Virus record (IMG/VR): IMGVR_UViG_3300045988_121070 | From: a virus | Direction: 5' to 3' (one strand) | DNA length: 64,000 nt | Part shown: positions 1 through 64,000 of the stretch, piece after piece | How positions within the stretch are numbered: the stretch's first letter is position 1 | How the letters are laid out: the number at the start of each line of letters is the position of its first letter | Translations under genes and position numbers: made by a program | The notes under the pieces: model-generated | What the model was told of the DNA's origin: nothing | Seen by the model: only the letters and a program-made list of their open reading frames with translations | Databases searched by the model: none

Positions 1-151
1 CTCCTTATTATACGATAGTGGCGCTATCTGATAGGGGGGGGGTAATTGGCGAACATGGGTCCAAATCAAATGGCCCCAACTCATCGATAACCCACTTTGG
101 TGTGTACCACTCATCGGAACTTACTACGGGATTGCGCTGTGTCTTGTTCAT
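1..151 (-). CDS. Phage Dam-type DNA N6-adenine methyltransferase, N-terminal part. The gene runs off the window edge and its frame is broken at a C9 tract.
   Basis: ATG at 151. Translation is MNKTQRNPVVSSDEWYTPKWVIDELGPFDLDPCSPITPP, carrying the (S)DEWYTP...LDPC signature of phage Dam-family enzymes. As written it stops at pos 1-3. With 8 rather than 9 C (sense strand, + strand G9 at 34-42) it stays open to the window edge (..PPYQIAPLSYNKE). Confidence 0.5.
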
Positions 152-154
152 TGC

Positions 155-376
155 TTATCTTGAATTATAAAGTGTGAAAGTATCTGGAATAAAGTGGCAG
201 AAGACCACTTGTTTTTTCTCGTCACAGCCGCCATAAAACGGGCAATCGTACTCCAACCACGAGCCGACATGAACTAAAGTCGGTCCTATTTTGCAGGTGT
301 CACAAGTAGCCTTCATCCCATGCGGACAGGGAGTCTTACTACTTTTAGATTTCATCTTAAACTTTATCTCCTCCAT
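155..376 (-). CDS. Hypothetical Cys-rich small protein (73 aa)
   Basis: ORF in the co-oriented block, tightly packed with its neighbours. Multiple Cys/His residues (CPHG..CDTC..CPFYGGC..CH) suggest zinc binding. Confidence 0.45.
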   Translation of the reverse strand: MEEIKFKMKSKSSKTPCPHGMKATCDTCKIGPTLVHVGSWLEYDCPFYGGCDEKKQVVFCHFIPDTFTLYNSR

Positions 377-611
377 TCTCTTTTACTTCATCAGGATTGT
401 AGGGTTGGCCACAGAAAGGGCAATACTTCGGATAGAGGTTAATGTCCTTTGGGTTCTTCGCACGAGAGCCATCCCTTTTGCTGGGATAGTAATAACCAGT
501 AACGACCATACGAGCGGTGCCGTCACTCATCAGCGCATAGTTAGCAAGAGCAGAGTCATTGAATTTCTCCTTCAGTTGCTTATTCCAGTTGTTAATACAA
601 TTACATGCCAT
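357..611 (-). CDS. Hypothetical protein (84 aa)
   Basis: ORF overlapping both neighbours by a few codons in the same orientation. Has a CPFCG motif near the C-terminus. Confidence 0.45.
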   Translation of the reverse strand: MACNCINNWNKQLKEKFNDSALANYALMSDGTARMVVTGYYYPSKRDGSRAKNPKDINLYPKYCPFCGQPYNPDEVKENGGDKV

Positions 612-858
612 AATTTTTGCGTAAAAATTTGTCTAAGGATGCGAGAGAATTTTCTATTATAATGATAACGATAGCCAATGCGCCAAAAAGACTGATGAAA
701 GGAAGACAGGCAATCATCCAATCTCTCATATATGAAGAATGGAGGCGCTGACCATTTTTAACCAGGCGAGAAATCTTCACAAGCTGGAATACTGATACTA
801 TAAGCATCGGTATCAAACAGCCGTAGAAGAGAATATCAAAAAACAAATCTTTCGTCAT
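601..858 (-). CDS. Small membrane protein (85 aa)
   Basis: Two hydrophobic segments (ILFYGCLIPMLIVSVFQLV and IACLPFISLFGALAIVIIII). Confidence 0.45.
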   Translation of the reverse strand: MTKDLFFDILFYGCLIPMLIVSVFQLVKISRLVKNGQRLHSSYMRDWMIACLPFISLFGALAIVIIIIENSLASLDKFLRKNYGM

Positions 859-1447
859 TTTTACTTAGGAGTTTGAAGGTGTAGGCCACGACTGTAGGGT
901 TGCTTTCCCAGGTGCCTTTGCCACAGATACTGTTGAACATGTCGGCGAATGCTTCGCGGGGGTTACAGTGGACGTAGTGGAAGATATGGACGTGGTACTT
1001 ACCGTTAGCGAGACGCTTACGTTTGATGTCTATCCAGGTATAGTCGCCCTCTTCGCCCGTTTCGAGGTTCCGGCATGGAACGTCACCATGAACGATACCC
1101 TCACGCATGATGTCGGCATCAGATATATCCTGAAGGAGCTGGTTGCGCTTCTCGATGATTTCTATACGATGCTGCATCAGTTCTGGACGCACGTAGAGTT
1201 TGTTTTCCCAGCCAGGGTGACGGGTAGGGTCTTCACAATCGAGTTCACGTTTTAGGCGATTGAGGTAGGCTTGTTTCTCTACATCAGGAAGACCGCGATA
1301 GATGAAACCGTAGGCTTCGGAAATAGCCAGGACTTCGCCCACGTCATACTGGCGATCTGTAGTCAGTCGGCGTGTGTTGTCCTTCAGTCCCTCAATGATA
1401 AGTTGGGTGAGAGCCTGACGGAAACGGATAGAGCGTAACTTATTCAT
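836..1447 (-). CDS. Hypothetical protein (203 aa), possibly ASCH/PUA-like at the N-terminus
   Basis: Long ORF in the operon. The N-terminal IRFRQALTQLIIEGLKDNTRR weakly resembles ASCH-type domains. Confidence 0.55.
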   Translation of the reverse strand: MNKLRSIRFRQALTQLIIEGLKDNTRRLTTDRQYDVGEVLAISEAYGFIYRGLPDVEKQAYLNRLKRELDCEDPTRHPGWENKLYVRPELMQHRIEIIEKRNQLLQDISDADIMREGIVHGDVPCRNLETGEEGDYTWIDIKRKRLANGKYHVHIFHYVHCNPREAFADMFNSICGKGTWESNPTVVAYTFKLLSKNDERFVF

Positions 1448-2007
1448 TGCTTTATCTTTTGCAGGCGTTCGTCAATAAATTCGAGGTCATCATCATGGTA
1501 TGTCATACCATTCTCGGTGTTGTGCCACATATTATAGTATGTGGTGTGGAAGAAGTCGATGGGGTGATCATCGACCAGCACTTCCTCGTCGGTATCGATG
1601 ACACGGGCACGGATTTTGGGCCAATCCTTTTTATGTGCCATGCGACGCATCCAGTCCTCGTGTTTCTGACGGATAGACTCAGGATTGCGCCACTTGCATT
1701 CGTCGCAGCGGTAGTGGCCCATTCCGTCGCAAGAGCCTTCAGGCGTACCTTTTTCGTAATCGTCACAGTCGAAGTCATCGGCAGGCGATGCCAGTACCCG
1801 CTGGTTATCTTTGCCAAAAGAGGGCTGCTGAATAATCATTACCTTGGGAGCCAGTTTGCTCATGCCTTGCATGAAGCTGGTCATTACAGGCATAGGGCAT
1901 GGTTCATTAGACATCCGTCGGATGTTGACCATAGCAAGGCTTTTGCCTTCGTCCTCTGTCACAAGGTCGAGCGCTATATAGACGCGATAGTTTTTCTTGT
2001 TTGCCAT
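1444..2007 (-). CDS. Hypothetical protein (187 aa)
   Basis: Long ORF whose ATGA overlaps the upstream gene stop. Cys cluster CDGMGHYRCDEC. Confidence 0.6.
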   Translation of the reverse strand: MANKKNYRVYIALDLVTEDEGKSLAMVNIRRMSNEPCPMPVMTSFMQGMSKLAPKVMIIQQPSFGKDNQRVLASPADDFDCDDYEKGTPEGSCDGMGHYRCDECKWRNPESIRQKHEDWMRRMAHKKDWPKIRARVIDTDEEVLVDDHPIDFFHTTYYNMWHNTENGMTYHDDDLEFIDERLQKIKQ

Positions 2008-2009
2008 TG

Positions 2010-2255
2010 TTAATTCTTTAATATGAGCCGGAGAGCGAAAAGGGCGTTACCAGCATCGCCTACACGGACTACTTCGTTATATACTCGTTCAAGACTTCGA
2101 GGATTGACCTCTTTAAACTTGTTCATTTCAGGGACGGTCAGTTTGTGACCTGCAATCGTAGCGATTTTGAAGATCATGGCGGTGCGGCTGAGACCGTTGC
2201 CTGCAAAGGGTGATTTTGCCCCCCCCTGATGCTTGGATGTTTGAAATATATTCAT
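2010..2255 (-). CDS. Hypothetical protein (81 aa) containing an in-frame G8 tract
   Basis: ORF reads KHQGGAKSP across C8 at 2219-2226 (+ strand). Confidence 0.45.
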   Translation of the reverse strand: MNIFQTSKHQGGAKSPFAGNGLSRTAMIFKIATIAGHKLTVPEMNKFKEVNPRSLERVYNEVVRVGDAGNALFALRLILKN

Positions 2256-2310
2256 GGGATTTTGAGGTTTTAAAGTCGCGATAAAATCGCGACATACAAG
2301 AAACGGGACA

Positions 2311-2673
2311 TTATTCGACTGGAATTACATTGGTAATGTCGTAGGCTTCACCACCTTTGCCAAAATCAACAGAGACACAACGGTCAGGACCACACCAGAA
2401 AACACCTGTATCGGCGAGAGTACCACGTTGTTTGCCAACCATGACCTTTTGACCTTTGCTTAACTTGCCGAACCATCGCTGTTGGAGAGTTTTACTCCAG
2501 ATGACTTCAAGGCGTTTGCCGCTATGGTCGTAGTGTACTGCCATGCCACCGAAGGTTGGTTCAAGAGCTTCTACCTTTTCGACGATCTGACGTTTAGAGA
2601 GGACAACATCAAAGTCCAGTTTTGCCAGTAGTGCATCTGGCAGTTTTTTACGAATTGCTGTTATAGGTTCCAT
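2311..2673 (-). CDS. Hypothetical protein (120 aa)
   Basis: ORF packed between the methyltransferase gene and a C-module repeat. Confidence 0.55.
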   Translation of the reverse strand: MEPITAIRKKLPDALLAKLDFDVVLSKRQIVEKVEALEPTFGGMAVHYDHSGKRLEVIWSKTLQQRWFGKLSKGQKVMVGKQRGTLADTGVFWCGPDRCVSVDFGKGGEAYDITNVIPVE

Positions 2674-2674
2674 A

Positions 2675-3442
2675 TTAAAATAATGTTTGTTGTGATAATT
2701 CTATTTTGATATTCTTCTCAGCCATTGCGAAATACTCAGGATGAATTTCAAAGCCAATGTAATGGCTTTTCTCCTTGATAGCTGCTATGGCTGTTGTTCC
2801 GCTACCTATGAAAGGGTCGAGAATTACCCCCCCCCGTGGCACGAAAAAATGTATGAGCGTCTGAGGTAAAAGAAGCGGGAATGCTGCCCGATGCTTACCT
2901 TTGTGGTTCTTTCCAATTCTCAACACATTGGATAGTTTACCACGTTCAGCGTTCAATAGAGGAAACTGGCGGCCTTTACAGTCGTGCTTATCGAAAGCGA
3001 TGATAAATTCATACTCACAGTTGAGCACTCCTGAGTGCATGGCCGGTTCAGACGATTTCTTATCCCAGATAAGGATATCACGGATGCGGTCAGCATAGTG
3101 GCCAAAGATTTTCATCAGAGCCACCTTATTACCTGTTATCATCATTATGTTATAGAAGACAGGTCCATTGCTGACACGTAACATTTCGTCGATACACTGA
3201 CATTGCCAGTTGAAATAGTCATCCATTGACATTGCATCATTCACACGGTTGTCGTAACGATTAGCAGGGAGGCCGGTATAACCAAACGTCTCTCCTTTCG
3301 TCCATTTGGTATATTTACCAGAATGGATGCGTAGGCCGAAGTTATAAGGCGGTGAAGTGATAACAGCATTTACGCTGTTATCCTCCATCTGCCTCATTCC
3401 TTCGAGACAATCCATGTTGTATATGGTGTCAATGTTCATCAT
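2675..3442 (-). CDS. DNA methyltransferase, beta class (N6A or N4C)
   Basis: Motif IV (VITSPPYNFG) precedes motif I (GGVILDPFIGSGTTAIAA). The likely start is MMNIDTIYNMDC at 3442; the tracked ORF up to 3619 overlaps the upstream gene. The GG of GGVIL is encoded by a 9-nt homopolymer at 2827-2835, in frame. Confidence 0.9.
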   Translation of the reverse strand: MMNIDTIYNMDCLEGMRQMEDNSVNAVITSPPYNFGLRIHSGKYTKWTKGETFGYTGLPANRYDNRVNDAMSMDDYFNWQCQCIDEMLRVSNGPVFYNIMMITGNKVALMKIFGHYADRIRDILIWDKKSSEPAMHSGVLNCEYEFIIAFDKHDCKGRQFPLLNAERGKLSNVLRIGKNHKGKHRAAFPLLLPQTLIHFFVPRGGVILDPFIGSGTTAIAAIKEKSHYIGFEIHPEYFAMAEKNIKIELSQQTLF

Positions 3443-3443
3443 A

Positions 3444-4271
3444 TTACTTCTGCTCTTCAGGAATTGGTTTGAAGACCAGGGCCGACCATAGCGCAGCGAA
3501 TTGGCGACCAGCGTATTTCGCAAGTTCGCTCGATTTGAAGGCCAGGCGAGCGCCGAAGCACGCGTTCGAGCGCGAGAAACCGAGACTCGAGTCCGCAGCC
3601 GAAAGACCGCAGCGCGCACCGCTAGCCGCGAGACCCCCGACGATCAGCAGCTGTGCCTTATCATCCTCACTCATTTCGTCTATCTCCTTCTGGGTATAGA
3701 GGTAGAAGTAAGGATAGTAGCGATATTCATCCTCAGTGAATTGTGGCACCCATCCTTCATTGAGGGCATAGGTGATGATGCGGAGCTGGATGTAAGCAAG
3801 CAGGTCAGGTGTACGTGGCGAATTAAACCAGAGGTCTATCATCAGTTCGTTAGCCAGTTTGTCGCCAGCCTGAGCACGGCGATTGAGGTCATTGCAAGCA
3901 TCCTCAAAGGTCTTGATGCGTTCTGTGACGGGGCGGTTGTCTGGAGTTTCTGTTTCATCCGCAGGTATGATGCAAGACCAATCCTCTGCCAAAATATCCT
4001 CCCATGAGGGAATGTAGTAGGTGGCAGAAGCCGGTGTTTTACCGTCGTCTGTGAAGGTAATCATAATCACCTGGTCGTGGTAGGATATTTCGCCACTTCC
4101 AACGGTGCTAATCTTTGGTTTGATAGATGCTGGCAGGGATGTCATCTTTGGCACCACATCCTTTGCTATACATTGGGGGATCTGCATGACGATTTCCTGA
4201 TTGTCATGCCACGTAGAACGGGAGGCATGGCCACCCTTTTTCAGACATTCAATAACTGCTGGAAAATTCAT
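3444..4271 (-). CDS. Protein with a DUF2829-like N-terminal domain
   Basis: MNFPAVIECLKKGGHASRSTWHDNQEIVMQIP resembles the DUF2829 pattern F.eAi.alk.Gkk..R.gW. The start is taken at 4271, downstream of an inverted A-module hairpin at 4292-4311. Confidence 0.6.
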   Translation of the reverse strand: MNFPAVIECLKKGGHASRSTWHDNQEIVMQIPQCIAKDVVPKMTSLPASIKPKISTVGSGEISYHDQVIMITFTDDGKTPASATYYIPSWEDILAEDWSCIIPADETETPDNRPVTERIKTFEDACNDLNRRAQAGDKLANELMIDLWFNSPRTPDLLAYIQLRIITYALNEGWVPQFTEDEYRYYPYFYLYTQKEIDEMSEDDKAQLLIVGGLAASGARCGLSAADSSLGFSRSNACFGARLAFKSSELAKYAGRQFAALWSALVFKPIPEEQK

Positions 4272-4316
4272 ATTACTTTTGGTTATTAGACCCCGCCGTT
4301 CTCGGCGGGGCATGGG

Positions 4317-5147
4317 TTATTGTTTTGTATCGGCGACAGAATCGCCGAGCACACTGTTATGTAGATCGGGACAGATAGACCAATCACGGCAGAAGCGGCG
4401 GATAGACTCTTTCCAAAGGATGCGGAAGTTGTGCTCTTTGGAGAGGCGCTGCACTTCACGGATGAAGCGCTCGCACTGGGCGGAGTCGTAGCGTTTCTTG
4501 CTGTAAGGAGAGAGTAGGCCAATGCGGAACTCCTGGCAGTCGGAGGCAATGGTGCGGATGATTGCCAGTGAGGAAACGAAGTCGATGACCGGCTCCATGC
4601 TGGCAAAGGTGCGGAACTGCATCTTTGAGAGATAGATAAGTGCTGTCTGACGCGATACGTTAGCCGGAGCACCAGGTTCGAGTTCGTCGTGGCCGGTGAG
4701 TGTGAAGCCGATGGTGAGGAGGTCACGGTGTGCATAGAGTGTGCCCATTACCCAATCCTCACGTACCCACCATGTAGCCTTGGTGAGGATGATGACGGGC
4801 ACCTGTTGGCTGAAGGCATATTCTATGCAGCTCAGGGTGAGCGTGATTTCCTCACGCAGCATCGGGTCTGTTGAGAAAGAAAAGAACAGCCCGCCATCGG
4901 CGGTAATCTGGTCACGATATTTATCAAGTTCTTGGCAGAAAAGATGATACGCTTTCTTAGGATCACCACCGAGTAGGGCCTTAATCTCTGGCACATCCTT
5001 ACCGAGAGTATGGCCAAACACACCACGCTTACAGTAGCAGTAGGTACAGGAATGAGAGCAGCCGTTGTAGAGGTTGCAAGCCCATGTGCTGTATTCTGCA
5101 GCAGCACCGTTAGGGCGGTAGATGGCGAGGTTCTTTGTTTTACTCAT
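4317..5147 (-). CDS. Radical SAM enzyme (276 aa)
   Basis: CxxxCxxC cluster motif: NGCSHSCTYCYC. Confidence 0.8.
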   Translation of the reverse strand: MSKTKNLAIYRPNGAAAEYSTWACNLYNGCSHSCTYCYCKRGVFGHTLGKDVPEIKALLGGDPKKAYHLFCQELDKYRDQITADGGLFFSFSTDPMLREEITLTLSCIEYAFSQQVPVIILTKATWWVREDWVMGTLYAHRDLLTIGFTLTGHDELEPGAPANVSRQTALIYLSKMQFRTFASMEPVIDFVSSLAIIRTIASDCQEFRIGLLSPYSKKRYDSAQCERFIREVQRLSKEHNFRILWKESIRRFCRDWSICPDLHNSVLGDSVADTKQ

Positions 5148-5195
5148 TTATCATAATTATTATTATATTGCAGTGGATATAACGCATCCATATAC

Positions 5196-5655
5196 TTAAC
5201 TTTCGGCGGTTTGGCGAGCCTTTTCGCAGACGAAAATCAGTGCTTGTTTGAGGACACCTGTTGCTGTTTCCCACTGACGTTGCAGTGCGTTGATAGCCAC
5301 TTTCTTCTCGTGTTTGAGGTCATAGATTTTCTTCTGCATATTGATGTCATTAAGTTGCATCTGATGATCGAGATTGTGCATTTCCTGACGCAGTGCTAAT
5401 GCTTTTTCGCGCTCATCGGGTGTGCCACCAGAGGGCAGTTGTGACCGTTTGAGGTCGATAAGGCAGATGATGCGGTTGCGTTCTACCTGCTGTTCGGTAC
5501 GGACGTTGAACACGTCATTGTCGCACTTGGTGCGGATCTGCATGATAGCTTCATCACGGTAGGTATTGACTTTACCAAACCATGCTCGTACTTCTTCCTC
5601 GGAGAGCTGTTTCAGGTCTTCCAGGGGGGGGGTAATTTACGAAATTTTGTTCCAT
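5196..5655 (-). CDS. Hypothetical coiled-coil protein with its 5' end frameshifted at a C9 tract
   Basis: ATG at 5655 gives MEQNFVNYPP, then goes out of frame at the sense-strand C9 (+ strand G9 at 5624-5632). With 8 C it reads MEQNFVNYPPLEDLKQLSEEEVRAWFGKVNTYRDEAIMQIRTKC.., joining the 115-aa ORF 5196-5543. Confidence 0.5.
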
Positions 5656-5714
5656 TGTTGTAAGATATTAAGAAATTGATACTATTGAGAGCCAGCCGAG
5701 AGCGGCTGGGCACT

Positions 5715-6647
5715 CTATACAAGCGTAGCTGCTTCTCCGGCATAGATGCGCATGGCCGGAAGAATGGCATCGTGAATGAGTTGAGCAGCGATGTGGGCAT
5801 TAGGATGCGGTTTGCCTGTCTCTCCAGTAAGACGGAGGCGCATGATGTTACGCCACTCGAAGACGTTATAGGTGTAGGCGACGCGTGTTCCAGCGTCGAG
5901 TACCAGAAATCCTCGTGCATCCTGAGCAGGAAGACCGAGTAAAAGGGCGAGTTTATAGGCCCATTCGCTACACTTCCACATGACACGGGCCAACAGTCGC
6001 TTAGACCAGTGAGCGCACTGGAACCAATGCGGCAGACAGATGGTAATACCACCCTTTTTGCCGAAGTTGACATAGCGGGTAGATTGTTCTGCGATGTTGT
6101 TGGGCGATGTGCGGTTTAGTTCACGGCTGGTAGATATCTGCGTGGTGACGCAAACCGTATAACGCACCAGGTTCATAGCTGCTGGGAAATTATCAGACGT
6201 AGCGTGTTCGACGAACTGCTGGAGTGTCACCTCGTATGGACGCAGCTTTTCTTCGATGCTGGGACTATCCATGAGATACTGGATGTTGGTGCTGATATAA
6301 TAGCAGCGTGTCTTTGCCTTTTTATCCTTATGATAGCGGATGCCCACATAGGGTGTGTTTGTGAGGACCGTAAAGAGCCAAAGCGGTGGTTGAGAGGACG
6401 CTTTCTTACCACCATTGCTGGGTGTAGCGTTAGTCAGTTCTGAAGGAACAACATCAGAAATAATGAAGTAACGTGATCCATGTCTGAACATCGACAGATG
6501 GTTACGTTTCTTCAACATTTCGCAGAACTCTTCTGCGGTTTTCTTGCCGCCTTCAGAGGCATAGCAGAGACGGGCAGCCCGTGCTACCTGTTCGTGCCAG
6601 TCTTCAGGAGCCGGCCAAAGTTCGACTGATGGTTTGATGAGATACAT
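5715..6647 (-). CDS. thyX: ThyX-like flavin-dependent thymidylate synthase family protein
   Basis: ThyX-like core SRELNRTSPNNIAEQSTRYV (compare SR..RHR..S...QSqRY) and C-terminal W..IMRLR. The canonical RHR triad is not conserved. Confidence 0.7.
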   Translation of the reverse strand: MYLIKPSVELWPAPEDWHEQVARAARLCYASEGGKKTAEEFCEMLKKRNHLSMFRHGSRYFIISDVVPSELTNATPSNGGKKASSQPPLWLFTVLTNTPYVGIRYHKDKKAKTRCYYISTNIQYLMDSPSIEEKLRPYEVTLQQFVEHATSDNFPAAMNLVRYTVCVTTQISTSRELNRTSPNNIAEQSTRYVNFGKKGGITICLPHWFQCAHWSKRLLARVMWKCSEWAYKLALLLGLPAQDARGFLVLDAGTRVAYTYNVFEWRNIMRLRLTGETGKPHPNAHIAAQLIHDAILPAMRIYAGEAATLV

Positions 6648-6654
6648 ATTTTAT

Positions 6655-7647
6655 TTATCTGAGAGTTATGCCCACTTCCTTACACCTGGCAAAGAAATAG
6701 TTGATGGTGATGGTTGTGGGATTGTTGTTGTAATCGAATTTGCGCTGACAGTCGGTAGCGTTATACTTAGAGCTGATGGCAGACACACGATGGAAGAACT
6801 TACTACCCCATGGTTCAGGGAGTGTGGCCAGTGACATGCCGAGACGAATCCATACGTCGTAATCGTTGGTGATATCGGTGTGTGTCAGTTCCAGTTTCTG
6901 CACCAGGCGCTCCACCTTATTGATAAGATCATCGTCCGTCTCGATGCGCTGTGTATAGACAGCAGCTTTCGGTGCCAACATCTGTTCGCCGAGGTCCACT
7001 CCAGAGTACGGAATGGCGTTGACGTTGATGTATGGCTTATCGTCGTAGGAGGCGAAGCGGATGCGCGTGGTGTCAGCACATTTGCGGTCGAGTGTGATGC
7101 CGAGAGCACCATATTCGCGGATGAGTGCGGCAAACTGTTGGCGATGGTATTGCGGGTATGCCAGCGGTATGAGAGCGAAATAGCCCGTTCCTGAGCATGA
7201 CTTCATCAGCAGTGCCACCTCTGGGCGGTGTCGGAGTGTGCGCAGGATAACCTTCATGTCAGCGAGCGACTGGTTATCCTGGTGATCGATGTCGATGCAA
7301 AGGAAGCCTGTGTGTTGCTGCAGATGAGCCTGGCGGCGCGACACATTCTCATAGCGCTGGTATTTCTCATTCCACACCTCGCGAAGTTCAAAGAGGCCGG
7401 ACAATGTGGCTCCAGGCAGGAGCGTCTTCGTCTGGCGGTAGTCATCCCGTGCCTTTGCCTCCTTTTCGCCATACTGAGCCACCATCGCCCTCAGTTTTTC
7501 GACCACAGGTTTCCAGCGGTCCGTCAGACAGAACTCGCGGATGGTCATCTGCTGGATGATCTCGCCAGTTTCCATGTCAACGAATCGCCCATAGTTGTCA
7601 TGGGCATCAGTATAGACAGAGCAGAGAACGTCGAACGGGTCAGTCAT
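6655..7647 (-). CDS. Primase-like protein (VirE/BT4734-type N-terminal domain plus PriCT-like C-terminus)
   Basis: FLCIDIDHQDN...MKSCSGTGYFALIP, followed by DVWIRLGMSLATL..FFHRVSAISSKYN, which resembles primase C-terminal (PriCT) domains. Confidence 0.5.
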   Translation of the reverse strand: MTDPFDVLCSVYTDAHDNYGRFVDMETGEIIQQMTIREFCLTDRWKPVVEKLRAMVAQYGEKEAKARDDYRQTKTLLPGATLSGLFELREVWNEKYQRYENVSRRQAHLQQHTGFLCIDIDHQDNQSLADMKVILRTLRHRPEVALLMKSCSGTGYFALIPLAYPQYHRQQFAALIREYGALGITLDRKCADTTRIRFASYDDKPYINVNAIPYSGVDLGEQMLAPKAAVYTQRIETDDDLINKVERLVQKLELTHTDITNDYDVWIRLGMSLATLPEPWGSKFFHRVSAISSKYNATDCQRKFDYNNNPTTITINYFFARCKEVGITLR

Positions 7648-7650
7648 ACC

Positions 7651-8037
7651 TTATTTATTTTTATAATAGCGGTGGGTTAAAGCCCAGAACCATTCTACGG
7701 TGATATTGAGGAACCATGCTCCGAATAAGCCGGTACCAAAGAGCCAGAACGAGCGCCAGAACATGAACGAGAGGCCGAAGGCGGTAGCAGCCATCAGCAG
7801 CTGTAAGCAGAACTCGGTAAAGTAGTCCTTTGCGAAATAACTGTGTCGCCAGCGCCATTCCTTTTCGTTGGAGGGGTCTTTGGCGAACTGAATCGTGATG
7901 CAGCCCACTGTTGAGAATGCTCCGAGGATGAGTCCGACAATGAATGAAGCACCCTGGATGAATGGATGTTGCCATAGGAATATACCGATGATGGCGGAGA
8001 GGAATACCCAGTTGAGTAGGATGAGATAATGTTTCAT
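7651..8037 (-). CDS. Membrane protein (128 aa, about 4 TM segments)
   Basis: Four hydrophobic helices. A Bacteroidota-type promoter lies directly upstream. Confidence 0.6.
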   Translation of the reverse strand: MKHYLILLNWVFLSAIIGIFLWQHPFIQGASFIVGLILGAFSTVGCITIQFAKDPSNEKEWRWRHSYFAKDYFTEFCLQLLMAATAFGLSFMFWRSFWLFGTGLFGAWFLNITVEWFWALTHRYYKNK

Positions 8038-8065
8038 ATCTAAGATTATATTTGTTATTTTGGCG

Positions 8066-8096
8066 CAAAATTAAAGATAAACTTTGATTTTACAAA
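8066..8096 (-). promoter_or_regulatory. Bacteroidota-type promoter for 7651-8037
   Basis: The minus strand reads TTTG (8096-8093), a 19-nt spacer, then TAATTTTG (8073-8066), matching -33 TTTG / -7 TAnnTTTG. Confidence 0.55.
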
Positions 8097-8810
8097 ATAA
8101 AATACCAATTATTTTCTGATTTGATATAAGTTTTAACACTTCCGAGGGAGATTTTTCCCTGAACGAGGAGATTTTCTTCCTTGAACTATCAAAATAACTT
8201 TTTGCAGCCCCATCCATCGGAACATGCAAGGTTGAAATTCGGGTAAAAAGTCGTGGAGAGTTACGGAAAGTTGTCAAAAAGACGTTTTGTTTTTCGTGTA
8301 AGTCGCTGATATTCATAGTGTTATTATGGTAAAAGTTATTTTACCACCTTTTTCTTCAAACTTTAGCGCATACAGGAGAAAAATAGAAATTCAGAAATAA
8401 CACTGAAAAGGAGCAAAACACGCCGCTTAACTGCTAACCCCGTTCCCCCACAACTTATTGATACTCAAAGGAGAAAGCGGAGCTTTCGCTTTATTGCTCA
8501 ATCACTTTTAGGGTGCGGGATTTTATTTTTTCTCCAAAAGAATTTTTCGCAAAATTAGGATGAGGTATGCCAAAATAATGTCATTTTGACTTTTTGGAGG
8601 GAGAAAATGGGCGCGAGGTGCGGTAGATAGGGAGAAGTGAGGGAGAATGATGCCATCCTTGAAATTACTTTTGCCGTCACTGAGGGGTGCGGGGTGGATA
8701 GATAGACCCAGCCGAGAACGGCTGGGAGTGGCTGAAGAGTCCTGGCCGCTATGACATAGCGACATACAGAACGGGAGCGGGAAAATAATTAGAAAATAGT
8801 GGCGAGAAAG

Positions 8811-8842
8811 TTTGCGTATGTCGCGGAAAATGATTATCTTTG
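8811..8842 (+). promoter_or_regulatory. Bacteroidota-type promoter inside a 0.9-kb non-coding region
   Basis: TTTG at 8811-8814, a 20-nt spacer, then TATCTTTG at 8835-8842. Confidence 0.5.
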
Positions 8843-8849
8843 CACCATA

Positions 8850-8988
8850 GATTAAATTGGGGTAATATGCGCCTTTTGTCGCTATATGGAAGATAGCGGC
8901 GTTGCCGCTATGAATGATACCACCGTAGGTGCCCGCCAGTGACACCGACACTGACACAGCGCCCAGCCGAGAACGGCTGGGCTTTTTG
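8850..8988 (+). ncRNA. Candidate small RNA of about 140 nt (promoter-to-terminator unit with no credible ORF)
   Basis: Bounded by the promoter at 8811-8842 and the intrinsic terminator GCCCAGCCGAGAACGGCTGGGC + TTTTT (8961-8987). It has internal stem-loops and only an Arg/Glu-rich junk ORF. Confidence 0.3.
8961..8988 (+). terminator. Intrinsic terminator (A-module hairpin plus T5)
   Basis: A 9-bp GC stem with an AGAA loop, followed by TTTTT. Confidence 0.6.
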
Positions 8989-9236
8989 ATTAGTAACGAG
9001 CCACAGGGAGAGTACGGAGAGGATATTACCAACAGAGCGCGGAGGTGGCGATACAATCGCCACACAATAGACGAAACGGGGAGAGAGAATAATTGTAAAG
9101 AACGCCAGAAAGGGCGCGAGAGAGAATATTACCAACGGAGCGCAAGAGAGGATATTAGTAAAGGCGGTGGCCGTGCTTCACAGCACAGCCACCGAACGAA
9201 AGAATTACCGACAGAGCGGTAGTACAAGATGTATCT

Positions 9237-10490
9237 CTACTTAAAGCGGGAGAGGAGCAGGGTACTATTGGTACCACCGAAGCCGAAGGCGTTGCAGAGA
9301 ATGGTCTGTAACGGGGTGATGGTTGGCGCTGTTGGAATGCGCAGAGCTGCTGCCGTCTCGTCAGGGTGCTGGAGGTTGATGTGAGGCGTTACGAATCCGC
9401 CTTGCATCTGTATCAGGGCATATACTACCTGGGACACGCCGGACATCCAGCATTCGTGGCCGGTGAGGGCCTTTGTGCTGATGACAAAGGGACGGCTATC
9501 ACCATTTGCAGCGGCATAGCCACTACCTACGGAAAAGAGGCGGCGGATGGCTTCTGCCTCGGCGCGGTCGCCATCTGGGGTCGATGTGGCGTGAGCCATG
9601 ATAGCGGAGATACCAGGACCCAGCGGAGAACCGCTGGGCACAGTGGCGGCAGACAGAGCGGCGAGCATAGAGCGGTAGATAGCATCAGCGGAGGGTGTTG
9701 CGAGGTCGGGACTGGTGGTGAAGCCGTAGCCTTTGACCGTGGCCAAGGGTTTGCGATTGCCCATAGCGGCATGGGCTGCTGTTTCGAGAATGACGCAGGC
9801 AGCACCACCAGAAGGCACGAGGCCGTCGCGGTCGCGGTCGAATGGTCGTGATGCAGCGGTGGGGTTGTCGGTGCGGTGACTGAAGATGCCGAGCGCATCA
9901 AAGGAGGTATAGGCATGTAGGCCCACTTCCTGAGCGCCCACCACTATGCAGCAGTCGAGTTTGCCGGACTGGATAAGCGAATGAGCGAGACCGATAGCAT
10001 GACCGCCACCGGCGCAGGCTGCAGAGACGGTAAAGGAGAGACCACCGATGCCAAAGATAGAAGCCAGCGACATAGAGACCGAGCTGTTGAGTGTGCGGAA
10101 CACCATGCCGGCACCGAGTCGGCGCGAGTCATGGTATTCAGCCATGATAGCCTCTGTCTCAGCGAGGGCACCAGCGGTGCTGTCATTGCTAACAATAAGT
10201 CCGCAGCGGTAGAGGTCGGCCACTGGAGCCATAGCAAGCGCTTCCTTCATGGCCATGTAGCCATATTCGCCTGGTTCGGAGAGAGTGATGCGCTGTGAGC
10301 GTCGCAATCCCTGAGCTTTGATGTCAGGACGCGGGACGATACCCGTGAGGGGTGACTGGTAGCCGTAGGCGGTACGCTCAGGATCGATGCCGATGCCACT
10401 CTTTCCGAGACGGAGAGACTGAGCCACCTCCTGAACGGACTGGCCGATGCAGGACCAGATGCCCATGCCCGTGATTACTGTGCGTCGCAT
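9237..10490 (-). CDS. fabF: Beta-ketoacyl-ACP synthase (KAS I/II, FabF-like)
   Basis: Active-site SAACAGGGHAIG, HATSTPDGD (HxTxTxxGD) and C-terminal NAFGFGGTNSTLLL. Confidence 0.9.
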   Translation of the reverse strand: MRRTVITGMGIWSCIGQSVQEVAQSLRLGKSGIGIDPERTAYGYQSPLTGIVPRPDIKAQGLRRSQRITLSEPGEYGYMAMKEALAMAPVADLYRCGLIVSNDSTAGALAETEAIMAEYHDSRRLGAGMVFRTLNSSVSMSLASIFGIGGLSFTVSAACAGGGHAIGLAHSLIQSGKLDCCIVVGAQEVGLHAYTSFDALGIFSHRTDNPTAASRPFDRDRDGLVPSGGAACVILETAAHAAMGNRKPLATVKGYGFTTSPDLATPSADAIYRSMLAALSAATVPSGSPLGPGISAIMAHATSTPDGDRAEAEAIRRLFSVGSGYAAANGDSRPFVISTKALTGHECWMSGVSQVVYALIQMQGGFVTPHINLQHPDETAAALRIPTAPTITPLQTILCNAFGFGGTNSTLLLSRFK

Positions 10491-10738
10491 AGGCTGGGTT
10501 TTTGTTCGATGATAGAACGGATGAGGTCACGCAAGGTATGCGTGTTCTTTGCATTCGTCATATCGAGTTTGACGTTAAAGTTTGTTTCGCACATCATAAT
10601 GAAGTCCACGATGTCGATAGAGTCGAGGTTGAGATCTTCGTGAAGATTGTCGTCGAGGTGAATATCCTCGGCGGGAGGCATGTTGTCGAAATGGGCTGTC
10701 AGGAGCGCCACGATGCGAGGGAAAAGTTTTTCTTCCAT
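10475..10738 (-). CDS. acpP: Acyl carrier protein
   Basis: 87 aa and acidic, with the phosphopantetheine-site motif LNLDSIDIVDFIMMCE (DSxD). Overlaps the KAS start. Confidence 0.8.
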   Translation of the reverse strand: MEEKLFPRIVALLTAHFDNMPPAEDIHLDDNLHEDLNLDSIDIVDFIMMCETNFNVKLDMTNAKNTHTLRDLIRSIIEQKPSLCDAQ

Positions 10739-10740
10739 GA

Positions 10741-10767
10741 TTTGATGAATTTATGAATTTATGAATG
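10741..10767 (-). promoter_or_regulatory. TTCAT-heptad leader directly upstream of the ACP start
   Basis: The minus strand reads ATTCATAAATTCATAAATTCATCAAATC-ATG. The same leader type precedes at least 12 genes on both strands. Confidence 0.45.
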
Positions 10768-10769
10768 AC

Positions 10770-10832
10770 GGCGATTAAATCGCCTGGCAATAGACGAAAC
10801 AGAGCAGCGAGACCCAGCCGATAACGGCTGGG
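10770..10832 (+). repeat. Mosaic palindromic element (C module + ACGAAACA flank + A module)
   Basis: GGCGATTAAATCGCC TGGCAATAGACGAAACA ... CCCAGCCGATAACGGCTGGG, between the tape measure gene and the ACP gene. Confidence 0.85.
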
Positions 10833-10839
10833 CATGTGG

Positions 10840-13800
10840 CTAACCTTTCCAGAGGCGGTCGCCGGAGTTGCGGCGCATGAAGTTAGCGCCATCCTGAGAC
10901 TCCTGCGTGATGCCACCACGTCCGTATTTATTGACATGGAGGCCGTTGCGCTTGATAGCCAGCATGACGGCGGTAAACTCGGAGAGCGTAGAACGGAGGC
11001 CGTCGATATCCTCTTTGGTGATGGTGTTGTCCGACGGAGAACCGTCGGGAGTGGTGGTGCCATCAGTGCCGAGGAAATCAGAGAGGTTGCCTTCGTCGTA
11101 GGTGCGGTAGGCATGGCCATTTGAGTAGTTTTTGTCGAACTTCACGATAGCCGCGAGGAGGTCGGGACGAGCCATCTGCATGGCAGCCGTCGTTTCGCGT
11201 CCAATCACCATTTCTGGGCCACGTTCTCCGACGAGAGACGGTTGACCGTTGACCATGGTCGCTATGGGCGATGTGACGAGACCCGTCTGCAGTTGTGGTA
11301 CCTGGCGAGCCTGATAGACATAGCCATCCGTACCGAGGACGGGTGTGCGGTCGCCACCATAGCCAGCGGGCGAACCGCTGGAAGCGGGTGTAGCAGAGGG
11401 AGAGTAGCCGGATGGAGAGGGACTTCCGGCGGAAGAACCGCCGGACACACTCTGGACGTTACCACTGTCATAGGTGAGCATACCAGTGGCGAGTTTGACG
11501 TTAGGAGTTGCAGCATCAGCGCCACCACTCTCGTCACCACCAAAGGCGAGTCCGATAGCCCATGATAGCAATCCCATCAACAAGGCGGTGATGACACCGA
11601 TGAGCGGAATACCCCACCATCCGAGGGTGCCAATGATCTTAGCAGCACCACCAGCGATACCGAGACCCACCTTACCAGTGGTAGCCCCCGCTTCCTCTGC
11701 CAGTTCGGTAGCATTCGAGGTAGAGTGCTGTGTGAGGCGGGCAGCATCGCCCGTTGCCTGAGCCGTGAGCATCAGCGTCTGGTAGAGTTGCTGTATCTGC
11801 AACATCGTAGCCTGGTGCATGGTCTCGTCGGCTTCTTCCTGACGATAGTAGAGCTGCTTAGTGACGCGACGTGTGAGGTCTTGTGCGATGAGTTGCAGAG
11901 ACATCTTCACATACGACTTCAGCATATCCTTCAGGAGGTCTTTGAATTTGACATCCGACTGTTCGGTGTCGTAGATCATATTACCCAGCGACTCCCCTAC
12001 CCCTTCAGCGAACGTGTTAAGCGGTTCAGAGAAGTTTTGGAGGAGAGACACGCGCTCTTGGAACTTACGTGCCACCGAGTCGGCCATTTCAGACTGAGCC
12101 TCCATCATCTGACGTTTAGCATCCGTCAGCTGCTGTTCAGAGATTTTATCCTGTTCACGCAGACGCGCCATATCCTCATAATAGAGACGGGCGCGTTCAG
12201 CCAGCAGGCGATAGCGCAAGATTTCAGGGTCAGAATCCATATTCCAGGACATGCCCATCTGCTGTCCCACGTTCTTATCCGACTCGAAGCGTTGCGTATC
12301 GCTGTTGATGGTTGACAGCTGCTGTGTCGATTTGTCGATACTCTGAATGGTAGGATTGTTATTGAAAACAAAATCCGCACGGCGCTTTGCCTCGTCGTAG
12401 GCTTTCTTCTGAGCATCCGTATAAGCATCCGAGTATTCAATCAGTTTCTGGTAGAACACCTTGAACTGGTCGGCAGACATGTTGAGCAGCGAAGAAAGGC
12501 CCGTACCAGCGAGATATGACTTATACTCTTTACCGAAGAGGATGGTAAGCACCTTATCCGGCGCATCCTCACTATTCGCATCGACAGAGAGCAGTTCCAC
12601 GATGTTTTCGCGAGTAGCGGTGAAAGCCTTTTGCCACTGAGCGGTGCGGTCGTCGATGAACTGCTGGATAGCCTCGTTATTACCCTTCTGCGACCACCCC
12701 ATCATCTGAGCGATCTGTTCGGAAGTCAATTCGGCGACACCAAACTGTTCCATCTGGTTCTCGTAGTCGAGGTTGACCTTCCCCGTATAGTTCTTTTCCA
12801 GGAGCACCTTCTGACGGTCCTGGTAAGCCTTATTCTGCTGGTTGGCGTTTTTCAATTCGTTTTCTGTAGCCTTACGCCATATCTGATCGAGCAATACAGA
12901 ACCATTCTGTCCCAACTCCTTAGAAAGCGTGGTAATCATGTCCTTCAGTTTCTCGACATCATTATGGATAATGTTATCGAGCAGCTGCGTGGACTGATTT
13001 GTGCCGTCAGCAGACAGCGGTTCGTAGAGGTCGTTAAGCATCGACTGGCGGAACTGTGCCCAATCGTTCTCAGTACCCGCAATCGCCTGACGGACGTTAG
13101 CCAGTGCATTGTTCATGCGGATTGTCATGCCGTCCACCAGTTTCTTCTGGAGTTCAGAATCCATGCCCGTCTTTGTCGCCATTTCCGTGATGGCAGCAAT
13201 CTGACGCTCGTAGTAATTCTTGACGTTATCGACAATCGCCTGAGCCTTGCCCTGTTCCTCTCTCATTTCCTGACGGAGCGCCTTGCGACGGGCTGCCTCT
13301 TCCGCCTTACGGCGACGTTCTGCCTCCTTATCGGGTGCATCGTTATCAAGAGCACCAGGAGACTCGTCTTCGGTGGCGGTAACGAGATCGTCTTCAAACG
13401 GCTTCCACTTTTTGTTGACGCGGTTCATGGCGTTGGTAGCCGAGTAAGCCTGCGTAGCATAACGGGTGGCAGCATAAAGCATCCGTTCGGCCTGGGTAAG
13501 GGCGCGGGTGTTGTTGGCACGGACCTCATTTGGTGTAAGTGTGCTTTCAGGACCGCTATTCATTCGCATGTCGCGAACATAGCCATGCACATCGAACCAT
13601 TCCGTCGGTGACTTGCTGGAACGAGACTTGTAAGCATCAGCGGCTATTTCGCCATTGACACCCAGTTTCCTTGCCAGGTCCTTGTTGATTTCTTCAACAG
13701 ACTTGCCGGCTTTCTGCATATCATCGACATAGGCTTTGAGCCATGTGCCGTTGTAGGGAGAGCCACCCGCCACGTTATCGTATTCCGTGAGGCGGTCGGC

Positions 13801-16656
13801 AGACCATCCGACACGAGGAGCCACCTGAGAGGTAATGTCCTTTTCCTTCATCTGAAGGGCGATCTTCGCACGGAGTTGCTTCACCACCTCCTTGTAAGCC
13901 TTTGCTACATCATAGGCAGTAGATTTTTCGGTGAGCATCTTCGAGAGATACTGGCCATACTCCTTGTTAAAGTTACGAATAGCAGCCGCACGTTGACGTG
14001 AGCCGTTGGCTGCTTCGTCGATAGCCTTCTTAAAGCGTTTCAGACGGTCATCAGCGATGGCAAACTCACGGTTGAAGTCAGACATCGTGCTATTGAAGCC
14101 CTGCATCCATGTAGTAGCCTTTTGTCCGCTCTTAATGACAGAACCGATAGCAATAGCGAGGCCCGTCAGAAGCGAGATACAGAGACCGATGACATTCATC
14201 TTCTGAGCCGTGTTCAGAGCGTGCCATGCAGCCACAAGTCCCTTAGTCTGGAGCGTGGCCAATACCGAAGCCTTACCCATGAGACCGATAGACGATGCCA
14301 AACCGATGATAGCCACCGAAGCACCCTTGAAGAGCAATCCCGTAAGAATAGCCGGCAGGAGTGCGAGGAGTATCTTCAATTCAGCAGCAATCAGTCCGAG
14401 GAGGTTTTTCATTATCCACATGGAAGCCTCGTTGGAAGTCATGGACTTTGAGAGGTCGTACCATGCCTGGGCCATCTGTTTTACCATATCGACACCCTCT
14501 GGGTTGGTGAAAGCCTTTGCCCAGAGGTTATTACCCTTTTCGAGGATAGCGTTAGCAGTGTCCTGTTTCAGAGCATACTCATTGGTGAGAGACGTTGCCT
14601 CTGCGAAAGCCTCGTTAGACTCTTCGACATGCGCACGGACCGTATCGACATTCTTAGACATGGTAGCCATGACACCGATAAGGCGCTGACCTTCAGAGCC
14701 GAGGTCTTTCCAGATGTTGCCGAGGGCATTCATGTTACCCTTTTCACGCATCTTTTCCATTATCTGAAGAATGGCCTCCATTGCCTTACCCTGTTGGAAA
14801 AGGTTATTGATTGTGCCCTTCTCCATGTTCAACTGCTGTTCGATGAGATTATGGTTGGTTTGCAGCGACGTGAAGAGTTTACCGAATGCCGTGGCCGCTA
14901 CTTCAGGAGCCTGGCCGAGCGCATCGGCAGCAGAGCCGAGTGCCAGCAGTTCTGGCGTAGTGATGCCCGTGATGCGGGAAAGACCCGTGAGGCGTTTAGC
15001 GAAGTCAACGATATGTGTTCCTGATGCAGTAGAAGTGGCCGACAGTTGGTTGATAGCCGAGCCGACAGACAGCATGGAGCGTTCGACACCCAGTTTGGGG
15101 ATAAGTCCCATGGTATCGACGAGTTTGGAAATTTGCAAGAGGCTGTCATCGCCGAGGTCGTCGGAGAGCGCCACCTTTACCTGGTCGGCAGCACGGACGA
15201 AAGCCGACATACCTTCGACACCATACTGTCCAAAGCCCATTTTACCACCCTGGTAGGCGAGGTCGGCGAGATCCTGCACCGTAGAGCGCGTGTTTATCTT
15301 AGCCAGGCTTTCAGACAATTCGTTGACCTCCTTGGTGGCGAGGCCCGTCACCTTACGGATGTCTGCGAGTTGGTCAGAATAAGCCAGGTTGCTTTGCAGC
15401 ATCCCCTGCAGTTTCTGCTGGGCGATAGAAAACAGTTGGAAGACACCGAAGTACATGGAGATATTGCGAAACGTCGTTTTCCATGCAGACCCCTGACGGT
15501 TGATAGCGCCGGTGGTACGTTCTATTTCCCCACGTATGGCTGCCAGCTGCTTCTGTTTGTCGATATACTGCTGTTGGTCGCGGTTGAGTTTAGCCATTTC
15601 CGTCTCTAACTGCTTTGCCGCCTTTTGGAGTGTTTCGAGCGGAGCCTTGCGGAGGTTAGCCGGCTGGAGGAGGTTGCCGATATCAACCAGTTCGTGATCA
15701 ACACCCGCGAGGATGTTTTGCAGCTGCTTCATCTGTTCGTTGAGTTTCTTGCGGGCCGTATCGCCTGTGCCGAGGTTGCTCAACTTACGCTGTATCTCAT
15801 CGATGGCAGCTTTTATTTCCTTTGGTGAGAACTTTTTAGGATCGAGGATGATATTGTCAGCCTTCTGCTGGAGTTGGTCGGTGGTGAGTTCTATCTGTTT
15901 CTCCTTACCCGCGATAGCATCCAGTTGGTCGTCACACTTCTTCAGTTCAGCATTGATGCGCTCGATCTCAGCAGCCACGTTGCCGGAAGCGGGGAGGATG
16001 CCACCTTTGCCCAACTGGTCACGATAACTGGCGAGGTTGGCACGAGCAGAGCGGAGCGCATCAGCAGAAGCCCCACCACCACTGATTGTAGCGACAGCGC
16101 GGCGAGCCTGTTCGTTTTGCAGTTGATGAAGGATATTGACCTGCGACTGATAGGCGCTGCTGGTTTTCTGTGTAGAAGCCACCAACTGCTTCTGCTGATT
16201 GATGGCGCGTTGCAACCAGGAATCCGTCTGTGTGGAGAGTTCGCCCATGTGCTTTTTGATGTTCAGCATTTCGCCCTGCATGACCTTGATTTGGTCGGTG
16301 ATAGCCTTATATTTCTGGCGCAGTTCTTCGAGTTTAGGGCTACTCTCGCTGGTGCGTGACATTTCCTTTTTGACCTGACGAAGCGCCTGGTTCAGTTGAG
16401 ACAGCGACGCATTAGAGAGGTTGGTAATGACCTTCTCCACCTTTTTCATGTCCGCCTCCTGCTGTTTGATGAGCGCACGGAGGTCGGCCATTTCCTTTTG
16501 CAGTTTCTGGGCACGTTGTGCGCCCGTTGCTGTGGAAGTGTTGATGGCATTATACGCCTTTTCCAGGCGCGACAGTTCGTTGCGCATGGCTTTGACGGCT
16601 GCTACTGGTTGTGCGGAGTCCGCACTGATCTTGATGTATATCTGTTTATCGGCCAT
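10840..16656 (-). CDS. Tail tape measure protein (1938 aa)
   Basis: Very long ORF with extensive coiled-coil sequence, a central cluster of hydrophobic helices and a Gly/Ser-rich C-terminal region, the typical tape measure architecture. Confidence 0.85.
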   Translation of the reverse strand: MADKQIYIKISADSAQPVAAVKAMRNELSRLEKAYNAINTSTATGAQRAQKLQKEMADLRALIKQQEADMKKVEKVITNLSNASLSQLNQALRQVKKEMSRTSESSPKLEELRQKYKAITDQIKVMQGEMLNIKKHMGELSTQTDSWLQRAINQQKQLVASTQKTSSAYQSQVNILHQLQNEQARRAVATISGGGASADALRSARANLASYRDQLGKGGILPASGNVAAEIERINAELKKCDDQLDAIAGKEKQIELTTDQLQQKADNIILDPKKFSPKEIKAAIDEIQRKLSNLGTGDTARKKLNEQMKQLQNILAGVDHELVDIGNLLQPANLRKAPLETLQKAAKQLETEMAKLNRDQQQYIDKQKQLAAIRGEIERTTGAINRQGSAWKTTFRNISMYFGVFQLFSIAQQKLQGMLQSNLAYSDQLADIRKVTGLATKEVNELSESLAKINTRSTVQDLADLAYQGGKMGFGQYGVEGMSAFVRAADQVKVALSDDLGDDSLLQISKLVDTMGLIPKLGVERSMLSVGSAINQLSATSTASGTHIVDFAKRLTGLSRITGITTPELLALGSAADALGQAPEVAATAFGKLFTSLQTNHNLIEQQLNMEKGTINNLFQQGKAMEAILQIMEKMREKGNMNALGNIWKDLGSEGQRLIGVMATMSKNVDTVRAHVEESNEAFAEATSLTNEYALKQDTANAILEKGNNLWAKAFTNPEGVDMVKQMAQAWYDLSKSMTSNEASMWIMKNLLGLIAAELKILLALLPAILTGLLFKGASVAIIGLASSIGLMGKASVLATLQTKGLVAAWHALNTAQKMNVIGLCISLLTGLAIAIGSVIKSGQKATTWMQGFNSTMSDFNREFAIADDRLKRFKKAIDEAANGSRQRAAAIRNFNKEYGQYLSKMLTEKSTAYDVAKAYKEVVKQLRAKIALQMKEKDITSQVAPRVGWSADRLTEYDNVAGGSPYNGTWLKAYVDDMQKAGKSVEEINKDLARKLGVNGEIAADAYKSRSSKSPTEWFDVHGYVRDMRMNSGPESTLTPNEVRANNTRALTQAERMLYAATRYATQAYSATNAMNRVNKKWKPFEDDLVTATEDESPGALDNDAPDKEAERRRKAEEAARRKALRQEMREEQGKAQAIVDNVKNYYERQIAAITEMATKTGMDSELQKKLVDGMTIRMNNALANVRQAIAGTENDWAQFRQSMLNDLYEPLSADGTNQSTQLLDNIIHNDVEKLKDMITTLSKELGQNGSVLLDQIWRKATENELKNANQQNKAYQDRQKVLLEKNYTGKVNLDYENQMEQFGVAELTSEQIAQMMGWSQKGNNEAIQQFIDDRTAQWQKAFTATRENIVELLSVDANSEDAPDKVLTILFGKEYKSYLAGTGLSSLLNMSADQFKVFYQKLIEYSDAYTDAQKKAYDEAKRRADFVFNNNPTIQSIDKSTQQLSTINSDTQRFESDKNVGQQMGMSWNMDSDPEILRYRLLAERARLYYEDMARLREQDKISEQQLTDAKRQMMEAQSEMADSVARKFQERVSLLQNFSEPLNTFAEGVGESLGNMIYDTEQSDVKFKDLLKDMLKSYVKMSLQLIAQDLTRRVTKQLYYRQEEADETMHQATMLQIQQLYQTLMLTAQATGDAARLTQHSTSNATELAEEAGATTGKVGLGIAGGAAKIIGTLGWWGIPLIGVITALLMGLLSWAIGLAFGGDESGGADAATPNVKLATGMLTYDSGNVQSVSGGSSAGSPSPSGYSPSATPASSGSPAGYGGDRTPVLGTDGYVYQARQVPQLQTGLVTSPIATMVNGQPSLVGERGPEMVIGRETTAAMQMARPDLLAAIVKFDKNYSNGHAYRTYDEGNLSDFLGTDGTTTPDGSPSDNTITKEDIDGLRSTLSEFTAVMLAIKRNGLHVNKYGRGGITQESQDGANFMRRNSGDRLWKG

Positions 16657-16668
16657 AGGAGGTAGATA

Positions 16669-17193
16669 TTAGAATTGGAACACGAGTGGTGGCAGGTCTT
16701 CAATATCACGGAACACCTCTACGGAGAGTTCGCGTCCGTAGAAGTCTTCGTAATAGCGCTGCATACGAGAGGCGACATGACGTGCCTCCATCATTATTGA
16801 GGGTCGGCTTGTTTCGCCCATAACGGCGAGCCACTGGCGCACATAGCGGCGGTTGTGGCGAGCCTTGCGGTCGCGGCGTACCACGTCGAGCGGTCGGCCA
16901 CCGACAGTACCCATATCGACAAAGCGGAGGTAGTCACGGAAACCGAGGCTGATTGCTTCGTGGCCAGGGGTGGCATCGATGCGCGAGGTGAACGAGCGAG
17001 CACCTTTGCCGGTGGCATACCATCCGCCATGGTCTTTGCGGTACTCGTTGACCTTACGGAAGCCAGGGTAGATTTCCGTTGGGAAGACGTGCTGTGTCTG
17101 CATGTTCGCCTGGAGTGCTTGCACGGCATCCATGGCAAAGCGGCGCAGAACCACGTTCGGGCGACGCATTGGTTTTTCGAGTTGTGCTGCCAT
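16669..17193 (-). CDS. Hypothetical virion-associated protein (174 aa) immediately upstream of the tape measure gene
   Basis: ORF preceded by a promoter-like TATCTTTG box (17219-17212). Function unknown. Confidence 0.6.
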   Translation of the reverse strand: MAAQLEKPMRRPNVVLRRFAMDAVQALQANMQTQHVFPTEIYPGFRKVNEYRKDHGGWYATGKGARSFTSRIDATPGHEAISLGFRDYLRFVDMGTVGGRPLDVVRRDRKARHNRRYVRQWLAVMGETSRPSIMMEARHVASRMQRYYEDFYGRELSVEVFRDIEDLPPLVFQF

Positions 17194-17264
17194 ATAATGC
17201 TTATTTTGTTACAAAGATACAAAGAAGCGGCAGCGAGGACGGGACAAAGAGACTTTGGAGGGAC

Positions 17265-17320
17265 GGTGATAAAATCGCCTTGCAATAGACGGAACAAAAA
17301 ACCGCTGGCAGAACCAGCGG
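17265..17320 (+). repeat. Mosaic palindromic element (C + B modules). Its B hairpin plus a T-run acts as a minus-strand terminator.
   Basis: GGTGATAAAATCGCC TTGCAATAGACGGAACA AAAAA CCGCTGGCAGAACCAGCGG. On the minus strand this is CCGCTGGTTCTGCCAGCGG followed by TTTTTTG, directly after cassette 12. Confidence 0.8.
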
Positions 17321-17325
17321 GAACA

Positions 17326-17568
17326 CTAAAAGAAGTATTCGATAAGGAGGACGGTTTTGGGGTAGTGAGCGAGAGAGAGGATGTCTTCAGGCAGCTGCAT
17401 GGCATCGTAGCGGGTGTTTAGGGTGCAAGCGACACCTCCTGATGCTACGTTGACGGGGACTATTTGCCCCCCCCCCCTAAACAGCCTTGGAGGTGCGGAG
17501 GTAGTTTGGGAAAGCGGGAGAGCTGTCATGCTATGACAGCATACGGAACGACTTTTCTTATAGGTCAT
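17326..17568 (-). CDS. TRD-like cassette 12 (80 aa), in frame across the 11-nt tract
   Basis: MTYKKSRSVCCHSMTALPLSQTTSAPPRLFRGGGQIVPVNVASGGVACTLNTRYDAMQLPEDILSLAHYPKTVLLIEYFF. The ..CTLNTRYD.. core is typical of m5C-methyltransferase target-recognition domains. C11 at 17467-17477. Confidence 0.6.
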   Translation of the reverse strand: MTYKKSRSVCCHSMTALPLSQTTSAPPRLFRGGGQIVPVNVASGGVACTLNTRYDAMQLPEDILSLAHYPKTVLLIEYFF

Positions 17569-17811
17569 ATTCAATAAATACACATTGGGATGTTTCGCCG
17601 GCCATTAGAGCAGAAGCGACACGGCCATCCTCCTTGACACGAGCACGGCGGAGTTTGGAGGTAGGGTAAGCCATATCGAAGACCCCATTGGGGAGGCATT
17701 CGATATATCCGCTTTCGGTGGCCTGGCGGACTTGGAGCACGATTTGCCCCCCCTATTGGCGATGGTAAGGAACGGGCGACGCAGTTCATAGTGATGGACG
17801 TTAGAACTCAT
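17558..17811 (-). pseudogene. TRD-like cassette 11, frame broken at C7 (8 needed)
   Basis: With 8 G it reads MSSNVHHYELRRPFLTIANRGGQIVLQVRQ...GRVASALMAGETSQCVFIEYDL-stop. The tract is at 17747-17753. Confidence 0.55.
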
Positions 17812-17976
17812 ATTCAATCAAGACATAAGGAGTGGTGTTATACATGCCTGTATCGGAATCTTTGCCAATACCCCCCCTGAAAACGAGGTAATGGTGTTGC
17901 AGATCTGCTTCAAGTTGTAACGGAGAACCAGACCTTTCGTATCACGAATCCAGCCGATGAAGTTATAGGTTGTCAT
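17801..17976 (-). pseudogene. TRD-like cassette 10, frame broken at C7 (8 needed)
   Basis: With 8 G it reads MTTYNFIGWIRDTKGLVLRYNLKQICNTITSFSGGGIGKDSDTGMYNTTPYVLIEYEF-stop. The tract is at 17871-17877. Confidence 0.55.
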
Positions 17977-18109
17977 ATTCTATCAGGAGGCAATGAGGAC
18001 ATTTATAATCAGTAGCACGAAGTGCCGGAGAGACCAAAAGCCATTTGCCCCCCCCTGACTTCCATTCAAAAGCGTGGGATAAAGGATGAACGCCTACCTT
18101 ATAAATCAT
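17963..18109 (-). CDS. TRD-like cassette 9 (48 aa), intact
   Basis: MIYKVGVHPLSHAFEWKSGGGKWLLVSPALRATDYKCPHCLLIEYDNL. SPALRATDYK matches the classic (a/s)PTLRA.DYK TRD signature. C8 at 18048-18055 is in frame. Confidence 0.6.
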   Translation of the reverse strand: MIYKVGVHPLSHAFEWKSGGGKWLLVSPALRATDYKCPHCLLIEYDNL

Positions 18110-18252
18110 ATTCTATCAGGATATACCCCCCCCCCATTTGCGGCCAACACCGTTTGGACGATGCCGGCAGTACCTTGAACATTACCATCAAAACCATTAC
18201 GGAAGGTATCGTAATATAGGTTCCCAATACGAAGGATGTTGCTATAAATCAT
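18099..18252 (-). pseudogene. TRD-like cassette 8, frame broken at C10 (9 needed)
   Basis: With 9 G it reads MIYSNILRIGNLYYDTFRNGFDGNVQGTAGIVQTVLAANGGGYILIEYDL-stop. The tract is at 18126-18135. Confidence 0.55.
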
Positions 18253-18543
18253 ATTCGATAATTACATTATTGACGTGAGCGGTGATGATTGTAGCAGAGG
18301 GGTTACGAAAATAATTACAGACGAGTTCGGGCACCCCCCCATCTTAGCATCCTGACGGTAGAAACGGAGGTCGCCATTCGGGAGCCAGTGAGCAGCGATG
18401 ATATCACGGCGAGAAAGACCAAGCCGAGAACGGCTGGGAGTGGTGGCGGAGGAACCAGCGGGGGAACCGCTGGACGCTGTGGAATTGGGGGCTGCGATAG
18501 TATCGCAGCATACGGGACAATCTACAATTCTCTTTCTATCCAT
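18242..18543 (-). pseudogene. TRD-like cassette 7, frame broken at C7 (8 needed). Its N-terminal 45 aa are encoded by C+B+A palindromic modules.
   Basis: MDRKRIVDCPVCCDTIAAPNSTASSGSPAGSSATTPSRSRLGLSRRD.... With 8 G it continues ..KMGGVPELVCNYFRNPSATIITAHVNNVIIEYDL-stop. The tract is at 18334-18340. Confidence 0.55.
18419..18519 (+). repeat. Mosaic palindromic element (A + B + C modules) embedded in cassette 7
   Basis: CCAAGCCGAGAACGGCTGGG AGTGG.. CCAGCGGGGGAACCGCTGG .. GCTGCGATAGTATCGCAGC ATACGGGACA. Confidence 0.85.
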
Positions 18544-18817
18544 ACGAGGTTATCTTTTTGCACGGAGGTGATGGTGTTTGTGACTTGGGCGGAACCGAGT
18601 TCGATAACTTGGTGAAAGTTGCGGTCAGCATGAGCACCACGGAATGAGAGGCAGTCGAGGTCACGATTAACCTGCGAACATATACGGACAGAAGCGGCAC
18701 GGCTGTCTGGGTCTCGGTCGTAGAGGTAGGTCATGGTTTGCCCCCCCTACCTCGGCTTGCTGAGATACGGACTTTGGCCATGTCTGCGGACGGTTCAGTA
18801 TCTTTAATCAAGAGCAT
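18522..18817 (-). pseudogene. TRD-like cassette 6, frame broken at C7 (8 needed)
   Basis: With 8 G it reads MLLIKDTEPSADMAKVRISASRGRGGQTMTYLYDRDPDS...GSAQVTNTITSVQKDNLVWIEREL-stop. The tract is at 18741-18747. Confidence 0.55.
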
Positions 18818-18985
18818 ATTCTACTAATAAGAGGTTATCTTTCTGAATGCCAGTGATAGTGTTAGAGCAGCCATCGGTTGCAGGGAGCAAAAAACGGTCG
18901 GAGAAACGGCAATGCCCCCCCCTATCTCCGTAGATACGGCGCACGGCTTTTGCGTGAGCGGTGCGGACAGCACGGAGGATAGAAG
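18804..18985 (-). other. TRD-like cassette 5. It has no ATG of its own and is in frame across C8.
   Basis: ..ASILRAVRTAHAKAVRRIYGDRGGHCRFSDRFLLPATDGCSNTITGIQKDNLLLVEYALD-stop. It lies just after the methyltransferase core stop and two hairpin modules, in the +1 frame relative to the core. The tract is at 18915-18922. Confidence 0.5.
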
Positions 18986-19040
18986 CCCCACCGAAAACGG
19001 CGGGGAGTGACGGCTTAGACCCGCTGGGAGAACCAGCGGG
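18986..19040 (+). repeat. Mosaic palindromic element (A + B modules) between the C5-methyltransferase core stop and cassette 5
   Basis: CCCCACCGAAAACGGCGGGG AGTGACGGCTTAGA CCCGCTGGGAGAACCAGCGGG CACACT. Confidence 0.85.
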
Positions 19041-19044
19041 CACA

Positions 19045-20412
19045 CTAACCTTTGGCACGGATGGCTGCGATTTCTTCATCAGAGAGTTTGTGATCGGTGA
19101 CGGTGTAGTAAATCTTAGCGGCAGCATCCGTCTCGTTTTTGGAGAGGAACTTTATCACGCTGTCCGGCTTCAGGAAGAACTTTTCACTAACCTCCTCTTC
19201 GAGAATGTCAGCGATGCAGGTGGTGAGTTCAAAGGGACGCGGGAACTCATACTGCGTATCGCCGAGGATATCCTGACGGATGGAGATCATATAGACCCGT
19301 TCGCGGTTCTGAGCTACGCCATAGTGTTTGCTGTTCAGAATGCCAAACTTCGTTTTCTTCTCACGTTTCTCTTTGCCCCAGGGGTAAGGGAATGACGGTG
19401 CGAGGAAGTTGACATAGCCATGTTTCTCCAGTAGGGCGCACCATTCTTTGAAGTCGGGCATGTTGACGCTGTTAATGAGGGCAGAGACATTTTCCTGAAG
19501 GAGGATTTTCGGGCGCATCTGTTCAACAGCCTTTTCGGTGTACCAAAGGACTGCAGAGCGGGTGTCAGAGCCTTTTTTGATGCCCGCACGTTTTCCCGCC
19601 TGACTGATGGACTGACAGGGCGTGGAGTAAGTCAAGAAATCGATGTCAGCATCCGAGAGGTCGCTCCAGTCACATTTGGTCATGTCGCCCCTATTGAGGG
19701 AGGCATACTGCGGGAAGAGCAAGTTATGAGCAACCACGGCAGGCTGTTCATTGATTGGCCTTTTGCTTTCGGGGTCGAACTCAGCCCATGCCACGAGTTC
19801 ATAGGCGAAATCAGGATAACGCTCACGGAGCATGTCAAAGGCTATGCACTGGGAGTCATAGCCAGAGCAAAGCGTAACCACCTTCAGAGGCTGTTCGCAG
19901 AAATTGCGAGACATCTGGAAAGTGGGTAGCGCAAACATATCCTGCACTTCACCAGGTATGCGGCGGTCGGTGGGGAATAAAAAAGCCTCGTAGATATACA
20001 TGAGGACATCGCAGACGATTGAATTGCCAGCGAGCTTGTAGTGGTTGGAGTTGGAGATTATCTGCACGGGGCCAAAACGCTCTTCGGTTTTGGCGGCCTT
20101 GATTTTTTCGTAAGCAAGGGTGTAGTTCTGACGGAGGAGTTCTATTTCCTCGGCATCATCATCCTCTTCATCCCCAGCGACGGAATCACTGGGCACAGTA
20201 TCTGGAGCATCTGCAGGTGCTTCGTTTTCTTCATCTGAGGGAGGTGTTTCGAGGCTTTCCAAAGAATCGCGGAAGGCTTCTTCTACTTCTTTCATTGTTG
20301 CCGAGGGTTCCAAACCGAACACGCTTAACTCATTATCGACATCAACGAAAGCGGTGTATGACTTTTGTTCAGTAGCCATCAACTGAGAAATCTGGCGTTC
20401 AGGAACGCCCAT
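19045..20412 (-). CDS. DNA (cytosine-5) methyltransferase core with permuted motif order (IX-X, then I-VIII)
   Basis: Order along the ORF: (RL)MGVPERQ (end of motif IX), an acidic insert, YKLAGNSIVCDVL (motif X), VVTLCSGYDSQ (I), TYSTPCQSISQAG (IV, PCQ), ILLQENVSAL (VI), GVAQNRERVYMISIR (VIII), then stop. No TRD follows motif VIII in this frame. Confidence 0.85.
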   Translation of the reverse strand: MGVPERQISQLMATEQKSYTAFVDVDNELSVFGLEPSATMKEVEEAFRDSLESLETPPSDEENEAPADAPDTVPSDSVAGDEEDDDAEEIELLRQNYTLAYEKIKAAKTEERFGPVQIISNSNHYKLAGNSIVCDVLMYIYEAFLFPTDRRIPGEVQDMFALPTFQMSRNFCEQPLKVVTLCSGYDSQCIAFDMLRERYPDFAYELVAWAEFDPESKRPINEQPAVVAHNLLFPQYASLNRGDMTKCDWSDLSDADIDFLTYSTPCQSISQAGKRAGIKKGSDTRSAVLWYTEKAVEQMRPKILLQENVSALINSVNMPDFKEWCALLEKHGYVNFLAPSFPYPWGKEKREKKTKFGILNSKHYGVAQNRERVYMISIRQDILGDTQYEFPRPFELTTCIADILEEEVSEKFFLKPDSVIKFLSKNETDAAAKIYYTVTDHKLSDEEIAAIRAKG

Positions 20413-20416
20413 TAGC

Positions 20417-20726
20417 CTATAGCATTCGGGGGGGGGTAAGTTTTCGGATGTCGAAGTACCTCACGGGGTGCTTCGGATCCTTTTTGCCCTGGAGGTCAGG
20501 GTGGTTGTCGGGATAAATTTTTGCAATCATACGCTCTTTATGTTTAATATCAAATCTTTCTTCACAAACAAAATAATGATTACGGGCAGAGATACCCGCC
20601 AGAATCGTTACAGCGATGCCATGATGCGACCGCTGATTATAGGTGTCGAGCATTTCGCCGTGAAAGTTCGGTCGCCATTGCCCCCCCCCTAATCATGGCA
20701 TTCAGCCGAGAATTAAAATGGTTCAT
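20417..20726 (-). pseudogene. TRD cassette 4 plus motif IX, the 5' extension of the C5-methyltransferase. It is split by two 9-nt tracts (8 needed in each).
   Basis: ATG at 20726 overlaps the cassette 3 stop (ATGA). With 8 nt at 20681-20689 and 20428-20436 it reads MNHFNSRLNAMIRGGQWRPNFHGEMLDTYNQRSHHGIAVTILAGISARNHYFV...VRYFDIRKLTPPECYRLMGVPERQ.., fusing in frame to the 19045-20412 ORF. Confidence 0.6.
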
Positions 20727-20911
20727 AAGTCATATTCTATTAAAACGACAGTCATTGGGAAGTGTGCAAGCGTCAGGATATTCGTAGGTCCGACAGCATC
20801 GTAACGAGTGGTAAGGGTAGCAGCGCAGCCGTCGGCTGTGACATTGACAGGAGCGATTTGCCCCCCCCTGGTAGTGCGGAATGCACCGATGTTTGTTATC
20901 TTACAGATCAT
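20723..20911 (-). CDS. TRD-like cassette 3 (62 aa), intact
   Basis: MICKITNIGAFRTTRGGQIAPVNVTADGCAATLTTRYDAVGPTNILTLAHFPMTVVLIEYDL. C8 at 20861-20868 is in frame. Paralogous to cassette 12. Confidence 0.6.
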   Translation of the reverse strand: MICKITNIGAFRTTRGGQIAPVNVTADGCAATLTTRYDAVGPTNILTLAHFPMTVVLIEYDL

Positions 20912-21110
20912 ATTCAATCAATACGCCAGTGGCACCACGAGTGGTTTTTAGAAGAAAATTAGCGACACTACTTTTCTGATACTGAGCTTTGATGGTTCGA
21001 CATACCCCCCCCTGATAAGCGTTAATAAGCCCCAGCCGAGAACGGCTGGGAGTGGTGTTTTTTTGAGCTGCGATGGTATCGCAGCATACGGGACACTTTT
21101 CATAGGTCAT
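20901..21110 (-). CDS. TRD-like cassette 2 (69 aa), intact. Its N-terminus is encoded by C + A palindromic modules.
   Basis: MTYEKCPVCCDTIAAQKNTTPSRSRLGLINAYQGGVCRTIKAQYQKSSVANFLLKTTRGATGVLIEYDL. C8 at 21005-21012 is in frame. Confidence 0.55.
   Translation of the reverse strand: MTYEKCPVCCDTIAAQKNTTPSRSRLGLINAYQGGVCRTIKAQYQKSSVANFLLKTTRGATGVLIEYDL
21030..21095 (+). repeat. Mosaic palindromic element (A + C modules) embedded in cassette 2
   Basis: CCCCAGCCGAGAACGGCTGGG AGTGG.. GCTGCGATGGTATCGCAGC ATACGGGACA. Confidence 0.85.
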
Positions 21111-21248
21111 ACTCGATGAGAATTTTGGGTTTGTCTGTATCGTGGCCATTGCCCCCCCTGCGAGACAGAGGGCGATACCTTTTGGGGACACCACTATGCC
21201 GTTTTGGGAAGGGCTATAACGACCGAGGATGATAGGACGTGTGACCAT
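21100..21248 (-). pseudogene. TRD-like cassette 1, frame shifted at C7 (8 needed). As written it reads through into cassette 2.
   Basis: MVTRPIILGRYSPSQNGIVVSPKGIALCLAGG. With 8 G it continues GNGHDTDKPKILIEYDL-stop. With the observed 7 it fuses to the cassette 2 frame (tracked ORF 20901-21248). The tract is at 21152-21158. Confidence 0.55.
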
Positions 21249-21249
21249 A

Positions 21250-21438
21250 TTACAAGAGTAGGATGATGACGATAATCAACAGCACGGCAAAGGTGCGAGA
21301 ACGACGGGGGCGGATGTCGCCACGGATGTAGGACTTTGTGGAGATCCTGGTGGGTGACGGGAGTGGACGCTTGATGTCGTAGGGATCGATGCGTTCGAGT
21401 CGTCGGGGGTCGTGGTTCTTTTTCTTCTGATGCTTCAT
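21250..21438 (-). CDS. Small protein with a C-terminal TM anchor (62 aa)
   Basis: Basic N-terminus, C-terminal FAVLLIIVIILLL. Its start overlaps the HNH gene stop. Confidence 0.4.
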   Translation of the reverse strand: MKHQKKKNHDPRRLERIDPYDIKRPLPSPTRISTKSYIRGDIRPRRSRTFAVLLIIVIILLL

Positions 21439-21851
21439 TCGTGATTGGACTGGGTGGCGGACCAGCGGAGGTTAGAGAAATGATTATTGGTGCGGTTGCC
21501 ATCGATGTGGATGACGTGGGGAAGGTTGTCGGGGTTAGGGACAAAGGCTTCTGCCACGAGGCGATGCACCTTAAAGTTCTTACCAGCGAGACGGACACGG
21601 CGATAGCCTTTGCCGTTGAAAGATGCTATCTCCTTGCAGAGAGCGCCAGGACTCGATGGAGAACCATCGAGCACGTTGGCTGTAGGAGCTGATAGGACAC
21701 GGCCATCTTTCGCAATGAAATAGGATGTGCGGCCATGCTGGAAGAAGCAGGCCACCTCTATACGGTGAGTAACACCAGGACAGTTGGTGACACAGCCCTC
21801 ATCAGCAACAAGTGACTTTGCGATAAAATCACAGTTATACATCTTATCCAT
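21435..21851 (-). CDS. HNH homing-type endonuclease
   Basis: GYRRVRLAGKNFKVHRLVAEAFVPNPDNLPHVIHIDGNRTNNHFSNLRW is a typical phage HNH_3 core. Start MDKMY at 21851, overlapping the dut stop (TAATG). Confidence 0.85.
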   Translation of the reverse strand: MDKMYNCDFIAKSLVADEGCVTNCPGVTHRIEVACFFQHGRTSYFIAKDGRVLSAPTANVLDGSPSSPGALCKEIASFNGKGYRRVRLAGKNFKVHRLVAEAFVPNPDNLPHVIHIDGNRTNNHFSNLRWSATQSNHE

Positions 21852-22285
21852 TACTTTGTGCCGGTATGTCCGTAACCGCCATCGCCACGTTCGGTATCGT
21901 CGAGGACTGTCACGGGGTTCCACTCTGCCTGTTCGTAGGATGCGATAACCAGTTGGGCAATGCGTTCGCCGTCGGCAATCTCGAAGGGGATGTTGCTTAG
22001 ATTGATGAGCAGCACACCGATTTCACCACGATAGTCGGCATCGATCGTGCCTGGTGCGTTGAGCACGGTGATACCATGTTTGAGAGCGAGGCCGGAGCGT
22101 GGGCGCACCTGAGCCTCGTAGCCTGCAGGGAGTGCGATATACAGGCCGGTGGGGACTAACACACGCTCCATGGGTTGCAGGACGATAGGCTCTGTGATGT
22201 TCGCACGAAGATCCATGCCGGCAGACTGAGCTGTGGCATATTCGGGAAGTGGGTGGTGGGAGTTGTTGATGATATCTATTTTCAT
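21851..22285 (-). CDS. dut: dUTP diphosphatase
   Basis: [28 protein letters not shown]..., [31 protein letters not shown]..., [11 protein letters not shown]: all trimeric dUTPase motifs are present. Confidence 0.9.
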
Positions 22286-22331
22286 AATTTTTGCGGTTAG
22301 GACCCAACGGGGAAACCGCTGGGCACAGTGG

Positions 22332-23480
22332 TTATTCCAGGGACATGGGCATACAGAGTTCGAGGAGAACGGAGTTGTCGGCATCCTCTTTGAGGAGGAG
22401 TGGGCGGTTAGGTGCTGACAGTTCTACGCGCACGTTATCGGTGCTGATGTTGCCGAGTAGGTTCATCAGTTGCGAAGCCTTGATGCCTATGGCGAAGTTA
22501 TCGGGTAGTGTCAGCGGGTTCTCCACCTCGGCGAGTGTCAGGTTCTCGGAAGCGGACTTTGAGAAGTCGATGTCGGCAGCAGATAGGTTGACAAACATGC
22601 CATCCTTAGAGAACTTAACCATGTTGGATGCGTCGGAAGCCATGAGTTGCACACGTTTGAGGGCACCCATGAATGAGGCCACCGGCAGGACGGCATGGTA
22701 GGGATTTTCCTTGGGGATGACTGAGTTGTAATTAGGATAACGCTGTTCGATGTCGCGGATGGTGAATGATATATCGCCGGCACGTAGGCATACATGCTTA
22801 CGGTCGAACAGCACTTCAATCTCCTCTACGCCGAGGAATGGAGTCTGCAGAGAGCCGACGATGGTGTTTGGAATAAGGATGACCGCCTTTTCGCCCGTGA
22901 GGAACGGTACACCATGGAAGTATTCATACTTATAGAGCGAGTGTCCGTCAGATCCGACGAATACCACCTTATCGTCGAGCACGTCGAGTGCCACAGCAGC
23001 CATCTGAGGACGCAGTGTGTCATTGAACGAAGTACATCCGCTTGCAGCCTTGACTGCAGGAAAAAAAATGTTAGCAGGTACGACAAACGATGTTGTTGGG
23101 TCGGTGACATCCGCCACCTTGGGGAACTCGGCAGACTCCTCGATAGGTACAGACACCTGTCCGCTCTGATAGATGACTGTGGCGAGGTGGCGCTCCAGGT
23201 CGATGTCGAACGTCACGGGCTGTTCAGGCAGAGAGCCGAGCAGTGGGATGATGTCGGCAGCAGGCAGGCAGAACGGATGGAACATATCGCCGGACTCCAT
23301 GAGGATGCCCACCGGCATGGTGAGGGCGTTTTCCTGTGAGGAGCCAGTGATGAAGAACTTATCACCCACCTGTGTAAAGAGGTGGTTGGTGAGGATGGGA
23401 AGGCTACATTTGCGCTGGATGACTGAGCCGGTAGCCTTCAGGATGCGGAGCAGTTCGCGGGATGATACGTTGAATTTCAT
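22332..23480 (-). CDS. dnaN: DNA polymerase III beta sliding clamp
   Basis: 382 aa. The N-terminus [35 protein letters not shown] and the overall length and three-domain pattern match DnaN. Confidence 0.8.
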
Positions 23481-23496
23481 AATCTTTTTTATTAGG

Positions 23497-23594
23497 GCAG
23501 CGATGGAATCGCTGCATACAAGAAACGGGACATTGGGGACCCCGCCGAGAACGGCGGGGGGGGGTGGCTATAGCCCAGCGGTTTCCCCGCTGGG
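23497..23594 (+). repeat. Mosaic palindromic element (C + A + inverted B modules), including an intergenic G9 tract
   Basis: GCAGCGATGGAATCGCTGC ATACAAGAAACGGGACA .. CCCCGCCGAGAACGGCGGGG GGGGG TGG .. CCCAGCGGTTTCCCCGCTGGG. G9 at 23556-23564. Confidence 0.85.
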
Positions 23595-23602
23595 CGCTGG
23601 TT

Positions 23603-24202
23603 TTAGAAGGGGAGGTCTTCGTCGGTGGCAGCGCCAGAGAACGGGTCGTAGTCGGACGATGCCGGAGCCGAGTAGCCTGCTACTCCCTGCGAGACAGGTG
23701 CGGAGCTGTTGCGTGGCTGTTGGCTGTTCTGGTCTTCGACGAGGTAAGAGTCGCCCATCTGGTAAGGCATAAGCATCGAGATAGCACGGGAGAGGTCGGT
23801 GCCCTGTGTATCGGATTGGTCTTTCCATTCAGGATGTTCGCTGATGACACGCGCTTTGAGTGCGGCGCGGATCTTGGTGCGCTTCTCTTCGGGGAGCGTG
23901 TAAGCCACCTGATAGGCAGGTACATTGTAGAGCGTGATATCTTCGCCTTTGCGCATGAGTGACTGTTTCACTGCATCGATGTACTTACCATTGCACGAGC
24001 GCTGGATGAAGTTGAGGAAAGCACGGATGCCAGAAGCATTGCGCTTGCCCTCGTCGCGGTTATCCTGCTGCACCTCTATGCCGTTGATGCCGGCAGGGAT
24101 GAAGATGCCAGGGATGGGTTTGCCACCCTCGGTGAGTGTGAGGTTTAGAAACCTGGCACCGATGAAGGTGCCGATGTCAACTGAAAATCTGTAACGAGCC
24201 AT
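23603..24202 (-). CDS. Putative ssDNA-binding protein with an SSB-type acidic tip
   Basis: A structured N-terminal region of about 130 aa, a Gln/Ser/Pro-rich linker and a C-terminal ...ATDEDLPF, which mimics the bacterial SSB tip DDDIPF. It sits between the clamp and primase-helicase genes. Confidence 0.5.
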   Translation of the reverse strand: MARYRFSVDIGTFIGARFLNLTLTEGGKPIPGIFIPAGINGIEVQQDNRDEGKRNASGIRAFLNFIQRSCNGKYIDAVKQSLMRKGEDITLYNVPAYQVAYTLPEEKRTKIRAALKARVISEHPEWKDQSDTQGTDLSRAISMLMPYQMGDSYLVEDQNSQQPRNSSAPVSQGVAGYSAPASSDYDPFSGAATDEDLPF

Positions 24203-24228
24203 AATTTCACTTTTAAGTTAATATTTAA

Positions 24229-27200
24229 TTAAAATGGTAAATCCTCTTCGGGTTGCTGGGTGCTGGCAGCAGAACTGCCAGCCACAGTGGTAGCGGTGGC
24301 TGCGGAGGTGGTGCGCTTACGCTGACGGCCATCGAGGTAAGAGCGCCAGCGCTGCTGTTCCTCTTCGGTGAGTACAACCACGTTGCCGTTGTCGTCGGTG
24401 ATTGGTGCTGGGTCGGGCTTAGACAAGAATGCCTCGTAGTCCTTCATCAGTTCATCGTTGTTGGCGGGGATAGTATCTTTGCCGGAGCGGTAGAAATATA
24501 CCGCATGTTCGGTGCGTACCAATTCGCGGATCTGCTTTGGAGCAATCGTTGCATCCTCCTCCCACTCGCGTCCCTCGAAGTAGCGGCGCGTACACCATGC
24601 CTGGTGCGCGAAGTAGTTGGTCTGTTCCGCCTTTTTGAGTACCTTGCCATCCGCTTTCTTGAAGAGCTGTGGCGGGTTCATCAGAATGCCGGCAGTCTCG
24701 CAGTAGTCGAGTATGCGGCGCTTGAAAGCCTTGGGAGAGAACGAGTCCGTCTTATTCTTTGATGCCTCGGCAAAGTCGGACTTGTATTCTTCCAGCATCG
24801 AATCGAGATCGACGGGAACACCATAGACATGTTCCTGAGCGAAGAACACACGAGCGAAACGCAGGAACGCCTCTCCGAGTGACTGTGTGAGGGTACGCTG
24901 TTCCATGTACTTTTTCTGAGCATCTACCTTCTCATCGTAGCGCATGACAAACTGCACGGCGAGGGCGCATATCATGGCAATCTGGTTACGGGAGGTGGCA
25001 GAGAGTTTTTCGGGAGAAACAGCGTTGAAGTCCGGCATGATGTCGGAGATATAGCGAGCCGCTTTGTTCTTCATTATGTTTTGTCCGCAAAAGCGGTGTG
25101 AGAAACCACCGAGACAGACACGGCGCATGGTAGAGTCGTCGAGGTCGTGAAGCGGATAGTTAGACGTGACTACATGGCCAGGACCCTCAGACAAAGGAAT
25201 AGTGATGCGGTCCTTATACATATAGCGCACGGAGAAATCGCCGGTTGTGAGGTTGTAGAGCTTACCGAAGTCGAGTGAGGCATCCACATCCTCCCAATGG
25301 ACGATGCGGTGCTTGTGGTGTTGATACTCAGCCAGGTTAGCCGAGAACTCCTTATTACTAATGAGGTCGCGTCCGTTGATGTTCAGGATATGCGCTGCAC
25401 AGCCCGCGAAGATACGCACGAAGGTTGACTTACCAGAGCCACCCTCGGCACGGTTGGCAGCCGACACCACATTCTCGATGAGATAAGAGATACAGTTAGA
25501 CTTCGAGTCGCGGTAGCGCCATAACATACGACCGAGGCAGAAGATGAGATTAGCAAAGCGGCAGTCCAATTCCATCTGTTCCTCAGACGAGAACTGCTTA
25601 CCATCGTGGATGAGACGCTGTTCCTGTTCCCATTCCTCGTTTGCGAAACCACGGATGACACGCAGTGTAGGCCACATTTCATCCTCATGCTTACCCTTCC
25701 AATCGACGAGCCAGCGATGCGACTGTGCCCATAGCGCCAGGTCGTTTTTATCCTGTTCCAGTTGGGAGAGCGTATAGAGCGGTTTGCCGTTATCATCCTT
25801 TTCCGCCTCCTTATTCTTGATAACCTCTAAGCGACGGCGATATTCGGGGTTCTCCGAAATCTCGAAAGGCAGGTCTTTAAGCGGTGTGATATTCCAATGC
25901 AGCTTCTCTCCACGTTCCACATTGAAGTCTATCTGGTCGTAAGGGAGCAGCGTTATCTCGTTCTCCGTGATGCGGAGCGCACCATTCTCGTAGAAGAAAT
26001 GTTCGATGTGGCGACCATAGCCCTCGTTATAGTTCATCTTAACAGCAGGCAGCGAGGCAATCGTCTTCTCGTTGATCTCCTTGTTAGCACGGAGCACCGA
26101 CTGCACCATCAACTCGTATTCATCAGGAAGTCCAGGACGCGCATCGTTGAGTTGACGGGCATACTCCTTTAGGTGTTCGATGGTGGCCTGCACCATAGAC
26201 TGCGGGTCCAGTTCGTCGGCAAACGGGCCATCGATATGCACATAGCGTCCTATTTTATCCGGCTCATCGGGTCGCACGTCGCGGGCATAGCCAGCAGAAG
26301 CCATGAACTCCCATAGCGTAGCCGGATTGATGGTATAGTACACCTCCTTCACCATGCCGTTCTTATCCCTTTTCTCTTTGCGCTCGAAGGGGTCGCTGCT
26401 GAGAGCCGACGTGATACATGATGAGAAGAGGCGGTTGATGTCCTCATCGTTCTGGAACGCCTCACGCGGCAGCATGTGATACGCCAGGAAGAAGTCGCGT
26501 ACCGTCTGTACTGGGTGGCAGAAGAGGCGAGGGAAATAGAGGTGTGCCCTATCCGTCATCGTCTCTGGCAGTTGGGCACGAAGCACGTCACGGTAGCGAC
26601 AGCTGATGTCGCGGGCGCGAAGCGTCTGTTTGGTGTCAGAGGCGAAGAGTGTGTAGATGTTGTCCGCGAAGCGGTGCATCTTATTATAGTGGATGCTGGA
26701 GAAAGGCACGTCGCCATAAGGGAAGCAGACGTGGTACCAGCGAGAACCGAACTGTTTGGGGTAAGTATGGCGCAATGCCGTGAGGTGGTAGTAAGTAGCG
26801 ATGGCATCCTGAGCCGAGGTACAATAAATGATGGCACGAGCCTTGATGTCCTTATCGCGGATAGGCACATCTGTCAGTTCCATTTTCGGGTTGCCGTTCT
26901 TATCGCTGGACTCCTGCCACTCCTGTTTTACCTCAGTAACCCGTTCGTTGGGGTCGAGTTCCTGAATGGCCTTACGGACACCCGTTGTGTCGGAGGTGCG
27001 CAGTTCGACAGCGCGGAGAAATACCTTATCGCCTGCCAGCCAACGGCTAACCTTAGCGGTGGTATGTTCCTCAGTAGTAGAGAACACCATAGGCGGTTGT
27101 TCCTCGATAGCCGGACGGAATATAGAGCCACAATCCTCGCGCTCATCATCAGCGAGAGCCACAAAGATAGGGTTCCAGGGTGTAGATATCAGCACCTCAG

Positions 27201-27876
27201 ACTGCGGTTCTCCCTGACGCGAGACAGCAGGCAGCGTAACCTTGCCGACCGCATAGACGTGGAAGTCCTGCTGTATCATTGACGGGTGGAAATGCCAGTC
27301 AGCATCCTTGTTTGCCGTGTCGAAGCCATACTGTTCGATGCCGTCACGCGAGAGCCATGTGGTGCAACCGAGAGCAGCGAGATCCTGCGGTGTAAAGTCC
27401 GTCTTAGGCTCGAACGTCAGTACCTCTTGTGGTCGTAAAGCCGTCTCGCGGTAGTCACGTTTCAGCAGCTGTGGCCATTTCTCCTGAATCTCCTCACGAG
27501 TATGTCCCATTTGTTCTGCCAGTCCGAGGCAGGCATGTCGGAGGTCTTCGCCCACACAGATGAACGTCTGTGGAGCGTGAGCATCCTTACGCCACCAGTA
27601 ACCGAGGCCCTTCATCGCTGCAAACAGTTCGATAGCCCCATAGCCACCCCGTCGTGTCTTGGTACAGAACCAGTATTCGACAGGTTTGCCATAGAGACCA
27701 CCACGACGGCGGTGGTAGATGATGAAGTGCGGGGTGGATTTCCCGCTGGCAGGAGCACCCTTACAGAACGGACACCAGCAAGCCGTCTGTCCCTCCTCAG
27801 TCTGCTGGTCGGCAGGCTGTATGAGGAGGTTCAGCGGTAATGCTGCAAGTTCGTCTATGAGTGGGTCGTAGATCAT
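24229..27876 (-). CDS. Primase / SF3 (D5-like) helicase fusion protein (1215 aa)
   Basis: N-terminal zinc motif CWCPFCKG, a central primase-like region, and the Walker A NRAEGGSGKSTFVRIF of D5/P4-type helicases. The C-terminus ends QQPEEDLPF. Confidence 0.8.
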   Translation of the reverse strand: MIYDPLIDELAALPLNLLIQPADQQTEEGQTACWCPFCKGAPASGKSTPHFIIYHRRRGGLYGKPVEYWFCTKTRRGGYGAIELFAAMKGLGYWWRKDAHAPQTFICVGEDLRHACLGLAEQMGHTREEIQEKWPQLLKRDYRETALRPQEVLTFEPKTDFTPQDLAALGCTTWLSRDGIEQYGFDTANKDADWHFHPSMIQQDFHVYAVGKVTLPAVSRQGEPQSEVLISTPWNPIFVALADDEREDCGSIFRPAIEEQPPMVFSTTEEHTTAKVSRWLAGDKVFLRAVELRTSDTTGVRKAIQELDPNERVTEVKQEWQESSDKNGNPKMELTDVPIRDKDIKARAIIYCTSAQDAIATYYHLTALRHTYPKQFGSRWYHVCFPYGDVPFSSIHYNKMHRFADNIYTLFASDTKQTLRARDISCRYRDVLRAQLPETMTDRAHLYFPRLFCHPVQTVRDFFLAYHMLPREAFQNDEDINRLFSSCITSALSSDPFERKEKRDKNGMVKEVYYTINPATLWEFMASAGYARDVRPDEPDKIGRYVHIDGPFADELDPQSMVQATIEHLKEYARQLNDARPGLPDEYELMVQSVLRANKEINEKTIASLPAVKMNYNEGYGRHIEHFFYENGALRITENEITLLPYDQIDFNVERGEKLHWNITPLKDLPFEISENPEYRRRLEVIKNKEAEKDDNGKPLYTLSQLEQDKNDLALWAQSHRWLVDWKGKHEDEMWPTLRVIRGFANEEWEQEQRLIHDGKQFSSEEQMELDCRFANLIFCLGRMLWRYRDSKSNCISYLIENVVSAANRAEGGSGKSTFVRIFAGCAAHILNINGRDLISNKEFSANLAEYQHHKHRIVHWEDVDASLDFGKLYNLTTGDFSVRYMYKDRITIPLSEGPGHVVTSNYPLHDLDDSTMRRVCLGGFSHRFCGQNIMKNKAARYISDIMPDFNAVSPEKLSATSRNQIAMICALAVQFVMRYDEKVDAQKKYMEQRTLTQSLGEAFLRFARVFFAQEHVYGVPVDLDSMLEEYKSDFAEASKNKTDSFSPKAFKRRILDYCETAGILMNPPQLFKKADGKVLKKAEQTNYFAHQAWCTRRYFEGREWEEDATIAPKQIRELVRTEHAVYFYRSGKDTIPANNDELMKDYEAFLSKPDPAPITDDNGNVVVLTEEEQQRWRSYLDGRQRKRTTSAATATTVAGSSAASTQQPEEDLPF

Positions 27877-27884
27877 ACCAAATA

Positions 27885-28523
27885 TTATGCGGGGTCAGGG
27901 AGAAGAGAGAAGCACTGCCATACAGACCAGGAGGTGCGGAGGCAGTCGTAAACGGCATTGTGGACGTTGCCATCGCCCGTATATTTAGGCAGGGCCTCGT
28001 AGATCTTAGAATGGTCGGCCAATGCCTCTTCGTTGGCAGCGAAATGGCTACCTATCTCGGCAATGAATGTACGAGCATCGCGATAGTTGTGGTATGGGAC
28101 AGGGAAGCGCTCTTCGAGGTTGTAGGTGCGCAATATGGTGCGCAAAACGCTGATATCGAAGTCGGAGCCTTGTGCCCAGAGGCAGAGCATGTCAGACTGC
28201 GTGGCCGTTTTTACCTCGTTGAGCCATTCGATGAAGTTAGAAAACACCTCCTGCAGCGGATAGCATTCGCCAGAGAGCACTTCGGCCTTTACCTCTTCCG
28301 GCTTTTCAGCCCACCACTTCACGGTAGATGGTGAGAAGTCGAACCCGTCGGCTACGCAAGAGCGGATATCCACCTTGCACTCGAACGGAGGGATATTGAT
28401 GGGAAACAACTCGTCAGCAGAGGACGCATGGCGATTGAAAACAACAGCAGCTATCTGTACGATGGCAGCATTGGAAGCCAATGACAGGCTTTCGAGGTCG
28501 AATGTAATATCAATCAGTTTCAT
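27885..28523 (-). CDS. DEDDh 3'-5' exonuclease
   Basis: Exo I ITFDLESLS, Exo II WAQGSDFDISVL, Exo III HNAVYDCLRT (H-x4-D). Confidence 0.75.
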   Translation of the reverse strand: MKLIDITFDLESLSLASNAAIVQIAAVVFNRHASSADELFPINIPPFECKVDIRSCVADGFDFSPSTVKWWAEKPEEVKAEVLSGECYPLQEVFSNFIEWLNEVKTATQSDMLCLWAQGSDFDISVLRTILRTYNLEERFPVPYHNYRDARTFIAEIGSHFAANEEALADHSKIYEALPKYTGDGNVHNAVYDCLRTSWSVWQCFSLLPDPA

Positions 28524-28539
28524 ATTTTTACTTTTAGTA

Positions 28540-28559
28540 CCCAGCCGAGAACGGCTGGG
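28540..28559 (+). repeat. A-module hairpin (intergenic)
   Basis: CCCAGCCGAGAACGGCTGGG. Confidence 0.85.
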
Positions 28560-28566
28560 ACGGTTG

Positions 28567-28956
28567 CTATACGTTTAGGAACTTATCAATGGTAAGCCAA
28601 TGGACTGAGCAGGGATGATGACGATGGAACGCTGCATCGATAAGTATGCGCATATCGTCCAGGCTGCAGAAGTGGTAGTTTGGTTCACAGAGTTTCACTG
28701 CCATGCGCCAATACCCCTTACCATTACGTTTGATGGTGTCATGCTCTTCGGTGATGACCACCTGACGGGCGATACCATTGCCATTGCCGATGAGGAAACG
28801 GAACACATCAGATAGCAGACGATGCGAAGCCCCACGAAAAAGGAAGAAAAGTTGTTCCTCGTTGGGACCCCGAAAGTCTGTTGTTGCCGCTATGATAAGA
28901 TGTCTGCGACGGTCTTTCAGCGGTCTGCCTGGTTTCCTTCGACATGGTTGTCTCAT
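28567..28956 (-). CDS. Hypothetical protein (129 aa)
   Basis: Its start overlaps the upstream stop (TAATG), which suggests translational coupling. Confidence 0.5.
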   Translation of the reverse strand: MRQPCRRKPGRPLKDRRRHLIIAATTDFRGPNEEQLFFLFRGASHRLLSDVFRFLIGNGNGIARQVVITEEHDTIKRNGKGYWRMAVKLCEPNYHFCSLDDMRILIDAAFHRHHPCSVHWLTIDKFLNV

Positions 28957-29426
28957 TATGTCTCACTTATGGCAGCTGCTTCACGTTCAAACTCCTGTAG
29001 GATGGTGAGTATTCCCACCCGTTCGTAGTCCGCCCAATCGTCGTTGGAGAACTTATTGATGACGGAGTTTGACCCCATGCCGAGTGTGTTCATGTGTTCC
29101 ATGAACAGTTTTTTCATGCCGATGGTCATGCCGAGCATACGATAGAACACGCCTTTTCCGTTGACCATATCATCGGGTGTAGGCTGAGACATATCCAGGT
29201 TGGGCGGAAAGATCTCCTCCTGATGTTGTGAGAGGAAGTCGCGCTTGATCTGGTCGATGCCTTTCAGTTCCCACTCCTTAAACCCAAAGCGGAAAAAGCG
29301 GTTGTAGGCCAGTCCCCACTTCATTTCATGGCGAAGCATGACCTCTGCCAACTGTTTTTTCTGAGTTGGTGTGAGGTCGTCGCACTGGAGGTGTGCCTCT
29401 GGCTGTTGTAACTTCTCAATAATCAT
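28956..29426 (-). CDS. Hypothetical protein (156 aa)
   Basis: Start taken at MIIEKLQQPE (29426), because the longer tracked ORF would overlap its own promoter. Confidence 0.55.
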   Translation of the reverse strand: MIIEKLQQPEAHLQCDDLTPTQKKQLAEVMLRHEMKWGLAYNRFFRFGFKEWELKGIDQIKRDFLSQHQEEIFPPNLDMSQPTPDDMVNGKGVFYRMLGMTIGMKKLFMEHMNTLGMGSNSVINKFSNDDWADYERVGILTILQEFEREAAAISET

Positions 29427-29459
29427 GTTGAACTTTGAAATATTTTTTGTAATTTTGCG

Positions 29460-29491
29460 CAAAGGTATAAATTTTAATTTGAAAAATCAAA
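29460..29491 (-). promoter_or_regulatory. Bacteroidota-type promoter (first gene of the minus block)
   Basis: The minus strand reads TTTG (29491-29488), a 20-nt spacer, then TACCTTTG (29467-29460). Confidence 0.55.
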
Positions 29492-29632
29492 GATTATATT
29501 AGTTTTTGTTAGAAATTTAACATTTTGATAAAATTTGATGTCAGTTTTTGGCGTTTATAAATTAAAGATTATATAAGGTATGAATGACGTGTGAGACTAC
29601 TTCTATTGTTAAATAAACATAAATAATTAGTT

Positions 29633-30427
29633 ATGGACTACAGTTTCAATTATGGTTTTCTGCGAGAGTTCAAAGAGGCCAACAAGTTATCGAAGAAAGA
29701 CCTGTTAGAGGCATTAGGGAGTTCAGATTATACGGGTATCAACAGATGGCTGGACGGGAAGACTCCTATCCATGTCACGGCGATGCTCAGGTTGTGTAAC
29801 TACTATAACATACCGATGAGCGGTTTTTTCTTCGACGGTGACGGAAGAAGTGTGCTGACCATTGAGCAGCCCACCAAGGATAGTCAGACGATGCCAACGG
29901 ACGGTTACGGTATCGGCAGTGGTGCGGGAAAGAGCATCATTGAGACGCGGGTCACGGAGCGCCAGATAAGCAGCAGGGCACAGGCAAAAGCGGTGACGGC
30001 AGGGCTGGAGCGCAAGGAACGGCTGTTGAAGAGAAGAGTGCAGGAGGAGGGGGCTGTAGCAGCGGCAGAGCCACTGCCTGCGGAGAAGGCAGCACCTCAG
30101 CCGAGAACGGCTGGGAGTAGTGATGGTGGCGAAGCAATCACCCCACACGAAGCCCATGATGCAGACCATAGTAGCGAGAGTGAGAGCGAGGCTATACTGC
30201 GACTGCGTTTGGAGCATACCAGGGAGATTATCAAGTTGGAGCGTGAGCACCATGACCGCGAAGACCACATCAGGAGGGACTGTCAGGCGAGCATTGACGC
30301 GGAGCGCAATCGGCTGATGGATATTATAGAGCGGCAGAATGCCGAGTTGACGAAGTTCTACCAAAGGAGTCACGGATGTGTGCCGATGATAGCGGCTGAT
30401 AACGGGCCGGAGGGGAGCGAGAAGTAA
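29633..30427 (+). CDS. XRE-family HTH regulator (candidate repressor) with a module-derived linker
   Basis: N-terminal LSKKDLLEALGSSDYTGINRWLDGKTPIHVTAMLRLCNYYNIPMSGFF is a Cro/CI-type HTH. The linker AAAEPLPAEKAAPQPRTAGSSDGG is encoded by D + A modules (30064-30115). Confidence 0.75.
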   Translation: MDYSFNYGFLREFKEANKLSKKDLLEALGSSDYTGINRWLDGKTPIHVTAMLRLCNYYNIPMSGFFFDGDGRSVLTIEQPTKDSQTMPTDGYGIGSGAGKSIIETRVTERQISSRAQAKAVTAGLERKERLLKRRVQEEGAVAAAEPLPAEKAAPQPRTAGSSDGGEAITPHEAHDADHSSESESEAILRLRLEHTREIIKLEREHHDREDHIRRDCQASIDAERNRLMDIIERQNAELTKFYQRSHGCVPMIAADNGPEGSEK

Positions 30428-30428
30428 C

Positions 30429-30482
30429 GGCGATGCAATCGCCTTGCAAAGGACGAGACAGAACCGCTGGAGAAACCAGCGG
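30429..30482 (+). repeat. Mosaic palindromic element (C + B modules)
   Basis: GGCGATGCAATCGCC TTGCAAAGGACGAGACA GAA CCGCTGGAGAAACCAGCGG. Confidence 0.85.
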
Positions 30483-30686
30483 ACACCCTGGTGGATAGAA
30501 AAACCGCCTGCTGTGTCATCGCGACAGGGCAGGCGGCAACCTTAAAATCTAATACCATGAATTACATTCGATATTTAACCTTATGTCACAAAGTCACACT
30601 TGACGATGTTGCGGTATAAACTACTACTAAATACTAAAACAAATCATTTACTTAATAACTAAATTTTTAATCGTATGAGGTGAAGT

Positions 30687-31547
30687 TTAGTTGTCACGCT
30701 GGCGTTTGGCTGCATTCATGTTACAGATGAAATTTCCCTCGGTGGTGGGGTGCAGTCCCTCAGCATGGCAGGGGTACTCGGTACCAATGAAGAAAGTTTC
30801 ACCATGCAGGAAGAATTGCGGAGTAACATTAAGCGTCACGCTGTGGCCGGTGGTAGCCGGTCGCATATCGAGCATCGCCATGAGGGGATAGATCTCTACG
30901 ACGGGAAGAGCCTGGCGGTCTTTCTCAGCGCGGATAGCCTTGCGGAGCCACTGGGGGCAGTCGGCAGCGGTGTTGATGCGTGAACGACTGGGTGGCACAG
31001 CGGACTTTTTGCCAGCGGGAGAACCGCTGGGCGCACTATCATCGCCATAGAACTGAAGGAAAGAGACGAAGGTGTAGCGGGACATACGCTCATCGAGCGC
31101 ATTCATGTCAGCCTTGCGGTCGCCGGTGCCTTTGAACTTAGCAATGGCAGCCCACTGGTCAAAGGTCTTCATCTGTTTAACTTCCTGCCAGGAGAGGTGC
31201 TTACGGGAGTAAGTCTTATCCCATGTATCGGATGGATGGAAGCGGTCATCGGGTATGATAAGCACGTCGGAGCGATACATGCAGTTAGGTTCGTAGAGAT
31301 CGGTGCCCTCGGCATCCGTCAGTTTTTTACGCCACACACGAGTATCGGGTGTGCGGTCGAAGATGAGGTAATCTACCCCACCCTCAAAGTATTGCACAGG
31401 AGCCTCGTAAGACGAAGCGCCATACTTGCGAGCATAGTCATCAGCACGGGAAGCGGCACGGAGTACATTGTCCCAATATTTTTGGAGCTGCTTTCCGATG
31501 GTGCTATACATGTCGCACTGGTAGTAGTGTTTAATTTTTGACATCAT
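30687..31547 (-). CDS. Hypothetical protein (286 aa)
   Basis: Long ORF with a promoter-like TACCTTTG box upstream (31624-31617). An internal B module (31010-31030) is translated as APSGSPAGKK. Confidence 0.6.
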   Translation of the reverse strand: MMSKIKHYYQCDMYSTIGKQLQKYWDNVLRAASRADDYARKYGASSYEAPVQYFEGGVDYLIFDRTPDTRVWRKKLTDAEGTDLYEPNCMYRSDVLIIPDDRFHPSDTWDKTYSRKHLSWQEVKQMKTFDQWAAIAKFKGTGDRKADMNALDERMSRYTFVSFLQFYGDDSAPSGSPAGKKSAVPPSRSRINTAADCPQWLRKAIRAEKDRQALPVVEIYPLMAMLDMRPATTGHSVTLNVTPQFFLHGETFFIGTEYPCHAEGLHPTTEGNFICNMNAAKRQRDN

Positions 31548-31698
31548 CTTAGTTTTTAGGGTTCTGCGATAGGAACACAGGATAAAAAAACGGTACTACT
31601 TTATTGTTTTCGGGGGCAAAGGTACATAAAATTTTTGAGAAAAACGGATTTTATATTTGGGATTTTCATAAAAATTACAAAATAAACCTTAGTTTTAA

Positions 31699-31728
31699 TT
31701 TGTAATTATAAAATTATTTGTACCTTTG
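31699..31728 (+). promoter_or_regulatory. Bacteroidota-type promoter for the plus-strand block
   Basis: TTTG at 31699-31702, an 18-nt spacer, then TACCTTTG at 31721-31728, about 30 nt upstream of the ATG at 31758. Confidence 0.5.
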
Positions 31729-31757
31729 CCAAAGTTTATATAAGTTTTATCAACGAT

Positions 31758-32084
31758 ATGGGTAAGAAAAAGAAAGATGTTTTTGAAGAAGCCAAGGAAG
31801 AGGGCGCGTCGTTAGAGGATTTTGTCATCCCCCAGAAGATTGATGCGTTCGTGGATGCCTTTCAGCCAGTGGAAGAAGAGTCGGTGGCTACGCTATTCTT
31901 TGACGAGACGAAGTTGCGAACTTTCTTCAAAGCCTACCCCACAAAGTTAGGAGACCCGCTGACGATTTATCTGAGCCGTCTGGAGGACAAAGGGTTTGTG
32001 ATGCGCGTGGGCATGATGAATGAGCCTGCCATCTTTGTGACGGAGCGAGCTGTGGGCGGCGTAGCGCTGATAGACTCTATATAA
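31758..32084 (+). CDS. Hypothetical protein (108 aa)
   Basis: First ORF after the plus-strand promoter. Confidence 0.55.
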   Translation: MGKKKKDVFEEAKEEGASLEDFVIPQKIDAFVDAFQPVEEESVATLFFDETKLRTFFKAYPTKLGDPLTIYLSRLEDKGFVMRVGMMNEPAIFVTERAVGGVALIDSI

Positions 32085-32093
32085 TATAAACAA

Positions 32094-32127
32094 GGTGGCG
32101 ATGCAATCGCCACATACAATTAAAAAA
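32094..32127 (+). repeat. C-module element
   Basis: GGTGGCGATGCAATCGCCAC ATACAAT. Confidence 0.8.
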
Positions 32128-32166
32128 GAGCTGCCATGACGTAGCAGCACAAAGAACGGAAGACAG

Positions 32167-32604
32167 ATGGTAGTACACCGATTTATGAGTAATGAAGAGT
32201 GGCGACGGTTGCAAGCCGGACAGCTGCTGGTGAATGAGAGCAAGCACAGAGGCTTTCGTTCAGAGAGTCGTGGTTTTTGTTTTACAACGGATGATCCGAA
32301 AGAAGCCATCCACTACCTGAGCGGCAATGTCGATACGGATGTATGTGTAACGATGGAGGTGCCGGAGGGGATGCTTCGTAAAACAAAGGCCATTTACCGT
32401 GACCATAAGCAAGACATAAACATGATGGCGCTGCCTACCTGTCTGGATGACGTACCCCACCTGACGAAGACGGAATACTGCTGTACGCGGTACTCGCTGA
32501 AAAAAGTCAAGGTGATAGCATCGACGACAGAGTTTGCCGGTGTGCCTGGTATTAAAGAGACGGCTGCCATGATGCGGGCGTTAGGGTACAGGAGAAACGG
32601 ATAG
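32167..32604 (+). CDS. Hypothetical protein (145 aa)
   Basis: ORF between two C-module elements. Confidence 0.55.
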   Translation: MVVHRFMSNEEWRRLQAGQLLVNESKHRGFRSESRGFCFTTDDPKEAIHYLSGNVDTDVCVTMEVPEGMLRKTKAIYRDHKQDINMMALPTCLDDVPHLTKTEYCCTRYSLKKVKVIASTTEFAGVPGIKETAAMMRALGYRRNG

Positions 32605-32608
32605 GAAC

Positions 32609-32661
32609 GGCGAGGCAATCGCCGAACAATAAACGAAACAAGACCCAGCGCTGAAGCGCGG
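32609..32661 (+). repeat. Mosaic palindromic element (C module + ACGAAACA + A-variant)
   Basis: GGCGAGGCAATCGCC GAACAATAAACGAAACA AGA CCCAGCGCTGAAGCGCGG. Confidence 0.85.
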
Positions 32662-32671
32662 ACACAGAACG

Positions 32672-33487
32672 ATGATGACACTCAAAGAGGCATACGAACA
32701 ATGGGGAAAACTGAAGGAACGGCAGACGCTCTATATCAAGACGCGGAATGCCTTTATGCAGGTGTGGAAGAAGTTGGACTTTTCCATTCCTTGTAAGGAG
32801 GTGACGCTGGCGGTGCTGAGAGAGGCCCTGGCAAAACGCGGACCTGTCTATGCAGAAGATAAAGTACGGGCGGCGAGCGTGATGGTGCATGTGCTGACCT
32901 TTGCCCATCAAGAGCAACCGCAAGAATGCCCCATGCCGAGGTTCGACTATAGTGCGCTACTGAAAGATGCAGAGACGATGCCTCTGCCTGCGGAAAAGGA
33001 GCAGAAAGAACGGAAAGCGTTAAAATTGGAACAGAAAAAGCCGAAATTGGAACGAAAAGTGTTAAAATCAGAACAAAATACGCCAGATATGGAACAAAGG
33101 AAACAAACACGGGTGACACCGAAGATACCCTACCAGGGTGAGCGAGACACGTTAGGAAGAAGTAAGAACCGAGCCAAGCGCAAGGTGGCACAGATAGATC
33201 CCTCGACGCTGAAGATTGTCAGGGTGTGGGACTCCATGGGTGCTGCAGAGAACGGGCTGGGCATCAGGAACGTCACCAGAGCTATTGATAAGAAGCGCAT
33301 GGCTGGAGGGTTCTACTGGTGTGATGAAAAGGATGCTGCCACCTTTGAGCCGAGAGAAGACATGAGAGGGCGTAAGAGCGGACCGCTGAGAAACCAGCAG
33401 GAGCAGCGACAGAGCCACTGCCTACGGAACAAAAGACCAGCAAGGATGACGAAGACGTGGCGAATGCGCCAGAAGCCGAGGACATAG
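32672..33487 (+). CDS. Hypothetical DNA-binding-like protein (271 aa). The C-terminal 40 aa are probably out of frame.
   Basis: A KxEQK repeat region, then IDPSTLKIVRVWDSMGAAENGLGIRNVTRAIDKKRMAGGFYW (NUMOD1/HTH-like). The Arg-rich tail begins where the B/D modules start (33384-33421). Confidence 0.5.
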   Translation: MMTLKEAYEQWGKLKERQTLYIKTRNAFMQVWKKLDFSIPCKEVTLAVLREALAKRGPVYAEDKVRAASVMVHVLTFAHQEQPQECPMPRFDYSALLKDAETMPLPAEKEQKERKALKLEQKKPKLERKVLKSEQNTPDMEQRKQTRVTPKIPYQGERDTLGRSKNRAKRKVAQIDPSTLKIVRVWDSMGAAENGLGIRNVTRAIDKKRMAGGFYWCDEKDAATFEPREDMRGRKSGPLRNQQEQRQSHCLRNKRPARMTKTWRMRQKPRT

Positions 33488-33684
33488 CAAACGCTGTGGA
33501 GAGAGACATTGACGATTTTATCGGCGGGTTCGGACATGGGGCTGTGCAGCCTGGAAAAACGGCTGTTGCCCCTACCCTTTCGGAGTTTACGGATAAGGAG
33601 CTGATAGACGAAGTACAGAGACGTGGCTGGAAGGGTGACGTGACACTGAAGGTAGATAACGTAGAAGTAAAGATTACACTATAA
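33457..33684 (+). CDS. Hypothetical acidic protein. Its frame is open from 33376 and it may be a -1 continuation of 32672-33487.
   Basis: Frame B reads ERTAEKPAGAATEPLPTEQKTSKDDEDVANAPEAEDIANAVERDIDDF.... It has no ATG, only a GTG at 33457. Confidence 0.4.
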   Translation: MANAPEAEDIANAVERDIDDFIGGFGHGAVQPGKTAVAPTLSEFTDKELIDEVQRRGWKGDVTLKVDNVEVKITL

Positions 33685-33698
33685 CTATCAATAGCGAT

Positions 33699-35432
33699 AT
33701 GGGAGGACTACATGACATCAAGAAAAAGGACTGGGAGCGGCTGTTGAAAAAGAACGGCTTTGTGCTCGACAGGACTAACAAGCACCATGTGTGGAAGCAC
33801 CCTGACGGGCGAACGATACCCGTGGCCAACAGTGGGGTAAATCCGTGCATCGCCAGGAGAATGGTCAAAGAGTTCCATTTGGAGGGTGCGCCCTTTGGAT
33901 GGAGTGACCGCATAGAGAACACCGAGTCTGAGACCAAAGCGAAACCTACGACGCAGTGGCAGGATCAGTTGCAAAAGGCTCAGGTGGCTCTTGCTGAAAA
34001 GGAGGAGAAGAGCCTACGCGACTGGGAGCAGCAGGCGCTGGAAGCATCGAAACGCTACGAGGAACAGCAGCGGGAGGAGAAACCCGCCGGAGAACCGACG
34101 GGAGTGGTAGCGAGCAAGGCGACAGCTACCAGCGGTGGAACCGCTGGACGCAGTGAGAACGAGGAAGCAGCGGCAGAGCCACTGCCTACGGAGAAGAGCA
34201 GCCGAGAGACTCCAGCAATGAAACGCGGAGAGGCTGCGATGGTATCAAAGCATACGGGACAGAATAACGACTTTACCTTAGAAAACTTATATATGAATGA
34301 TCAGAGACTAAAGAAATTCCACGAGTACCTTTGTGCGGTTGTGGAGTATTATCAGCAGAACAAATCGCTGAAGAATTTTTCGGCACTGGCAAAACAGTAC
34401 CAAGTGAAAGCCATTACGCAGGAGCAGTTCTACCAGAGTAAGTTGGATGAATTGAAGCCTGGTCAGAAACCCGACCGTCAGACATCGGATAAGATACGCA
34501 TGATGATGGCGGAGGAGGACTTAAAGCGCCGGCAGAACATGTTGGCATCGTTCCTGAAGGCTCAGGAAGAACAGGATGCCGAGGGTGGTGTGATAGAAGC
34601 TGCTGAGGTAAAGATGCCTACGTTGGCAGAACGCATAGACACCTTCGAGGCACGGTTTGACTTGTTAGGTCCTGTGTTCTCCACTATCATCGGTGAGGTG
34701 TATGACCGTTTCCGCAAGGAGTTTGGTGAGTCAACGAGTGACCTATTAGGCAGAGACAGTGCATCGGTGCGTCTGGATCCATGGCCATACATGAAAGACT
34801 GGGCCGAGTGTGTGGAATTTGACCTGACAAAGATGGTCTTTGACAAAGCAGAGCCGGAAGAGGTCAAAGCACTGTTGCCTACATGGAATGAGAAGATACT
34901 GCATGGTTATCTGACCTGGTTGTATGGCGGCAAAGACGGAAGACAGTTGAAGTTGCACTTTGACGAGCGTGGCAATGATGGTGGCGACAATGAGCAGCTG
35001 ATAGAGTTGCTGCGTGACCAGGGCCTGCTGGAGAACATGCTCTTTGTGAAGTTAGAGTCGTGGAAAGGTGTTGCGCTGTGTGCTGCTATCTATCAGGATG
35101 CACCCGACGTGCTGATGGTTATCAATGAGGACACGGTGAAGTTCTATACCATAGAGGATAACATCTGGTATTCGGCAGGAGGTGACACTATTATCAATCC
35201 TGAAAACAACTTAGGCTTTGGCGGTTATGGCACCCGTACCATCGTGGGTAAGTGTCTGCGTCAGATGCTGAATGATGAGAACCACAAGGCGGCACTCATG
35301 GAGCAGAAGAACGTGACGAAGCCGATGCGTGGTAAGCTGATGAATGACATCAACCATTACCGTGACATCTGGAACATGTATCACGAGGAATGGGAGAAGA
35401 AACGTAACAGTACGATGCTGGACTTTGGATAA
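33699..35432 (+). CDS. HicA-like N-terminal domain fused to a large domain of unknown function (577 aa)
   Basis: KDWERLLKKNGFVLDRTNKHHVWKHPDGRTIPVANSGVNPCIARRMVKEFHL resembles HicA/YcfA toxins. The linker (34083-34261) is built from B, B, D and C modules. Confidence 0.6.
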   Translation: MGGLHDIKKKDWERLLKKNGFVLDRTNKHHVWKHPDGRTIPVANSGVNPCIARRMVKEFHLEGAPFGWSDRIENTESETKAKPTTQWQDQLQKAQVALAEKEEKSLRDWEQQALEASKRYEEQQREEKPAGEPTGVVASKATATSGGTAGRSENEEAAAEPLPTEKSSRETPAMKRGEAAMVSKHTGQNNDFTLENLYMNDQRLKKFHEYLCAVVEYYQQNKSLKNFSALAKQYQVKAITQEQFYQSKLDELKPGQKPDRQTSDKIRMMMAEEDLKRRQNMLASFLKAQEEQDAEGGVIEAAEVKMPTLAERIDTFEARFDLLGPVFSTIIGEVYDRFRKEFGESTSDLLGRDSASVRLDPWPYMKDWAECVEFDLTKMVFDKAEPEEVKALLPTWNEKILHGYLTWLYGGKDGRQLKLHFDERGNDGGDNEQLIELLRDQGLLENMLFVKLESWKGVALCAAIYQDAPDVLMVINEDTVKFYTIEDNIWYSAGGDTIINPENNLGFGGYGTRTIVGKCLRQMLNDENHKAALMEQKNVTKPMRGKLMNDINHYRDIWNMYHEEWEKKRNSTMLDFG

Positions 35433-35451
35433 ACCCTATAATACCTATAAT

Positions 35452-35586
35452 ATGAATAAGACTATTGAGAACCAGATTATCTCTCTGCATAAAGAGGGCT
35501 GGAAAGTAGAGAACATCGCGAGCCTTGCCAAGGTGAAGCCGGCGAGAGTGAAAGCCATTCTTAGAGAGAAAAACCTGTTGATGTGA
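35452..35586 (+). CDS. Small HTH-like protein (44 aa)
   Basis: MNKTIENQIISLHKEGWKVENIASLAKVKPARVKAILREKNLLM. Its stop overlaps the next start (TGATG). Confidence 0.45.
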   Translation: MNKTIENQIISLHKEGWKVENIASLAKVKPARVKAILREKNLLM

Positions 35587-36184
35587 TGAGCGAGAATAAA
35601 GACTGGGTAGGTGGCAGAGCTTCGGTGTTCAAGACATTGGGGGCGAGTAACCACACGGACCATGAACGTGCGTGGGGTGACTATTATGCCACCGAACCCA
35701 AAGCGACGGAATGGCTGCTGAAGTTGGAGCAGTTTGACGGTCCCATTCTGGAACCGGCATGTGGCGAGGGACATATCTCGAAAGTGCTGATTAGGGGGGG
35801 CAAAACGTCACTTCGCGAGACATCATCGACAGAGGCTATGGCGAGGTGGCCGACTTCCTGGCCATCGACAACCAGGAATGGAACGGGAACATCGTCACCA
35901 ATCCGCCATACGCCTATGCTCAGGAGTTTGTGGAGAAGGCGCTGCAGATTATCCCAGACGGGAAAAAGGTGTGTATGTTTTTGAAGCTAACCTTTTTGGA
36001 GGGGAAGCAGAGAAAGCACCTTTTCAGGACCCAGCCACCTGCAAGGGTATGGGTGAGTTCGTCGAGACTGCTATGTGCCATGAATGGTGAGTTTGATAAG
36101 ATCAGCGGGAGCGCTACGGCCTATGCCTGGTTTGTGTGGGTAAAGGGCTATAAGGGCGAGACGGTGATTAAGTGGTTTAACTGA
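35586..36184 (+). pseudogene. DNA N6-adenine methyltransferase (NPPY), split at a G7 tract (8 needed)
   Basis: YATEP...ILEPACGEGHISKVLIRGG, then a frame break at 35793-35799. With 8 G it continues QNVTSRDIIDRGYGEVADFLAIDNQEWNGNIVTNPPYAYAQEF... Confidence 0.75.
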
Positions 36185-36188
36185 GGAC

Positions 36189-36220
36189 GGCGATGCAATC
36201 GCCTTGCAACAAACGAAACA
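36189..36220 (+). repeat. C-module element
   Basis: GGCGATGCAATCGCC TTGCAACAAACGAAACA, 10 nt upstream of the next ATG. Confidence 0.85.
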
Positions 36221-36229
36221 TTGAGAGCT

Positions 36230-36397
36230 ATGGAAAATTTGATGTTACTCTGTCATGGGGAGCGCTGCCTGTTGAAGCAGAGCTGTGAGCGCTTTCAGCA
36301 GGCGACGGCATTCTGTCCGCAAAGGGCAAAAGACGATGAACCGACATTCGTTGACCACTGCGACGAAGAGGAGCGGGAGTTATATGTGACAAAATAA
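36230..36397 (+). CDS. Small Cys-rich protein (55 aa, below the ORF-track cutoff)
   Basis: MENLMLLCHGERCLLKQSCERFQQATAFCPQRAKDDEPTFVDHCDEEERELYVTK, translated by hand. Confidence 0.35.
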   Translation: MENLMLLCHGERCLLKQSCERFQQATAFCPQRAKDDEPTFVDHCDEEERELYVTK

Positions 36398-36460
36398 GGC
36401 GGTTGAAAACTGCTTAATTTGACAAAAATGTAAAAATAAGACGGTTGAAAAGTGCTTAAT
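36391..36460 (+). promoter_or_regulatory. Two 28-nt direct repeats (operator-like)
   Basis: AAAATAAGGCGGTTGAAAACTGCTTAAT (36391-36418) and AAAATAAGACGGTTGAAAAGTGCTTAAT (36433-36460). Period 42 nt, 2 mismatches. Confidence 0.4.
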
Positions 36461-36476
36461 ATGCCAAACAAAAAGG

Positions 36477-36659
36477 ATGAATAATAACGAGACGAGGATG
36501 CAGCGACTGGTGAGATTAACGACAATGGCAGGGAAACTCTATATGAGGGACCTGGTGGAGGTTTCGACGGTGAGCAACATCCATCTGAACAGATACCGGC
36601 AGCTGGCAACGGCAGCACGGGAGGAATGGAACAAGAATAAGAGAAGGAAGGCATGTTAG
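36477..36659 (+). CDS. Hypothetical small protein (60 aa)
   Basis: ORF overlapping the start of the downstream methyltransferase gene. Confidence 0.4.
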   Translation: MNNNETRMQRLVRLTTMAGKLYMRDLVEVSTVSNIHLNRYRQLATAAREEWNKNKRRKAC

Positions 36660-37462
36660 AAGTGAACCATATCTATGAGGGTGACTGCCTGGAACTGATG
36701 GCAGAAATAGCGGATGAGAGCGTGGATGCTATCATCTGCGATTTGCCTTACCAGGTGCTGCATAAGGATAACCCGAATGCGCAATGGGACAGAATGATAC
36801 CGTTTGAGCCTCTTTGGGCGCACTATGAGCGTATCATTAAGCCGAGGGGTGTGATTGTGCTCTTCGGGCAGGGAATGTTTACCAGCGACCTGATGCAGAG
36901 CAACAGGAAGTTGTGGAGATATAACCTGATATGGTACAAAGGACGCGGAACGGGGTTCCTGAATGCGAATAGGATGCCGATGCGCTGCCATGAGGACATC
37001 TGTGTATTCTATAAGCACCTGCCAGTGTATAACCCTCAGATGGGCATTGGTGAGCCGAACCACTCGCAAGGGCGATGTGAGCAGCCGAGGAAGAACAGCT
37101 GCTATGGGAAGTTCAAGACGGGCAGGACGTATGACTATGATAAGCAGATCAGGAAGGTAGCCCCTACCCGACCGAACGAGAAATTTCCCCAGTCGATTAT
37201 CTACATTCAGAAGGAGCACGAGACGACGGTGTATCATCCAACACAGAAGCCCGTGGATCTGCTTCGCTATCTGATTAGGACTTATACCAATTCGGGGGGG
37301 GTAATTTTAGACAATACGATGGGCAGCGGTACGACATGTGTTGCTGCCATCATGGAGAAACGGAGGTACATAGGGATAGAGAAAGACCCGAAGTATTTTG
37401 CCGTGGCCGAGAAGAGAATAAAAGAAGCGGGGCGGTGGATGACGCTGGACTTCGAGGAATAA
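36653..37462 (+). CDS. DNA methyltransferase, beta class (N4C/N6A)
   Basis: Motif IV AIICDLPYQV precedes motif I GGVILDNTMGSGTTCVAA. G8 at 37294-37301 encodes the GG of GGVIL, in frame. Confidence 0.9.
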   Translation: MLEVNHIYEGDCLELMAEIADESVDAIICDLPYQVLHKDNPNAQWDRMIPFEPLWAHYERIIKPRGVIVLFGQGMFTSDLMQSNRKLWRYNLIWYKGRGTGFLNANRMPMRCHEDICVFYKHLPVYNPQMGIGEPNHSQGRCEQPRKNSCYGKFKTGRTYDYDKQIRKVAPTRPNEKFPQSIIYIQKEHETTVYHPTQKPVDLLRYLIRTYTNSGGVILDNTMGSGTTCVAAIMEKRRYIGIEKDPKYFAVAEKRIKEAGRWMTLDFEE

Positions 37463-37494
37463 GACGATACCATCGTCTGACAATGGACGAAACA
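37462..37494 (+). repeat. C-module variant
   Basis: AGACGATACCATCGTCT GACAATGGACGAAACA. Confidence 0.75.
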
Positions 37495-37509
37495 TTAAAT
37501 AATTGAAAA

Positions 37510-38337
37510 ATGAAAGAAGAGTACATGTATTGCCATCAGTGGTGGGTGGAGTCGGTGATATGGAGGCTGGAATGCCAGGAAAGCGGTTTCGGTCCCGTTA
37601 GGGGACTGACAGTAGAGGAGTATGAGAAACTGAAGCCAGCAGTAGAGAAACTGACGGTGGAAGACTTCTGCATTATAAAGAAGCCTGGGCTGCATATAGC
37701 GGAACCCACGAAAGAAGATATACAGAAGCAGATTACCTATCTGAAGGAGCGGTTCAAGGATTTGGAGGCGCATCCAGAGAAGTTGGGTAAGACAGCAAGG
37801 GATATCACCTATAAGGAAGAGGACTGGTGGCGACCGGCGAAGCCTGGTGATAAAAAGCCTTTCTTCGGGCGTGAAGGTTTATGGGGAAAACTATGGGAAA
37901 TACCTACTGGTTTTTCTTACCTGAGCGCTGGCATCGATGGATGTGCCGGTCCGTCTGCCTTGGGCAGTATTCCTGGCAGGGTGATACAAGTGCCGGAGTA
38001 TCTGAGGAAGGAATGGGCAGAAAGAATAAACGGATTAAAATGCACATTCATGGAAACGCAAGAAATAGACGATGAGAAGCTGATGGAGAATGCCATCGGG
38101 CTATGGGCTAAGACTGACGAACAGCTGGCGAGGGAGCATAAGATGCCGAAGACGCTGAAGGTAGAGATAGAACTGACGTACCCTGCTGGTGACTACTACT
38201 CTGCTAAGGATGCAGCGGAGTTTGTGAAAGAGAATATCCAGGACTGGCTGAATGCGAACCTGAGTGACGGGGACGATAGGCTGAGACTAATAAGAACAAG
38301 AGTGGAGAGTGAGAACTTTACGATAGAGTTGCGATAG
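37510..38337 (+). CDS. Hypothetical protein (275 aa)
   Basis: Long ORF in the plus block. Confidence 0.6.
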   Translation: MKEEYMYCHQWWVESVIWRLECQESGFGPVRGLTVEEYEKLKPAVEKLTVEDFCIIKKPGLHIAEPTKEDIQKQITYLKERFKDLEAHPEKLGKTARDITYKEEDWWRPAKPGDKKPFFGREGLWGKLWEIPTGFSYLSAGIDGCAGPSALGSIPGRVIQVPEYLRKEWAERINGLKCTFMETQEIDDEKLMENAIGLWAKTDEQLAREHKMPKTLKVEIELTYPAGDYYSAKDAAEFVKENIQDWLNANLSDGDDRLRLIRTRVESENFTIELR

Positions 38338-38371
38338 ACGAAACAAGAATAATTCATAAATTCATTAAGTT

Positions 38372-38818
38372 ATGGTACAGTTTACATTAAAAGAAGTGCA
38401 GGAGAAGACCTGCCAGGCTATTGAGCAACAAGAATGGGTGAAGAACCTATTGAAGCAGGTAGAAGCTGCTGCTGACGATGGTAAAACGAGAGTAGAACTG
38501 AACTTCAAGGGGACACCTGCTGAAAATTTGGGTGATGATTACCTGATGCTCATCGACTACTTTAACATGCGTGGTTTTGGTGTGAATGACGACAGCAAAG
38601 AAAACGTACTTACAGTAGTATGGGACCCTCGTCATCTTAGAGTGATCCATCCAATAGACCGTTTGGTTGCTGTGAATCAGAAGATGACGGAGGTGTTGTG
38701 TAACCTGACCAAGGCTATCTGTGAGGATGACGAGGAGAAGAAGGCTATACTCAAAGAGGAAATGGATGCCATCATTGATAGTCTGCCTGAAGGATATAAC
38801 TTTTTGGGGAGTTTTTAA
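38372..38818 (+). CDS. Hypothetical protein (148 aa)
   Basis: ORF preceded by the AATTCATAAATTCAT leader. Confidence 0.6.
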   Translation: MVQFTLKEVQEKTCQAIEQQEWVKNLLKQVEAAADDGKTRVELNFKGTPAENLGDDYLMLIDYFNMRGFGVNDDSKENVLTVVWDPRHLRVIHPIDRLVAVNQKMTEVLCNLTKAICEDDEEKKAILKEEMDAIIDSLPEGYNFLGSF

Positions 38819-38821
38819 GGG

Positions 38822-39214
38822 ATGAACACGAAACAAGAGGATAAAATCATCGAGCAGGCGCAGGAGATCCTGGAACGTAGGCAGGATGAGCGGGCGAGAA
38901 TGTTTGCCGTTGAGCACGAGGTGAAAATCAGTGTGCAACGACTGGCCATGTATGCCTCCTACTACCAGGGTGCCCGTGACATGGGGCAGAAGTTGATGGA
39001 GCGACTGATGACGGACTCTAAGCCCAAGGGTGAAGAGTGGGTGTATCTGGAAGCGGAATGGCGACTGTTTATGTCGTCGAAGCGTAACTGTCAGCTGTTC
39101 CTCGACGGCACGGATATAAGATACCGTAACCACGAGCGGGATAAAAAGGGTAAATTGATTAGGTGTGAGGCTTATTTCGTAGAACGTCATACAATATTTA
39201 CTGAAGTTAAATAA
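38822..39214 (+). CDS. Hypothetical protein (130 aa)
   Basis: ORF 3 nt after the upstream stop. Confidence 0.55.
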   Translation: MNTKQEDKIIEQAQEILERRQDERARMFAVEHEVKISVQRLAMYASYYQGARDMGQKLMERLMTDSKPKGEEWVYLEAEWRLFMSSKRNCQLFLDGTDIRYRNHERDKKGKLIRCEAYFVERHTIFTEVK

Positions 39215-39228
39215 ATCATTTTAATTAT

Positions 39229-39801
39229 ATGATTATGGAACAGATATATCATCTTTACATCACGCACAAATGCGGCCACAACTGCCCGCTATGTTGCAAC
39301 AGACTCTATGATATAGACAAACTACCTGTAATTACCGTAGAGGATCTGAAACAAGCTCATACGGTATGCCTCACTGGTGGCGACCCGTTCTACCTTCTGA
39401 GAGAGGAATTGATATCAATCGTTGACAGACTTCGCATCCACTATAAGAATATCCAAAAGATATACATCTATACCAGCGGAAAGATGCTGTGGATAGAAGG
39501 TGCATTTTCTCATTGGCACGAGCTGATGCAGACTGTCAGCGGTATCAATATAGCACCGAAATACTATGGCGATTGGGACAGACTCGACTATCTTCTTCAA
39601 CAGCCGAAATGGTTGGAAATGACGGCACAAACAGGCATGTCTAATCGCCTATACATCTTTGATGACCAGTGGGACACATGGAACACCATCAGCAAGGATG
39701 TTACGCTACCGGCAACATGGCAGGTGATAGGGCGCAAATGGGATAAGGAGTTTAAGACTCCAGAGAATGAGCATTTTGTAAGACTACCTATATTATACTG
39801 A
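39229..39801 (+). CDS. Small radical SAM enzyme (190 aa)
   Basis: HKCGHNCPLCCN (CxxxCxxC) near the N-terminus. Confidence 0.7.
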   Translation: MIMEQIYHLYITHKCGHNCPLCCNRLYDIDKLPVITVEDLKQAHTVCLTGGDPFYLLREELISIVDRLRIHYKNIQKIYIYTSGKMLWIEGAFSHWHELMQTVSGINIAPKYYGDWDRLDYLLQQPKWLEMTAQTGMSNRLYIFDDQWDTWNTISKDVTLPATWQVIGRKWDKEFKTPENEHFVRLPILY

Positions 39802-39803
39802 TT

Positions 39804-40070
39804 ATGGGAAAGATAAATTTCAGTATCGCTATTGAGATACCAAACACGATAAGTCAGACTATCTTTAACCTCGATGTGGTAGAAGCATGTCGAAAACTAA
39901 AAACAGGCGATGTGCTCTATGAACTGCGCGAGAAAAAACTACATCCTAATGGCGAACGTAGAAGCTGCAAGGGCGCTTTTGTAATGAGCGGTCAGATGCT
40001 TTGTCAGGACACAGATGGGTGGTGGCATAGACTAACAAAGGAACATTATCAAGAAATCATCAATTCATAG
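39804..40070 (+). CDS. Hypothetical protein (88 aa)
   Basis: Tightly packed ORF. Confidence 0.5.
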   Translation: MGKINFSIAIEIPNTISQTIFNLDVVEACRKLKTGDVLYELREKKLHPNGERRSCKGAFVMSGQMLCQDTDGWWHRLTKEHYQEIINS

Positions 40071-40077
40071 ATATATT

Positions 40078-40575
40078 ATGGTAGATTTTAAGAGACTGAG
40101 TAAGATTAACCAGGCTGCGGAGGAAGCGATAGCGGAAGAAGAGAAGCATCGCAGTCCGATGAGCAAGGATGAGAAGCGCGTAGCGCACTCTTTTTTCCAT
40201 AGGGGTTCTATATGGGAGAGGAAGCAGAGTGAAGTAATTATCCACGAAAACCTTTGGTGGTGGGGTAAGTCGTTTACCATTATTGTCAATGGTGGTAAGG
40301 GTTCTGTGGTTCTGAGAATTGAGAATGAACGTCCTGATGCCGGTGGTATTTGTTCACTGATAGTTCTGGAAGAGGAACGTCAGAAAGGCATGGGGACCAA
40401 GTTAATGAAGATGGTAGAGGAACTGGCAAAGAAGCAAGGATGTGAACAGATTTACCTCTGTGCCGCTAAGGGAACTTTCCTCATACCCTGGTATAGAAAG
40501 TTAGGGTTTGAGATTTACGACGAGAATCCTGAAGGTCAAGAGGGGTACGTGGTTAGTATGAATAAAATGATATAA
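40078..40575 (+). CDS. GNAT-family acetyltransferase
   Basis: LIVLEEERQKGMGTKLMKMVEELAKKQG matches GNAT motif A (Q/R-x-x-G-x-G/A). Confidence 0.7.
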   Translation: MVDFKRLSKINQAAEEAIAEEEKHRSPMSKDEKRVAHSFFHRGSIWERKQSEVIIHENLWWWGKSFTIIVNGGKGSVVLRIENERPDAGGICSLIVLEEERQKGMGTKLMKMVEELAKKQGCEQIYLCAAKGTFLIPWYRKLGFEIYDENPEGQEGYVVSMNKMI

Positions 40576-40580
40576 AGGAT

Positions 40581-40964
40581 ATGAACGGATTTGCTTACTA
40601 TAACCCCAATCCAAAAGGGCTTACAAACGCTTACGACTGTGTAGTACGAGCCTACACTTACTTCTTTGGTGTTACATGGCACAAGGCTTTTTTCGATGCT
40701 ATAAATTGGTGCGCCGAAAGAGGACTGGTAAGATGGAATTTTCCCAGCATCTACACACAATATCTGAAAGACAAAGGATATCAGCGTCACAGAGCGCCCA
40801 GAAAGGGCATAACGGTAGGACAATTCCGTGATGAGTTTGCAGACATAAATAAGACTTATATCATATCAGGACCACATCATCTAACTATTATTGCCAAAAA
40901 GGACATTCTGGACTTAGGAGATTGCTCTGATATGGTGATGTTCGCATATTGGGAAAGACAATAA
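40581..40964 (+). CDS. Hypothetical protein (127 aa), possibly Cys/His peptidase-like
   Basis: NAYDCVVRAY...GPHHLTIIAKKDILDLGD hints at a papain-like Cys...His...Asp arrangement. The evidence is weak. Confidence 0.5.
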   Translation: MNGFAYYNPNPKGLTNAYDCVVRAYTYFFGVTWHKAFFDAINWCAERGLVRWNFPSIYTQYLKDKGYQRHRAPRKGITVGQFRDEFADINKTYIISGPHHLTIIAKKDILDLGDCSDMVMFAYWERQ

Positions 40965-40983
40965 TTCATAAATTCATCAAATT

Positions 40984-41160
40984 ATGAGTAAGACGAAGAT
41001 TTTAGCGCCTGGTGTGGAGGTGGCACAGGACACGGGAGAAGTGTTGCTGATGCGCTGTCCGAAATGCGGGAAAGAGAACTGGGCACCGAATGTGGCTCTG
41101 GGTATCTGTACGTGGTGCGGGTATGACGGGCACGAACTATTGAAGGAGGAAGACGTATGA
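40984..41160 (+). CDS. Zinc-ribbon small protein (58 aa, below the ORF-track cutoff)
   Basis: MSKTKILAPGVEVAQDTGEVLLMRCPKCGKENWAPNVALGICTWCGYDGHELLKEEDV (CPKC...CTWC). ATGA overlap with the next ORF. Confidence 0.5.
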   Translation: MSKTKILAPGVEVAQDTGEVLLMRCPKCGKENWAPNVALGICTWCGYDGHELLKEEDV

Positions 41161-41516
41161 CGAAAGAAGAGAAAAAGGCGCTCATCGTTCAGATGAAGTT
41201 GGCAAAGAAAACTCCTGATGAACTGGCATCCATATATAAGGCGTGGGGCTATAAGTATAAGCCGGAATATTCGCTCTTTCTCCATGAAGTAGTGGTATCA
41301 AGTACAAAGCCGAGCTTTGTGGAGTACCTACTGGAAGTACGTGCCCAAGCATACTACACACAGAGCCAGACTACATGTGATTATGCTTTTAAAGTGTTGG
41401 CATGTCTGATACATATTGCTGCCATCGAGCAGATAGAAACGCCCTTTGACCATGTGATCAGGAGTGATAAGGATTTTGAATGGAAGTTGAATAATTTACA
41501 CTTTGAGAAGAAATGA
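41157..41516 (+). CDS. Hypothetical protein (119 aa)
   Basis: Overlap-coupled ORF. Confidence 0.55.
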   Translation: MTKEEKKALIVQMKLAKKTPDELASIYKAWGYKYKPEYSLFLHEVVVSSTKPSFVEYLLEVRAQAYYTQSQTTCDYAFKVLACLIHIAAIEQIETPFDHVIRSDKDFEWKLNNLHFEKK

Positions 41517-42004
41517 ATATATCAAAATTTAGAGGGAAAACGGCTGATGGCGAGTGGGTGTATGGCTCACTCATCAAGGGTACAGCCACAAACGAAAAAC
41601 ATCCTGAAGGGTTTACCGTTGCCTTTATAGTGCCTGAATTACCATGTGCCAGTGAGCCATCGGACTTATGGACTGTCAAGATGTATCGCGTAGATCCTAA
41701 CAGCGTGGGACAGTTTACCGGCTGTCTGGATAAGCATGGTAACGAAGTATATGAGGGGGACATTGTAGATGCCTGGAGTGCAGGAAGTCATTGTACGCAT
41801 GGACTGGTACGGTTTGCAAGTTGCCATTTCTACATTCTGCTAAATGGCGAGAGCGGACCTATTGGGCATTGGCATCTGGCACCCAGTCAATACACACAAA
41901 AAGATGAGCATCTGACGGTGGTTGGCAATGTAATAGACAATGCAGACATGGTAGCTGGATATCTGAATTATTGCAAAGAACACCATCACGATTGGTTTGA
42001 CTGA
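41513..42004 (+). CDS. YopX-family protein
   Basis: FRGKTADGEWVYG...VDPNSVGQFTGCLDKHGNEVYEGDIV matches the YopX signature (QfTGl.DknG..IyEGDI). Confidence 0.7.
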   Translation: MNISKFRGKTADGEWVYGSLIKGTATNEKHPEGFTVAFIVPELPCASEPSDLWTVKMYRVDPNSVGQFTGCLDKHGNEVYEGDIVDAWSAGSHCTHGLVRFASCHFYILLNGESGPIGHWHLAPSQYTQKDEHLTVVGNVIDNADMVAGYLNYCKEHHHDWFD

Positions 42005-42008
42005 TAGG

Positions 42009-42045
42009 GTTGCGATAGAATCGCAACATACAAGAAACGGAACAT
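42009..42045 (+). repeat. C-module element
   Basis: GTTGCGATAGAATCGCAAC ATACAAGAAACGGAACA. Confidence 0.8.
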
Positions 42046-42071
42046 TCACCAATTCATTAAAACATTAAATT

Positions 42072-42944
42072 ATGGGTATAAATAAATTCAAATGGGATGT
42101 AAACTGTTGTGATGGGATATATAACTCATTCGACGTACACTTTACATCAGCCTGCGACAACCGATGTAGGCATTGCATTGATATGAAGTACCAGGGTAAA
42201 GGTATTATAAAACCAGACCCGAAAGCAATAGCACAAACTATCATCGACCATTCAAACGGTTTCGATGATGTGTTATTCCTCGGAGGTGAACCATGTTTAT
42301 ATCTGGATGAACTTTACGACTGCATCTGTAGAATTAAGGCAGCGACTAATCTAAAATGCTTTGTTACAACATCAGTTCCTAAGACATGCTATACAAATTA
42401 TTCTGTATTTCTACGAATATTAGAAATATTGGACGGCATGAATCTATCAGTACAACACTACCGAGAGGATGTTGCAGACGAAATACGTTGTGTAAAGTCA
42501 ACCTTTGACAGACAAAAATTCTATTCAGAATTACCCATGAAAGGAAAGATGCGCATCAATCTAAACATTGTCAAACCGTATCTATATAAGCGTGAAGATC
42601 TGTTAGCCTGTCTAAAGCACTACGATGACATGGGTTATAGAGAAATAAAACTCTCAGAAATCCAACACGGCACCGAGCACTTCGTATCTTTCGAGAAGAC
42701 ATTAGGCATGAAGATGAAATCACCATTTGCCTACGGCTGTCAACAATGGGTGGATATGCGCCCATACATACCTGGGTACAAAGGCCGTCTGCTACTTAAA
42801 CGATCATGCTTCCTCTGCGAGGAGACCTTAAAAGCCAGTTTTATGGACGGCATGAAGGTTATGCGCAAATATCTGTTACGGCCACAAAAAGGCCATTATG
42901 CAGTAGTATATGAAGATGGCTCACTTGCTAACGGGTGGGTATAA
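42072..42944 (+). CDS. Radical SAM enzyme (290 aa)
   Basis: FTSACDNRCRHCID (CxxxCxxC). Additional Cys residues near the C-terminus (RSCFLCEE). Confidence 0.8.
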   Translation: MGINKFKWDVNCCDGIYNSFDVHFTSACDNRCRHCIDMKYQGKGIIKPDPKAIAQTIIDHSNGFDDVLFLGGEPCLYLDELYDCICRIKAATNLKCFVTTSVPKTCYTNYSVFLRILEILDGMNLSVQHYREDVADEIRCVKSTFDRQKFYSELPMKGKMRINLNIVKPYLYKREDLLACLKHYDDMGYREIKLSEIQHGTEHFVSFEKTLGMKMKSPFAYGCQQWVDMRPYIPGYKGRLLLKRSCFLCEETLKASFMDGMKVMRKYLLRPQKGHYAVVYEDGSLANGWV

Positions 42945-42968
42945 GTTTAACTTTTTAATTTCAAGATT

Positions 42969-43157
42969 ATGTGGACGAGATTGTTAAGAGACCTGATGCT
43001 TCAGGTGACGTTAAAAATGGGACATTGCAGTGATGGCGGCGGTGGCGGATGGGGTCATTGCGGCGGCAGCGAGACACTTTATCGCAAGATAGGCAGCGGC
43101 CATTGTGCCACCTATGAGCCTGTCAATCGAGGCGGACACACGGGACATTGTTATTAA
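42969..43157 (+). CDS. Gly/His/Cys-repeat peptide (62 aa), a candidate radical-SAM substrate
   Basis: MWTRLLRDLMLQVTLKMGHCSDGGGGGWGHCGGSETLYRKIGSGHCATYEPVNRGGHTGHCY. It has four G-H-C triplets, each encoded GGN CAT TGY, and starts 25 nt after the radical-SAM gene. Confidence 0.5.
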   Translation: MWTRLLRDLMLQVTLKMGHCSDGGGGGWGHCGGSETLYRKIGSGHCATYEPVNRGGHTGHCY

Positions 43158-43177
43158 ATTCTTATATCATTATAATT

Positions 43178-43321
43178 ATGGCTTTTTGCAAAAAACGTGG
43201 TGTGGAAATAAGCGGTCCGAACTGCATGGGATGTTACCAATGTAATGAAGAAAAATCAGAAACTCTTAGAAACTTATATGCAAGTTGTATAAGAATAATG
43301 AACGAACCTGATAAACAATGA
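43178..43321 (+). CDS. Cys-rich small peptide (47 aa, below the ORF-track cutoff)
   Basis: MAFCKKRGVEISGPNCMGCYQCNEEKSETLRNLYASCIRIMNEPDKQ. ATGA overlap with the next ORF. Confidence 0.4.
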   Translation: MAFCKKRGVEISGPNCMGCYQCNEEKSETLRNLYASCIRIMNEPDKQ

Positions 43322-43545
43322 AAACAATACATGAAATGGCTGTAGAGTATGGGGAAAAACACCAAGGCACCTGCAATATCGAGGATTTCGAGGCAGGAGC
43401 TTTGGCTGTGGTCCTTATTTTCTTCAAGATAGATCAAGAGTCTTTCGATGACAACGCTCTGTCTTGTGCCGTAGAAAATGCTATAGGAGATTTAACAATA
43501 GATTATTCGTATGAAGAACTTAAAGCCAGGAATGCTGACGTATGA
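43318..43545 (+). CDS. Hypothetical acidic protein (75 aa)
   Basis: Overlap-coupled ORF. Confidence 0.5.
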   Translation: MKTIHEMAVEYGEKHQGTCNIEDFEAGALAVVLIFFKIDQESFDDNALSCAVENAIGDLTIDYSYEELKARNADV

Positions 43546-44128
43546 TTTAGCAGACGTGCCGGCATTTGATACGACGAAGGTGTATCTAATTAAGCCGTCG
43601 ATAGACCACCCTATTGTGCCTGGGCAGCCGGTGCCGATGTCGAACGTAATAGAGCTGCATAACGTCAAGGTGACTCCTTCTGTCTTTATAGAGCCAGAAA
43701 TGGTAGCGCCGAAAGTGGAGGTGCCAAAGGAGCCTTTTAGCATAAGCGTGAATGTGAAGCACTACTTCAGTAAAGCGGATAAGAAGAGGATTAAGAGAAT
43801 GTTCTTTAAAAAGGTGCGATTGCCGAGGAAGTTGAAGAAGGCGTATAGAAAGATGACTATCCGCGACATGGATCCACATGTGGAACTGGGAGGTGAAAAG
43901 AATGGTAACGACGTGAAAATTACCATGAGCAGTTATCTGGGCATGAAGCATGGCTATAAGCGCACGAAGTGGGTTAATAAGGCTTTCTGCCACTTTAAAA
44001 AGATGCACAAGGCATGGGAGGAGCGCACAACGAAGCAGATGCAGGAGTACATGAAGCAGCAGGCAGTGGAAATGGTTGTGACGAAAGAGCAACAGGTGCG
44101 GCTGGCGGACATGCTAAGGAAGAAATGA
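43511..44128 (+). CDS. Hypothetical basic protein (205 aa)
   Basis: Lys/Arg-rich centre (KKRIKRMFFKKVRLPRKLKKAYRK). Confidence 0.55.
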   Translation: MKNLKPGMLTYDLADVPAFDTTKVYLIKPSIDHPIVPGQPVPMSNVIELHNVKVTPSVFIEPEMVAPKVEVPKEPFSISVNVKHYFSKADKKRIKRMFFKKVRLPRKLKKAYRKMTIRDMDPHVELGGEKNGNDVKITMSSYLGMKHGYKRTKWVNKAFCHFKKMHKAWEERTTKQMQEYMKQQAVEMVVTKEQQVRLADMLRKK

Positions 44129-44132
44129 GGAC

Positions 44133-44164
44133 GGCGATAAAATCGCCTGACAATAAACGAAACA
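44133..44164 (+). repeat. C-module element
   Basis: GGCGATAAAATCGCC TGACAATAAACGAAACA, 12 nt before the next ATG. Confidence 0.85.
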
Positions 44165-44175
44165 AAAATTGAGAC

Positions 44176-45177
44176 ATGCTGATAGGACTGGTGGACGTGG
44201 ACGGACACGCCAAGAAAAAGAAATGGGGTGCAACGATATACCCCAACCTCGCACTCGCTAAGATAGCGAGGTACTGGAGAAATAGGGGGGGGCAAATTGA
44301 ATGGGCCACTCCCATGAAGCATTACGACATCATATACATGTCAAAGGTGTTTAACTTTTCGCCTGACGATACCTATATATATAATGCCGACGAGATAGTG
44401 AAAGGCGGGACGGGCTATGACCCTACGAGCCAGTTGCCGGAGGAGATAGACCGTCTGCAGCCGGACTACTCGATATACCCCAACGTGCCGAAAGATACTG
44501 CCTACGGATTTCTGACGAGAGGATGCCCGAACAGGTGTAAGTGGTGTGTGGTGCCCAGAAAAGAGGGTGCCATACGTCCGTATATGGATGTAGATGAGAT
44601 AGCCATTGAGGGCAGGCGAAAGTTGGTGCTGATGGATAACAACATCTTAGCGGCAGGCGACTACTGCATGGAGCAGTTGGAGAAGATCATTGAGAGAGGG
44701 TATAGGGTGGACTTTAACCAGGCTCTCGATGCGCGACTGGTGACTGACGAGGTGGCACAGCTGCTGGCGAGGGTGAAATGGCTTGATAACAACCGCATCC
44801 GCTTTGGGTGTGACACGCACGGACAGATAGCGGAGTGTGAGCGGGCTATGGCGCTCATCAACAAGTATGGCTTCACGGGGCAGTATTTCCTTTATACGAT
44901 GCTGACGGATGACTTCAGGGAGTGTTACGAGCGGATAGTGTATTGGTGGCACAGAACGCAAGAGACGCGGGCCAATCATCATGGGAGGTACGTCTATCCC
45001 CATGCACAGCCCTACCGTGACCCGATGAATCCCAACCACCACATACCACAATGGCAAAAGGACATGGCGGGATGGGTAAATAAGAAGGCGCACTTTGTGG
45101 CGCACTCGTTTGAGGACTTTGAGCCGAGGAAAGGGTTTAGGTGTAAGCAGTACCTGAGAGAGGCAGGGATAATATAG
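44176..45177 (+). CDS. Radical SAM enzyme (333 aa)
   Basis: FLTRGCPNRCKWCVV (CxxxCxxC). G8 at 44285-44292 encodes RGGQ, in frame. Confidence 0.8.
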   Translation: MLIGLVDVDGHAKKKKWGATIYPNLALAKIARYWRNRGGQIEWATPMKHYDIIYMSKVFNFSPDDTYIYNADEIVKGGTGYDPTSQLPEEIDRLQPDYSIYPNVPKDTAYGFLTRGCPNRCKWCVVPRKEGAIRPYMDVDEIAIEGRRKLVLMDNNILAAGDYCMEQLEKIIERGYRVDFNQALDARLVTDEVAQLLARVKWLDNNRIRFGCDTHGQIAECERAMALINKYGFTGQYFLYTMLTDDFRECYERIVYWWHRTQETRANHHGRYVYPHAQPYRDPMNPNHHIPQWQKDMAGWVNKKAHFVAHSFEDFEPRKGFRCKQYLREAGII

Positions 45178-45180
45178 GGC

Positions 45181-45242
45181 GGCGATGCAATCGCCGGACA
45201 ATGGACGAAACAAACGAGAGGCCCAGCCGAGAACGGCTGGGC
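45181..45242 (+). repeat. Mosaic palindromic element (C + A modules). The A hairpin probably serves as a bidirectional terminator between convergent genes.
   Basis: GGCGATGCAATCGCC GGACAATGGACGAAACA AACGAGAG GCCCAGCCGAGAACGGCTGGGC, followed by TTCTGTTATTT. Confidence 0.8.
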
Positions 45243-45247
45243 TTCTG

Positions 45248-45865
45248 TTATTTGCATAGGAAGTAGCGGGCGACGAGGAAGATGAGGACACCGAGGATGC
45301 CAAAGAGGGCGATGTAACCCAGATGGAGGACTAAGCCATCCCACCACGACTGAATGCGGGAGGGCGCTGGTTCTTTATATGATTGCTGATTGAGGGAGTC
45401 GAGCCAGTTGACCTGTTGGAGCATGTAGAGGGCTTCTGAGAGGGAGTCGGTACGGGCCGTTTCCTGTGATAGCTGCTGTTGGAGAGCAGAGATCTGTTGC
45501 TCGTAGCGGAGTTCTGTCTGGCGGGAAAGGTTGCGGTCGATGGTGCGGTTTTCCTGACGTACCTCACGGCCAAGGGAGTCGAGGTAGGTAGTGACGGACT
45601 CCTGAATGCGCTCAGTGGACTGTTCCTGTGTGGACTGCTGGGCGGTGATGCGAGCCTGCATCTGGGAGAAGAGGGAGTCGTAGCGGGAGAGCTGCTGTAA
45701 CATGGCTGCATACTGGACTTGCAAGGCACGGAGGCTGTCACCTTCGCTATGGGTGACAGTGGTGGTGGCGGTGCGAGACGTTGTGCAGGAGAGCACGGAG
45801 AAGACACAGAGGGCTGCTATCATATAGCAGCACACGAAACGAGGGAAGAGTGATTTTTTTGACAT
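45248..45865 (-). CDS. Lipoprotein with a coiled-coil and a C-terminal TM anchor (unimolecular-spanin-like architecture)
   Basis: Start at MSKKSLFPRFVCCYMIAALCVFSVLSCTTS (signal peptide plus lipobox-like LSC). Central heptad-rich region. C-terminal LVLHLGYIALFGILGVLIFLVARYF. Confidence 0.55.
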   Translation of the reverse strand: MSKKSLFPRFVCCYMIAALCVFSVLSCTTSRTATTTVTHSEGDSLRALQVQYAAMLQQLSRYDSLFSQMQARITAQQSTQEQSTERIQESVTTYLDSLGREVRQENRTIDRNLSRQTELRYEQQISALQQQLSQETARTDSLSEALYMLQQVNWLDSLNQQSYKEPAPSRIQSWWDGLVLHLGYIALFGILGVLIFLVARYFLCK

Positions 45866-45938
45866 GGCTATAATTGCTTTGATTACTGAGGCAAAGGTAG
45901 GGAGAATGGGCGAGAACATGGGGACAAAGAAGGAGACG

Positions 45939-46072
45939 GCGATGGAATTGCCGAGCAAGAGACGAAGCGAGACCCAGCGCTAAAGCGCGGGGCATAGAAC
46001 GAAAAGCCCCACCGAGAACGGCGGGGAGTAGTGGAGGGGTTCATGGTCGCTATGGCATAGCGACATGCCAAA
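45939..46072 (+). repeat. Dense mosaic of four palindromic modules (degenerate C, A-variant, A, C)
   Basis: GGCGATGGAATTGCC.., CCCAGCGCTAAAGCGCGGGG, CCCCACCGAGAACGGCGGGG AGTAGTGG, GGTCGCTATGGCATAGCGAC ATGCCAAACA. Confidence 0.85.
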
Positions 46073-46095
46073 CAAAGGGGTAAAAAAGCGTAACT

Positions 46096-47565
46096 TCAGG
46101 GCAGGCGGTACTGGATTTTAGAGCGGGGGAAGTATTTGCGCACAAGAGAAAACCAGAAGTCCTGATAGATGCCTTTGGCGATGGTGTTGCCCTGGTCGTC
46201 GGTGGTAGGTTCTATCTGGTCGAAGATTTCCTTGCCGGCGAGGGCGACGGTGAGTGTGTGAGTTTCTTCGTCGTAGCGCTCGATGTTGATCTGACGAGCG
46301 CGGAGAGGGGTCTGTGCGCTGAGTTCCTGCATCAGCGAACGCCACCTACTTTCTGCCTGCTGCTGGACGAAGAGGTCGTACTGACGTTTGCGCTCTACCT
46401 CCAAACGGCGAGCCTCGTTGGTCTTATTCTTGACCCATGTCTGCAGGAGGGTGAGGACATATTCGGCTACATGGTCTGGCTGTGTCTTCTCCACCTGGCG
46501 GCGCACATCATCATAGGCATAGTTGCAGAAGTCGTCGAGCCAGTCGTCAGCAACATCTTTAGCCACTTCGAGGAGGTCATAGGCATGGAGGTCGGACCAC
46601 TGACGAGTAAGGGCATTGATGAGTGCCTGTATCTGGTTGTGGCGCTTGCGTTCCTGTTCGCGTTCGATGCCGAGGGCACCAGGGACAATGACAAACTCGA
46701 TATGGGTAGGATTTCCCTTTTTGCGCCCATCCTTATAGAGCGGTTCGTAGGTGAAAGAGAAGTCTATTTTGCGGTCAGCAGAGAACGTATCCATTTCGGC
46801 CTTAGAAGGATCGAGAATGAGTTTCTTGACCTTTGAAAACTTATGGAAAGGATTGTCGGTAGGTTTGACATCGGGCTTCTCGGCCTTATGAGTGGCGACA
46901 TAGGTAGCATCGTCGATGCCGAGAAATTCGCAGAGTTCGGGGTACTCCACCTCGTTACGTCCTTTGTACTTGAAGGTGGAGAGATAGATATAGATGCGCG
47001 GTGTGCGCTGTTTCTTAGAGAACTGGGCTATGCGGGCGATATGGTCAGTATAGCCACGATCCATAGAGAGGAAATCGTTGACATTCTCCTTATCCATCTT
47101 GACACGGATTTTGCCGGTGCGCCAGCCATTATCAGAGGTAGGCATTTCGATGCGAGAGAAGAGCGAGGCGAAGACATAGACGGTCTTATTGCCCTTTTTC
47201 TTCGGGTAGCCTATCTTCATGCTTACGAGGTCGCCGAGTGCCTGAGCCAGTTCGGGATAGTGGCCAGGAGTAACACCCAGGTCACGAGCCTCGATCTCGA
47301 AGTCAACGGAGGTATTCATTTCCTCTGGTGCAAATAGAGGAAGCCAGAGCTGCTGGTTTTTTTGGTGTTCGGAGGCAGAATAGGCGATGCGGTCCTGCAA
47401 CTTTTCGAGTACACCCATGAGGACGCGCTGGTGCATGAGGGAGAAGTCGCCTGCCACCTGAGCATAGACTTTTGGATTGTAGATCCATTTCTGGTCGCGG
47501 AGTTCGCGGATGATGCTATTGTCAGACTTGATGAGCTGCTGCATCTTATCAGTTTTCTTTGCCAT
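46096..47565 (-). CDS. Plasmid-type replication initiator (Rep_3/RepB-like)
   Basis: The N-terminal IKSDNSIIREL..DFSLMHQRVLMGVLEKLQ resembles the Rep_3 initiator pattern. An iteron array and an AT-rich tract lie directly upstream. Confidence 0.6.
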   Translation of the reverse strand: MAKKTDKMQQLIKSDNSIIRELRDQKWIYNPKVYAQVAGDFSLMHQRVLMGVLEKLQDRIAYSASEHQKNQQLWLPLFAPEEMNTSVDFEIEARDLGVTPGHYPELAQALGDLVSMKIGYPKKKGNKTVYVFASLFSRIEMPTSDNGWRTGKIRVKMDKENVNDFLSMDRGYTDHIARIAQFSKKQRTPRIYIYLSTFKYKGRNEVEYPELCEFLGIDDATYVATHKAEKPDVKPTDNPFHKFSKVKKLILDPSKAEMDTFSADRKIDFSFTYEPLYKDGRKKGNPTHIEFVIVPGALGIEREQERKRHNQIQALINALTRQWSDLHAYDLLEVAKDVADDWLDDFCNYAYDDVRRQVEKTQPDHVAEYVLTLLQTWVKNKTNEARRLEVERKRQYDLFVQQQAESRWRSLMQELSAQTPLRARQINIERYDEETHTLTVALAGKEIFDQIEPTTDDQGNTIAKGIYQDFWFSLVRKYFPRSKIQYRLP

Positions 47566-47628
47566 AGTTACGAAGATTTACCCCTTAAATGACTGGTTGC
47601 TATGACACAGCAACATGCACGGACGGGG

Positions 47629-47815
47629 GAGAGTTACGGAAAATGACCCCTTACGGAAGAGTTGCGATGGTAGCACAACATAGAGAACAACTGGGAGAGA
47701 GTTACGGAAAATGACCCCTAACGAAGAGAGTGGCCGGAAATGCACCCCACCGTTACCAGGAACAGCCCCAAGGTTACGGAGAATGCCACCGAAGGCTACG
47801 GAGAAATACCCCACC
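47629..47815. repeat. Iteron array upstream of rep
   Basis: GAGAGTTACGGAAAATGACCCCT at 47629-47651 and 47697-47719, plus degenerate copies (GGTTACGGAGAATGCCACC, CTACGGAGAAATACCCC) up to 47812. Confidence 0.7.
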
Positions 47816-47867
47816 GAAACGGCAGAAAGCCAGTATTTACGGGGGTTGCGAGCCAATGGAGGGCGCA

Positions 47868-47945
47868 GGTAATTATATATTCTTATAATCATATAAAAGA
47901 AAATTTATCAATACTATATAATAAATAAAGATATATATCAAGTTT
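47868..47945. other. AT-rich tract (candidate DNA-unwinding element of the origin)
   Basis: About 80 nt at roughly 85% A+T, between the iterons and the 18-mer repeats. Confidence 0.5.
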
Positions 47946-48009
47946 AGGGGTAAAAAAGCGTAACCCTATGGGGATAAGGAACGTAATTTAGGGGTAAAAA
48001 AGCGTAACC
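47943..48009. repeat. Two copies of TTTAGGGGTAAAAAAGCGTAACC (candidate centromere or Rep-binding sites). A third copy is at 46075-46095.
   Basis: Exact 18-mer GGGGTAAAAAAGCGTAAC at 47947, 47991 and 46078. The copies flank rep and lie just downstream of the par operon. Confidence 0.6.
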
Positions 48010-48024
48010 TATACCCCACCCCAC

Positions 48025-48369
48025 TCAGACGGGATGCCGTTCGCAATACTCCTGAATGGCCTGTGCCACGATGTCGCCGATGGAGGTACGCTGTCCGGCA
48101 AAATACTTCATGCGGTTCAGTTTCTCATAGATTGAGAGCGGTACACGCGTCTGGACGTTCTTCAGCGGTTCGGTGTTGAGCGTGGAGAAAACACCGACGG
48201 AGGTGCCCGATGCTGACGCAGTGGGAGCGGGGGCAGCGGGAGAACCACTTGGAGCGGGTTCGGCAGACTCAGCACGGACGGAGGACATGATCTGCTCGTG
48301 TTCCTCGATAGCGGGGGAACCGGCAACGATGGACTTCTTAGAAGTCTTTTTGAATGATTTGACAGCCAT
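48025..48369 (-). CDS. Ribbon-helix-helix partition adaptor (ParG/CopG-like)
   Basis: Start MAVKSFKKTSKK at 48369, 3 nt after the parA stop. Disordered N-terminus and an RHH-like C-terminus (VPLSIYEKLNRMKYFAGQRTSIGDIVAQAIQEYCERH). Confidence 0.55.
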   Translation of the reverse strand: MAVKSFKKTSKKSIVAGSPAIEEHEQIMSSVRAESAEPAPSGSPAAPAPTASASGTSVGVFSTLNTEPLKNVQTRVPLSIYEKLNRMKYFAGQRTSIGDIVAQAIQEYCERHPV

Positions 48370-48371
48370 AA

Positions 48372-49235
48372 TTATTCGGGATTTTGGGTTTTGATGAGTT
48401 CGGAAACGAAGTCGCGGTAGTCGTGAGAGGCGGTACATTCGGGGGCATAGGTGAAGATATCCTCATGCTGGAACTGGCTTTCGCCTACCTTGACACACTG
48501 ACGTATGCGCGTCTTAAAGATAGTGGTGTCGTACTGGTCGCGGAGGTAGTCGGTAGTCTCACGAGCCAGTCGGGTGCGCTCGTCGGCCATGACAATGAGC
48601 AAGCCCCGCATATCGAGGTCGGCATTGAGTTTGCGCTTGACATTCTTGTAGGCTTCGACCATGCGGCCAATGCCATCGACTGAGAGCGAGCCGAGCTGCA
48701 CGGGGATGATGACACCAGAGGCGGCAGCGAGCGCGTTGAAGGTGAGTTCGGAGAGTGCGGGGGCACAATCGATAAGCACATAGTCGAAGGTGTCTTCAAT
48801 GTATTCGCCATCGAGTGCCTTTGCACCGAGGTAGAGGTGGTCCATGTCGAAGATGTCATTGCCAAAGAGTGACGAGAGCACCAGCTTGGACTGCATCTGA
48901 CGATGGAGGTCAGGGTCGATGTCGGACAGTCCAGCAGAGGCAGGGACATAATAGAGACCCTTGCGAGACTGATAGACAGGCAGGTGGTTGTTGTCGCCAT
49001 CGCGGAGCGCATCGGCTACGGTGAGAGTGGTGAGGTTCTTAGCGTGGTACTCCTTCATCTTATCGCGCCAGCCGAGGAGGGAAGAAAGATTGCCCTGCGG
49101 GTCGAGATCGATGCAGAGAATGCGCAGACGGCTGTTGCGCCGAAGAAGACCGGCAGCGACGTTCTGAACGGTGGTGGTTTTGGCTACCCCACCCTTGTTG
49201 TTGGCGAATGCCAGGATTTCTTTAATACGTGCCAT
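48372..49235 (-). CDS. parA: ParA-family partition ATPase
   Basis: Deviant Walker A NNKGGVAKTTT, plus the DCAP and IIPV motifs. Confidence 0.85.
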   Translation of the reverse strand: MARIKEILAFANNKGGVAKTTTVQNVAAGLLRRNSRLRILCIDLDPQGNLSSLLGWRDKMKEYHAKNLTTLTVADALRDGDNNHLPVYQSRKGLYYVPASAGLSDIDPDLHRQMQSKLVLSSLFGNDIFDMDHLYLGAKALDGEYIEDTFDYVLIDCAPALSELTFNALAAASGVIIPVQLGSLSVDGIGRMVEAYKNVKRKLNADLDMRGLLIVMADERTRLARETTDYLRDQYDTTIFKTRIRQCVKVGESQFQHEDIFTYAPECTASHDYRDFVSELIKTQNPE

Positions 49236-49263
49236 AATGATTTGTTTTTTAGTATTTCTGTTG

Positions 49264-49294
49264 CAAAGTTAATCTTTAATTTTGAATTGACAAA
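49264..49294 (-). promoter_or_regulatory. Bacteroidota-type promoter for the par operon
   Basis: The minus strand reads TTTG (49294-49291), a 19-nt spacer, then TAACTTTG (49271-49264). Confidence 0.55.
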
Positions 49295-49399
49295 ATAAAA
49301 TTGTTATTATTTTATGAATTTATGAATATATGAATGTATGAATTGATGAAATTATGAAATTTTGTGATTTTTGAGGTGCTCTATAACGACATATAGGGG

Positions 49400-50218
49400 C
49401 TAACGGTGGCCATAGTCTTCGGGAGCTATACCCTGGGCGGCATTATTGGCGGTGGCCTCCTTGATGGTGCGTATCATGCCATAGTCGGCAGCGCCTTGTG
49501 GCGCTTTGGAGTGAAGCAGATCGGGGCGACGGCTGGGGTCAATGAAGGTATGACCGAGGCCACGTTTGCGAGGCATCCAGGGACGGAGGTCGGGATCGTA
49601 AGGGTCAATCCAGGAATCGAGGGGTTGGATATCTGAGAACTGAGAGGCACGAGCACGACGATCGGCGCGGTCGTAGATATTCTGTGCCCACTGCATCATG
49701 GAGTCGAGCGTGGCGAGGATGCCATTGTCGCCGAGCCATTCGGGATCTTCATCAGGAAGCGGCTGGAGGCAGCCTACGAGTTCGAGATAGACATTAAGAC
49801 CAGGCACCTTGCAGACGATGCGCGGCTCATCGAGTTCTTCGTCATAGACACGTCCCTGCTGTTCGATGAGCTGACGGATGGTGATGTCCTGACGGTCGGC
49901 CTCGATACGATTGCGGAACGCCTGCTGGCGCTGCTGGAGGTATTCGACGCGGGACTGTTCCTCACGTTCGGCCATGGCCACCAGTTTAGGGTTGTCGGTG
50001 CGTCCGGCAGCTGCTGCTGTCTTGAAGCCGTGGATCTTGCAAGTGATATAAGGCGGACGGGTGCTGATGATGCAGTCGCCGAGGTCGGAACGCTGCTGAT
50101 ACTTAGTGACGATGAAGGGTGCATGGAACTGCATACCCGACATGAAGTGCTGACTATACTGTGAGAGTTCGCCATCCCAGATGGGGTTGGGCTGAACGGT
50201 GTTGAATTGATTTTCCAT
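49400..50218 (-). CDS. Hypothetical protein (272 aa)
   Basis: Long ORF with a TTCAT-type leader upstream. Confidence 0.6.
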   Translation of the reverse strand: MENQFNTVQPNPIWDGELSQYSQHFMSGMQFHAPFIVTKYQQRSDLGDCIISTRPPYITCKIHGFKTAAAAGRTDNPKLVAMAEREEQSRVEYLQQRQQAFRNRIEADRQDITIRQLIEQQGRVYDEELDEPRIVCKVPGLNVYLELVGCLQPLPDEDPEWLGDNGILATLDSMMQWAQNIYDRADRRARASQFSDIQPLDSWIDPYDPDLRPWMPRKRGLGHTFIDPSRRPDLLHSKAPQGAADYGMIRTIKEATANNAAQGIAPEDYGHR

Positions 50219-50266
50219 TGAATGATGATTTGATGAATTGATGAAATTTGTGATTTGGTAGGGTGG

Positions 50267-51901
50267 CTATACGCGGAGGGTGCCGGCTATGAGGGGCAGA
50301 CAGAAGACGGCAGCACCCAGGACTACTGCACCAAAACAACAGAGGACTGCAGCACAGGCGACAGTGGCGAGGACTGCGGCGGTGGTGCTATGGTGAGGAG
50401 TGGCGGGTTCCTCGGTGGGAGAACCACCGAGCGCTGTGGTAGGAGCGGCTTCTTCGTCAGAGGCGGCAGGGGTAGCGGGGGCGGGAGCTTCGTCGGAGAA
50501 GAGAGAGGGGGCGAGCCAGGCTTCTTCCTCTTCGTCATCGGTGGCGATAGTATCGCCACATACGGGACAATCGGCGGGGGCTTCGTCAGAGGCGGAAGAT
50601 AAGGGGTTATTTTCCGTAACATTGTCCCCTACCCCAGCCGAGAGCGGCTGAGAGGGAGCGACGGCAGAGCCATCGCCTACGGAGGAAACAGGAGCGCCGG
50701 CAGAGGCTATAACACGATAGACCTTGGGGGTAATGTCGTTTGACAGACCCACCTCGATGGTGGCACCTGGATAGATGCCGAGGTCGTTGGCTGTCTTCTC
50801 TGAATAGAGGGAGGCGGAATGTACTTCGCGGTAGAGGAGGGTCACAGAGTCGAAGTAGGCCACGGGTGTACGCTTGCCACTCTTTCCGACCGTCACCTCT
50901 ATGCGGCGGCAGGTGGTGATGGCCTTAGCGGGTGCGAACTTATAAGCGATAGAGCCGTGAGGATGGTGTGCGGTGGCACCGAGGGCGCGGAAATAGTCAT
51001 CGTGCATGATGCGGAAGACGATACCATCAACGGGAAAGTCGAAAGCGGCACGTTCTGCCTCGCGTTTCTCCAGGAGCTGTTGAACATCGTCGAGGGTGTG
51101 GGCGGTCCATACTTCTGGACGGTGGATGAAGCAAAGGCGGTGGAGGAAGTCGAACTTATGCCAGGGGTAGCCGAGCGGGGTGCAAGAAAACTGAATCTGA
51201 CTGCTGATAGCGTCGTCGATATAGGCATCCCAGGGGATGAAGTCGAGCATGGCGAGGTCGATAGCGTCTGGTACAGACTGGTTGCAGAGAGCGGAAGCTG
51301 CTGTGCGGCAATCGGTGTAACGAGTGGAAAGGAGGTGGAGGTTGCGCTTGCTGCAGACAATTTCGCCACGTACCTCGATACGACCGGCGAGGGAGTAGGT
51401 GGCACCCGTCTCGCGGAGCTGCTGAGGGATGGAGGGGATGCAGAGGGCATGGGCGGTGATGTCCTGCCCTACCCTACCATCGCCACGAGTGGCGGCGCTG
51501 ATGAGTTGGCCATCCTGATATACGAGAGAGCATGAAATGCCGTCGTACTTCCACATGGCTACGAGCTTGTAACCGCCAGTGTGGTTGTCGCCGGTGAGGG
51601 CGTTCATGCGCTGGTTGGTCTTGTTGATCCATGAAGCAACCTTCTGAATGTCCTGAGCCTTCTGACAGGAGAGCATGGGGGTGCGGTGAGCGATACGGCC
51701 ATTGCCATTGAGGTCGGAGCCTACCTGCTGGGTGGGACTGTCTGGGAGGATGTGTGAGGGATTGAGGCGTTCGTACTGCTCGATCTGAGCGACGAGGGCA
51801 TCAAACTCGGCATCGCTCACAACGGGAGCGGATGCGACGTAGTACATGTGGGAGTAGTAGTTGGCGCGGCCAACGGCGTTGATGTAATCTGAATGTGTCA
51901 T
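50267..51901 (-). CDS. ligA: NAD-dependent DNA ligase (adenylation + OB domains only) with an aberrant C-terminal tail
   Basis: YYVASAPVVSDAEFDAL (domain Ia), the adenylation lysine motif WKYDGISCSLVY (KxDG), and an OB-like region. The Zn/HhH/BRCT domains are absent. The last 150 aa or so are encoded by A, C, B and D palindromic modules plus a hydrophobic stretch. Confidence 0.8.
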   Translation of the reverse strand: MTHSDYINAVGRANYYSHMYYVASAPVVSDAEFDALVAQIEQYERLNPSHILPDSPTQQVGSDLNGNGRIAHRTPMLSCQKAQDIQKVASWINKTNQRMNALTGDNHTGGYKLVAMWKYDGISCSLVYQDGQLISAATRGDGRVGQDITAHALCIPSIPQQLRETGATYSLAGRIEVRGEIVCSKRNLHLLSTRYTDCRTAASALCNQSVPDAIDLAMLDFIPWDAYIDDAISSQIQFSCTPLGYPWHKFDFLHRLCFIHRPEVWTAHTLDDVQQLLEKREAERAAFDFPVDGIVFRIMHDDYFRALGATAHHPHGSIAYKFAPAKAITTCRRIEVTVGKSGKRTPVAYFDSVTLLYREVHSASLYSEKTANDLGIYPGATIEVGLSNDITPKVYRVIASAGAPVSSVGDGSAVAPSQPLSAGVGDNVTENNPLSSASDEAPADCPVCGDTIATDDEEEEAWLAPSLFSDEAPAPATPAASDEEAAPTTALGGSPTEEPATPHHSTTAAVLATVACAAVLCCFGAVVLGAAVFCLPLIAGTLRV

Positions 51902-51958
51902 AATTGTTTTCTGTTTTTTAGTGAAACGGTGAATAACTGGGGGTGGTATAACGGGAGG

Positions 51959-52789
51959 TTAGTCGGAGATCATACAGTCGAGAGCGAGGGTGTAATTCCA
52001 AGTGTCGTATGAATAGTGAGAGACGTGGCGGTCTAACAGTTCGTAGTAGCTGATATCGTAAGTAGAAGTGCGGATAAACTCGTTATCGCCAACCTCTTTG
52101 TCTTCGATTTCCTTAACCTTCTCGAAGAGTGCATGGGCGGCCATGTCTTCAACCATTTCGTCAGATGCGGTCTCGCGGAGGAAGTCGGCATACTCTTTGA
52201 ATGAGCCAAAGGTAAGGGCGTTGTCATCGCGATTTTCCAGGATATTCTGGAAGTCGTATAACTCGTAGGCTGTGCCCTGAGACTCCCAGAGCTGCCAGCC
52301 ATCCTTGCGACGGAGCGATACAACCTCTACGCCATAGAGTTCGGCCATACGTTCCATGCTCTCGAAGGTGGCATCCTTATCATTCAGGAGGACACAACCA
52401 CGAAGGCCACGGGGATAGCCATTCATACCCTCTGTAATCTCGGCACACTCTAAATCGTAATCGTCTGCAATCATGTCGCGGAGGTCGTAGCTGCTGGTGA
52501 TGTAGTTGTCGGGGTCGATAGCCAGGCAAATGAAGTCATTACCACGGAAGAGCGTCCAGATGTCACAGTCGGAGTGCTCAGAACGAAAATTCTGGTCGGC
52601 CACGTCTTCGTCATCGTCGGCGGTATTGTAAGCCAGAAGAGACAGGCGGAGTTCGCGGAAGTCGTCTTCAGAAGTATAGGCACCACCCTCGGAGCTGTTG
52701 GCTACCATGTAGTAAGGAACAGAACCACCCTGACGAATGGTATTCAAAACTGCGTTTACCACTTTATAAAAATCTGCTGAATGTTTCAT
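51959..52789 (-). CDS. Hypothetical acidic protein (276 aa)
   Basis: Long ORF, strongly acidic. Confidence 0.6.
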   Translation of the reverse strand: MKHSADFYKVVNAVLNTIRQGGSVPYYMVANSSEGGAYTSEDDFRELRLSLLAYNTADDDEDVADQNFRSEHSDCDIWTLFRGNDFICLAIDPDNYITSSYDLRDMIADDYDLECAEITEGMNGYPRGLRGCVLLNDKDATFESMERMAELYGVEVVSLRRKDGWQLWESQGTAYELYDFQNILENRDDNALTFGSFKEYADFLRETASDEMVEDMAAHALFEKVKEIEDKEVGDNEFIRTSTYDISYYELLDRHVSHYSYDTWNYTLALDCMISD

Positions 52790-52839
52790 AGTTGTATGTT
52801 TTAATGAATTGATGATTTGATGAATGTATGAATGAATAA

Positions 52840-53256
52840 TTAGATTTGCCAGCGGTTTTCGAGGTAGTCCCAGATGGCTTTTGCATCGAGGTCAGTCAGT
52901 GACTGCCAGTTGCGGGCTGCATCCTGTTCGCGCTCAAAGTCGGCACGGTCATTCGCCAGGCACTTGTTATAGGCTTCGAGGTCTTCGGGATCTGCATCGT
53001 CGCCAGGCTCATCGTCGGCCCATGAGCTAAACAGGTTCTCCCACTCATCGAAACTGGTAACGTCTGTACCCAGCGTTACTAACGACAGAGCTGCATCGAG
53101 CAACAGTCGGGCGTAGTCTTCTTCTGTCTCAAAAGAGCACTCAGTATTGACTGCATCAGATAGCACGAAGTGGCCACGTTCTAACGCTACGGTCATGGTG
53201 TCGCCCTGAACGGTGACTTCCAGTTGGTTGTTGAAATTGTCGATTGTTACTTTCAT
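52840..53256 (-). CDS. Hypothetical acidic protein (138 aa)
   Basis: ORF downstream of the promoter + leader-hairpin cassette. Confidence 0.6.
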   Translation of the reverse strand: MKVTIDNFNNQLEVTVQGDTMTVALERGHFVLSDAVNTECSFETEEDYARLLLDAALSLVTLGTDVTSFDEWENLFSSWADDEPGDDADPEDLEAYNKCLANDRADFEREQDAARNWQSLTDLDAKAIWDYLENRWQI

Positions 53257-53317
53257 ATTCTTTGTTTATTTGTGAGGGCTGACCCTCGGTTATACATATT
53301 GTTTATGTTTTACGTTG

Positions 53318-53349
53318 CAAAGATACGAATATATTTTGATACTACCAAA
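53318..53349 (-). promoter_or_regulatory. Bacteroidota-type promoter
   Basis: The minus strand reads TTTG (53349-53346), a 20-nt spacer, then TATCTTTG (53325-53318). The leader contains the hairpin GAGGGTCAGCCCTC (53274-53287). Confidence 0.6.
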
Positions 53350-53433
53350 TATTTTTCGAGAAAAATTTGATTTTTGGCGAAAATTTTTTGTTTTAGGGGA
53401 AATTTCCCGCTATTTTCCGCTATTTTCCGCTAC

Positions 53434-53485
53434 GGTCGCTATGACATAGCGACATACGGAACAGGCCCAGCCGAGAACGGCTGGG
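53434..53485 (+). repeat. Mosaic palindromic element (C + A modules), preceded by three copies of TTTTCCGCTA
   Basis: GGTCGCTATGACATAGCGAC ATACGGAACAGG CCCAGCCGAGAACGGCTGGG. The direct repeats are at 53404-53433. Confidence 0.85.
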
Positions 53486-53493
53486 AGTGGTGG

Positions 53494-53838
53494 CTACTGG
53501 GCAGGATGTGTGGCAGCCCAGTAGTCGGCAGCTGCTTGGAGGCAGTCGCGGAGAATGGCGGCGACATGCTGGTAGTTCTGGCGGGTGATGGGGATGGTGG
53601 GGTGCTCATCGGAACCACCACCGGCCTGAATAGCCACGAAGTCGGTGCGCCCTGAGACGGTGGCTACTCCCCCACCCCGCTTGTTGAGCGCTTCGAGAAT
53701 GAGGGAGCGTTGAGAGTCGGGTGTGGGGATAATCTGGACGTTCATCCAGGGGTATTCGTTGGCGGTGAGCAACGGGTACTGATGGCCGTGGTCGCCGGTG
53801 GCTGTGGAGAGGGTGAATGTGTAGGGATAGTGTGACAT
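53494..53838 (-). CDS. Hypothetical protein (114 aa)
   Basis: ORF in the minus block. Confidence 0.5.
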   Translation of the reverse strand: MSHYPYTFTLSTATGDHGHQYPLLTANEYPWMNVQIIPTPDSQRSLILEALNKRGGGVATVSGRTDFVAIQAGGGSDEHPTIPITRQNYQHVAAILRDCLQAAADYWAATHPAQ

Positions 53839-53893
53839 GATGTTTTCTGATTTAGTCCCAGCCGAAAGCGGCTGGGAGGTGTGGATATTATGA

Positions 53894-54331
53894 TTAGGCA
53901 GCCCAGGGAATGTCTGCCAACTTTTCGGGACAATAGTTTTTAATGAGTGCTAAGAACCAGCCTCGCTGTTTAGGGTCAGAGAGGAAGCCAGACCACCCTT
54001 CTTCTTTCGTCTGTGTGAAATAATCGATGTGGTCGATATCTTCACCATGGTAAAGACAGTTCGCCACGTTTTCTGCTTCATCGTTACCATCGTCTGTGTC
54101 TTCATCGTAAGGCTTCAGACCGGCATAGACATCCAGCAGGCGTGTCGCGGACTCGTCAGGTTCCCACTCGTCATACTCTGTGCCATCTTCATCGATGACC
54201 TGGCATAGCGTCTCAGCAAAGAAGAAAGTCAGCGGCTTGTCACTTAGGACCTCGATAGTGCCCACAAAATCGTAGTCATGGCCTGTAGAAGACAGGCGCA
54301 GGTCGCTATTCTCGAATAATGTTGTAGCCAT
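53894..54331 (-). CDS. Hypothetical acidic protein (145 aa)
   Basis: ORF with a TTCAT-type leader. Confidence 0.55.
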   Translation of the reverse strand: MATTLFENSDLRLSSTGHDYDFVGTIEVLSDKPLTFFFAETLCQVIDEDGTEYDEWEPDESATRLLDVYAGLKPYDEDTDDGNDEAENVANCLYHGEDIDHIDYFTQTKEEGWSGFLSDPKQRGWFLALIKNYCPEKLADIPWAA

Positions 54332-54367
54332 GATTTAATGAATTGATGAATGTATGAATTGATGAAT

Positions 54368-54934
54368 TTATGCAGCTTTGTGTGAGACTGAAAGGCGTTT
54401 CGGGTTGACGAAGTTCTGACCGTCCCAGGTGACAGAATAGAGAGAGTGATATTCGTTGATGTCGTGATCTGAATTTTTATGGTGCAAGAAATAATGCACG
54501 GCGGTGGCATCGTCTGGGCGGTCGAAATACCACTTGCGTCTGCGTCCGTCCCAGTCGGTGATGTTCATATAGTACCACCGACTGTTGGTAATCTTAGGCA
54601 GATGATATGGCAGCCATTCAGCCAGCGTGTTCCATACGCGCTCGAAAATCTTAGGACCACAAGAGACCTCAGAAGAGCATGAGCCAGGATAGAGGGCAGA
54701 ATGGTGGCGGCGATAGTCCTGCCACCACTTATAGGTTTGCTTACACGTCCAGCCATTCAGGGTGAGACCACGCATAGCAACAGAGGCGATAGTCTGGGTG
54801 TCATAGTGACCCAACTTGATATGAGGTGAATGCAGCATGGGCAGAGTGCCCTCGTTCTCGTTAGCATAACGATTTATCATGCGCTGTTCTTCGACCATAT
54901 ATGGTCTGATAACTCCAAAATTAAATTTAGCCAT
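54368..54934 (-). CDS. Hypothetical protein (188 aa)
   Basis: ORF with a TTCAT-type leader. Trp/Tyr/His-rich. Confidence 0.55.
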   Translation of the reverse strand: MAKFNFGVIRPYMVEEQRMINRYANENEGTLPMLHSPHIKLGHYDTQTIASVAMRGLTLNGWTCKQTYKWWQDYRRHHSALYPGSCSSEVSCGPKIFERVWNTLAEWLPYHLPKITNSRWYYMNITDWDGRRRKWYFDRPDDATAVHYFLHHKNSDHDINEYHSLYSVTWDGQNFVNPKRLSVSHKAA

Positions 54935-54991
54935 AATTGTTTAGTGTTTTTTAGTGAAACGGTGAATTGATGAATTTATGAATTGATGAAA

Positions 54992-55426
54992 TCATGCAGC
55001 AAAATTGAATGTGAGTTGCACGGCATGATCGGAAGAGGTCTGACGGCGAGAGCGTGAAGGGTGGGAGCGGTGCCAGGCAGCACGACGGGCTGCAGCCTGA
55101 CGTGCAAGCTGTTCTTGCTGCTGGATGTAGGACTGCTCATCGGCAGAGAGGGCGGGAGCCTGAAAGGTGTCGAGAGCCTTCAGGAACTCACGTTGTGAAA
55201 CCTCAGAGTCGTTAATACGATACTCGGTGTTAGTGTAAGAGTGATGGCGATGGCGGACACGGCCAGTGCGATAGGTGAAAGCACCCAGGCGGTACTCACG
55301 ATAGAACCATACATCGCGCCACCATGTAAGGCCCCATGAGCGAGACCATGCACGAGAGGCATTGTCGCTGTTGTCGAAGGTGTGACCTCGGCGGGCGGCT
55401 TCGTTCTTAAATTCTTGAAGTGTCAT
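54992..55426 (-). CDS. Hypothetical protein (144 aa)
   Basis: Start taken at MTLQEFKNEAARRGH (55426), downstream of the promoter/leader cassette. Confidence 0.55.
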   Translation of the reverse strand: MTLQEFKNEAARRGHTFDNSDNASRAWSRSWGLTWWRDVWFYREYRLGAFTYRTGRVRHRHHSYTNTEYRINDSEVSQREFLKALDTFQAPALSADEQSYIQQQEQLARQAAARRAAWHRSHPSRSRRQTSSDHAVQLTFNFAA

Positions 55427-55482
55427 AAGCGAAAAATGTTTTTTGTGAGGGATGCCCTCGGTTAAACTTTTATTTGTCGGTG

Positions 55483-55514
55483 CAAAGATACGAATATAAT
55501 TTGATATTACCAAA
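55483..55514 (-). promoter_or_regulatory. Bacteroidota-type promoter
   Basis: The minus strand reads TTTG (55514-55511), a 20-nt spacer, then TATCTTTG (55490-55483). Leader hairpin GAGGGCATCCCTC at 55447-55459. Confidence 0.6.
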
Positions 55515-55558
55515 TATTTTTCGATAAAATTTTGATTTTTGGTGATTTTTTTTGTTTT

Positions 55559-55618
55559 GGCGATAAAATCGCCTGACAATAAACGAAACAGAGCACCCCA
55601 CTGGGGGAACCAGTGGGG
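55559..55618 (+). repeat. Mosaic palindromic element (C + B modules)
   Basis: GGCGATAAAATCGCC TGACAATAAACGAAACA GAGCA CCCCACTGGGGGAACCAGTGGGG. Confidence 0.85.
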
Positions 55619-55628
55619 CGGGTAGGGG

Positions 55629-57137
55629 TTAGGCGGTTTTTTGTTTTTTCGACTTCTTAGGTGTGACCTTTGGGAGGTCCCAGCCTTTTGTCTTGGACTT
55701 CTGGACGGCGACCTCGTAATTGAAACGTGCCCACACGTCTTCGTCCAGAAACTCAAAGTGCATGGTGCCCTTCTTATAGCCACGGCAGCGGAAGAAGCCC
55801 CACTCGAACCACTGTCCCCACTGTTGGCCACGGCCTACCTGAGTTAGGTGGCCTATCTCGTCGTAATTGCGTCCAGTGAGATAGCACAGTGCCTTGCAGA
55901 CATCCTCCATGCGGTCGGTACGGCCACCACAAGGGAAGTCAACGGTGGGACGGGTGGAGCCATAGAAATAGCCCTCTGTGATATAGTCAACGATGAAACG
56001 GCGATTGACCATATAGTTAGCGTTGGTCTTCCATTTCTCGCCAGCGGTGGAGTTCTCGGCAGATAGTGAGCAAATGAGGTCGAAGGCTTCTTCCAGGGCG
56101 GTAAGCATTCGCTGTCCGTTGGTCTGGATGACCATATCGATGACGCGATAGATGTTTTTCATGGTGAATGGTGCGCACTTCTGGGACTCGATGAAGCGGT
56201 TGATCTGCTCACGAAGTTCACGGGTGGCATACTTCTCCATATTGAGCTTCTGGAAAATGATATGCCAGTAATGCTTCTGCAGTTCTCGCTTGTAGCGCTG
56301 GTGGCTGATAGCGGTGGGGTGTTCGCCCTTGGTCTGAGCGCCAAAGGTGATAGGCAGTCCGCCATAGTATTGTGGCTCCTGGCGAGTTTCGCCGGTCTTA
56401 GGGTCGGTGACGGTGCGGAAGTCGTAGAAGTCGGCCACCTCATTGATGCGCTTTGACATAGCCATAACTTCATCGAACATGCGGACAGCAGAGACGTAAC
56501 GGTTCACAATATCGCGCACGAAGTTGTATTGCATAAGTCCTTCCTGAGTGCCAGCAGTGTCGGAGTCGTACTGCTCAAAGATATAACCGTCGAACTCACT
56601 GGCACCGGCACCCTCCTTGTATAGCTTGATAAGTTCGATGTTGACATCTGTCTGACGGTCGGCAGTGTGGAAGACGTTACCCAGCGACTCGCGCTGTCCG
56701 TAGAGATCGATAGTCTCGGCGAGGCGCTGTTTGGTCTTATTACAATAGCAAGAGTCGAAGTTGCTGCTATTACAGAGGGCCACGATGGTACAACCAGCGG
56801 GGGCAATATCGAAGGCATGAAGGATGTGCTCGGCACCATGAGAGAAGGGCGGGTTCATTACGATATAGTTGCAGTGGCTGACCTGCTCGGAGGTGACTGT
56901 CAGGAAGTCTTCAGCCAGGATGTCGCACTTGCCGCGTAGGATGCGGAGTAGGGTAGGGTCATTCTCGCAGGCGATGACCTCCTTGGCTCCATTCTCTTTA
57001 AGCCAGTCAACGATATTGCCAGAACCGGCAGAGGGTTCGAGAATGGTTTTACCTACTATATCTTCGCCCATCATCATCTGAGCAATGACTTCTTTCGGGG
57101 TGGGGTAGAAATCGGAGTTATAAGAAAACATGTTCAT
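55629..57137 (-). CDS. DNA N6-adenine methyltransferase (gamma class) with a large C-terminal domain
   Basis: FYPTP, motif I ILEPSAGSGNIV, motif IV YIVMNPPFSHG. Confidence 0.85.
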   Translation of the reverse strand: MNMFSYNSDFYPTPKEVIAQMMMGEDIVGKTILEPSAGSGNIVDWLKENGAKEVIACENDPTLLRILRGKCDILAEDFLTVTSEQVSHCNYIVMNPPFSHGAEHILHAFDIAPAGCTIVALCNSSNFDSCYCNKTKQRLAETIDLYGQRESLGNVFHTADRQTDVNIELIKLYKEGAGASEFDGYIFEQYDSDTAGTQEGLMQYNFVRDIVNRYVSAVRMFDEVMAMSKRINEVADFYDFRTVTDPKTGETRQEPQYYGGLPITFGAQTKGEHPTAISHQRYKRELQKHYWHIIFQKLNMEKYATRELREQINRFIESQKCAPFTMKNIYRVIDMVIQTNGQRMLTALEEAFDLICSLSAENSTAGEKWKTNANYMVNRRFIVDYITEGYFYGSTRPTVDFPCGGRTDRMEDVCKALCYLTGRNYDEIGHLTQVGRGQQWGQWFEWGFFRCRGYKKGTMHFEFLDEDVWARFNYEVAVQKSKTKGWDLPKVTPKKSKKQKTA

Positions 57138-57150
57138 AATATCGGAGTTT

Positions 57151-57417
57151 TTAAGATTTTACTTCTGTGAAAAATTCAGTCCAACTGTCGTGACAGAGTG
57201 GATTGTTCTGAGGGTCGTATGGCCAGGCATGATAAGTATTACCAAAGTTATTCGTAATATGGCCACATGTGTACTTGAAATTCGGTGTATTAGGTGCATA
57301 CGGTGAATTTACCTCGCACTTATAGATATGTCCTTTTGTGTAGTAGATTTGGCGATTACCACCTACTACTGACTTCTTACACAGGTAACTGTGTCCGTGG
57401 ATAATTCTTGGTTCCAT
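57151..57417 (-). CDS. Hypothetical protein (88 aa)
   Basis: Tightly packed ORF. Confidence 0.5.
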   Translation of the reverse strand: MEPRIIHGHSYLCKKSVVGGNRQIYYTKGHIYKCEVNSPYAPNTPNFKYTCGHITNNFGNTYHAWPYDPQNNPLCHDSWTEFFTEVKS

Positions 57418-57419
57418 AA

Positions 57420-57917
57420 TTAAGCTGCTGAATGAAATGTAAAACCTTTGTTCTGGTCGTAAGAAATGACAATCCCCATACGCTCCAGTTCCTTGAATGA
57501 TGATTTGAATTTTTCTACTGCCAGGTCCTGCTGGTGGGTAAGTTCGTGCTCAATACCTCGTGAGGCATCGATGATGTCGCGGAGTTCTGCAAGCCAGAGT
57601 TCTAAGTCTTCGACATGTTCTGCCTGATTATCGAACGGTACACCACAACCGGCCACACCGTCAGGCCACCAGATAGCAACCTCTTCGTTGACATCAAAGC
57701 TGTTGACATACTCTTCGAGAGCGTCGGCACTGATTTCTTCCAGATTGATATACATATCGCCACCGGCGTTCGTGCTCATATTCAATTCAACACTGAGGGG
57801 CTTATCGTCCCATGCGGGGCCGTCCCATGTTAAATCGTGTTCTTCCCAGAGATCGAGAAGCTGCTGTTTATCTTTCGGCAATGAGTTGTACCATGCCATG
57901 CTATTATCTTTTGCCAT
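57420..57917 (-). CDS. Hypothetical acidic protein (165 aa)
   Basis: Start at MAKDNSMAWYNS (57917). TTCAT-type leader upstream. Confidence 0.55.
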   Translation of the reverse strand: MAKDNSMAWYNSLPKDKQQLLDLWEEHDLTWDGPAWDDKPLSVELNMSTNAGGDMYINLEEISADALEEYVNSFDVNEEVAIWWPDGVAGCGVPFDNQAEHVEDLELWLAELRDIIDASRGIEHELTHQQDLAVEKFKSSFKELERMGIVISYDQNKGFTFHSAA

Positions 57918-58003
57918 AGTTGTATGCTTTAATGAATTGATGAATGTATGAATTGATGAAAGAAGAGAAAGAAACCCAGCGGAAAACCGCTGGGCACGTT
58001 GGT

Positions 58004-58681
58004 TCAGGCAGCAACAGCCATAACAGCGGCCTTCATCTGCCAGCGTGGGCACTCGGCTGGGCCATAGATAGCCTCGCCATTAGAGAAGACACCACCACAC
58101 AGCAGCTCGTGCTCGCAGAACTCGCTGAAGGCATCCTCGGCCTGGTCGGTGAGGGTAGCCAGTTCCTTATAAATGCGGGTAATGATTTTTGCAGCGTGGA
58201 TTTTGCTGAGACCTTGGTTGCCGGTCCAGTTGTCAGTGATGCACTCGGCAGCGGTGACAGCATCGGAGCCGGTCAGATCATACTCGGAGTTGTACCACTC
58301 ATCAGGGAGGTGAACCTCCAGGGATGCACGATAGTCGAAGTTGGCACCCTCGTAATAGGCAGAAGTGGCACCAGCATCGACAATAATGGTAAAGTCGATA
58401 CCACACATGGAGAAATAGTGGCGGATGCGTGAAAAATAATGGGTGGGGTAGCTGCGGTCACGGTCGGACTCGTCGATATCTTTCCAGCCCTTAGCGGTCA
58501 GTTCACTCTGGACGTTGGCAATGGCATCGTCGTAGTCACACTGTGTGAGGATTTCGTCATACTGTCCCAGCAGCTCCTGGGGATAGTTGTTAGCATCGAT
58601 AGTGTCTTGATCGATGTACTTGTTCATGCCAAATGCGTAGATACGGCTGGCGGTAGGGATTGCGAAATTAGGTGCGCTCAT
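58004..58681 (-). CDS. Hypothetical acidic protein (225 aa)
   Basis: ORF downstream of the promoter/leader cassette. Confidence 0.6.
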   Translation of the reverse strand: MSAPNFAIPTASRIYAFGMNKYIDQDTIDANNYPQELLGQYDEILTQCDYDDAIANVQSELTAKGWKDIDESDRDRSYPTHYFSRIRHYFSMCGIDFTIIVDAGATSAYYEGANFDYRASLEVHLPDEWYNSEYDLTGSDAVTAAECITDNWTGNQGLSKIHAAKIITRIYKELATLTDQAEDAFSEFCEHELLCGGVFSNGEAIYGPAECPRWQMKAAVMAVAA

Positions 58682-58737
58682 AATTTAATACTTTTTTTGT
58701 GAGCCTCGTGGCTCGGTTAAACTTTTATTTGTCGGTG

Positions 58738-58769
58738 CAAAGATACGAATATATTTTGATACTACCAAA
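58738..58769 (-). promoter_or_regulatory. Bacteroidota-type promoter
   Basis: The minus strand reads TTTG (58769-58766), a 20-nt spacer, then TATCTTTG (58745-58738). Leader hairpin at 58701-58714. Confidence 0.6.
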
Positions 58770-58820
58770 TATTTTTGCAGAAAAATTAAAATAAAATCGA
58801 AATTTGTTAGTTTACGAGGG

Positions 58821-59069
58821 TTATGCGACGGGTCGCAATGAGATTTTCATAGTGCCTCGTGCCGGATGACCAGAGGCGAGAACTTCATAGCGGCGACGAT
58901 TGAAGGTGATGTACTGATAACCAGCATTATCATAGTAGCGATCGCCATGAGTGTGACAGACACGCTCGCTGGTGCCATCGGTTACGAGGAGAGAGCCATA
59001 GGGCATGATATGGTTATTACCAAATGTGGGAAAAGTCCAGGAAAGAACTTGTTTGATTTTTACGTCCAT
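58821..59069 (-). CDS. Hypothetical protein (82 aa)
   Basis: ORF preceded by a leader hairpin (59087-59100). Confidence 0.5.
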   Translation of the reverse strand: MDVKIKQVLSWTFPTFGNNHIMPYGSLLVTDGTSERVCHTHGDRYYDNAGYQYITFNRRRYEVLASGHPARGTMKISLRPVA

Positions 59070-59155
59070 AATGCGTGATGTTTTGTGAGGGTGTGCCCTC
59101 GGTTAATGAATTGATGAAATAATGAAACGATGAAAACGGGGGTTTTTGAGAGGGA

Positions 59156-59407
59156 CTATAATGACCAGATATTTTCGAGAGCATCGGTGAGACGCTGGCG
59201 CAGATGATCGACGCGCTGCTGACAGCCCTGCAGGTTCTTCATGGCACCACGTAGATCCATGACTGTTTCCTGATTGGCTTCTGCTGCCAGATAATAGCGA
59301 TACTTAGATACTGCCCGCTGCTGGGCTTCCAGTTCGCACTCAGCTTCAAAAAGTTGGTCGTTAAGCTGCTTAACGGTGGCGATTGCATTCTGTGAAATTG
59401 TAACCAT
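59156..59407 (-). CDS. Hypothetical coiled-coil protein (83 aa)
   Basis: ORF in the minus block. Confidence 0.5.
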   Translation of the reverse strand: MVTISQNAIATVKQLNDQLFEAECELEAQQRAVSKYRYYLAAEANQETVMDLRGAMKNLQGCQQRVDHLRQRLTDALENIWSL

Positions 59408-59481
59408 GATTTTGTAGATTTTTAAAATTTTCTGATTTTAGAAGTGCTCTATATTTAGGGTAGGGGAGGAAAGCCGCTATA

Positions 59482-61872
59482 TTATGCGGCCTTCCTGAAA
59501 GGGTCGGGATCATCAGGGCTGACAGCCTCGCGGACTGCTTGCGCCTGGTTCTCTGTCTGTGTGCGCTCGATGAGGTCGAAGAGCTGGGCGCGGGCGTAAT
59601 CGGTGGCACCCTGGAGGGTGTCTGGGTCGGTGCCGGTCTTGATCTTGTCGGAGAGCGTCCAGAAGATGACACCCAGCGCGTCGAACTGTTCGCGGCTGTC
59701 AGGCGTGAGGCTGCCCAGACAGGCGCACACTTCAGAGAGACGGGCGGCGGCGTTCTGGGTGCCCTCGGTGGCCTGCTGCTTCCATCGTTCGAGGGTGGCG
59801 GCTGGGATGGTCACGCCCTCCCACCGTTTGGCCTGCTGGATGATGTCGGCAAAGATGCGGAAGAGGTCGGCCACTGCCTCGAAGAGTGGGGAAACGCTGG
59901 CGGGCTGCTGTGTGTCGTCGCTGACGGCCTCGGAGTCGGTGGGCTGTGTGTTGGTCTGCTCGGCTATCTCGGCGCTGTCCTGAGCGTTTTCTGTGATGTT
60001 CTGGGCATCCTCTAACGTGTCGGCCTCTGGGGTGGTCTGCTCCTCAGATCGAAGAGCAAACCAGGCGCGAACCTTGGCCACGTCGTTGGGGTCTGTAGCC
60101 TCCCAGCGTTTCGCCTCCTTGTTCCAGTGGCAGCCGTGGGCCTTGATGTGCTTTTTATTAAAATACGTCGTTTTCCAGTCCTCAGAGACGACGGCCACAC
60201 CCTCGGCGATGTCGATGAGCCGCAAGCCATCTGCGGGGGCTTCTGCTACGACTGTTTGCGGGGCGCTGACGGCCTCGGAGTCGCTGGGCTGGGTGCTGGT
60301 CGGCTGCTTAGTCTCGGCGCTGTCCTGGTGCTTCTGTGCGGTCTGCTTTGCCTCCCACTGGCGGCGCTGGCGCTCGATGTCTGCAAGGTCGGCACGAAGG
60401 GCGGCGGCTGTCTCTGGTGTAATGCCTGTTATTTCTACGTCGGCATAGGTGGAAGAACTGCCGGAGCTGCTGAGAGTGTAACCTGCGGCGGCGAACTTTT
60501 CAGCGCGGGCCTTCTGCACCTTATAACCGCCATTATTTACACCCCAATAACTTACGGACTCGATATTACCTTCTGCGTCGGTGTACTCGTGTTTTTTTCC
60601 ATAGGCTACAGCCTCGCCACGTTCCAGGGCCTCGATGAGTTCAGACAAAGAAAGCGGGGTATTTTGGCGGGTTTTGCTGTCATGCTGCCAGAATGCGGCA
60701 GACTGACCGCCTACGAGCTTAAACAGTGCGCGAAGTGTGGCACCATAACGGGGGGCGAACTCTGCGGGCTTCTCGGCCTTCTTCTCGTCATCCGTTTTAA
60801 ATGTGATGAAGTCGGCCAGGGCGTTGATCCAACCGGCTAAGGTCTTGCGGCTGTCCATATAGTCGCGGAAGTTGTGGCGGCTTGTGCGCTGTGCGCTCTT
60901 CTGTTCTGCTGTCACGCTGTCAAAGTCAGCGCCAAAGATACGGAAAAATTCTCTGATTTTTTCCTCGTCTATAAAGACGGCGATATCTTCCCAGCTGTTG
61001 CAGTCGTAACGCTTGCGGGCCTCTGGGTCTGTAAAGTCAGGATTAAGACGCTTTAAAACGTCGGCCATTTTCTGCCTGTTCTCGTCGCTTATAGTGCGAT
61101 CAAATTCAACCTGACCACGAAGGCCGCTGTATTTATCGGCAAAGTCTGTAAAATCTGCCCGCTCATAGTCGGCATAGTCTGTCATACCGTCGAAGGTGTC
61201 CCAACCAGATACGAATAAATCGAAATCGGTTGCAGCTTTGAACTCTTCCAGGCTTGGGCCGTCAGTCCATGCGATAGTAAAACCACCACCCCAGCCGTTA
61301 TCGTAACGAAGGGAGAATTTAACACCCTTAAAAGCTGTTTGCGCCATCTTCAAGAGATTACGGCGGCGGGCTGCATGTGTGGCAGTTCTGGCGGCTTTCG
61401 TGGCTTTGCCTGCCTCCTTATATTCTGCAGAACGATAGCCGAAAGCCTCGGCAGCCTTGCGCTCGTTTTTATAGGCATTATTTTCAGCCTCTATAAATGG
61501 GGTCAAATCTTCCATGAGGTGCGCCCATTTCTTGCAGCGCTTTTCGTAGATGGGGCGGGCTTTCGCTTTGCGCTCTTCCTCTGCTTTGCGCTCTGCTTCC
61601 CGTTCCTGGCGCTGGCGCTCCTGGTAGGCTTCCCACTCTCGGCGCTCTTCCTCCTCCTCACGGCGGCTGGCTTCTTCTGCCTGGCGTTCTGCTTCGCTCT
61701 GGGCGTGTTGTTTAGTTCCTGACAGGTTGCGGGCGATCTGCTCGTATTCGTTCATCATGGCGGCGAACTTCTCGGCATCGCCTCCCGTGTCTGGGTGCAA
61801 CTTCAGAGACAGGGCGCGGAACTCATTTTTTAAACTCTCGGCAGTATAGGGGAAATTTACAAAGTATTTCAT
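59482..61872 (-). CDS. J-domain (DnaJ-like) protein, 796 aa
   Basis: N-terminal AESLKNEFRALSLKLHPDTGGDAEKFAAMMNEYEQI carries the HPD tripeptide, followed by a charged E/R/K-rich coil and a long C-terminal region with internal repeats (TQP(S/T)DSEAVS). Confidence 0.75.
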   Translation of the reverse strand: MKYFVNFPYTAESLKNEFRALSLKLHPDTGGDAEKFAAMMNEYEQIARNLSGTKQHAQSEAERQAEEASRREEEEERREWEAYQERQRQEREAERKAEEERKAKARPIYEKRCKKWAHLMEDLTPFIEAENNAYKNERKAAEAFGYRSAEYKEAGKATKAARTATHAARRRNLLKMAQTAFKGVKFSLRYDNGWGGGFTIAWTDGPSLEEFKAATDFDLFVSGWDTFDGMTDYADYERADFTDFADKYSGLRGQVEFDRTISDENRQKMADVLKRLNPDFTDPEARKRYDCNSWEDIAVFIDEEKIREFFRIFGADFDSVTAEQKSAQRTSRHNFRDYMDSRKTLAGWINALADFITFKTDDEKKAEKPAEFAPRYGATLRALFKLVGGQSAAFWQHDSKTRQNTPLSLSELIEALERGEAVAYGKKHEYTDAEGNIESVSYWGVNNGGYKVQKARAEKFAAAGYTLSSSGSSSTYADVEITGITPETAAALRADLADIERQRRQWEAKQTAQKHQDSAETKQPTSTQPSDSEAVSAPQTVVAEAPADGLRLIDIAEGVAVVSEDWKTTYFNKKHIKAHGCHWNKEAKRWEATDPNDVAKVRAWFALRSEEQTTPEADTLEDAQNITENAQDSAEIAEQTNTQPTDSEAVSDDTQQPASVSPLFEAVADLFRIFADIIQQAKRWEGVTIPAATLERWKQQATEGTQNAAARLSEVCACLGSLTPDSREQFDALGVIFWTLSDKIKTGTDPDTLQGATDYARAQLFDLIERTQTENQAQAVREAVSPDDPDPFRKAA

Positions 61873-61924
61873 AATCGGAAAATTTTAAAAATCTGTGAAT
61901 AATAAAACGGGCTATAAATAGGGG

Positions 61925-62260
61925 TTATTTGTTGGCACTCTTGCGGCGGATCACTGGCGGGGCGTAGCGGTGGAAGGTGGCCGGTGCATCGTTGGTTCCT
62001 GGCAGCTCGCAACCATGCACAAAATACAAATAATCATCGTTTCGCAGCTCATAGACAGCAACGGCGGCAGAGTGTCGGAAAATGCGGGCGGCGGTTGCCA
62101 TGCTCGCGGCGTTCGTTCTCATTTCGTCAGGGGTTCCCCACCATTCAGAAGCGCACAGGCTCCAGAGACGGCCAGAAACGGCGATAATATAAGTATAACA
62201 GCGGCGGCCCTCAGAATCAGCAACAGGGGCGGCGGTGGTGGTGTTCTTTGTGGTGTTCAT
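61925..62260 (-). CDS. Hypothetical protein (111 aa)
   Basis: ORF in the minus block. Confidence 0.5.
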   Translation of the reverse strand: MNTTKNTTTAAPVADSEGRRCYTYIIAVSGRLWSLCASEWWGTPDEMRTNAASMATAARIFRHSAAVAVYELRNDDYLYFVHGCELPGTNDAPATFHRYAPPVIRRKSANK

Positions 62261-62264
62261 AGTT

Positions 62265-62471
62265 TTATAAATAAGTAGTAAAACGATAATTTAAAAAGAT
62301 ATAAACGACGGCCCAGAGAGAGCCGGCCCAGAGGATAGCGGAAACGGTGCGCGGGTAGCGGTCAGCGATACGGGCAGCAGCGATGGCCAGCCGGAGGGCC
62401 AGACGATAGAAAGCGGGTGCGGGCTTCAGTTCCTGAAGTTCGGCGCGATAGATACGGGCGTAATTTGTCAT
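62265..62471 (-). CDS. Small membrane protein (68 aa)
   Basis: Two hydrophobic segments. Confidence 0.45.
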   Translation of the reverse strand: MTNYARIYRAELQELKPAPAFYRLALRLAIAAARIADRYPRTVSAILWAGSLWAVVYIFLNYRFTTYL

Positions 62472-62518
62472 AATATAATAATATTAAATGGTTATAACAT
62501 GAGGAGAGAAACCAGGCT

Positions 62519-62869
62519 TTAAAGCCTGATTTCTTCCATTTTCTCCAGGTCAAAGATTGCGATCTGATTATTACGGCGGCCCAGTATTAAAGCGGTTTCG
62601 AGATCGTCACAAATAACTGTAGCGTCGTAGTAATATTTACCACTTTTAGAGTCAAGCCAACCGCCGATCGCGTTCACGGTGTCGGCGTGGTTCTGGGCGT
62701 AGTCTATAACAGAGAGAAGGCCGGCGGTGTCGTGGCTGTTCTGAGTAGCTGCCAGGGCTACGGCGTAACCTTTGTTAATTGGTTGCAAGGTCTGAGCGTT
62801 AACGGTGAATCCTTCAGGGTTAGCGGTTGCAATCTCCATGAGTGCGAGAACAAAAGCGGAATTTTTCAT
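62519..62869 (-). CDS. Hypothetical protein (116 aa)
   Basis: Start at MKNSAFVLALMEI (62869), downstream of the promoter. Confidence 0.55.
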   Translation of the reverse strand: MKNSAFVLALMEIATANPEGFTVNAQTLQPINKGYAVALAATQNSHDTAGLLSVIDYAQNHADTVNAIGGWLDSKSGKYYYDATVICDDLETALILGRRNNQIAIFDLEKMEEIRL

Positions 62870-62924
62870 ATTTTTTTTAATTTTGTGCGCCGGTGGCGCG
62901 GTGAATAACTTTTTAAATCTGCTG

Positions 62925-62956
62925 CAAAGGTAAAAATAAAATTTGATACTACCAAA
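62925..62956 (-). promoter_or_regulatory. Bacteroidota-type promoter (start of the long minus-strand block)
   Basis: The minus strand reads TTTG (62956-62953), a 20-nt spacer, then TACCTTTG (62932-62925). Confidence 0.55.
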
Positions 62957-63044
62957 CAAAAAACAAAATAAATTCGTATTTAATCGAATTTTTAACACTT
63001 ATAAACAAATTATACTTTGTTTTACCTTATTATATATATAAAAG

Positions 63045-63300
63045 CACACACCACCACCGGCACCACCTCGGCACCCTGGGCGGCGGTTCTGGCATCGATG
63101 AGCACCACCACCAGCGCGGGCACCCTTCAGGATGTCAGCAGCGCACACCACCACCGGCACCACCTCGGCACCCTGGGCGGCGTTCTGGCATCGATGAGCA
63201 CCACCACCAGCGCGGGCACCTCTTCAGGATGTCAGCAGAGCAACACCACCGGCCACCGATGGCGGGCACCACCTCGGCACCCTGGGCGGCGTTCTGGGTG
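63045..63300. repeat. GC-rich tandem repeat (about 2.5 copies, periods 97 and 109 nt)
   Basis: GGCACCACCTCGGCACCCTGGGCGGCG recurs at 63059, 63156 and 63265. Local G+C is about 68%, against about 48% elsewhere. The 97-nt period is not a multiple of 3. Confidence 0.8.
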
Positions 63301-63616
63301 ATGATCTGAGCCAGCCGGACACCCTCGGCACCTCTTCGAGGGCATCCGGCACCCTTCCAGGAGGGCCGGCGGCATATTTGCAGCAATTCAGGGGGAAGGG
63401 GGAGGGGGTGCCCATCCAGTGAGGCGGCGGTCGAGCGCGAGTGTGGGGCTGTTTTTTCGAGGTGGTTACTCTGAATATCAGATATTTACAAGCGATTTTG
63501 GGCGACACGCCACCACCGCACCCCTCAAATCTGTTGTAATTTTCAACACGGATTGCACATCGTTTTTGGGGTGTGCAAAATAATTCATTTTTCGCTATCA
63601 AACGAAAAAAAATCTA

Positions 63617-63703
63617 TTATTTCAACAATTCATTGATTTATGAATTGTTGAAATAATGGATTTATGAACAGAAAATACTAACCTGAGTGGGGTTAGTATT
63701 TTG
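63617..63703. repeat. Two strong palindromes
   Basis: TTATTTCAACAATTCAT-TGATTT-ATGAATTGTTGAAATAA (17-bp arms) and AAAATACTAACC-TGAGTGG-GGTTAGTATTTT (12-bp arms). Confidence 0.75.
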
Positions 63704-63780
63704 TTGTACTAAGGTTTGTACCAACCTAATTGGAGATTGGTACTGTGTTGTACTAAGGTTTGTACTAACCTGGGCGAATA

Positions 63781-64000
63781 GTTAGAGGAAAAATGACGTT
63801 GTTAGAGAAAAATAGTGTATGCAGTTAGAGAAAAATAGTGTAATGAGTTAGAGAAAAATGGTATAGAGAGGTATAGAAAGGTGTAAAAATGCGGTGTAGA
63901 AAGGTATAGAGCGCGATGCGGATAGTTAGAGAAAAAGATGCACGAAGTTAGAGAAAAATAGTGTAATGAGTTAGAGAAAAATGGTATAGAGAGGTATAGA
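63781..64000 (+). repeat. Iteron-like array of GTTAGAGAAAAAT (7 copies) that runs off the window
   Basis: Copies start at 63781, 63801, 63824, 63847, 63925, 63947 and 63970. Spacing is mostly 20-23 nt. A 54-nt super-repeat occurs at 63824-63877 and again at 63947-64000. Confidence 0.8.

Follow-up and report, generated by a model that had tools for sequence, protein, structure and literature searches.

Rickettsia palindromic elements (RPE), about 100-150 bp long and residing in a bacterial genome, reportedly (Ogata et al. 2000) lie in intergenic DNA as well as in frame within functional protein genes, where they are said to add peptide segments at permissive sites without a transposase encoded by the element. 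The RPE are also summarised in PMC3733652. REP and BIME are GC-rich imperfect palindromes of 20-40 nt, present in high copy number and mostly extragenic, located just downstream of coding regions and occasionally inside genes, and associated with RAYT transposases (PMC3733652, PMC2817692). MITEs such as the Coxiella QMITEs also enter ORFs; in-frame translation of these non-autonomous elements is possible and changes the protein (PMC5896051). In T4-type phages, PeSL cassettes are stem-loops at gene boundaries which mark the sites where close relatives differ by insertion, deletion or replacement and which presumably act via recombination (PMC2839356, PMC4122927), and the target hairpins of DGR have a GC-rich stem of 7-10 bp with free sequence and a 4-nt loop whose sequence matters (PMC3240598). 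In the literature, in-frame hairpin repeats inside genes are known from some bacteria, and no report was found for a phage. The analysis below indicates that short hairpin repeats have recently lengthened or replaced flexible loops and linkers of phage proteins.

Families, strand and placement of the modules

The window, that is, the whole stretch of 64,000 nucleotides analyzed here, contains approximately 60 short hairpin modules, about one per kb, and belongs to a phage lineage of about 100 kb that probably infects Prevotella or another Bacteroidaceae member. The units are 20-45 nt long and fall into four families. A/B has a GC-rich stem of 7-9 bp, variable yet paired, a conserved NAGAA loop and a conserved 3′ tail, CACRGTGG or AGTGGTGG; C and C′ consist of GCGAT-N3-ATCGC and a tail, and the palindrome of D is tagged with GTAG in the minus-strand reading. 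The B pattern was matched twice versus 0.02 expected, and the D core three times versus 0.04 expected. The covariation count proves little on its own, because the copies in it had been chosen for pairing.

Nearly all modules lie on the plus strand independently of gene direction, with approximately 58 copies on the plus and 3 on the minus strand over roughly 96 kb, and the GC skew is positive throughout. GC-rich hairpins with a purine loop numbered 28 on the plus and 3 on the minus strand (0-7 in 20 shuffles), and the 3′ tails were one-sided as well (7:0 for C, 13:0 for C′ and 9:0 for the D motif, 6 of these 9 being D copies with a hairpin). Beyond the window, 32 kb from the genome of a relative had 30 of 30 GC-rich hairpins on the plus strand, although nearly all genes there are on the minus strand.

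Most modules are intergenic and about a third are in frame within real genes: supported genes contain 23 of them, and 37 fall in non-coding DNA, which totals 10.4 kb (0.43 versus 3.56 copies per kb), an 8-fold enrichment in the latter. The usual intergenic layout is a stop codon, an 8-nt tail, the hairpin, approximately 16 nt and the next start codon, and 17 of the 28 intergenic A/B copies sit 4-17 nt from a minus-strand stop codon, with a mode of 8 nt. A typical cassette (22296..22343, plus strand) comprises the beta-clamp stop, the 8-nt tail, a B hairpin, 16 nt and the dUTPase start; it is absent in loci L018 (about 85% DNA identity here) and L021, which have a 13-nt gap instead. A composite C + A unit (53435..53493, plus strand) ends 8 nt from the stop of ORF 53494-53838 on the minus strand. 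Beside the Rep3-like gene, approximately 900 nt without supported genes (45180..46076, plus strand) hold the series C′, A, C, C′, A, A, C. An intergenic array of A, B and C modules (18412..18528, plus strand), situated in ORF 18262-18543, which may not be a true gene, folds in single-stranded form much better than its shuffled DNA does (z = -6.1). In the preliminary description, this ORF and ORF 20901-21248 were TRD cassettes with N-termini formed by C + A modules; the sequences are indeed present in both, but the claim is weak. Translation of the modules in ORF 20901-21248 is doubtful because a 1-nt indel breaks the frame through them in a 97%-identical relative.

Modules inside protein genes

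The FabB-like 3-oxoacyl-ACP synthase gene (9237..10490, minus strand; Pfam ketoacyl-synt, 3e-24), which adjoins an acyl-carrier-protein gene (10475-10738), hosts a B and a D module. The B module (9616..9646, plus strand), GGA-CCCAGCGG-AGAA-CCGCTGGG-CACAGTGG, is read as ATVPSGSPLGP, and its core at 9619-9638, CCCAGCGG-AGAA-CCGCTGGG, as TVPSGSPLGPG. The D module (9508..9537, plus strand), read as LFSVGSGYAAA, had escaped the preliminary description; it occurs in 15 of 120 close variants and is missing from 88%-identical relatives. Aligned with solved FabB structures, the protein has insertions of 8 aa and 10 aa that coincide exactly with the B and D modules, so that the homologue alignment identifies the module residues as lineage-specific insertions, and phage homologues (55-69% identity) read NPEQ-LS where the window has VPSGSPLGPGIS. 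The loop at the B site is a hot spot. At least four alleles were confirmed on DNA (B, a B variant, C only, and B + C), a loop-flipped B allele is known from protein only, and a relative (locus L085) carries within this gene a C-then-A/B junction as at 53435..53493. The B hairpin is kept in about 110 of 120 variants of the clade.

The tape measure gene (10840-16656, minus strand) contains three A/B-type hairpins in its C-terminal part (11031-11048, 11363-11381 and 11425-11445, plus strand), the second of which, a B module, is translated as PASSGSPAGYG. The second and third lie within a Ser/Gly/Pro segment of approximately 30 aa that is missing in relatives with approximately 72% DNA identity. 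In ORF 30687-31547 (minus strand), a B module in the inter-domain segment (31012..31030, plus strand) is read as APSGSPAGKK; the module segment of approximately 30 aa is missing in the relative at locus L065 (about 68% DNA identity, neighboring genes), and the architecture is unchanged in the module-free relative. The linker of the XRE-like protein (gene 29633-30427, plus strand) carries D + A modules (30059..30115, plus strand), AAAEPLPAEKAAPQPRTAGSS, read as AAAEPLPAEKAAPQPRTAG, and the same two-part protein exists in relatives without modules. Modules B, B, D and C occupy the linker of the HicA fusion (gene 33699-35432; modules 34083..34264, both plus strand), where the coding copies show the compensatory change GCTGCGAT/ATCGCAGC to GCTGCGGT/ACCGCAGC; relatives at 60% identity keep the fusion with a linker 25 aa shorter and no hairpins. 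Taken together, homologues of the last four proteins (60-72% identity) lack the 6-30 aa encoded by modules. The tail of the NAD-ligase (gene 50267-51901, minus strand) holds, all on the plus strand, an A/B-type hairpin at 50411-50431, a C module at 50541-50572, an A module at 50633-50652 and a D module at 50658-50687. They lie in the acidic, variable linker that connects the catalytic domains of the NAD-ligase to a conserved membrane helix at the C-terminus, and a ligase with such a membrane-anchor tail exists in module-free relatives.

Further copies are found in a C5 DNA methylase gene (20173..20193, plus strand; variant stem, CACAGT tail, encoding TVPSDSVAG within an N-terminal acidic stretch), in an HNH endonuclease gene (21435-21923, minus strand; CTCGATGG-AGAA-CCATCGAG at 21652..21671, plus strand, read as NVLDGSPSS) and at the C-terminus of a radical-SAM gene (4330). 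The DUF5906 helicase-like gene (24229-27876, minus strand) has a C-terminal hairpin, GCTGGCAG-CAGAA-CTGCCAGC with the CACAGTGG tail, 33 nt ahead of its stop codon (24262..24282, plus strand), and a half-deleted copy at about 27740-27757, where relatives have 18 extra nt in frame. ORF 32672-33487 contains two D-type copies (32969..33432, starting at 32969 and 33403, plus strand), read in two different frames as DAETMPLPAEKE and EQRQSHCLRNKR. The preliminary description had reported modules in frame inside genes, and all its coordinates and peptides were reproduced; besides the synthase D module, it had missed copies in the tape measure, C5 methylase, HNH, helicase and radical-SAM genes, ORF 32672-33487 and the ligase tail.

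Judged from these alignments, every in-gene case tested (synthase, tape measure, XRE-like protein, HicA fusion, ORF 30687 and ligase tail) represents an insertion or replacement that is in frame and specific to the lineage. All in-gene copies preserve the reading frame, their indel lengths being divisible by three, and sit only at segments that were already variable, namely surface loops, inter-domain linkers and C-terminal tails. Most are read in the phase that yields small flexible residues, and they add or overwrite 5-30 residues. The consensus sequences of A, B and C are free of stop codons in all six frames, and a copy landing in an ORF can therefore be translated; the conserved frames suggest that the module peptides are made. 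In the preliminary description, modules build linkers; the module peptides do lie in linkers, but the linkers existed beforehand and are extended or overwritten, none being created by modules.

A preference for the peptides themselves, that is, selection for flexible linkers rich in Pro, Ser, Gly and Ala, with DNA similarity as a by-product, would agree with the location in linkers, with the single phase, x-G-S/E/G-P/S/T-x-G, of 12 of the 14 in-gene A/B copies, and with the tape measure segment, which is low-complexity Ser/Gly/Pro in relatives as well; accidental self-complementarity would then arise as Pro (CCN) pairs with Gly (GGN) and Ser (AGC) with Ala (GCT). We regard this as very improbable, since non-coding DNA carries these sequences, including their loops and non-palindromic tails, at an 8-fold higher density, the orientation follows the genome strand and gives different peptides in plus and minus genes (PAGEPTG versus PSGSPLG), D is read in three frames, and indels between relatives coincide with module boundaries. 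Selection at the peptide level is thus largely refuted. The CACAGTGG tail is common to in-gene and intergenic copies, and the earlier statement that the peptides recur because the DNA recurs is borne out by the shared tails, the locked strand and the three frames of D.

The two origins proposed earlier fared differently. Insertion into coding DNA, with survival only where both the frame and a flexible segment permit it, finds support in every homologue comparison. Fusion of neighboring genes by read-through of former intergenic spacers is favored by the lack of stop codons in the modules, by small C-terminal extensions, such as +3 aa in the beta clamp and a synthase variant (P0117) reading on into the downstream module, and by ORF 20901-21248, which links two cassette-like parts across modules C + A. 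These extensions are real, but the domain fusions all exist without modules: the HicA fusion, the XRE-like protein, ORF 30687 and the ligase with its anchor share their architecture with module-free relatives at 25-68% identity, and the frame of ORF 20901-21248 is not conserved in the 97%-identical relative. Since the domain architecture is the same in module-free relatives (25-72% identity), the data do not support fusion by read-through, and we consider it improbable.

Turnover among relatives and origin of the copies

Between phages that are 85-97% identical, copies have been gained, lost, swapped for another family member or loop-flipped. The indels comprise whole modules and match module boundaries, and presence or absence differs even among phages of 95-97% identity. 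At orthologous sites, loops have flipped (4 sites), one variant has taken the place of another (3 sites) and compensatory changes have occurred, and in-gene copies are decaying through A-C mismatches and, in one case, deletion of half the copy. Related phages supplied module-free alleles for the synthase, tape measure, XRE, HicA, ORF 30687 and the gap between beta clamp and dUTPase. Four sister-clade loci (55-72% identity, 33 kb) have the same genes in the same order with 0-2 GC-rich hairpins each, and these are unlike the modules (a single one in locus L054, and in L058 two that resemble terminators). The sister clades, over the 33 kb sampled, are thus nearly free of hairpins, and the modules probably reflect a recent burst.

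The exact A module gave single hits only among 185,579 genomes, and its Bacteroidota hits were Prevotella or Bacteroidaceae contigs of 8-95 kb, which are probably the phage itself; the repeat is therefore not a host repeat. No Y1/HUH or other transposase was detected by Pfam in 89 ORFs of the window and 28 ORFs outside it (96 kb). The same phage lineage encodes a DGR reverse transcriptase outside the window, which may be involved in copying the modules. Copying could proceed by replication-associated template switching or by microhomology recombination between sites that carry hairpins, either of which would preserve strand orientation and require no transposase; microhomology is seen at two junctions only, both at the synthase site.

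The hairpins could also be functional cis signals recognized as single-stranded DNA or RNA, for instance in lagging-strand priming, helicase loading, recombination, or as hairpins for transcript 3′ ends, processing or translation spacing, and copies in long genes would then be kept for a needed signal with the peptide as the price. We judge this unlikely. In its favor, stems vary and stay paired around a conserved NAGAA loop and CACRGTGG tail, the strand bias ignores gene direction under positive GC skew, the spacing from stop codons is exactly 8 nt, and compensatory changes occur in coding copies such as those of the HicA linker, while most synthase variants retain B. However, sister clades manage the same genes and gene order without hairpins, presence varies among nearly identical phages, in-gene copies decay, one site is occupied by different families (B or C), and long genes contain module-free gaps of 4-6 kb. 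Most copies have no T-run and are therefore not canonical terminators. Quasipalindrome mutagenesis, in which templated repair homogenizes the arms of a palindrome, can maintain pairing without selection. The conserved loop and tail, the strand bias, the stop-codon spacing and the retention of B in about 110 of 120 synthases would fit a signal recognized by a protein too.

We conclude that the modules probably represent a recent expansion of REP-like, non-autonomous hairpin repeats, of which the in-gene copies were filtered by selection. The latter would be tolerated passengers without a functional signal, and intergenic copies would at most serve as dispensable hairpins for transcript ends or translation spacing.

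Comparison with described repeats

Like the RPE, the phage modules are palindromes that occur between genes and in frame within them, at permissive sites and without their own transposase. The RPE, however, are bacterial and about 100-150 bp long, whereas the modules of 20-45 nt form several array-forming families, are strictly strand-locked and are swapped at a single site among near-identical genomes. The MITEs that enter ORFs (Coxiella QMITEs) and the Correia/NEMIS elements are likewise non-autonomous, translatable in frame and protein-altering, but MITEs span 70-300 bp and have terminal inverted repeats as well as target-site duplications; the module junctions examined showed neither. The PeSL cassettes resemble the modules as repeated stem-loop cassettes at phage gene boundaries that differ between close relatives; they combine an early promoter with a stem-loop and shuffle whole genes, whereas no promoter part was identified in the modules, which themselves enter coding sequence. 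The DGR hairpins share a GC-rich stem of free sequence and a loop with sequence constraints, and the phage lineage encodes a DGR, but their loop is GRNA on the sense strand instead of AGAA (UUCU on most mRNAs), and they lie 4-34 bp after a single variable repeat, whereas the modules number about 90 genome-wide and the nearest one to the variable repeat lies at a distance of about 107 nt. In contrast to REP and BIME, no RAYT was found in 96 kb of phage, the tail of the main A/B family is CACRGTGG and not GTAG or CGTC, inverted pairs are absent as all copies have one orientation, and the carrier is a phage, the scanned host genomes being without the repeat. As in REP, the modules are GC-rich, mostly extragenic, near gene ends and sometimes within genes, and the D family has GTAG beside its palindrome in the minus-strand reading.

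Hairpin modules in the phage window

The GC content of the window is about 50%, with a positive GC skew of the + strand over all 64 kb. Gene direction changes twice, from the - strand (1-29.4 kb) to the + strand (29.6-45.2 kb) and back to the - strand (45.2-63 kb). Pfam matches identified a tape measure protein, a FabB-like ketoacyl synthase, ThyX, a primase (6655-7647), a beta clamp, a dUTPase, a DUF5906 helicase-like protein (24229-27876), an exonuclease, an NAD-dependent ligase, ParA, a Rep3-like protein, several DNA methylases, four radical-SAM proteins, an HNH endonuclease and a HicA-domain fusion protein, while an XRE-like protein scored under the Pfam threshold and small ORFs were called heuristically. 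Three of the four radical-SAM matches (4317-5147, 39229-39801, 42072-42944 and 44176-45177) were also under threshold. A protein with a Tad2-like (anti-Thoeris) domain is encoded at 3444-4313. Directly upstream of the synthase gene (9237-10490, - strand) lies an acyl-carrier-protein gene (10475-10738; PP-binding in the precomputed Pfam annotation of relatives), and the two (9237-10738) are a pair of auxiliary metabolic genes that is unusual in a phage.

Megablast of 21 kb of the window against a phage record collection gave no match, and contigs of about 100 kb with 85-98% identity to the window were found in IMG/VR and other metagenomes. Synthase clusters in public metagenomes were 87-98% identical among the first 120 listed, many of them on contigs of about 100 kb. 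When one 20-mer, an exact A module, was searched in 185,579 genomes, single matches per locus were obtained, and those in genome bins were on contigs of Prevotella or Bacteroidaceae (8-95 kb) that probably represent the phage itself. As the matches were single only, a REP of the host was rejected at the level of the exact A module; a CRISPR-repeat mimic was rejected as well, since the 20-mer occurred in no array of these genomes.

A mechanical hairpin scan detected about 60 module-type hairpins in the window, far above the count in shuffled sequence, and a representative module array folded as single-stranded DNA gave z = -6.1. The A/B modules combine a loop NAGAA with a GC-rich stem of 7-9 bp that is variable in sequence (for example CCCAGCCG, CCCAGCGG, CCCCGCCG, CTCGGTGG or GCTGGCAG), and they carry CACRGTGG or AGTGGTGG as 3′ tail. 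The C module is GCTGCGAT-N3-ATCGCAGC followed by ATACGGGAC, the C' module is GGCGAT-N3-ATCGCC followed by nnnCAATAGACGAAAC, and the D module is GCAGCGGC-AGA-GCCACTGC followed by CTACGGAGAAG, which on the - strand reads as GTAG plus palindrome. The covariation count on the modules was high, but the copies had been pre-selected for pairing, so that it is illustrative only. No Rfam family was matched at the gathering score, and no tRNA was found.

Almost all copies have the same orientation, the ratio of + to - being 28:3 for A/B, 7:0 for C, 13:0 for C' and 9:0 for the tail motif of D, six of whose nine occurrences bear the hairpin. Outside the window, all 30 GC-rich hairpins in 32 kb of a relative's genome, where nearly all genes are on the - strand, had this orientation too. 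Five A/B copies lie within the block of + strand genes and are not flipped, which, though the cases are few, indicates that orientation tracks the DNA strand and not the gene.

In-frame insertions within genes

The preliminary description, whose coordinates and peptides were all correct on re-checking, had claimed that modules lie in frame inside genes, either by insertion or by read-through of spacers that fused neighbouring genes. Alignment with homologues bore out the first part, the module residues being lineage-specific in-frame insertions in the synthase, tape measure protein, XRE-like protein, HicA fusion, ORF 30687-31547 (- strand) and ligase, and relatives without the modules were found for all of these. 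Compared with solved FabB chains, the synthase has an insertion of eight residues exactly at the B module (9616-9646) and one of ten residues at the D module (9508-9537). These were placed by alignment because an AlphaFold model from a shallow alignment had a mean pLDDT of 30. At the B site, VPSGSPLGPG-IS of the window clade stands against NPEQ-LS or TPAD-ID in phage homologues with 55-69% identity; the D module was found in 15 of the 120 close variants listed and is missing from 88%-identical ones. For the XRE-like gene (29633-30427, + strand), relatives with about 88% DNA identity are without D, and the relative of locus L065 (about 68%) is without D and A; the latter also lacks a segment of about 30 residues of ORF 30687-31547. 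Likewise, a Ser/Gly/Pro segment of about 30 residues in the tape measure protein, holding two hairpins, is missing in relatives with about 72% DNA identity.

The second part of the claim was not supported. Homologues of the HicA fusion (33699-35432, + strand) with 60% identity retain the N-terminal HicA domain and the C-terminal part, with a linker that is 25 residues shorter and DNA without hairpins. The ligase (50267-51901, - strand) has its modules in a variable linker. Its homologues at 25-50% identity are built alike, with catalytic domains, an acidic linker of variable sequence, the motif W(L/I)APSLF and a hydrophobic helix at the C-terminus; a tail acquired by read-through was therefore rejected. 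Two scans for distant ligase loci returned close relatives only. Since homologues without modules share these architectures, modules lengthened or overwrote pre-existing linkers but created neither linkers nor fusions. The helix itself (F.LPLL.GS.K, window 50267-50400), which follows the acidic linker, is conserved in the homologous proteins P0121-P0167, and this sequence pattern suggests that the ligase of this phage group is membrane-anchored, down to 25-50% identity.

Modules had also been assigned to the N-termini of TRD cassettes. Here the ORFs are doubtful, and the frames between cassettes are not kept in a 97%-identical relative. The region (17326-21248) contains small - strand ORFs ending in LIEYDL that flank a C5 cytosine methylase gene (19045-20412), whose Pfam match spans profile positions 43-226 of 324 only, and it may encode a split methylase with several alternative target-recognition subunits.

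Identity of the modules resides in DNA and not in one peptide. From one strand orientation, the predicted peptides are of PSGSPLG type where the gene is on the - strand and PAGEPTG or TSGGTAG where it is on the + strand, and D is read in three different frames; a module-spanning peptide predicted from the sequence is, for example, SAATVPSGSPLGPGISAIMAHATSTPDGDR. In-gene copies with divergent stems retain the family tail, read as T/S-V. None of the six frames of the A, B or C consensus contains a stop codon. Of the 14 in-gene A/B copies, 12 use the phase giving small flexible residues, a preference that would reflect a selective filter. All in-gene length differences (15, 18, 21, 33 and 39 nt) preserve the frame and none brings a stop codon; judged from the sequences, the modules are therefore unlikely to be bypassed or excised in a programmed way. 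For annotation, ORFs of this phage group may be extended or joined across stop-free modules, and their low-complexity P/S/G segments are repeat-derived.

Intergenic placement, turnover and spread

Non-coding DNA, 10.4 kb in all, holds 37 of the 60 copies, a density of 3.56 per kb compared with 0.43 per kb in coding DNA. Behind - strand genes, 17 of the 28 intergenic A/B copies have their hairpin 4-17 nt past the stop codon, with a mode of 8 nt, which is the tail length, and in five cases an A/B hairpin lies 16-17 nt ahead of the next start codon; behind + strand genes, a C or C' hairpin lies 0-8 nt past the stop codon. The minimal intergenic cassette, 43-55 nt long, consists of stop, tail, hairpin, 16 nt and ATG. 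At the beta clamp/dUTPase junction, such a cassette stands where two relatives, locus L018 (with about 85% DNA identity in this region) and locus L021, have a gap of 13 nt, and it shifts the stop codon so that three residues are added. Canonical intrinsic terminators were rejected for most copies because a T-run is lacking, the exceptions being 8961-8990 and 21031-21066. A functional role of the hairpins as single-strand signals is the main rival explanation; conservation of loop and tail and the exact distance to stop codons speak for it, and we consider it unlikely overall.

Other repeats and signals accompany the modules. AT-rich repeats with an 8-nt period, (TTCATNAA)n in gene direction, lie immediately 5′ of start codons (10721-10789, 38348-38374, 40960-40986, 49290-49382, 52780-52856, 54314-54390, 54946-55006, 57916-57976 and 59098-59150). 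Unlike the hairpins they track gene orientation, and they may be a 5′-leader signal for translation or transcription in a host without Shine-Dalgarno sequences. A repeated block of about 90 nt (TTGCAAAGATACGAATATATTTTGATACTACCAAATATTTTT...; repeat families D7 and D10), resembling Bacteroidota -33/-7 promoters, occurs at 53303-53393, 55468-55558, 58723-58813 and 62910-63000, and also at 8044-8141 and 49242-49339. Iteron-like tandem 23-nt repeats (AGTTAGAGAAAAATAGTGTAATG; repeat family D9) run from 63786 to the window end at 64000, and a perfect 18-bp inverted repeat is located at 63616-63657. About 900 nt at 8316-9237 contain no supported ORF; a Bacteroidota-like promoter on the + strand (about 8812-8845) is followed there by hairpins and an A module with a T-run (8961-8990), and the gap may encode a small RNA or a micro-ORF.

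Among phages with 85-97% identity, many indels are whole modules, within and between genes. At orthologous sites, loops are flipped from AGAA to TTCT (4291-4310, 8961-8982, 23573-23595 and 45217-45246), while the stem stays the same or is exchanged; such small inversions, mediated by the hairpins, vary within the clade. Stem variants are replaced at 4291, 46007 and 57975, compensatory double changes occur at 34237 and 45973, and pair-breaking single changes at module sites are many. The occupant of the synthase loop also differs among relatives. Most variants have B, one known from a protein variant only has a flipped B (SGEPLG), locus L086 has a different B variant (CCAGCGGG-GAA-CCCGCTGG), L084 has C alone (GTAT-GTGGCGAT-GGT-ATCGCTAC), and L085 has B plus C (+33 nt), where C joins A/B as in the intergenic unit 53435-53493. 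Microhomology of 4-5 nt was observed at two junctions of this site, and one synthase variant runs past its stop codon into the downstream module. In sister-clade loci with 55-72% identity (33 kb, four loci), only 0-2 GC-rich hairpins each were detected, and the one of L054 and the two terminator-like ones of L058 are unlike modules.

The modules are abundant, locked to one strand, placed by rule at gene boundaries, lineage-specific, polymorphic in presence, exchanged and flipped, and frame-preserving within genes. Pfam searches of 89 window ORFs and 28 ORFs from 32 of the approximately 42 kb outside (96 kb) detected no Y1_Tnp or other transposase domain. We infer that forks stalled by hairpins are where modules spread, through template switching or microhomology recombination, which would explain strand retention, composite units and swaps. 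The G-rich strand is usually the nascent leading strand, so the + sequence is in the usual case also that of the lagging-strand template. If this holds here, hairpins could extrude on the lagging-strand template.

In a highly doubtful alternative, the hairpins would serve an active copy-and-paste or cassette exchange that is strand-specific, guided by proteins and acts on single-stranded DNA of the fork; the phage primase-helicase, recombination proteins or its DGR-type reverse transcriptase could drive it. If true, such a system could rewrite defined protein loops, as at the synthase hot spot with its different alleles, and targeted diversification or mobility of this kind would be new in a phage. 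The abundant lineage is a natural time series of module gains, losses, swaps and loop flips, and existing data could address transposase-free spread, the one-strand lock and selective filtering into linker-compatible frames.

Comparison with known repeat systems

Rickettsia is the classic, odd case of genes colonised in frame by palindromic repeats, and within-gene REPs or MITEs are reported from several other bacteria; for phage genes, our full-text literature search found no report of in-frame palindromic repeats. Like REPs (20-40 nt), the modules are short, GC-rich, imperfect palindromes of high copy number and mainly extragenic. The REP definition includes a GTAG (or CGTC) tetranucleotide at the palindrome end (PMC3733652). 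On the - strand, GTAG is directly 5′ of the palindrome in four of the six D copies and GCAG in two, while the tag of C is GTAT and the main A/B family has CACRGTGG in the place of GTAG/CGTC. Unlike REPs, the modules are accompanied by no RAYT (Y1/HUH) gene among the ORFs scanned in 96 kb and form no alternating BIME pairs, the arrays having a single orientation (A/B 28:3 in the window, 30:0 in the outside loci).

For the hairpin of diversity-generating retroelements (DGRs), the published rule is a GC-rich stem of 7-10 bp, a loop of 4 nt reading GRNA in the sense direction and a position 4-34 bp behind the variable repeat (PMC3240598). Stem and loop size of the modules fit this rule, but their loop is AGAA on the + strand and thus TTCT on the sense strand of most genes. 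A complete DGR is found outside the window, in locus L036 of a relative (IMGVR_UViG_3300026549_000055, 2356-4627), with a reverse transcriptase at 2356-3702 (- strand), a template repeat at 4035-4153 and a variable repeat at 4509-4627 that differ by 14 mismatches, all at template adenines. In this single pair, about 107 nt separate the variable repeat from the closest module. As the modules break the DGR hairpin rules, we make no claim of a link.

The modules also differ from MITEs (70-300 bp) in having no terminal inverted repeats and no consistent target-site duplication; at the few clean insertion or deletion junctions inspected, only 4-5 nt of microhomology was seen. A comparable role at gene boundaries is played by the PeSL cassettes of T4-type phages (PMC2839356, PMC4122927). 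As with PeSLs, gene boundaries are where module stem-loops are found, and indels coincide with them. A PeSL is a composite of promoter and terminator stem-loop, and the Bacteroidota-type promoter-like blocks of this phage (repeat families D7 and D10) are repeats separate from the modules. Within genes, comparable behaviour is described for REPs and Rickettsia palindromic elements (PMC3733652) and for MITEs in Coxiella ORFs (PMC5896051). The modules, at 20-45 nt, are shorter than the Rickettsia elements (about 100-150 bp), and like them they are in-frame, lineage-specific insertions in functional ORFs.

Follow-up and report, generated by a model that had tools for sequence, protein, structure and literature searches.

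Radical-SAM enzymes paired with genetically encoded peptides that contain Cys are a known kind of system, exemplified by CteB/SCIFF, PapB, AlbA, SkfB, and SuiB, in which a radical-SAM gene lies beside the gene for a short leader-core peptide with Cys as the likely target. The same arrangement is found in the locus described here, which lies in a 64,000-nucleotide stretch of viral DNA (IMG/VR virus record IMGVR_UViG_3300045988_121070; the window, hereafter), and to our knowledge RiPP-type radical-SAM systems have rarely been reported from phages. The locus also resembles the SPASM/twitch maturases in that extra conserved Cys residues of the enzyme suggest an auxiliary cluster and in that these maturases are among its fold neighbors. 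The enzyme may be of the twitch type, with one auxiliary cluster as in MoaA, SkfB, and BtrN: three Cys (C13, C223, and C246) are invariant in all branches of the family, and MoaA, SkfB, and BtrN are fold neighbors. Unlike the SPASM maturases, however, the enzyme has neither a seven-Cys motif nor an N-terminal RRE and is only ~285 aa long, the peptide carries G-H-C (twice) with a penultimate Cys as a new motif, and the pair comes without a protease or exporter, occurs in phages and mobile elements, and has relatives in which enzyme and tail are fused. The G-H-C motif, the minimal enzyme, the phage and mobile-element carriage, and the alternation between separate and fused forms are new here, and a full-text literature search found no description of this radical-SAM and GHC peptide family.

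Tiny precursors in which only the product-forming residues are invariant are also known from PQQ (PqqA/PqqE), mycofactocin (MftA/MftC), methanobactin, and the bufferins, and the GHC peptides are similar to them in this respect. In MftA the target lies near the C-terminus, as it would here, and methanobactin has two modified units per peptide, comparable to the two dyads of the usual GHC peptide, whose modification is putative. PqqE and MftC carry SPASM domains and require an RRE partner, and methanobactin and the bufferins are two-site Cu chelators made from Cys by enzymes that are not radical-SAM proteins.

Three further systems resemble the enzyme itself. MoaA (GTP 3',8-cyclase) is its best fold match and shares with it a set of three Cys that involves the C-terminal region; in MoaA these Cys ligate an auxiliary cluster that leaves one iron open, and the open cluster iron binds GTP in MoaA and a peptide Cys in CteB. 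Unlike in MoaA, one of the three Cys is N-terminal here (C13), the identity is 14–18% with models far under cut-off, and molybdopterin genes are not part of the context. Viperin and pVip share the radical-SAM core and give the best sequence matches (E 6e-8 among solved structures and 4e-9 in PADLOC), but the scores are 31–39 bits against a 180-bit cut-off, and the match ends around residue 200 and leaves the C-terminal nucleotide-binding part unmatched. The locus further differs from viperin in being carried by phages rather than in defense islands and in having an obligate Cys/His peptide, which has no viperin counterpart. In the His-Xaa-Ser systems, HxsC is likewise a small radical-SAM protein without SPASM that is tied to a peptide (HxsA) with short His repeats, whereas here HxsB and HxsD partners are absent and the repeat is G-H-C or G-C-H rather than H-x-S.

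The radical-SAM enzyme and GHC peptide of the window

The enzyme contains the cluster motif CX3CX2C (C28/C32/C35) and the SAM-binding motif GGEP at residues 71–74, and it matches Pfam Radical_SAM (PF04055) with an E value of 2e-9 and 38 bits, above the cut-off of 29.5 bits, with Fer4_12 as the second significant Pfam match (Table 1). In homologue alignments, C28/C32/C35 and G71-G72-E73-P74 are invariant, which places the protein in the radical-SAM superfamily, as an earlier note on this DNA had claimed. The same alignments hold C13, C223, and C246 invariant in every branch and C249 in the close family only. A search of the enzyme for SPASM or RRE elements with HMMs, which the earlier note had proposed, found neither: no SPASM-domain model was returned from Pfam or NCBIfam, where SPASM-type families gave core-only matches of 13–21 bits, and no RRE/PqqD match was obtained from these databases for the enzyme, in which just 27 residues lie N-terminal to the cluster motif. 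Among the homologues listed, all 120 carry PF04055 and PF13353 as their only domains. The JGI name on homologues of the enzyme is "organic radical activating enzyme."

Curated-family models scored against the enzyme include prokaryotic viperin, HxsC, NrdG, PFL activase, PqqE, and MoaA, and every score was far under its cut-off and covered the common radical-SAM core only. For example, NF038283 (prokaryotic viperin) reached 31 bits against a cut-off of 180, PADLOC pVip reached 34 bits over profile positions 4–176 of 257 only, and HxsC, whose cut-off is 268, reached 14 bits here and at most 37 among relatives, which leaves the enzyme outside the viperin and HxsC families. Similarly, the NrdG and PFL-activase models scored 16–36 bits against cut-offs of 126–232, below the level of a glycyl-radical activase. 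The peptides fall outside SCIFF, as the usual peptide has two Cys and both the window peptide and typical peptides are without an NCBIfam match at E ≤ 1. The placing of the enzyme near the sactipeptide, ranthipeptide, SCIFF, and His-Xaa-Ser systems in the earlier note was therefore not sustained by the models for these families.

An AlphaFold model of the enzyme (pLDDT 86) has MoaA, SuiB, CteB, viperins, SkfB, DesII, EpeE, PFL-AE, and BtrN as fold neighbors, with TM scores of ~0.5–0.6 and identities of 12–20%, and the top matches are all radical-SAM enzymes. The best of these is MoaA (TM ~0.6), the solved structures closest by sequence are viperins, and a PFL-AE structure with a bound peptide is also among the neighbors. 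In the BFVD viral structure library there was no close relative (TM ≤0.59, identity ≤20%). By its fold neighbors, the family sits in the MoaA/viperin/twitch-SPASM region of the radical-SAM superfamily, and the fold does not discriminate further.

The predicted peptide reads MWTRLLRDLMLQVTLKMGHCSDGGGGGWGHCGGSETLYRKIGSGHCATYEPVNRGGHTGHCY, and the four G-H-C triplets behind a possible leader that the earlier note had described agree with both the coordinates and the translation. The leader is probably amphipathic, and after the fourth G-H-C there is one Tyr, followed by TAA. The core looks like the usual two-dyad core twice in tandem, and this less common four-dyad form also occurs in L010, L014, L058, and P0121-P0125. 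In the databases searched, the peptide ORF had no name and no Pfam match.

Table 1. Positions of the enzyme, the peptide and its parts, and the following ORF in the window.
Feature	Position	Strand	Description
Radical-SAM enzyme	42072..42944	+	290 aa; Pfam Radical_SAM and Fer4_12 matches
Spacer	42945..42968	+	24 nt, enzyme stop codon to peptide ATG
Peptide ORF	42969..43157	+	62 aa, predicted
Leader	42969..43019	+	aa 1-17, MWTRLLRDLMLQVTLKM; basic, length nearly fixed across the family
Core and stop codon	43020..43157	+	aa 18-62
Four G-H-C triplets	43020-28, 43053-61, 43098-106, 43143-51	+	read from the sequence
Second Cys-rich ORF	43178..43321	+	47 aa, five Cys

Conservation of the pair and its wider family

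The comparison drew on 53 loci from viruses, 10 from MAGs, and several contigs from metagenomes, and enzyme homologues in metagenomes form more than 950 clusters at 90% identity, nearly all of ~284 aa. Where the enzyme shares ≥50% identity with that of the window, a small same-strand ORF lies directly downstream of it in 49 of 49 loci, including two (L028 and L059) in which a frame disruption joins the small ORF to the enzyme ORF. Co-occurrence of GHC peptides with this radical-SAM family, a check put forward in the earlier note, is thus complete among these 49 loci, and a counterpart of the 42969-43157 ORF is kept in all of them rather than being lost in relatives, which the note had named as a ground for abandoning its proposal. 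The gap between enzyme and peptide is −4 to +5 nt in most relatives and 24 nt in the window, and the usual gap suggests translational coupling of the two genes. As a control, all six-frame ORFs of at least 20 aa were taken from the window and 65 non-redundant related loci; exactly 49 of these 19,176 ORFs contain two or more GHC, and each of the 49 lies directly downstream of the radical-SAM gene and on its strand. The codons of the motif differ synonymously among loci (Gly GGA/GGT/GGC/GGG, His CAT/CAC, and Cys TGT/TGC), and selection therefore acts on the protein sequence.

The peptides are regular in their layout. The leader has the consensus M-[YWF]-T-[KR]-x-L-R-K, the first His-Cys is preceded by 18 residues in 89 of 120 database peptides, and 106 of the 120 have exactly two His-Cys. 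The spacer between the two G-H-C is hypervariable (3–16 residues, rich in Gly, Ser, and Asp), and the last G-H-C is almost always followed by one single residue, which is Tyr in 64 and Ser in 34 of the 120. A typical two-dyad peptide is MYTKLLRKIVKMMRTMAGHCDGDGSGHGHCY. Two precursor genes lie in tandem in one locus (L025), and cores have grown to three or four dyads in several lineages. An enzyme gene and a peptide gene that stay together, with the leader conserved and the core variable, correspond to the general RiPP layout, and the tight pair with a RiPP-typical leader-plus-core layout, which the earlier note had claimed for a phage, recurs regularly across loci in many unrelated phages. It is almost certain that the enzyme and the GHC peptide form a functional unit, and that so many unrelated phages have kept it implies that it benefits them during infection. 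All 127 peptide clusters in the databases are unnamed or labeled hypothetical, and none of the curated models in Pfam, NCBIfam, PHROGs, and PADLOC describes the enzyme family or the peptide, which bears out the earlier remark that a G-H-C substrate is unfamiliar.

The Gly before the His-Cys dyad is nearly invariant (248 of 254 positions), which would fit a glycyl-radical activase that takes a hydrogen from the Gly of G-H-C and so puts a radical on the peptide or tail, with the adjoining Cys as a thiyl relay, as would the JGI label and the weak matches to the NrdG and PFL-activase models and to PFL-AE structures. This explanation is given very little credence, as all of these scores are far under their cut-offs, an RVxG-type motif is absent, no glycyl-radical enzyme partner was found in the neighborhoods scanned (28 loci), and a 30-aa Gly-rich peptide that is modeled as disordered is an unlikely shelter for a stable radical.

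Beyond the close family, three other branches can be described. In a G-G-C branch (L043-L054 and L060), enzymes of 39–46% identity are followed by proteins of 93–128 aa, with the exception of L050, where no Cys-rich ORF was found after the enzyme. The N-terminal part of these proteins is helical; their tail is rich in Gly, Ser, and Cys and contains G-G-C repeats, with Cys as the last residue and up to about eight Cys within Gly/Ser repeats. The Lak megaphages are the only GenBank phage records with an enzyme homologue (35–38% identity), and in one of them (L071) a 153-aa ORF of the G-G-C type comes after the enzyme and ends in ...YSGGCGNTYGGFSRSGGC. When 1.84 billion representative proteins were searched with a profile, 472 matches were obtained, 86 of them below 1e-30, and these exposed a fused branch. 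In it, G-C-H dyads in the reverse order, usually two or three, stand on the C-terminus of the enzyme itself, with the last G-C-H at the extreme C-terminus, as in ...SFGCHAKLPVSRGCH and ...DCHSDKFSGGAGCHATGGGCH. This branch comprises at least 331 clusters, two or more C-H dyads were present in 56 of 112 tails examined, and one of its members was located in gut Firmicutes, in a region that resembles a mobile element. In an AlphaFold model of the fused member P0394 from a paired alignment, the core is well predicted (pLDDT 91) and the tail is disordered (pLDDT <50), which speaks neither for nor against docking because the model is without clusters. A 346-aa protein (P0041) that was considered as a natural fusion is instead an N-terminal over-call. 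The third branch is a tail-less clade of 281-aa proteins encoded by solitary chromosomal genes in varied bacterial contexts, which keeps a single conserved Cys in the tail (...TEPCEKVIE) and lacks dyads. What the branches have in common is a Cys near the C-terminal end that is tethered by a leader or a linker, with an adjoining His in most branches; because His is absent from the G-G-C branch, a His-Cys chemistry cannot be universal. Carriers include Bacteroides-type phages as well as jumbo phages and Lak megaphages, and the fused branch occurs in mobile elements of Firmicutes.

Possible roles of the Cys/His dyads

The chemistry of the pair is something that we infer as a whole from this analysis. 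Its best explanation, with a probability of about 0.5, is a RiPP-like system in which the enzyme modifies tethered Cys (or Cys/His) dyads, and the GHC peptide is, by a little, favored as the substrate of the radical-SAM enzyme. The leader would tether the peptide to the enzyme, and the disordered linker would do likewise in the fused relatives. C13, C223, and C246 may ligate an auxiliary Fe-S cluster that, like those of MoaA and CteB, leaves one iron open, and this iron would bind the thiolate of a peptide Cys. The dyad would then be modified by the 5'-deoxyadenosyl radical at the Cys and possibly at the adjoining His, the likeliest chemistry being a Cys-centered cross-link, either as a thioether or between Cys and His, or the conversion of Cys into a metal-binding heterocycle. 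A thioether specifically is doubtful. The peptide product would stay and act inside the infected cell; it is probably intracellular because no protease or exporter accompanies the cassette, and it may bind metal or be redox-active because each peptide usually has two His-Cys units.

Several lines of evidence argue for a substrate role. A duplicated precursor gene, expanded cores, and a hypervariable spacer are expected of a substrate, the theme persists in distant branches as G-G-C and fused G-C-H tails, and CteB, SuiB, SkfB, EpeE, and PFL-AE among the fold neighbors are peptide-modifying. In addition, the order within the dyad can be H-C or C-H, which suggests a reaction at the side chains, or metal binding by the two residues together, more than a backbone reaction for which the residue just before would matter. 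Against a substrate role, the enzyme is without the SPASM domain and the RRE of nearly all characterized Cys-cross-linking RiPP maturases, its nearest relatives among solved structures, viperins by sequence and MoaA by fold, have nucleotides as substrates, the fused dyads give one product per enzyme, which is domain- or ligand-like and unusual for a natural product, and the chromosomal clade has a single tail Cys and no dyads.

These counterpoints bear on the main rival reading, in which the dyads are a working part of the enzyme, either in cis (fused) or in trans (tethered by the leader), and the substrate lies elsewhere, perhaps a nucleotide as for viperin or MoaA. The dyads could then serve as a ligand of the open iron, as a metal or small Fe-S electron carrier, or as a sacrificial donor of sulfur or of a hydrogen atom. 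Such a role is possible but rather unlikely. The size of the fused branch (at least 331 clusters, with 56 of 112 tails bearing two or more C-H dyads) is consistent with it, as are the conserved tail Cys that the tail-less chromosomal clade still retains, the 1:1 stoichiometry implied by translational coupling, the absence of a protease and an exporter, and the fact that two His and two Cys make up a classic four-ligand metal site. Viperins as the top solved-structure match by sequence and MoaA as the top fold match point in the same direction, but the viperin, pVip, and MoaA models score far under cut-off and match the common radical-SAM core only. The gene duplication in L025, the cores with three or four dyads, and the hypervariable spacer are substrate traits and not those of a cofactor-like tail, and the long G-G-C tails, with up to about eight Cys in Gly/Ser repeats, fit a ligand role poorly. 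If the dyads are nevertheless part of the enzyme, this would be a new kind of radical-SAM enzyme with a detachable Cys/His tail.

Modification of the dyads, the preferred explanation, can be taken a step further, although only tentatively: a compact radical-SAM enzyme, of a family confined to phages and mobile elements, may build a previously unknown His/Cys-derived structure on a tethered dyad, be it G-H-C on the small peptide or G-C-H on its own tail, for example a His-Cys cross-link or a pair of metal-chelating thio-heterocycles. This would amount to a new class of RiPP or cofactor that phages use intracellularly, with metal capture, redox rewiring, or the countering of host defense as possible uses. 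A small enzyme without SPASM and RRE could also reveal minimal peptide recognition by radical-SAM enzymes and possibly a new Cys/His chemistry, and the pair is easy to express and test because it consists of two genes of ~1.1 kb together.

Gene neighborhood of the cassette

A Pfam scan of 136 neighbors in 28 diverse loci showed that the genes around the enzyme are a mixture of accessory functions and DNA metabolism, including methylases, RecA, RecT, RNase H, Rha, antirepressor, and NUDIX, and found no protease, ABC exporter, immunity gene, or RRE protein. This bears on the proposal that the product is a secreted bacteriocin of the sactipeptide or ranthipeptide type, made by the phage and killing competitors of the host. 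A Cys-bearing core after a leader, its place beside a radical-SAM enzyme, and CteB and SkfB among the fold neighbors are what such a system would have; however, SPASM and RRE are both absent, a peptidase, an ABC exporter, and an immunity gene are lacking in the 28 diverse loci, SCIFF (TIGR03973) and the other NCBIfam models have no match to the peptide, and the fused-tail relatives could release a product only with a protease. A secreted bacteriocin is accordingly judged highly unlikely. Metallo-beta-lactamase/Apyc1-like Pfam matches were seen in one phage neighbor and one chromosomal neighbor, but they are not homologous across loci, and a link to the anti-Pycsar protein Apyc1 was rejected as coincidence.

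Clustering of all ORFs (≥60 aa) of 65 loci revealed no gene that accompanies the enzyme throughout the close family, and the locus is therefore a two-gene cassette and not the block rich in radical-SAM genes that the earlier note had described. The cassette is self-contained and moves among phages. The other genes named in that note do exist in the window, and what fell away is their membership of a common system. The 47-aa ORF with five Cys at 43178-43321, the GNAT (a solid call), the YopX, and the 190-aa radical-SAM-like protein were tried as system parts and were found by tblastn in near-identical phages only; similarly, the peptidase-like and zinc-ribbon ORFs are present in the window and otherwise occur in near-identical phages only. 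The two additional radical-SAM enzymes that had been claimed, of 190 and 333 aa, do have the CX3CX2C motif but score under the Pfam cut-off and are not members of the system. The 190-aa protein has a weak HxsC match. The 333-aa protein is found beyond near-identical phages in L005 only, on the opposite strand and ~4 kb away, and it has no similarity to the second radical-SAM protein that adjoins the enzyme or is fused to it elsewhere (L006:7347-8324 and the N-terminal domain of P0293). It matches phrog_9298 at 5e-98, and over its gene, downstream of the cassette, the window DNA is weakly similar to Bacteroides/Phocaeicola phages, with ~65% identity.

Enzyme branches and their peptide partners

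Relative to the 290-aa radical SAM (rSAM) enzyme of the window, the enzymes at the related loci L043–L054 and L060 share 39–46% identity and form a subfamily from which C249, the extra cysteine of the close family, is absent. Their partner proteins (93–128 aa), encoded after the enzyme, have a helical N-terminal part and a tail that is rich in Gly, Ser, and Cys, carries G-G-C repeats, and has Cys as its last residue. PnuC-like and NadR-like ORFs, labeled by eye from the sequence, lie upstream of the G-G-C-type pair, and a gp25-like baseplate gene lies directly downstream. The enzymes of the Lak megaphages (35–38% identity) are followed by an ORF of 153 aa with the C-terminal end ...YSGGCGNTYGGFSRSGGC; among GenBank phage records, the enzyme homologue is found only in these megaphages, where the records are unannotated.

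At locus L025, one enzyme gene is followed by two tandem precursor genes with differing cores (...GHCSSTGHCS and ...GHCVPDKPDKPVGHCY). In the precursor of L006, a 418-kb phage-like contig, the leader is long, helical, and similar to the N-terminal portion of proteins of the G-G-C type, which suggests that a longer ancestral leader was shortened to give the common 18-aa one.

In a large branch, two to four G-C-H dyads are fused to the C-terminus of the enzyme, with the final dyad at the extreme end, and this tail is disordered in an AlphaFold model. One fused member belongs to gut Firmicutes and lies in a mobile-element-like region with YodL, DUF4314, GNAT, and DnaJ. Members of a tail-less clade (281–282 aa) are encoded by solitary chromosomal genes in varied bacterial contexts, with neighbors that differ by locus (SpoU methylase; PolA-CoaE-MBL; a HigB/HigA-like pair) and a conserved C-terminus (...Y[RK]I..TEPCEKVIE) containing one Cys.

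Coordinates of features in the window, in related loci (L-numbers), and in database proteins (P-numbers)
Feature	Location	Motif or match
Fused G-C-H branch	P0292, P0353, P0361, P0362, P0370, P0374, P0376, P0384, P0391-P0445; L072:6001-6933
Tail-less clade	L075:6001-6846; L076:4001-4849; L078:4001-4849
Lak-A1 (Prevotella phage, MK250016.1) enzyme; next ORF	L071:2483-3361; 3383-3844
G-G-C-type pair, enzyme; peptide	L049:5995-6858; 6859-7155
Tandem precursors	L025:6819-6929; 6877-7041
Long-leader precursor, 75 aa	L006:6880-7107
Second, unrelated rSAM	L006:7347-8324; L054:4316-5290; P0293 residues 1-385	CX3CX2C, 'RMGEPA'
rSAM-like protein, 190 aa	window 39229-39801	CGHNCPLCC, GGDP
127-aa protein	window 40581-40964	phrog_3754
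Zinc-ribbon ORF, 58 aa	window 40984-41160	CPKCG...CTWCG
47-aa ORF, five Cys	window 43178-43321	C-x11-C-x2-C-x2-C...C
rSAM protein, 333 aa	window 44176-45177	phrog_9298 (5e-98)

A second rSAM protein

In L006, 240 nt separate the GHC peptide gene from the second rSAM gene downstream of it; a homologue of this rSAM gene in L054 is located upstream of the cassette, and in P0293 a homologue (25% identity, E 5e-11) forms an N-terminal fusion to the GHC-family enzyme. Some lineages may possess a two-rSAM system.

Other ORFs near the cassette

The 190-aa protein shares ∼24% identity with the N-terminal half of GHC-family enzymes, has HxsC as its top, still weak, NCBIfam match, and is present in near-identical phages only; it appears to be a distant paralogue that has undergone truncation. 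Within the region, DNA similarity to cultured phages (LoVEphage, PV4-TP1, and BI-TP1) is confined to the gene for the 333-aa rSAM protein, which is not linked to the cassette. Profile matches supporting the proposed peptidase-like nature of the 127-aa protein numbered zero. The 47-aa ORF, kept in near-identical contigs only (96% identity), may encode a small zinc-binding protein or may be a non-gene.
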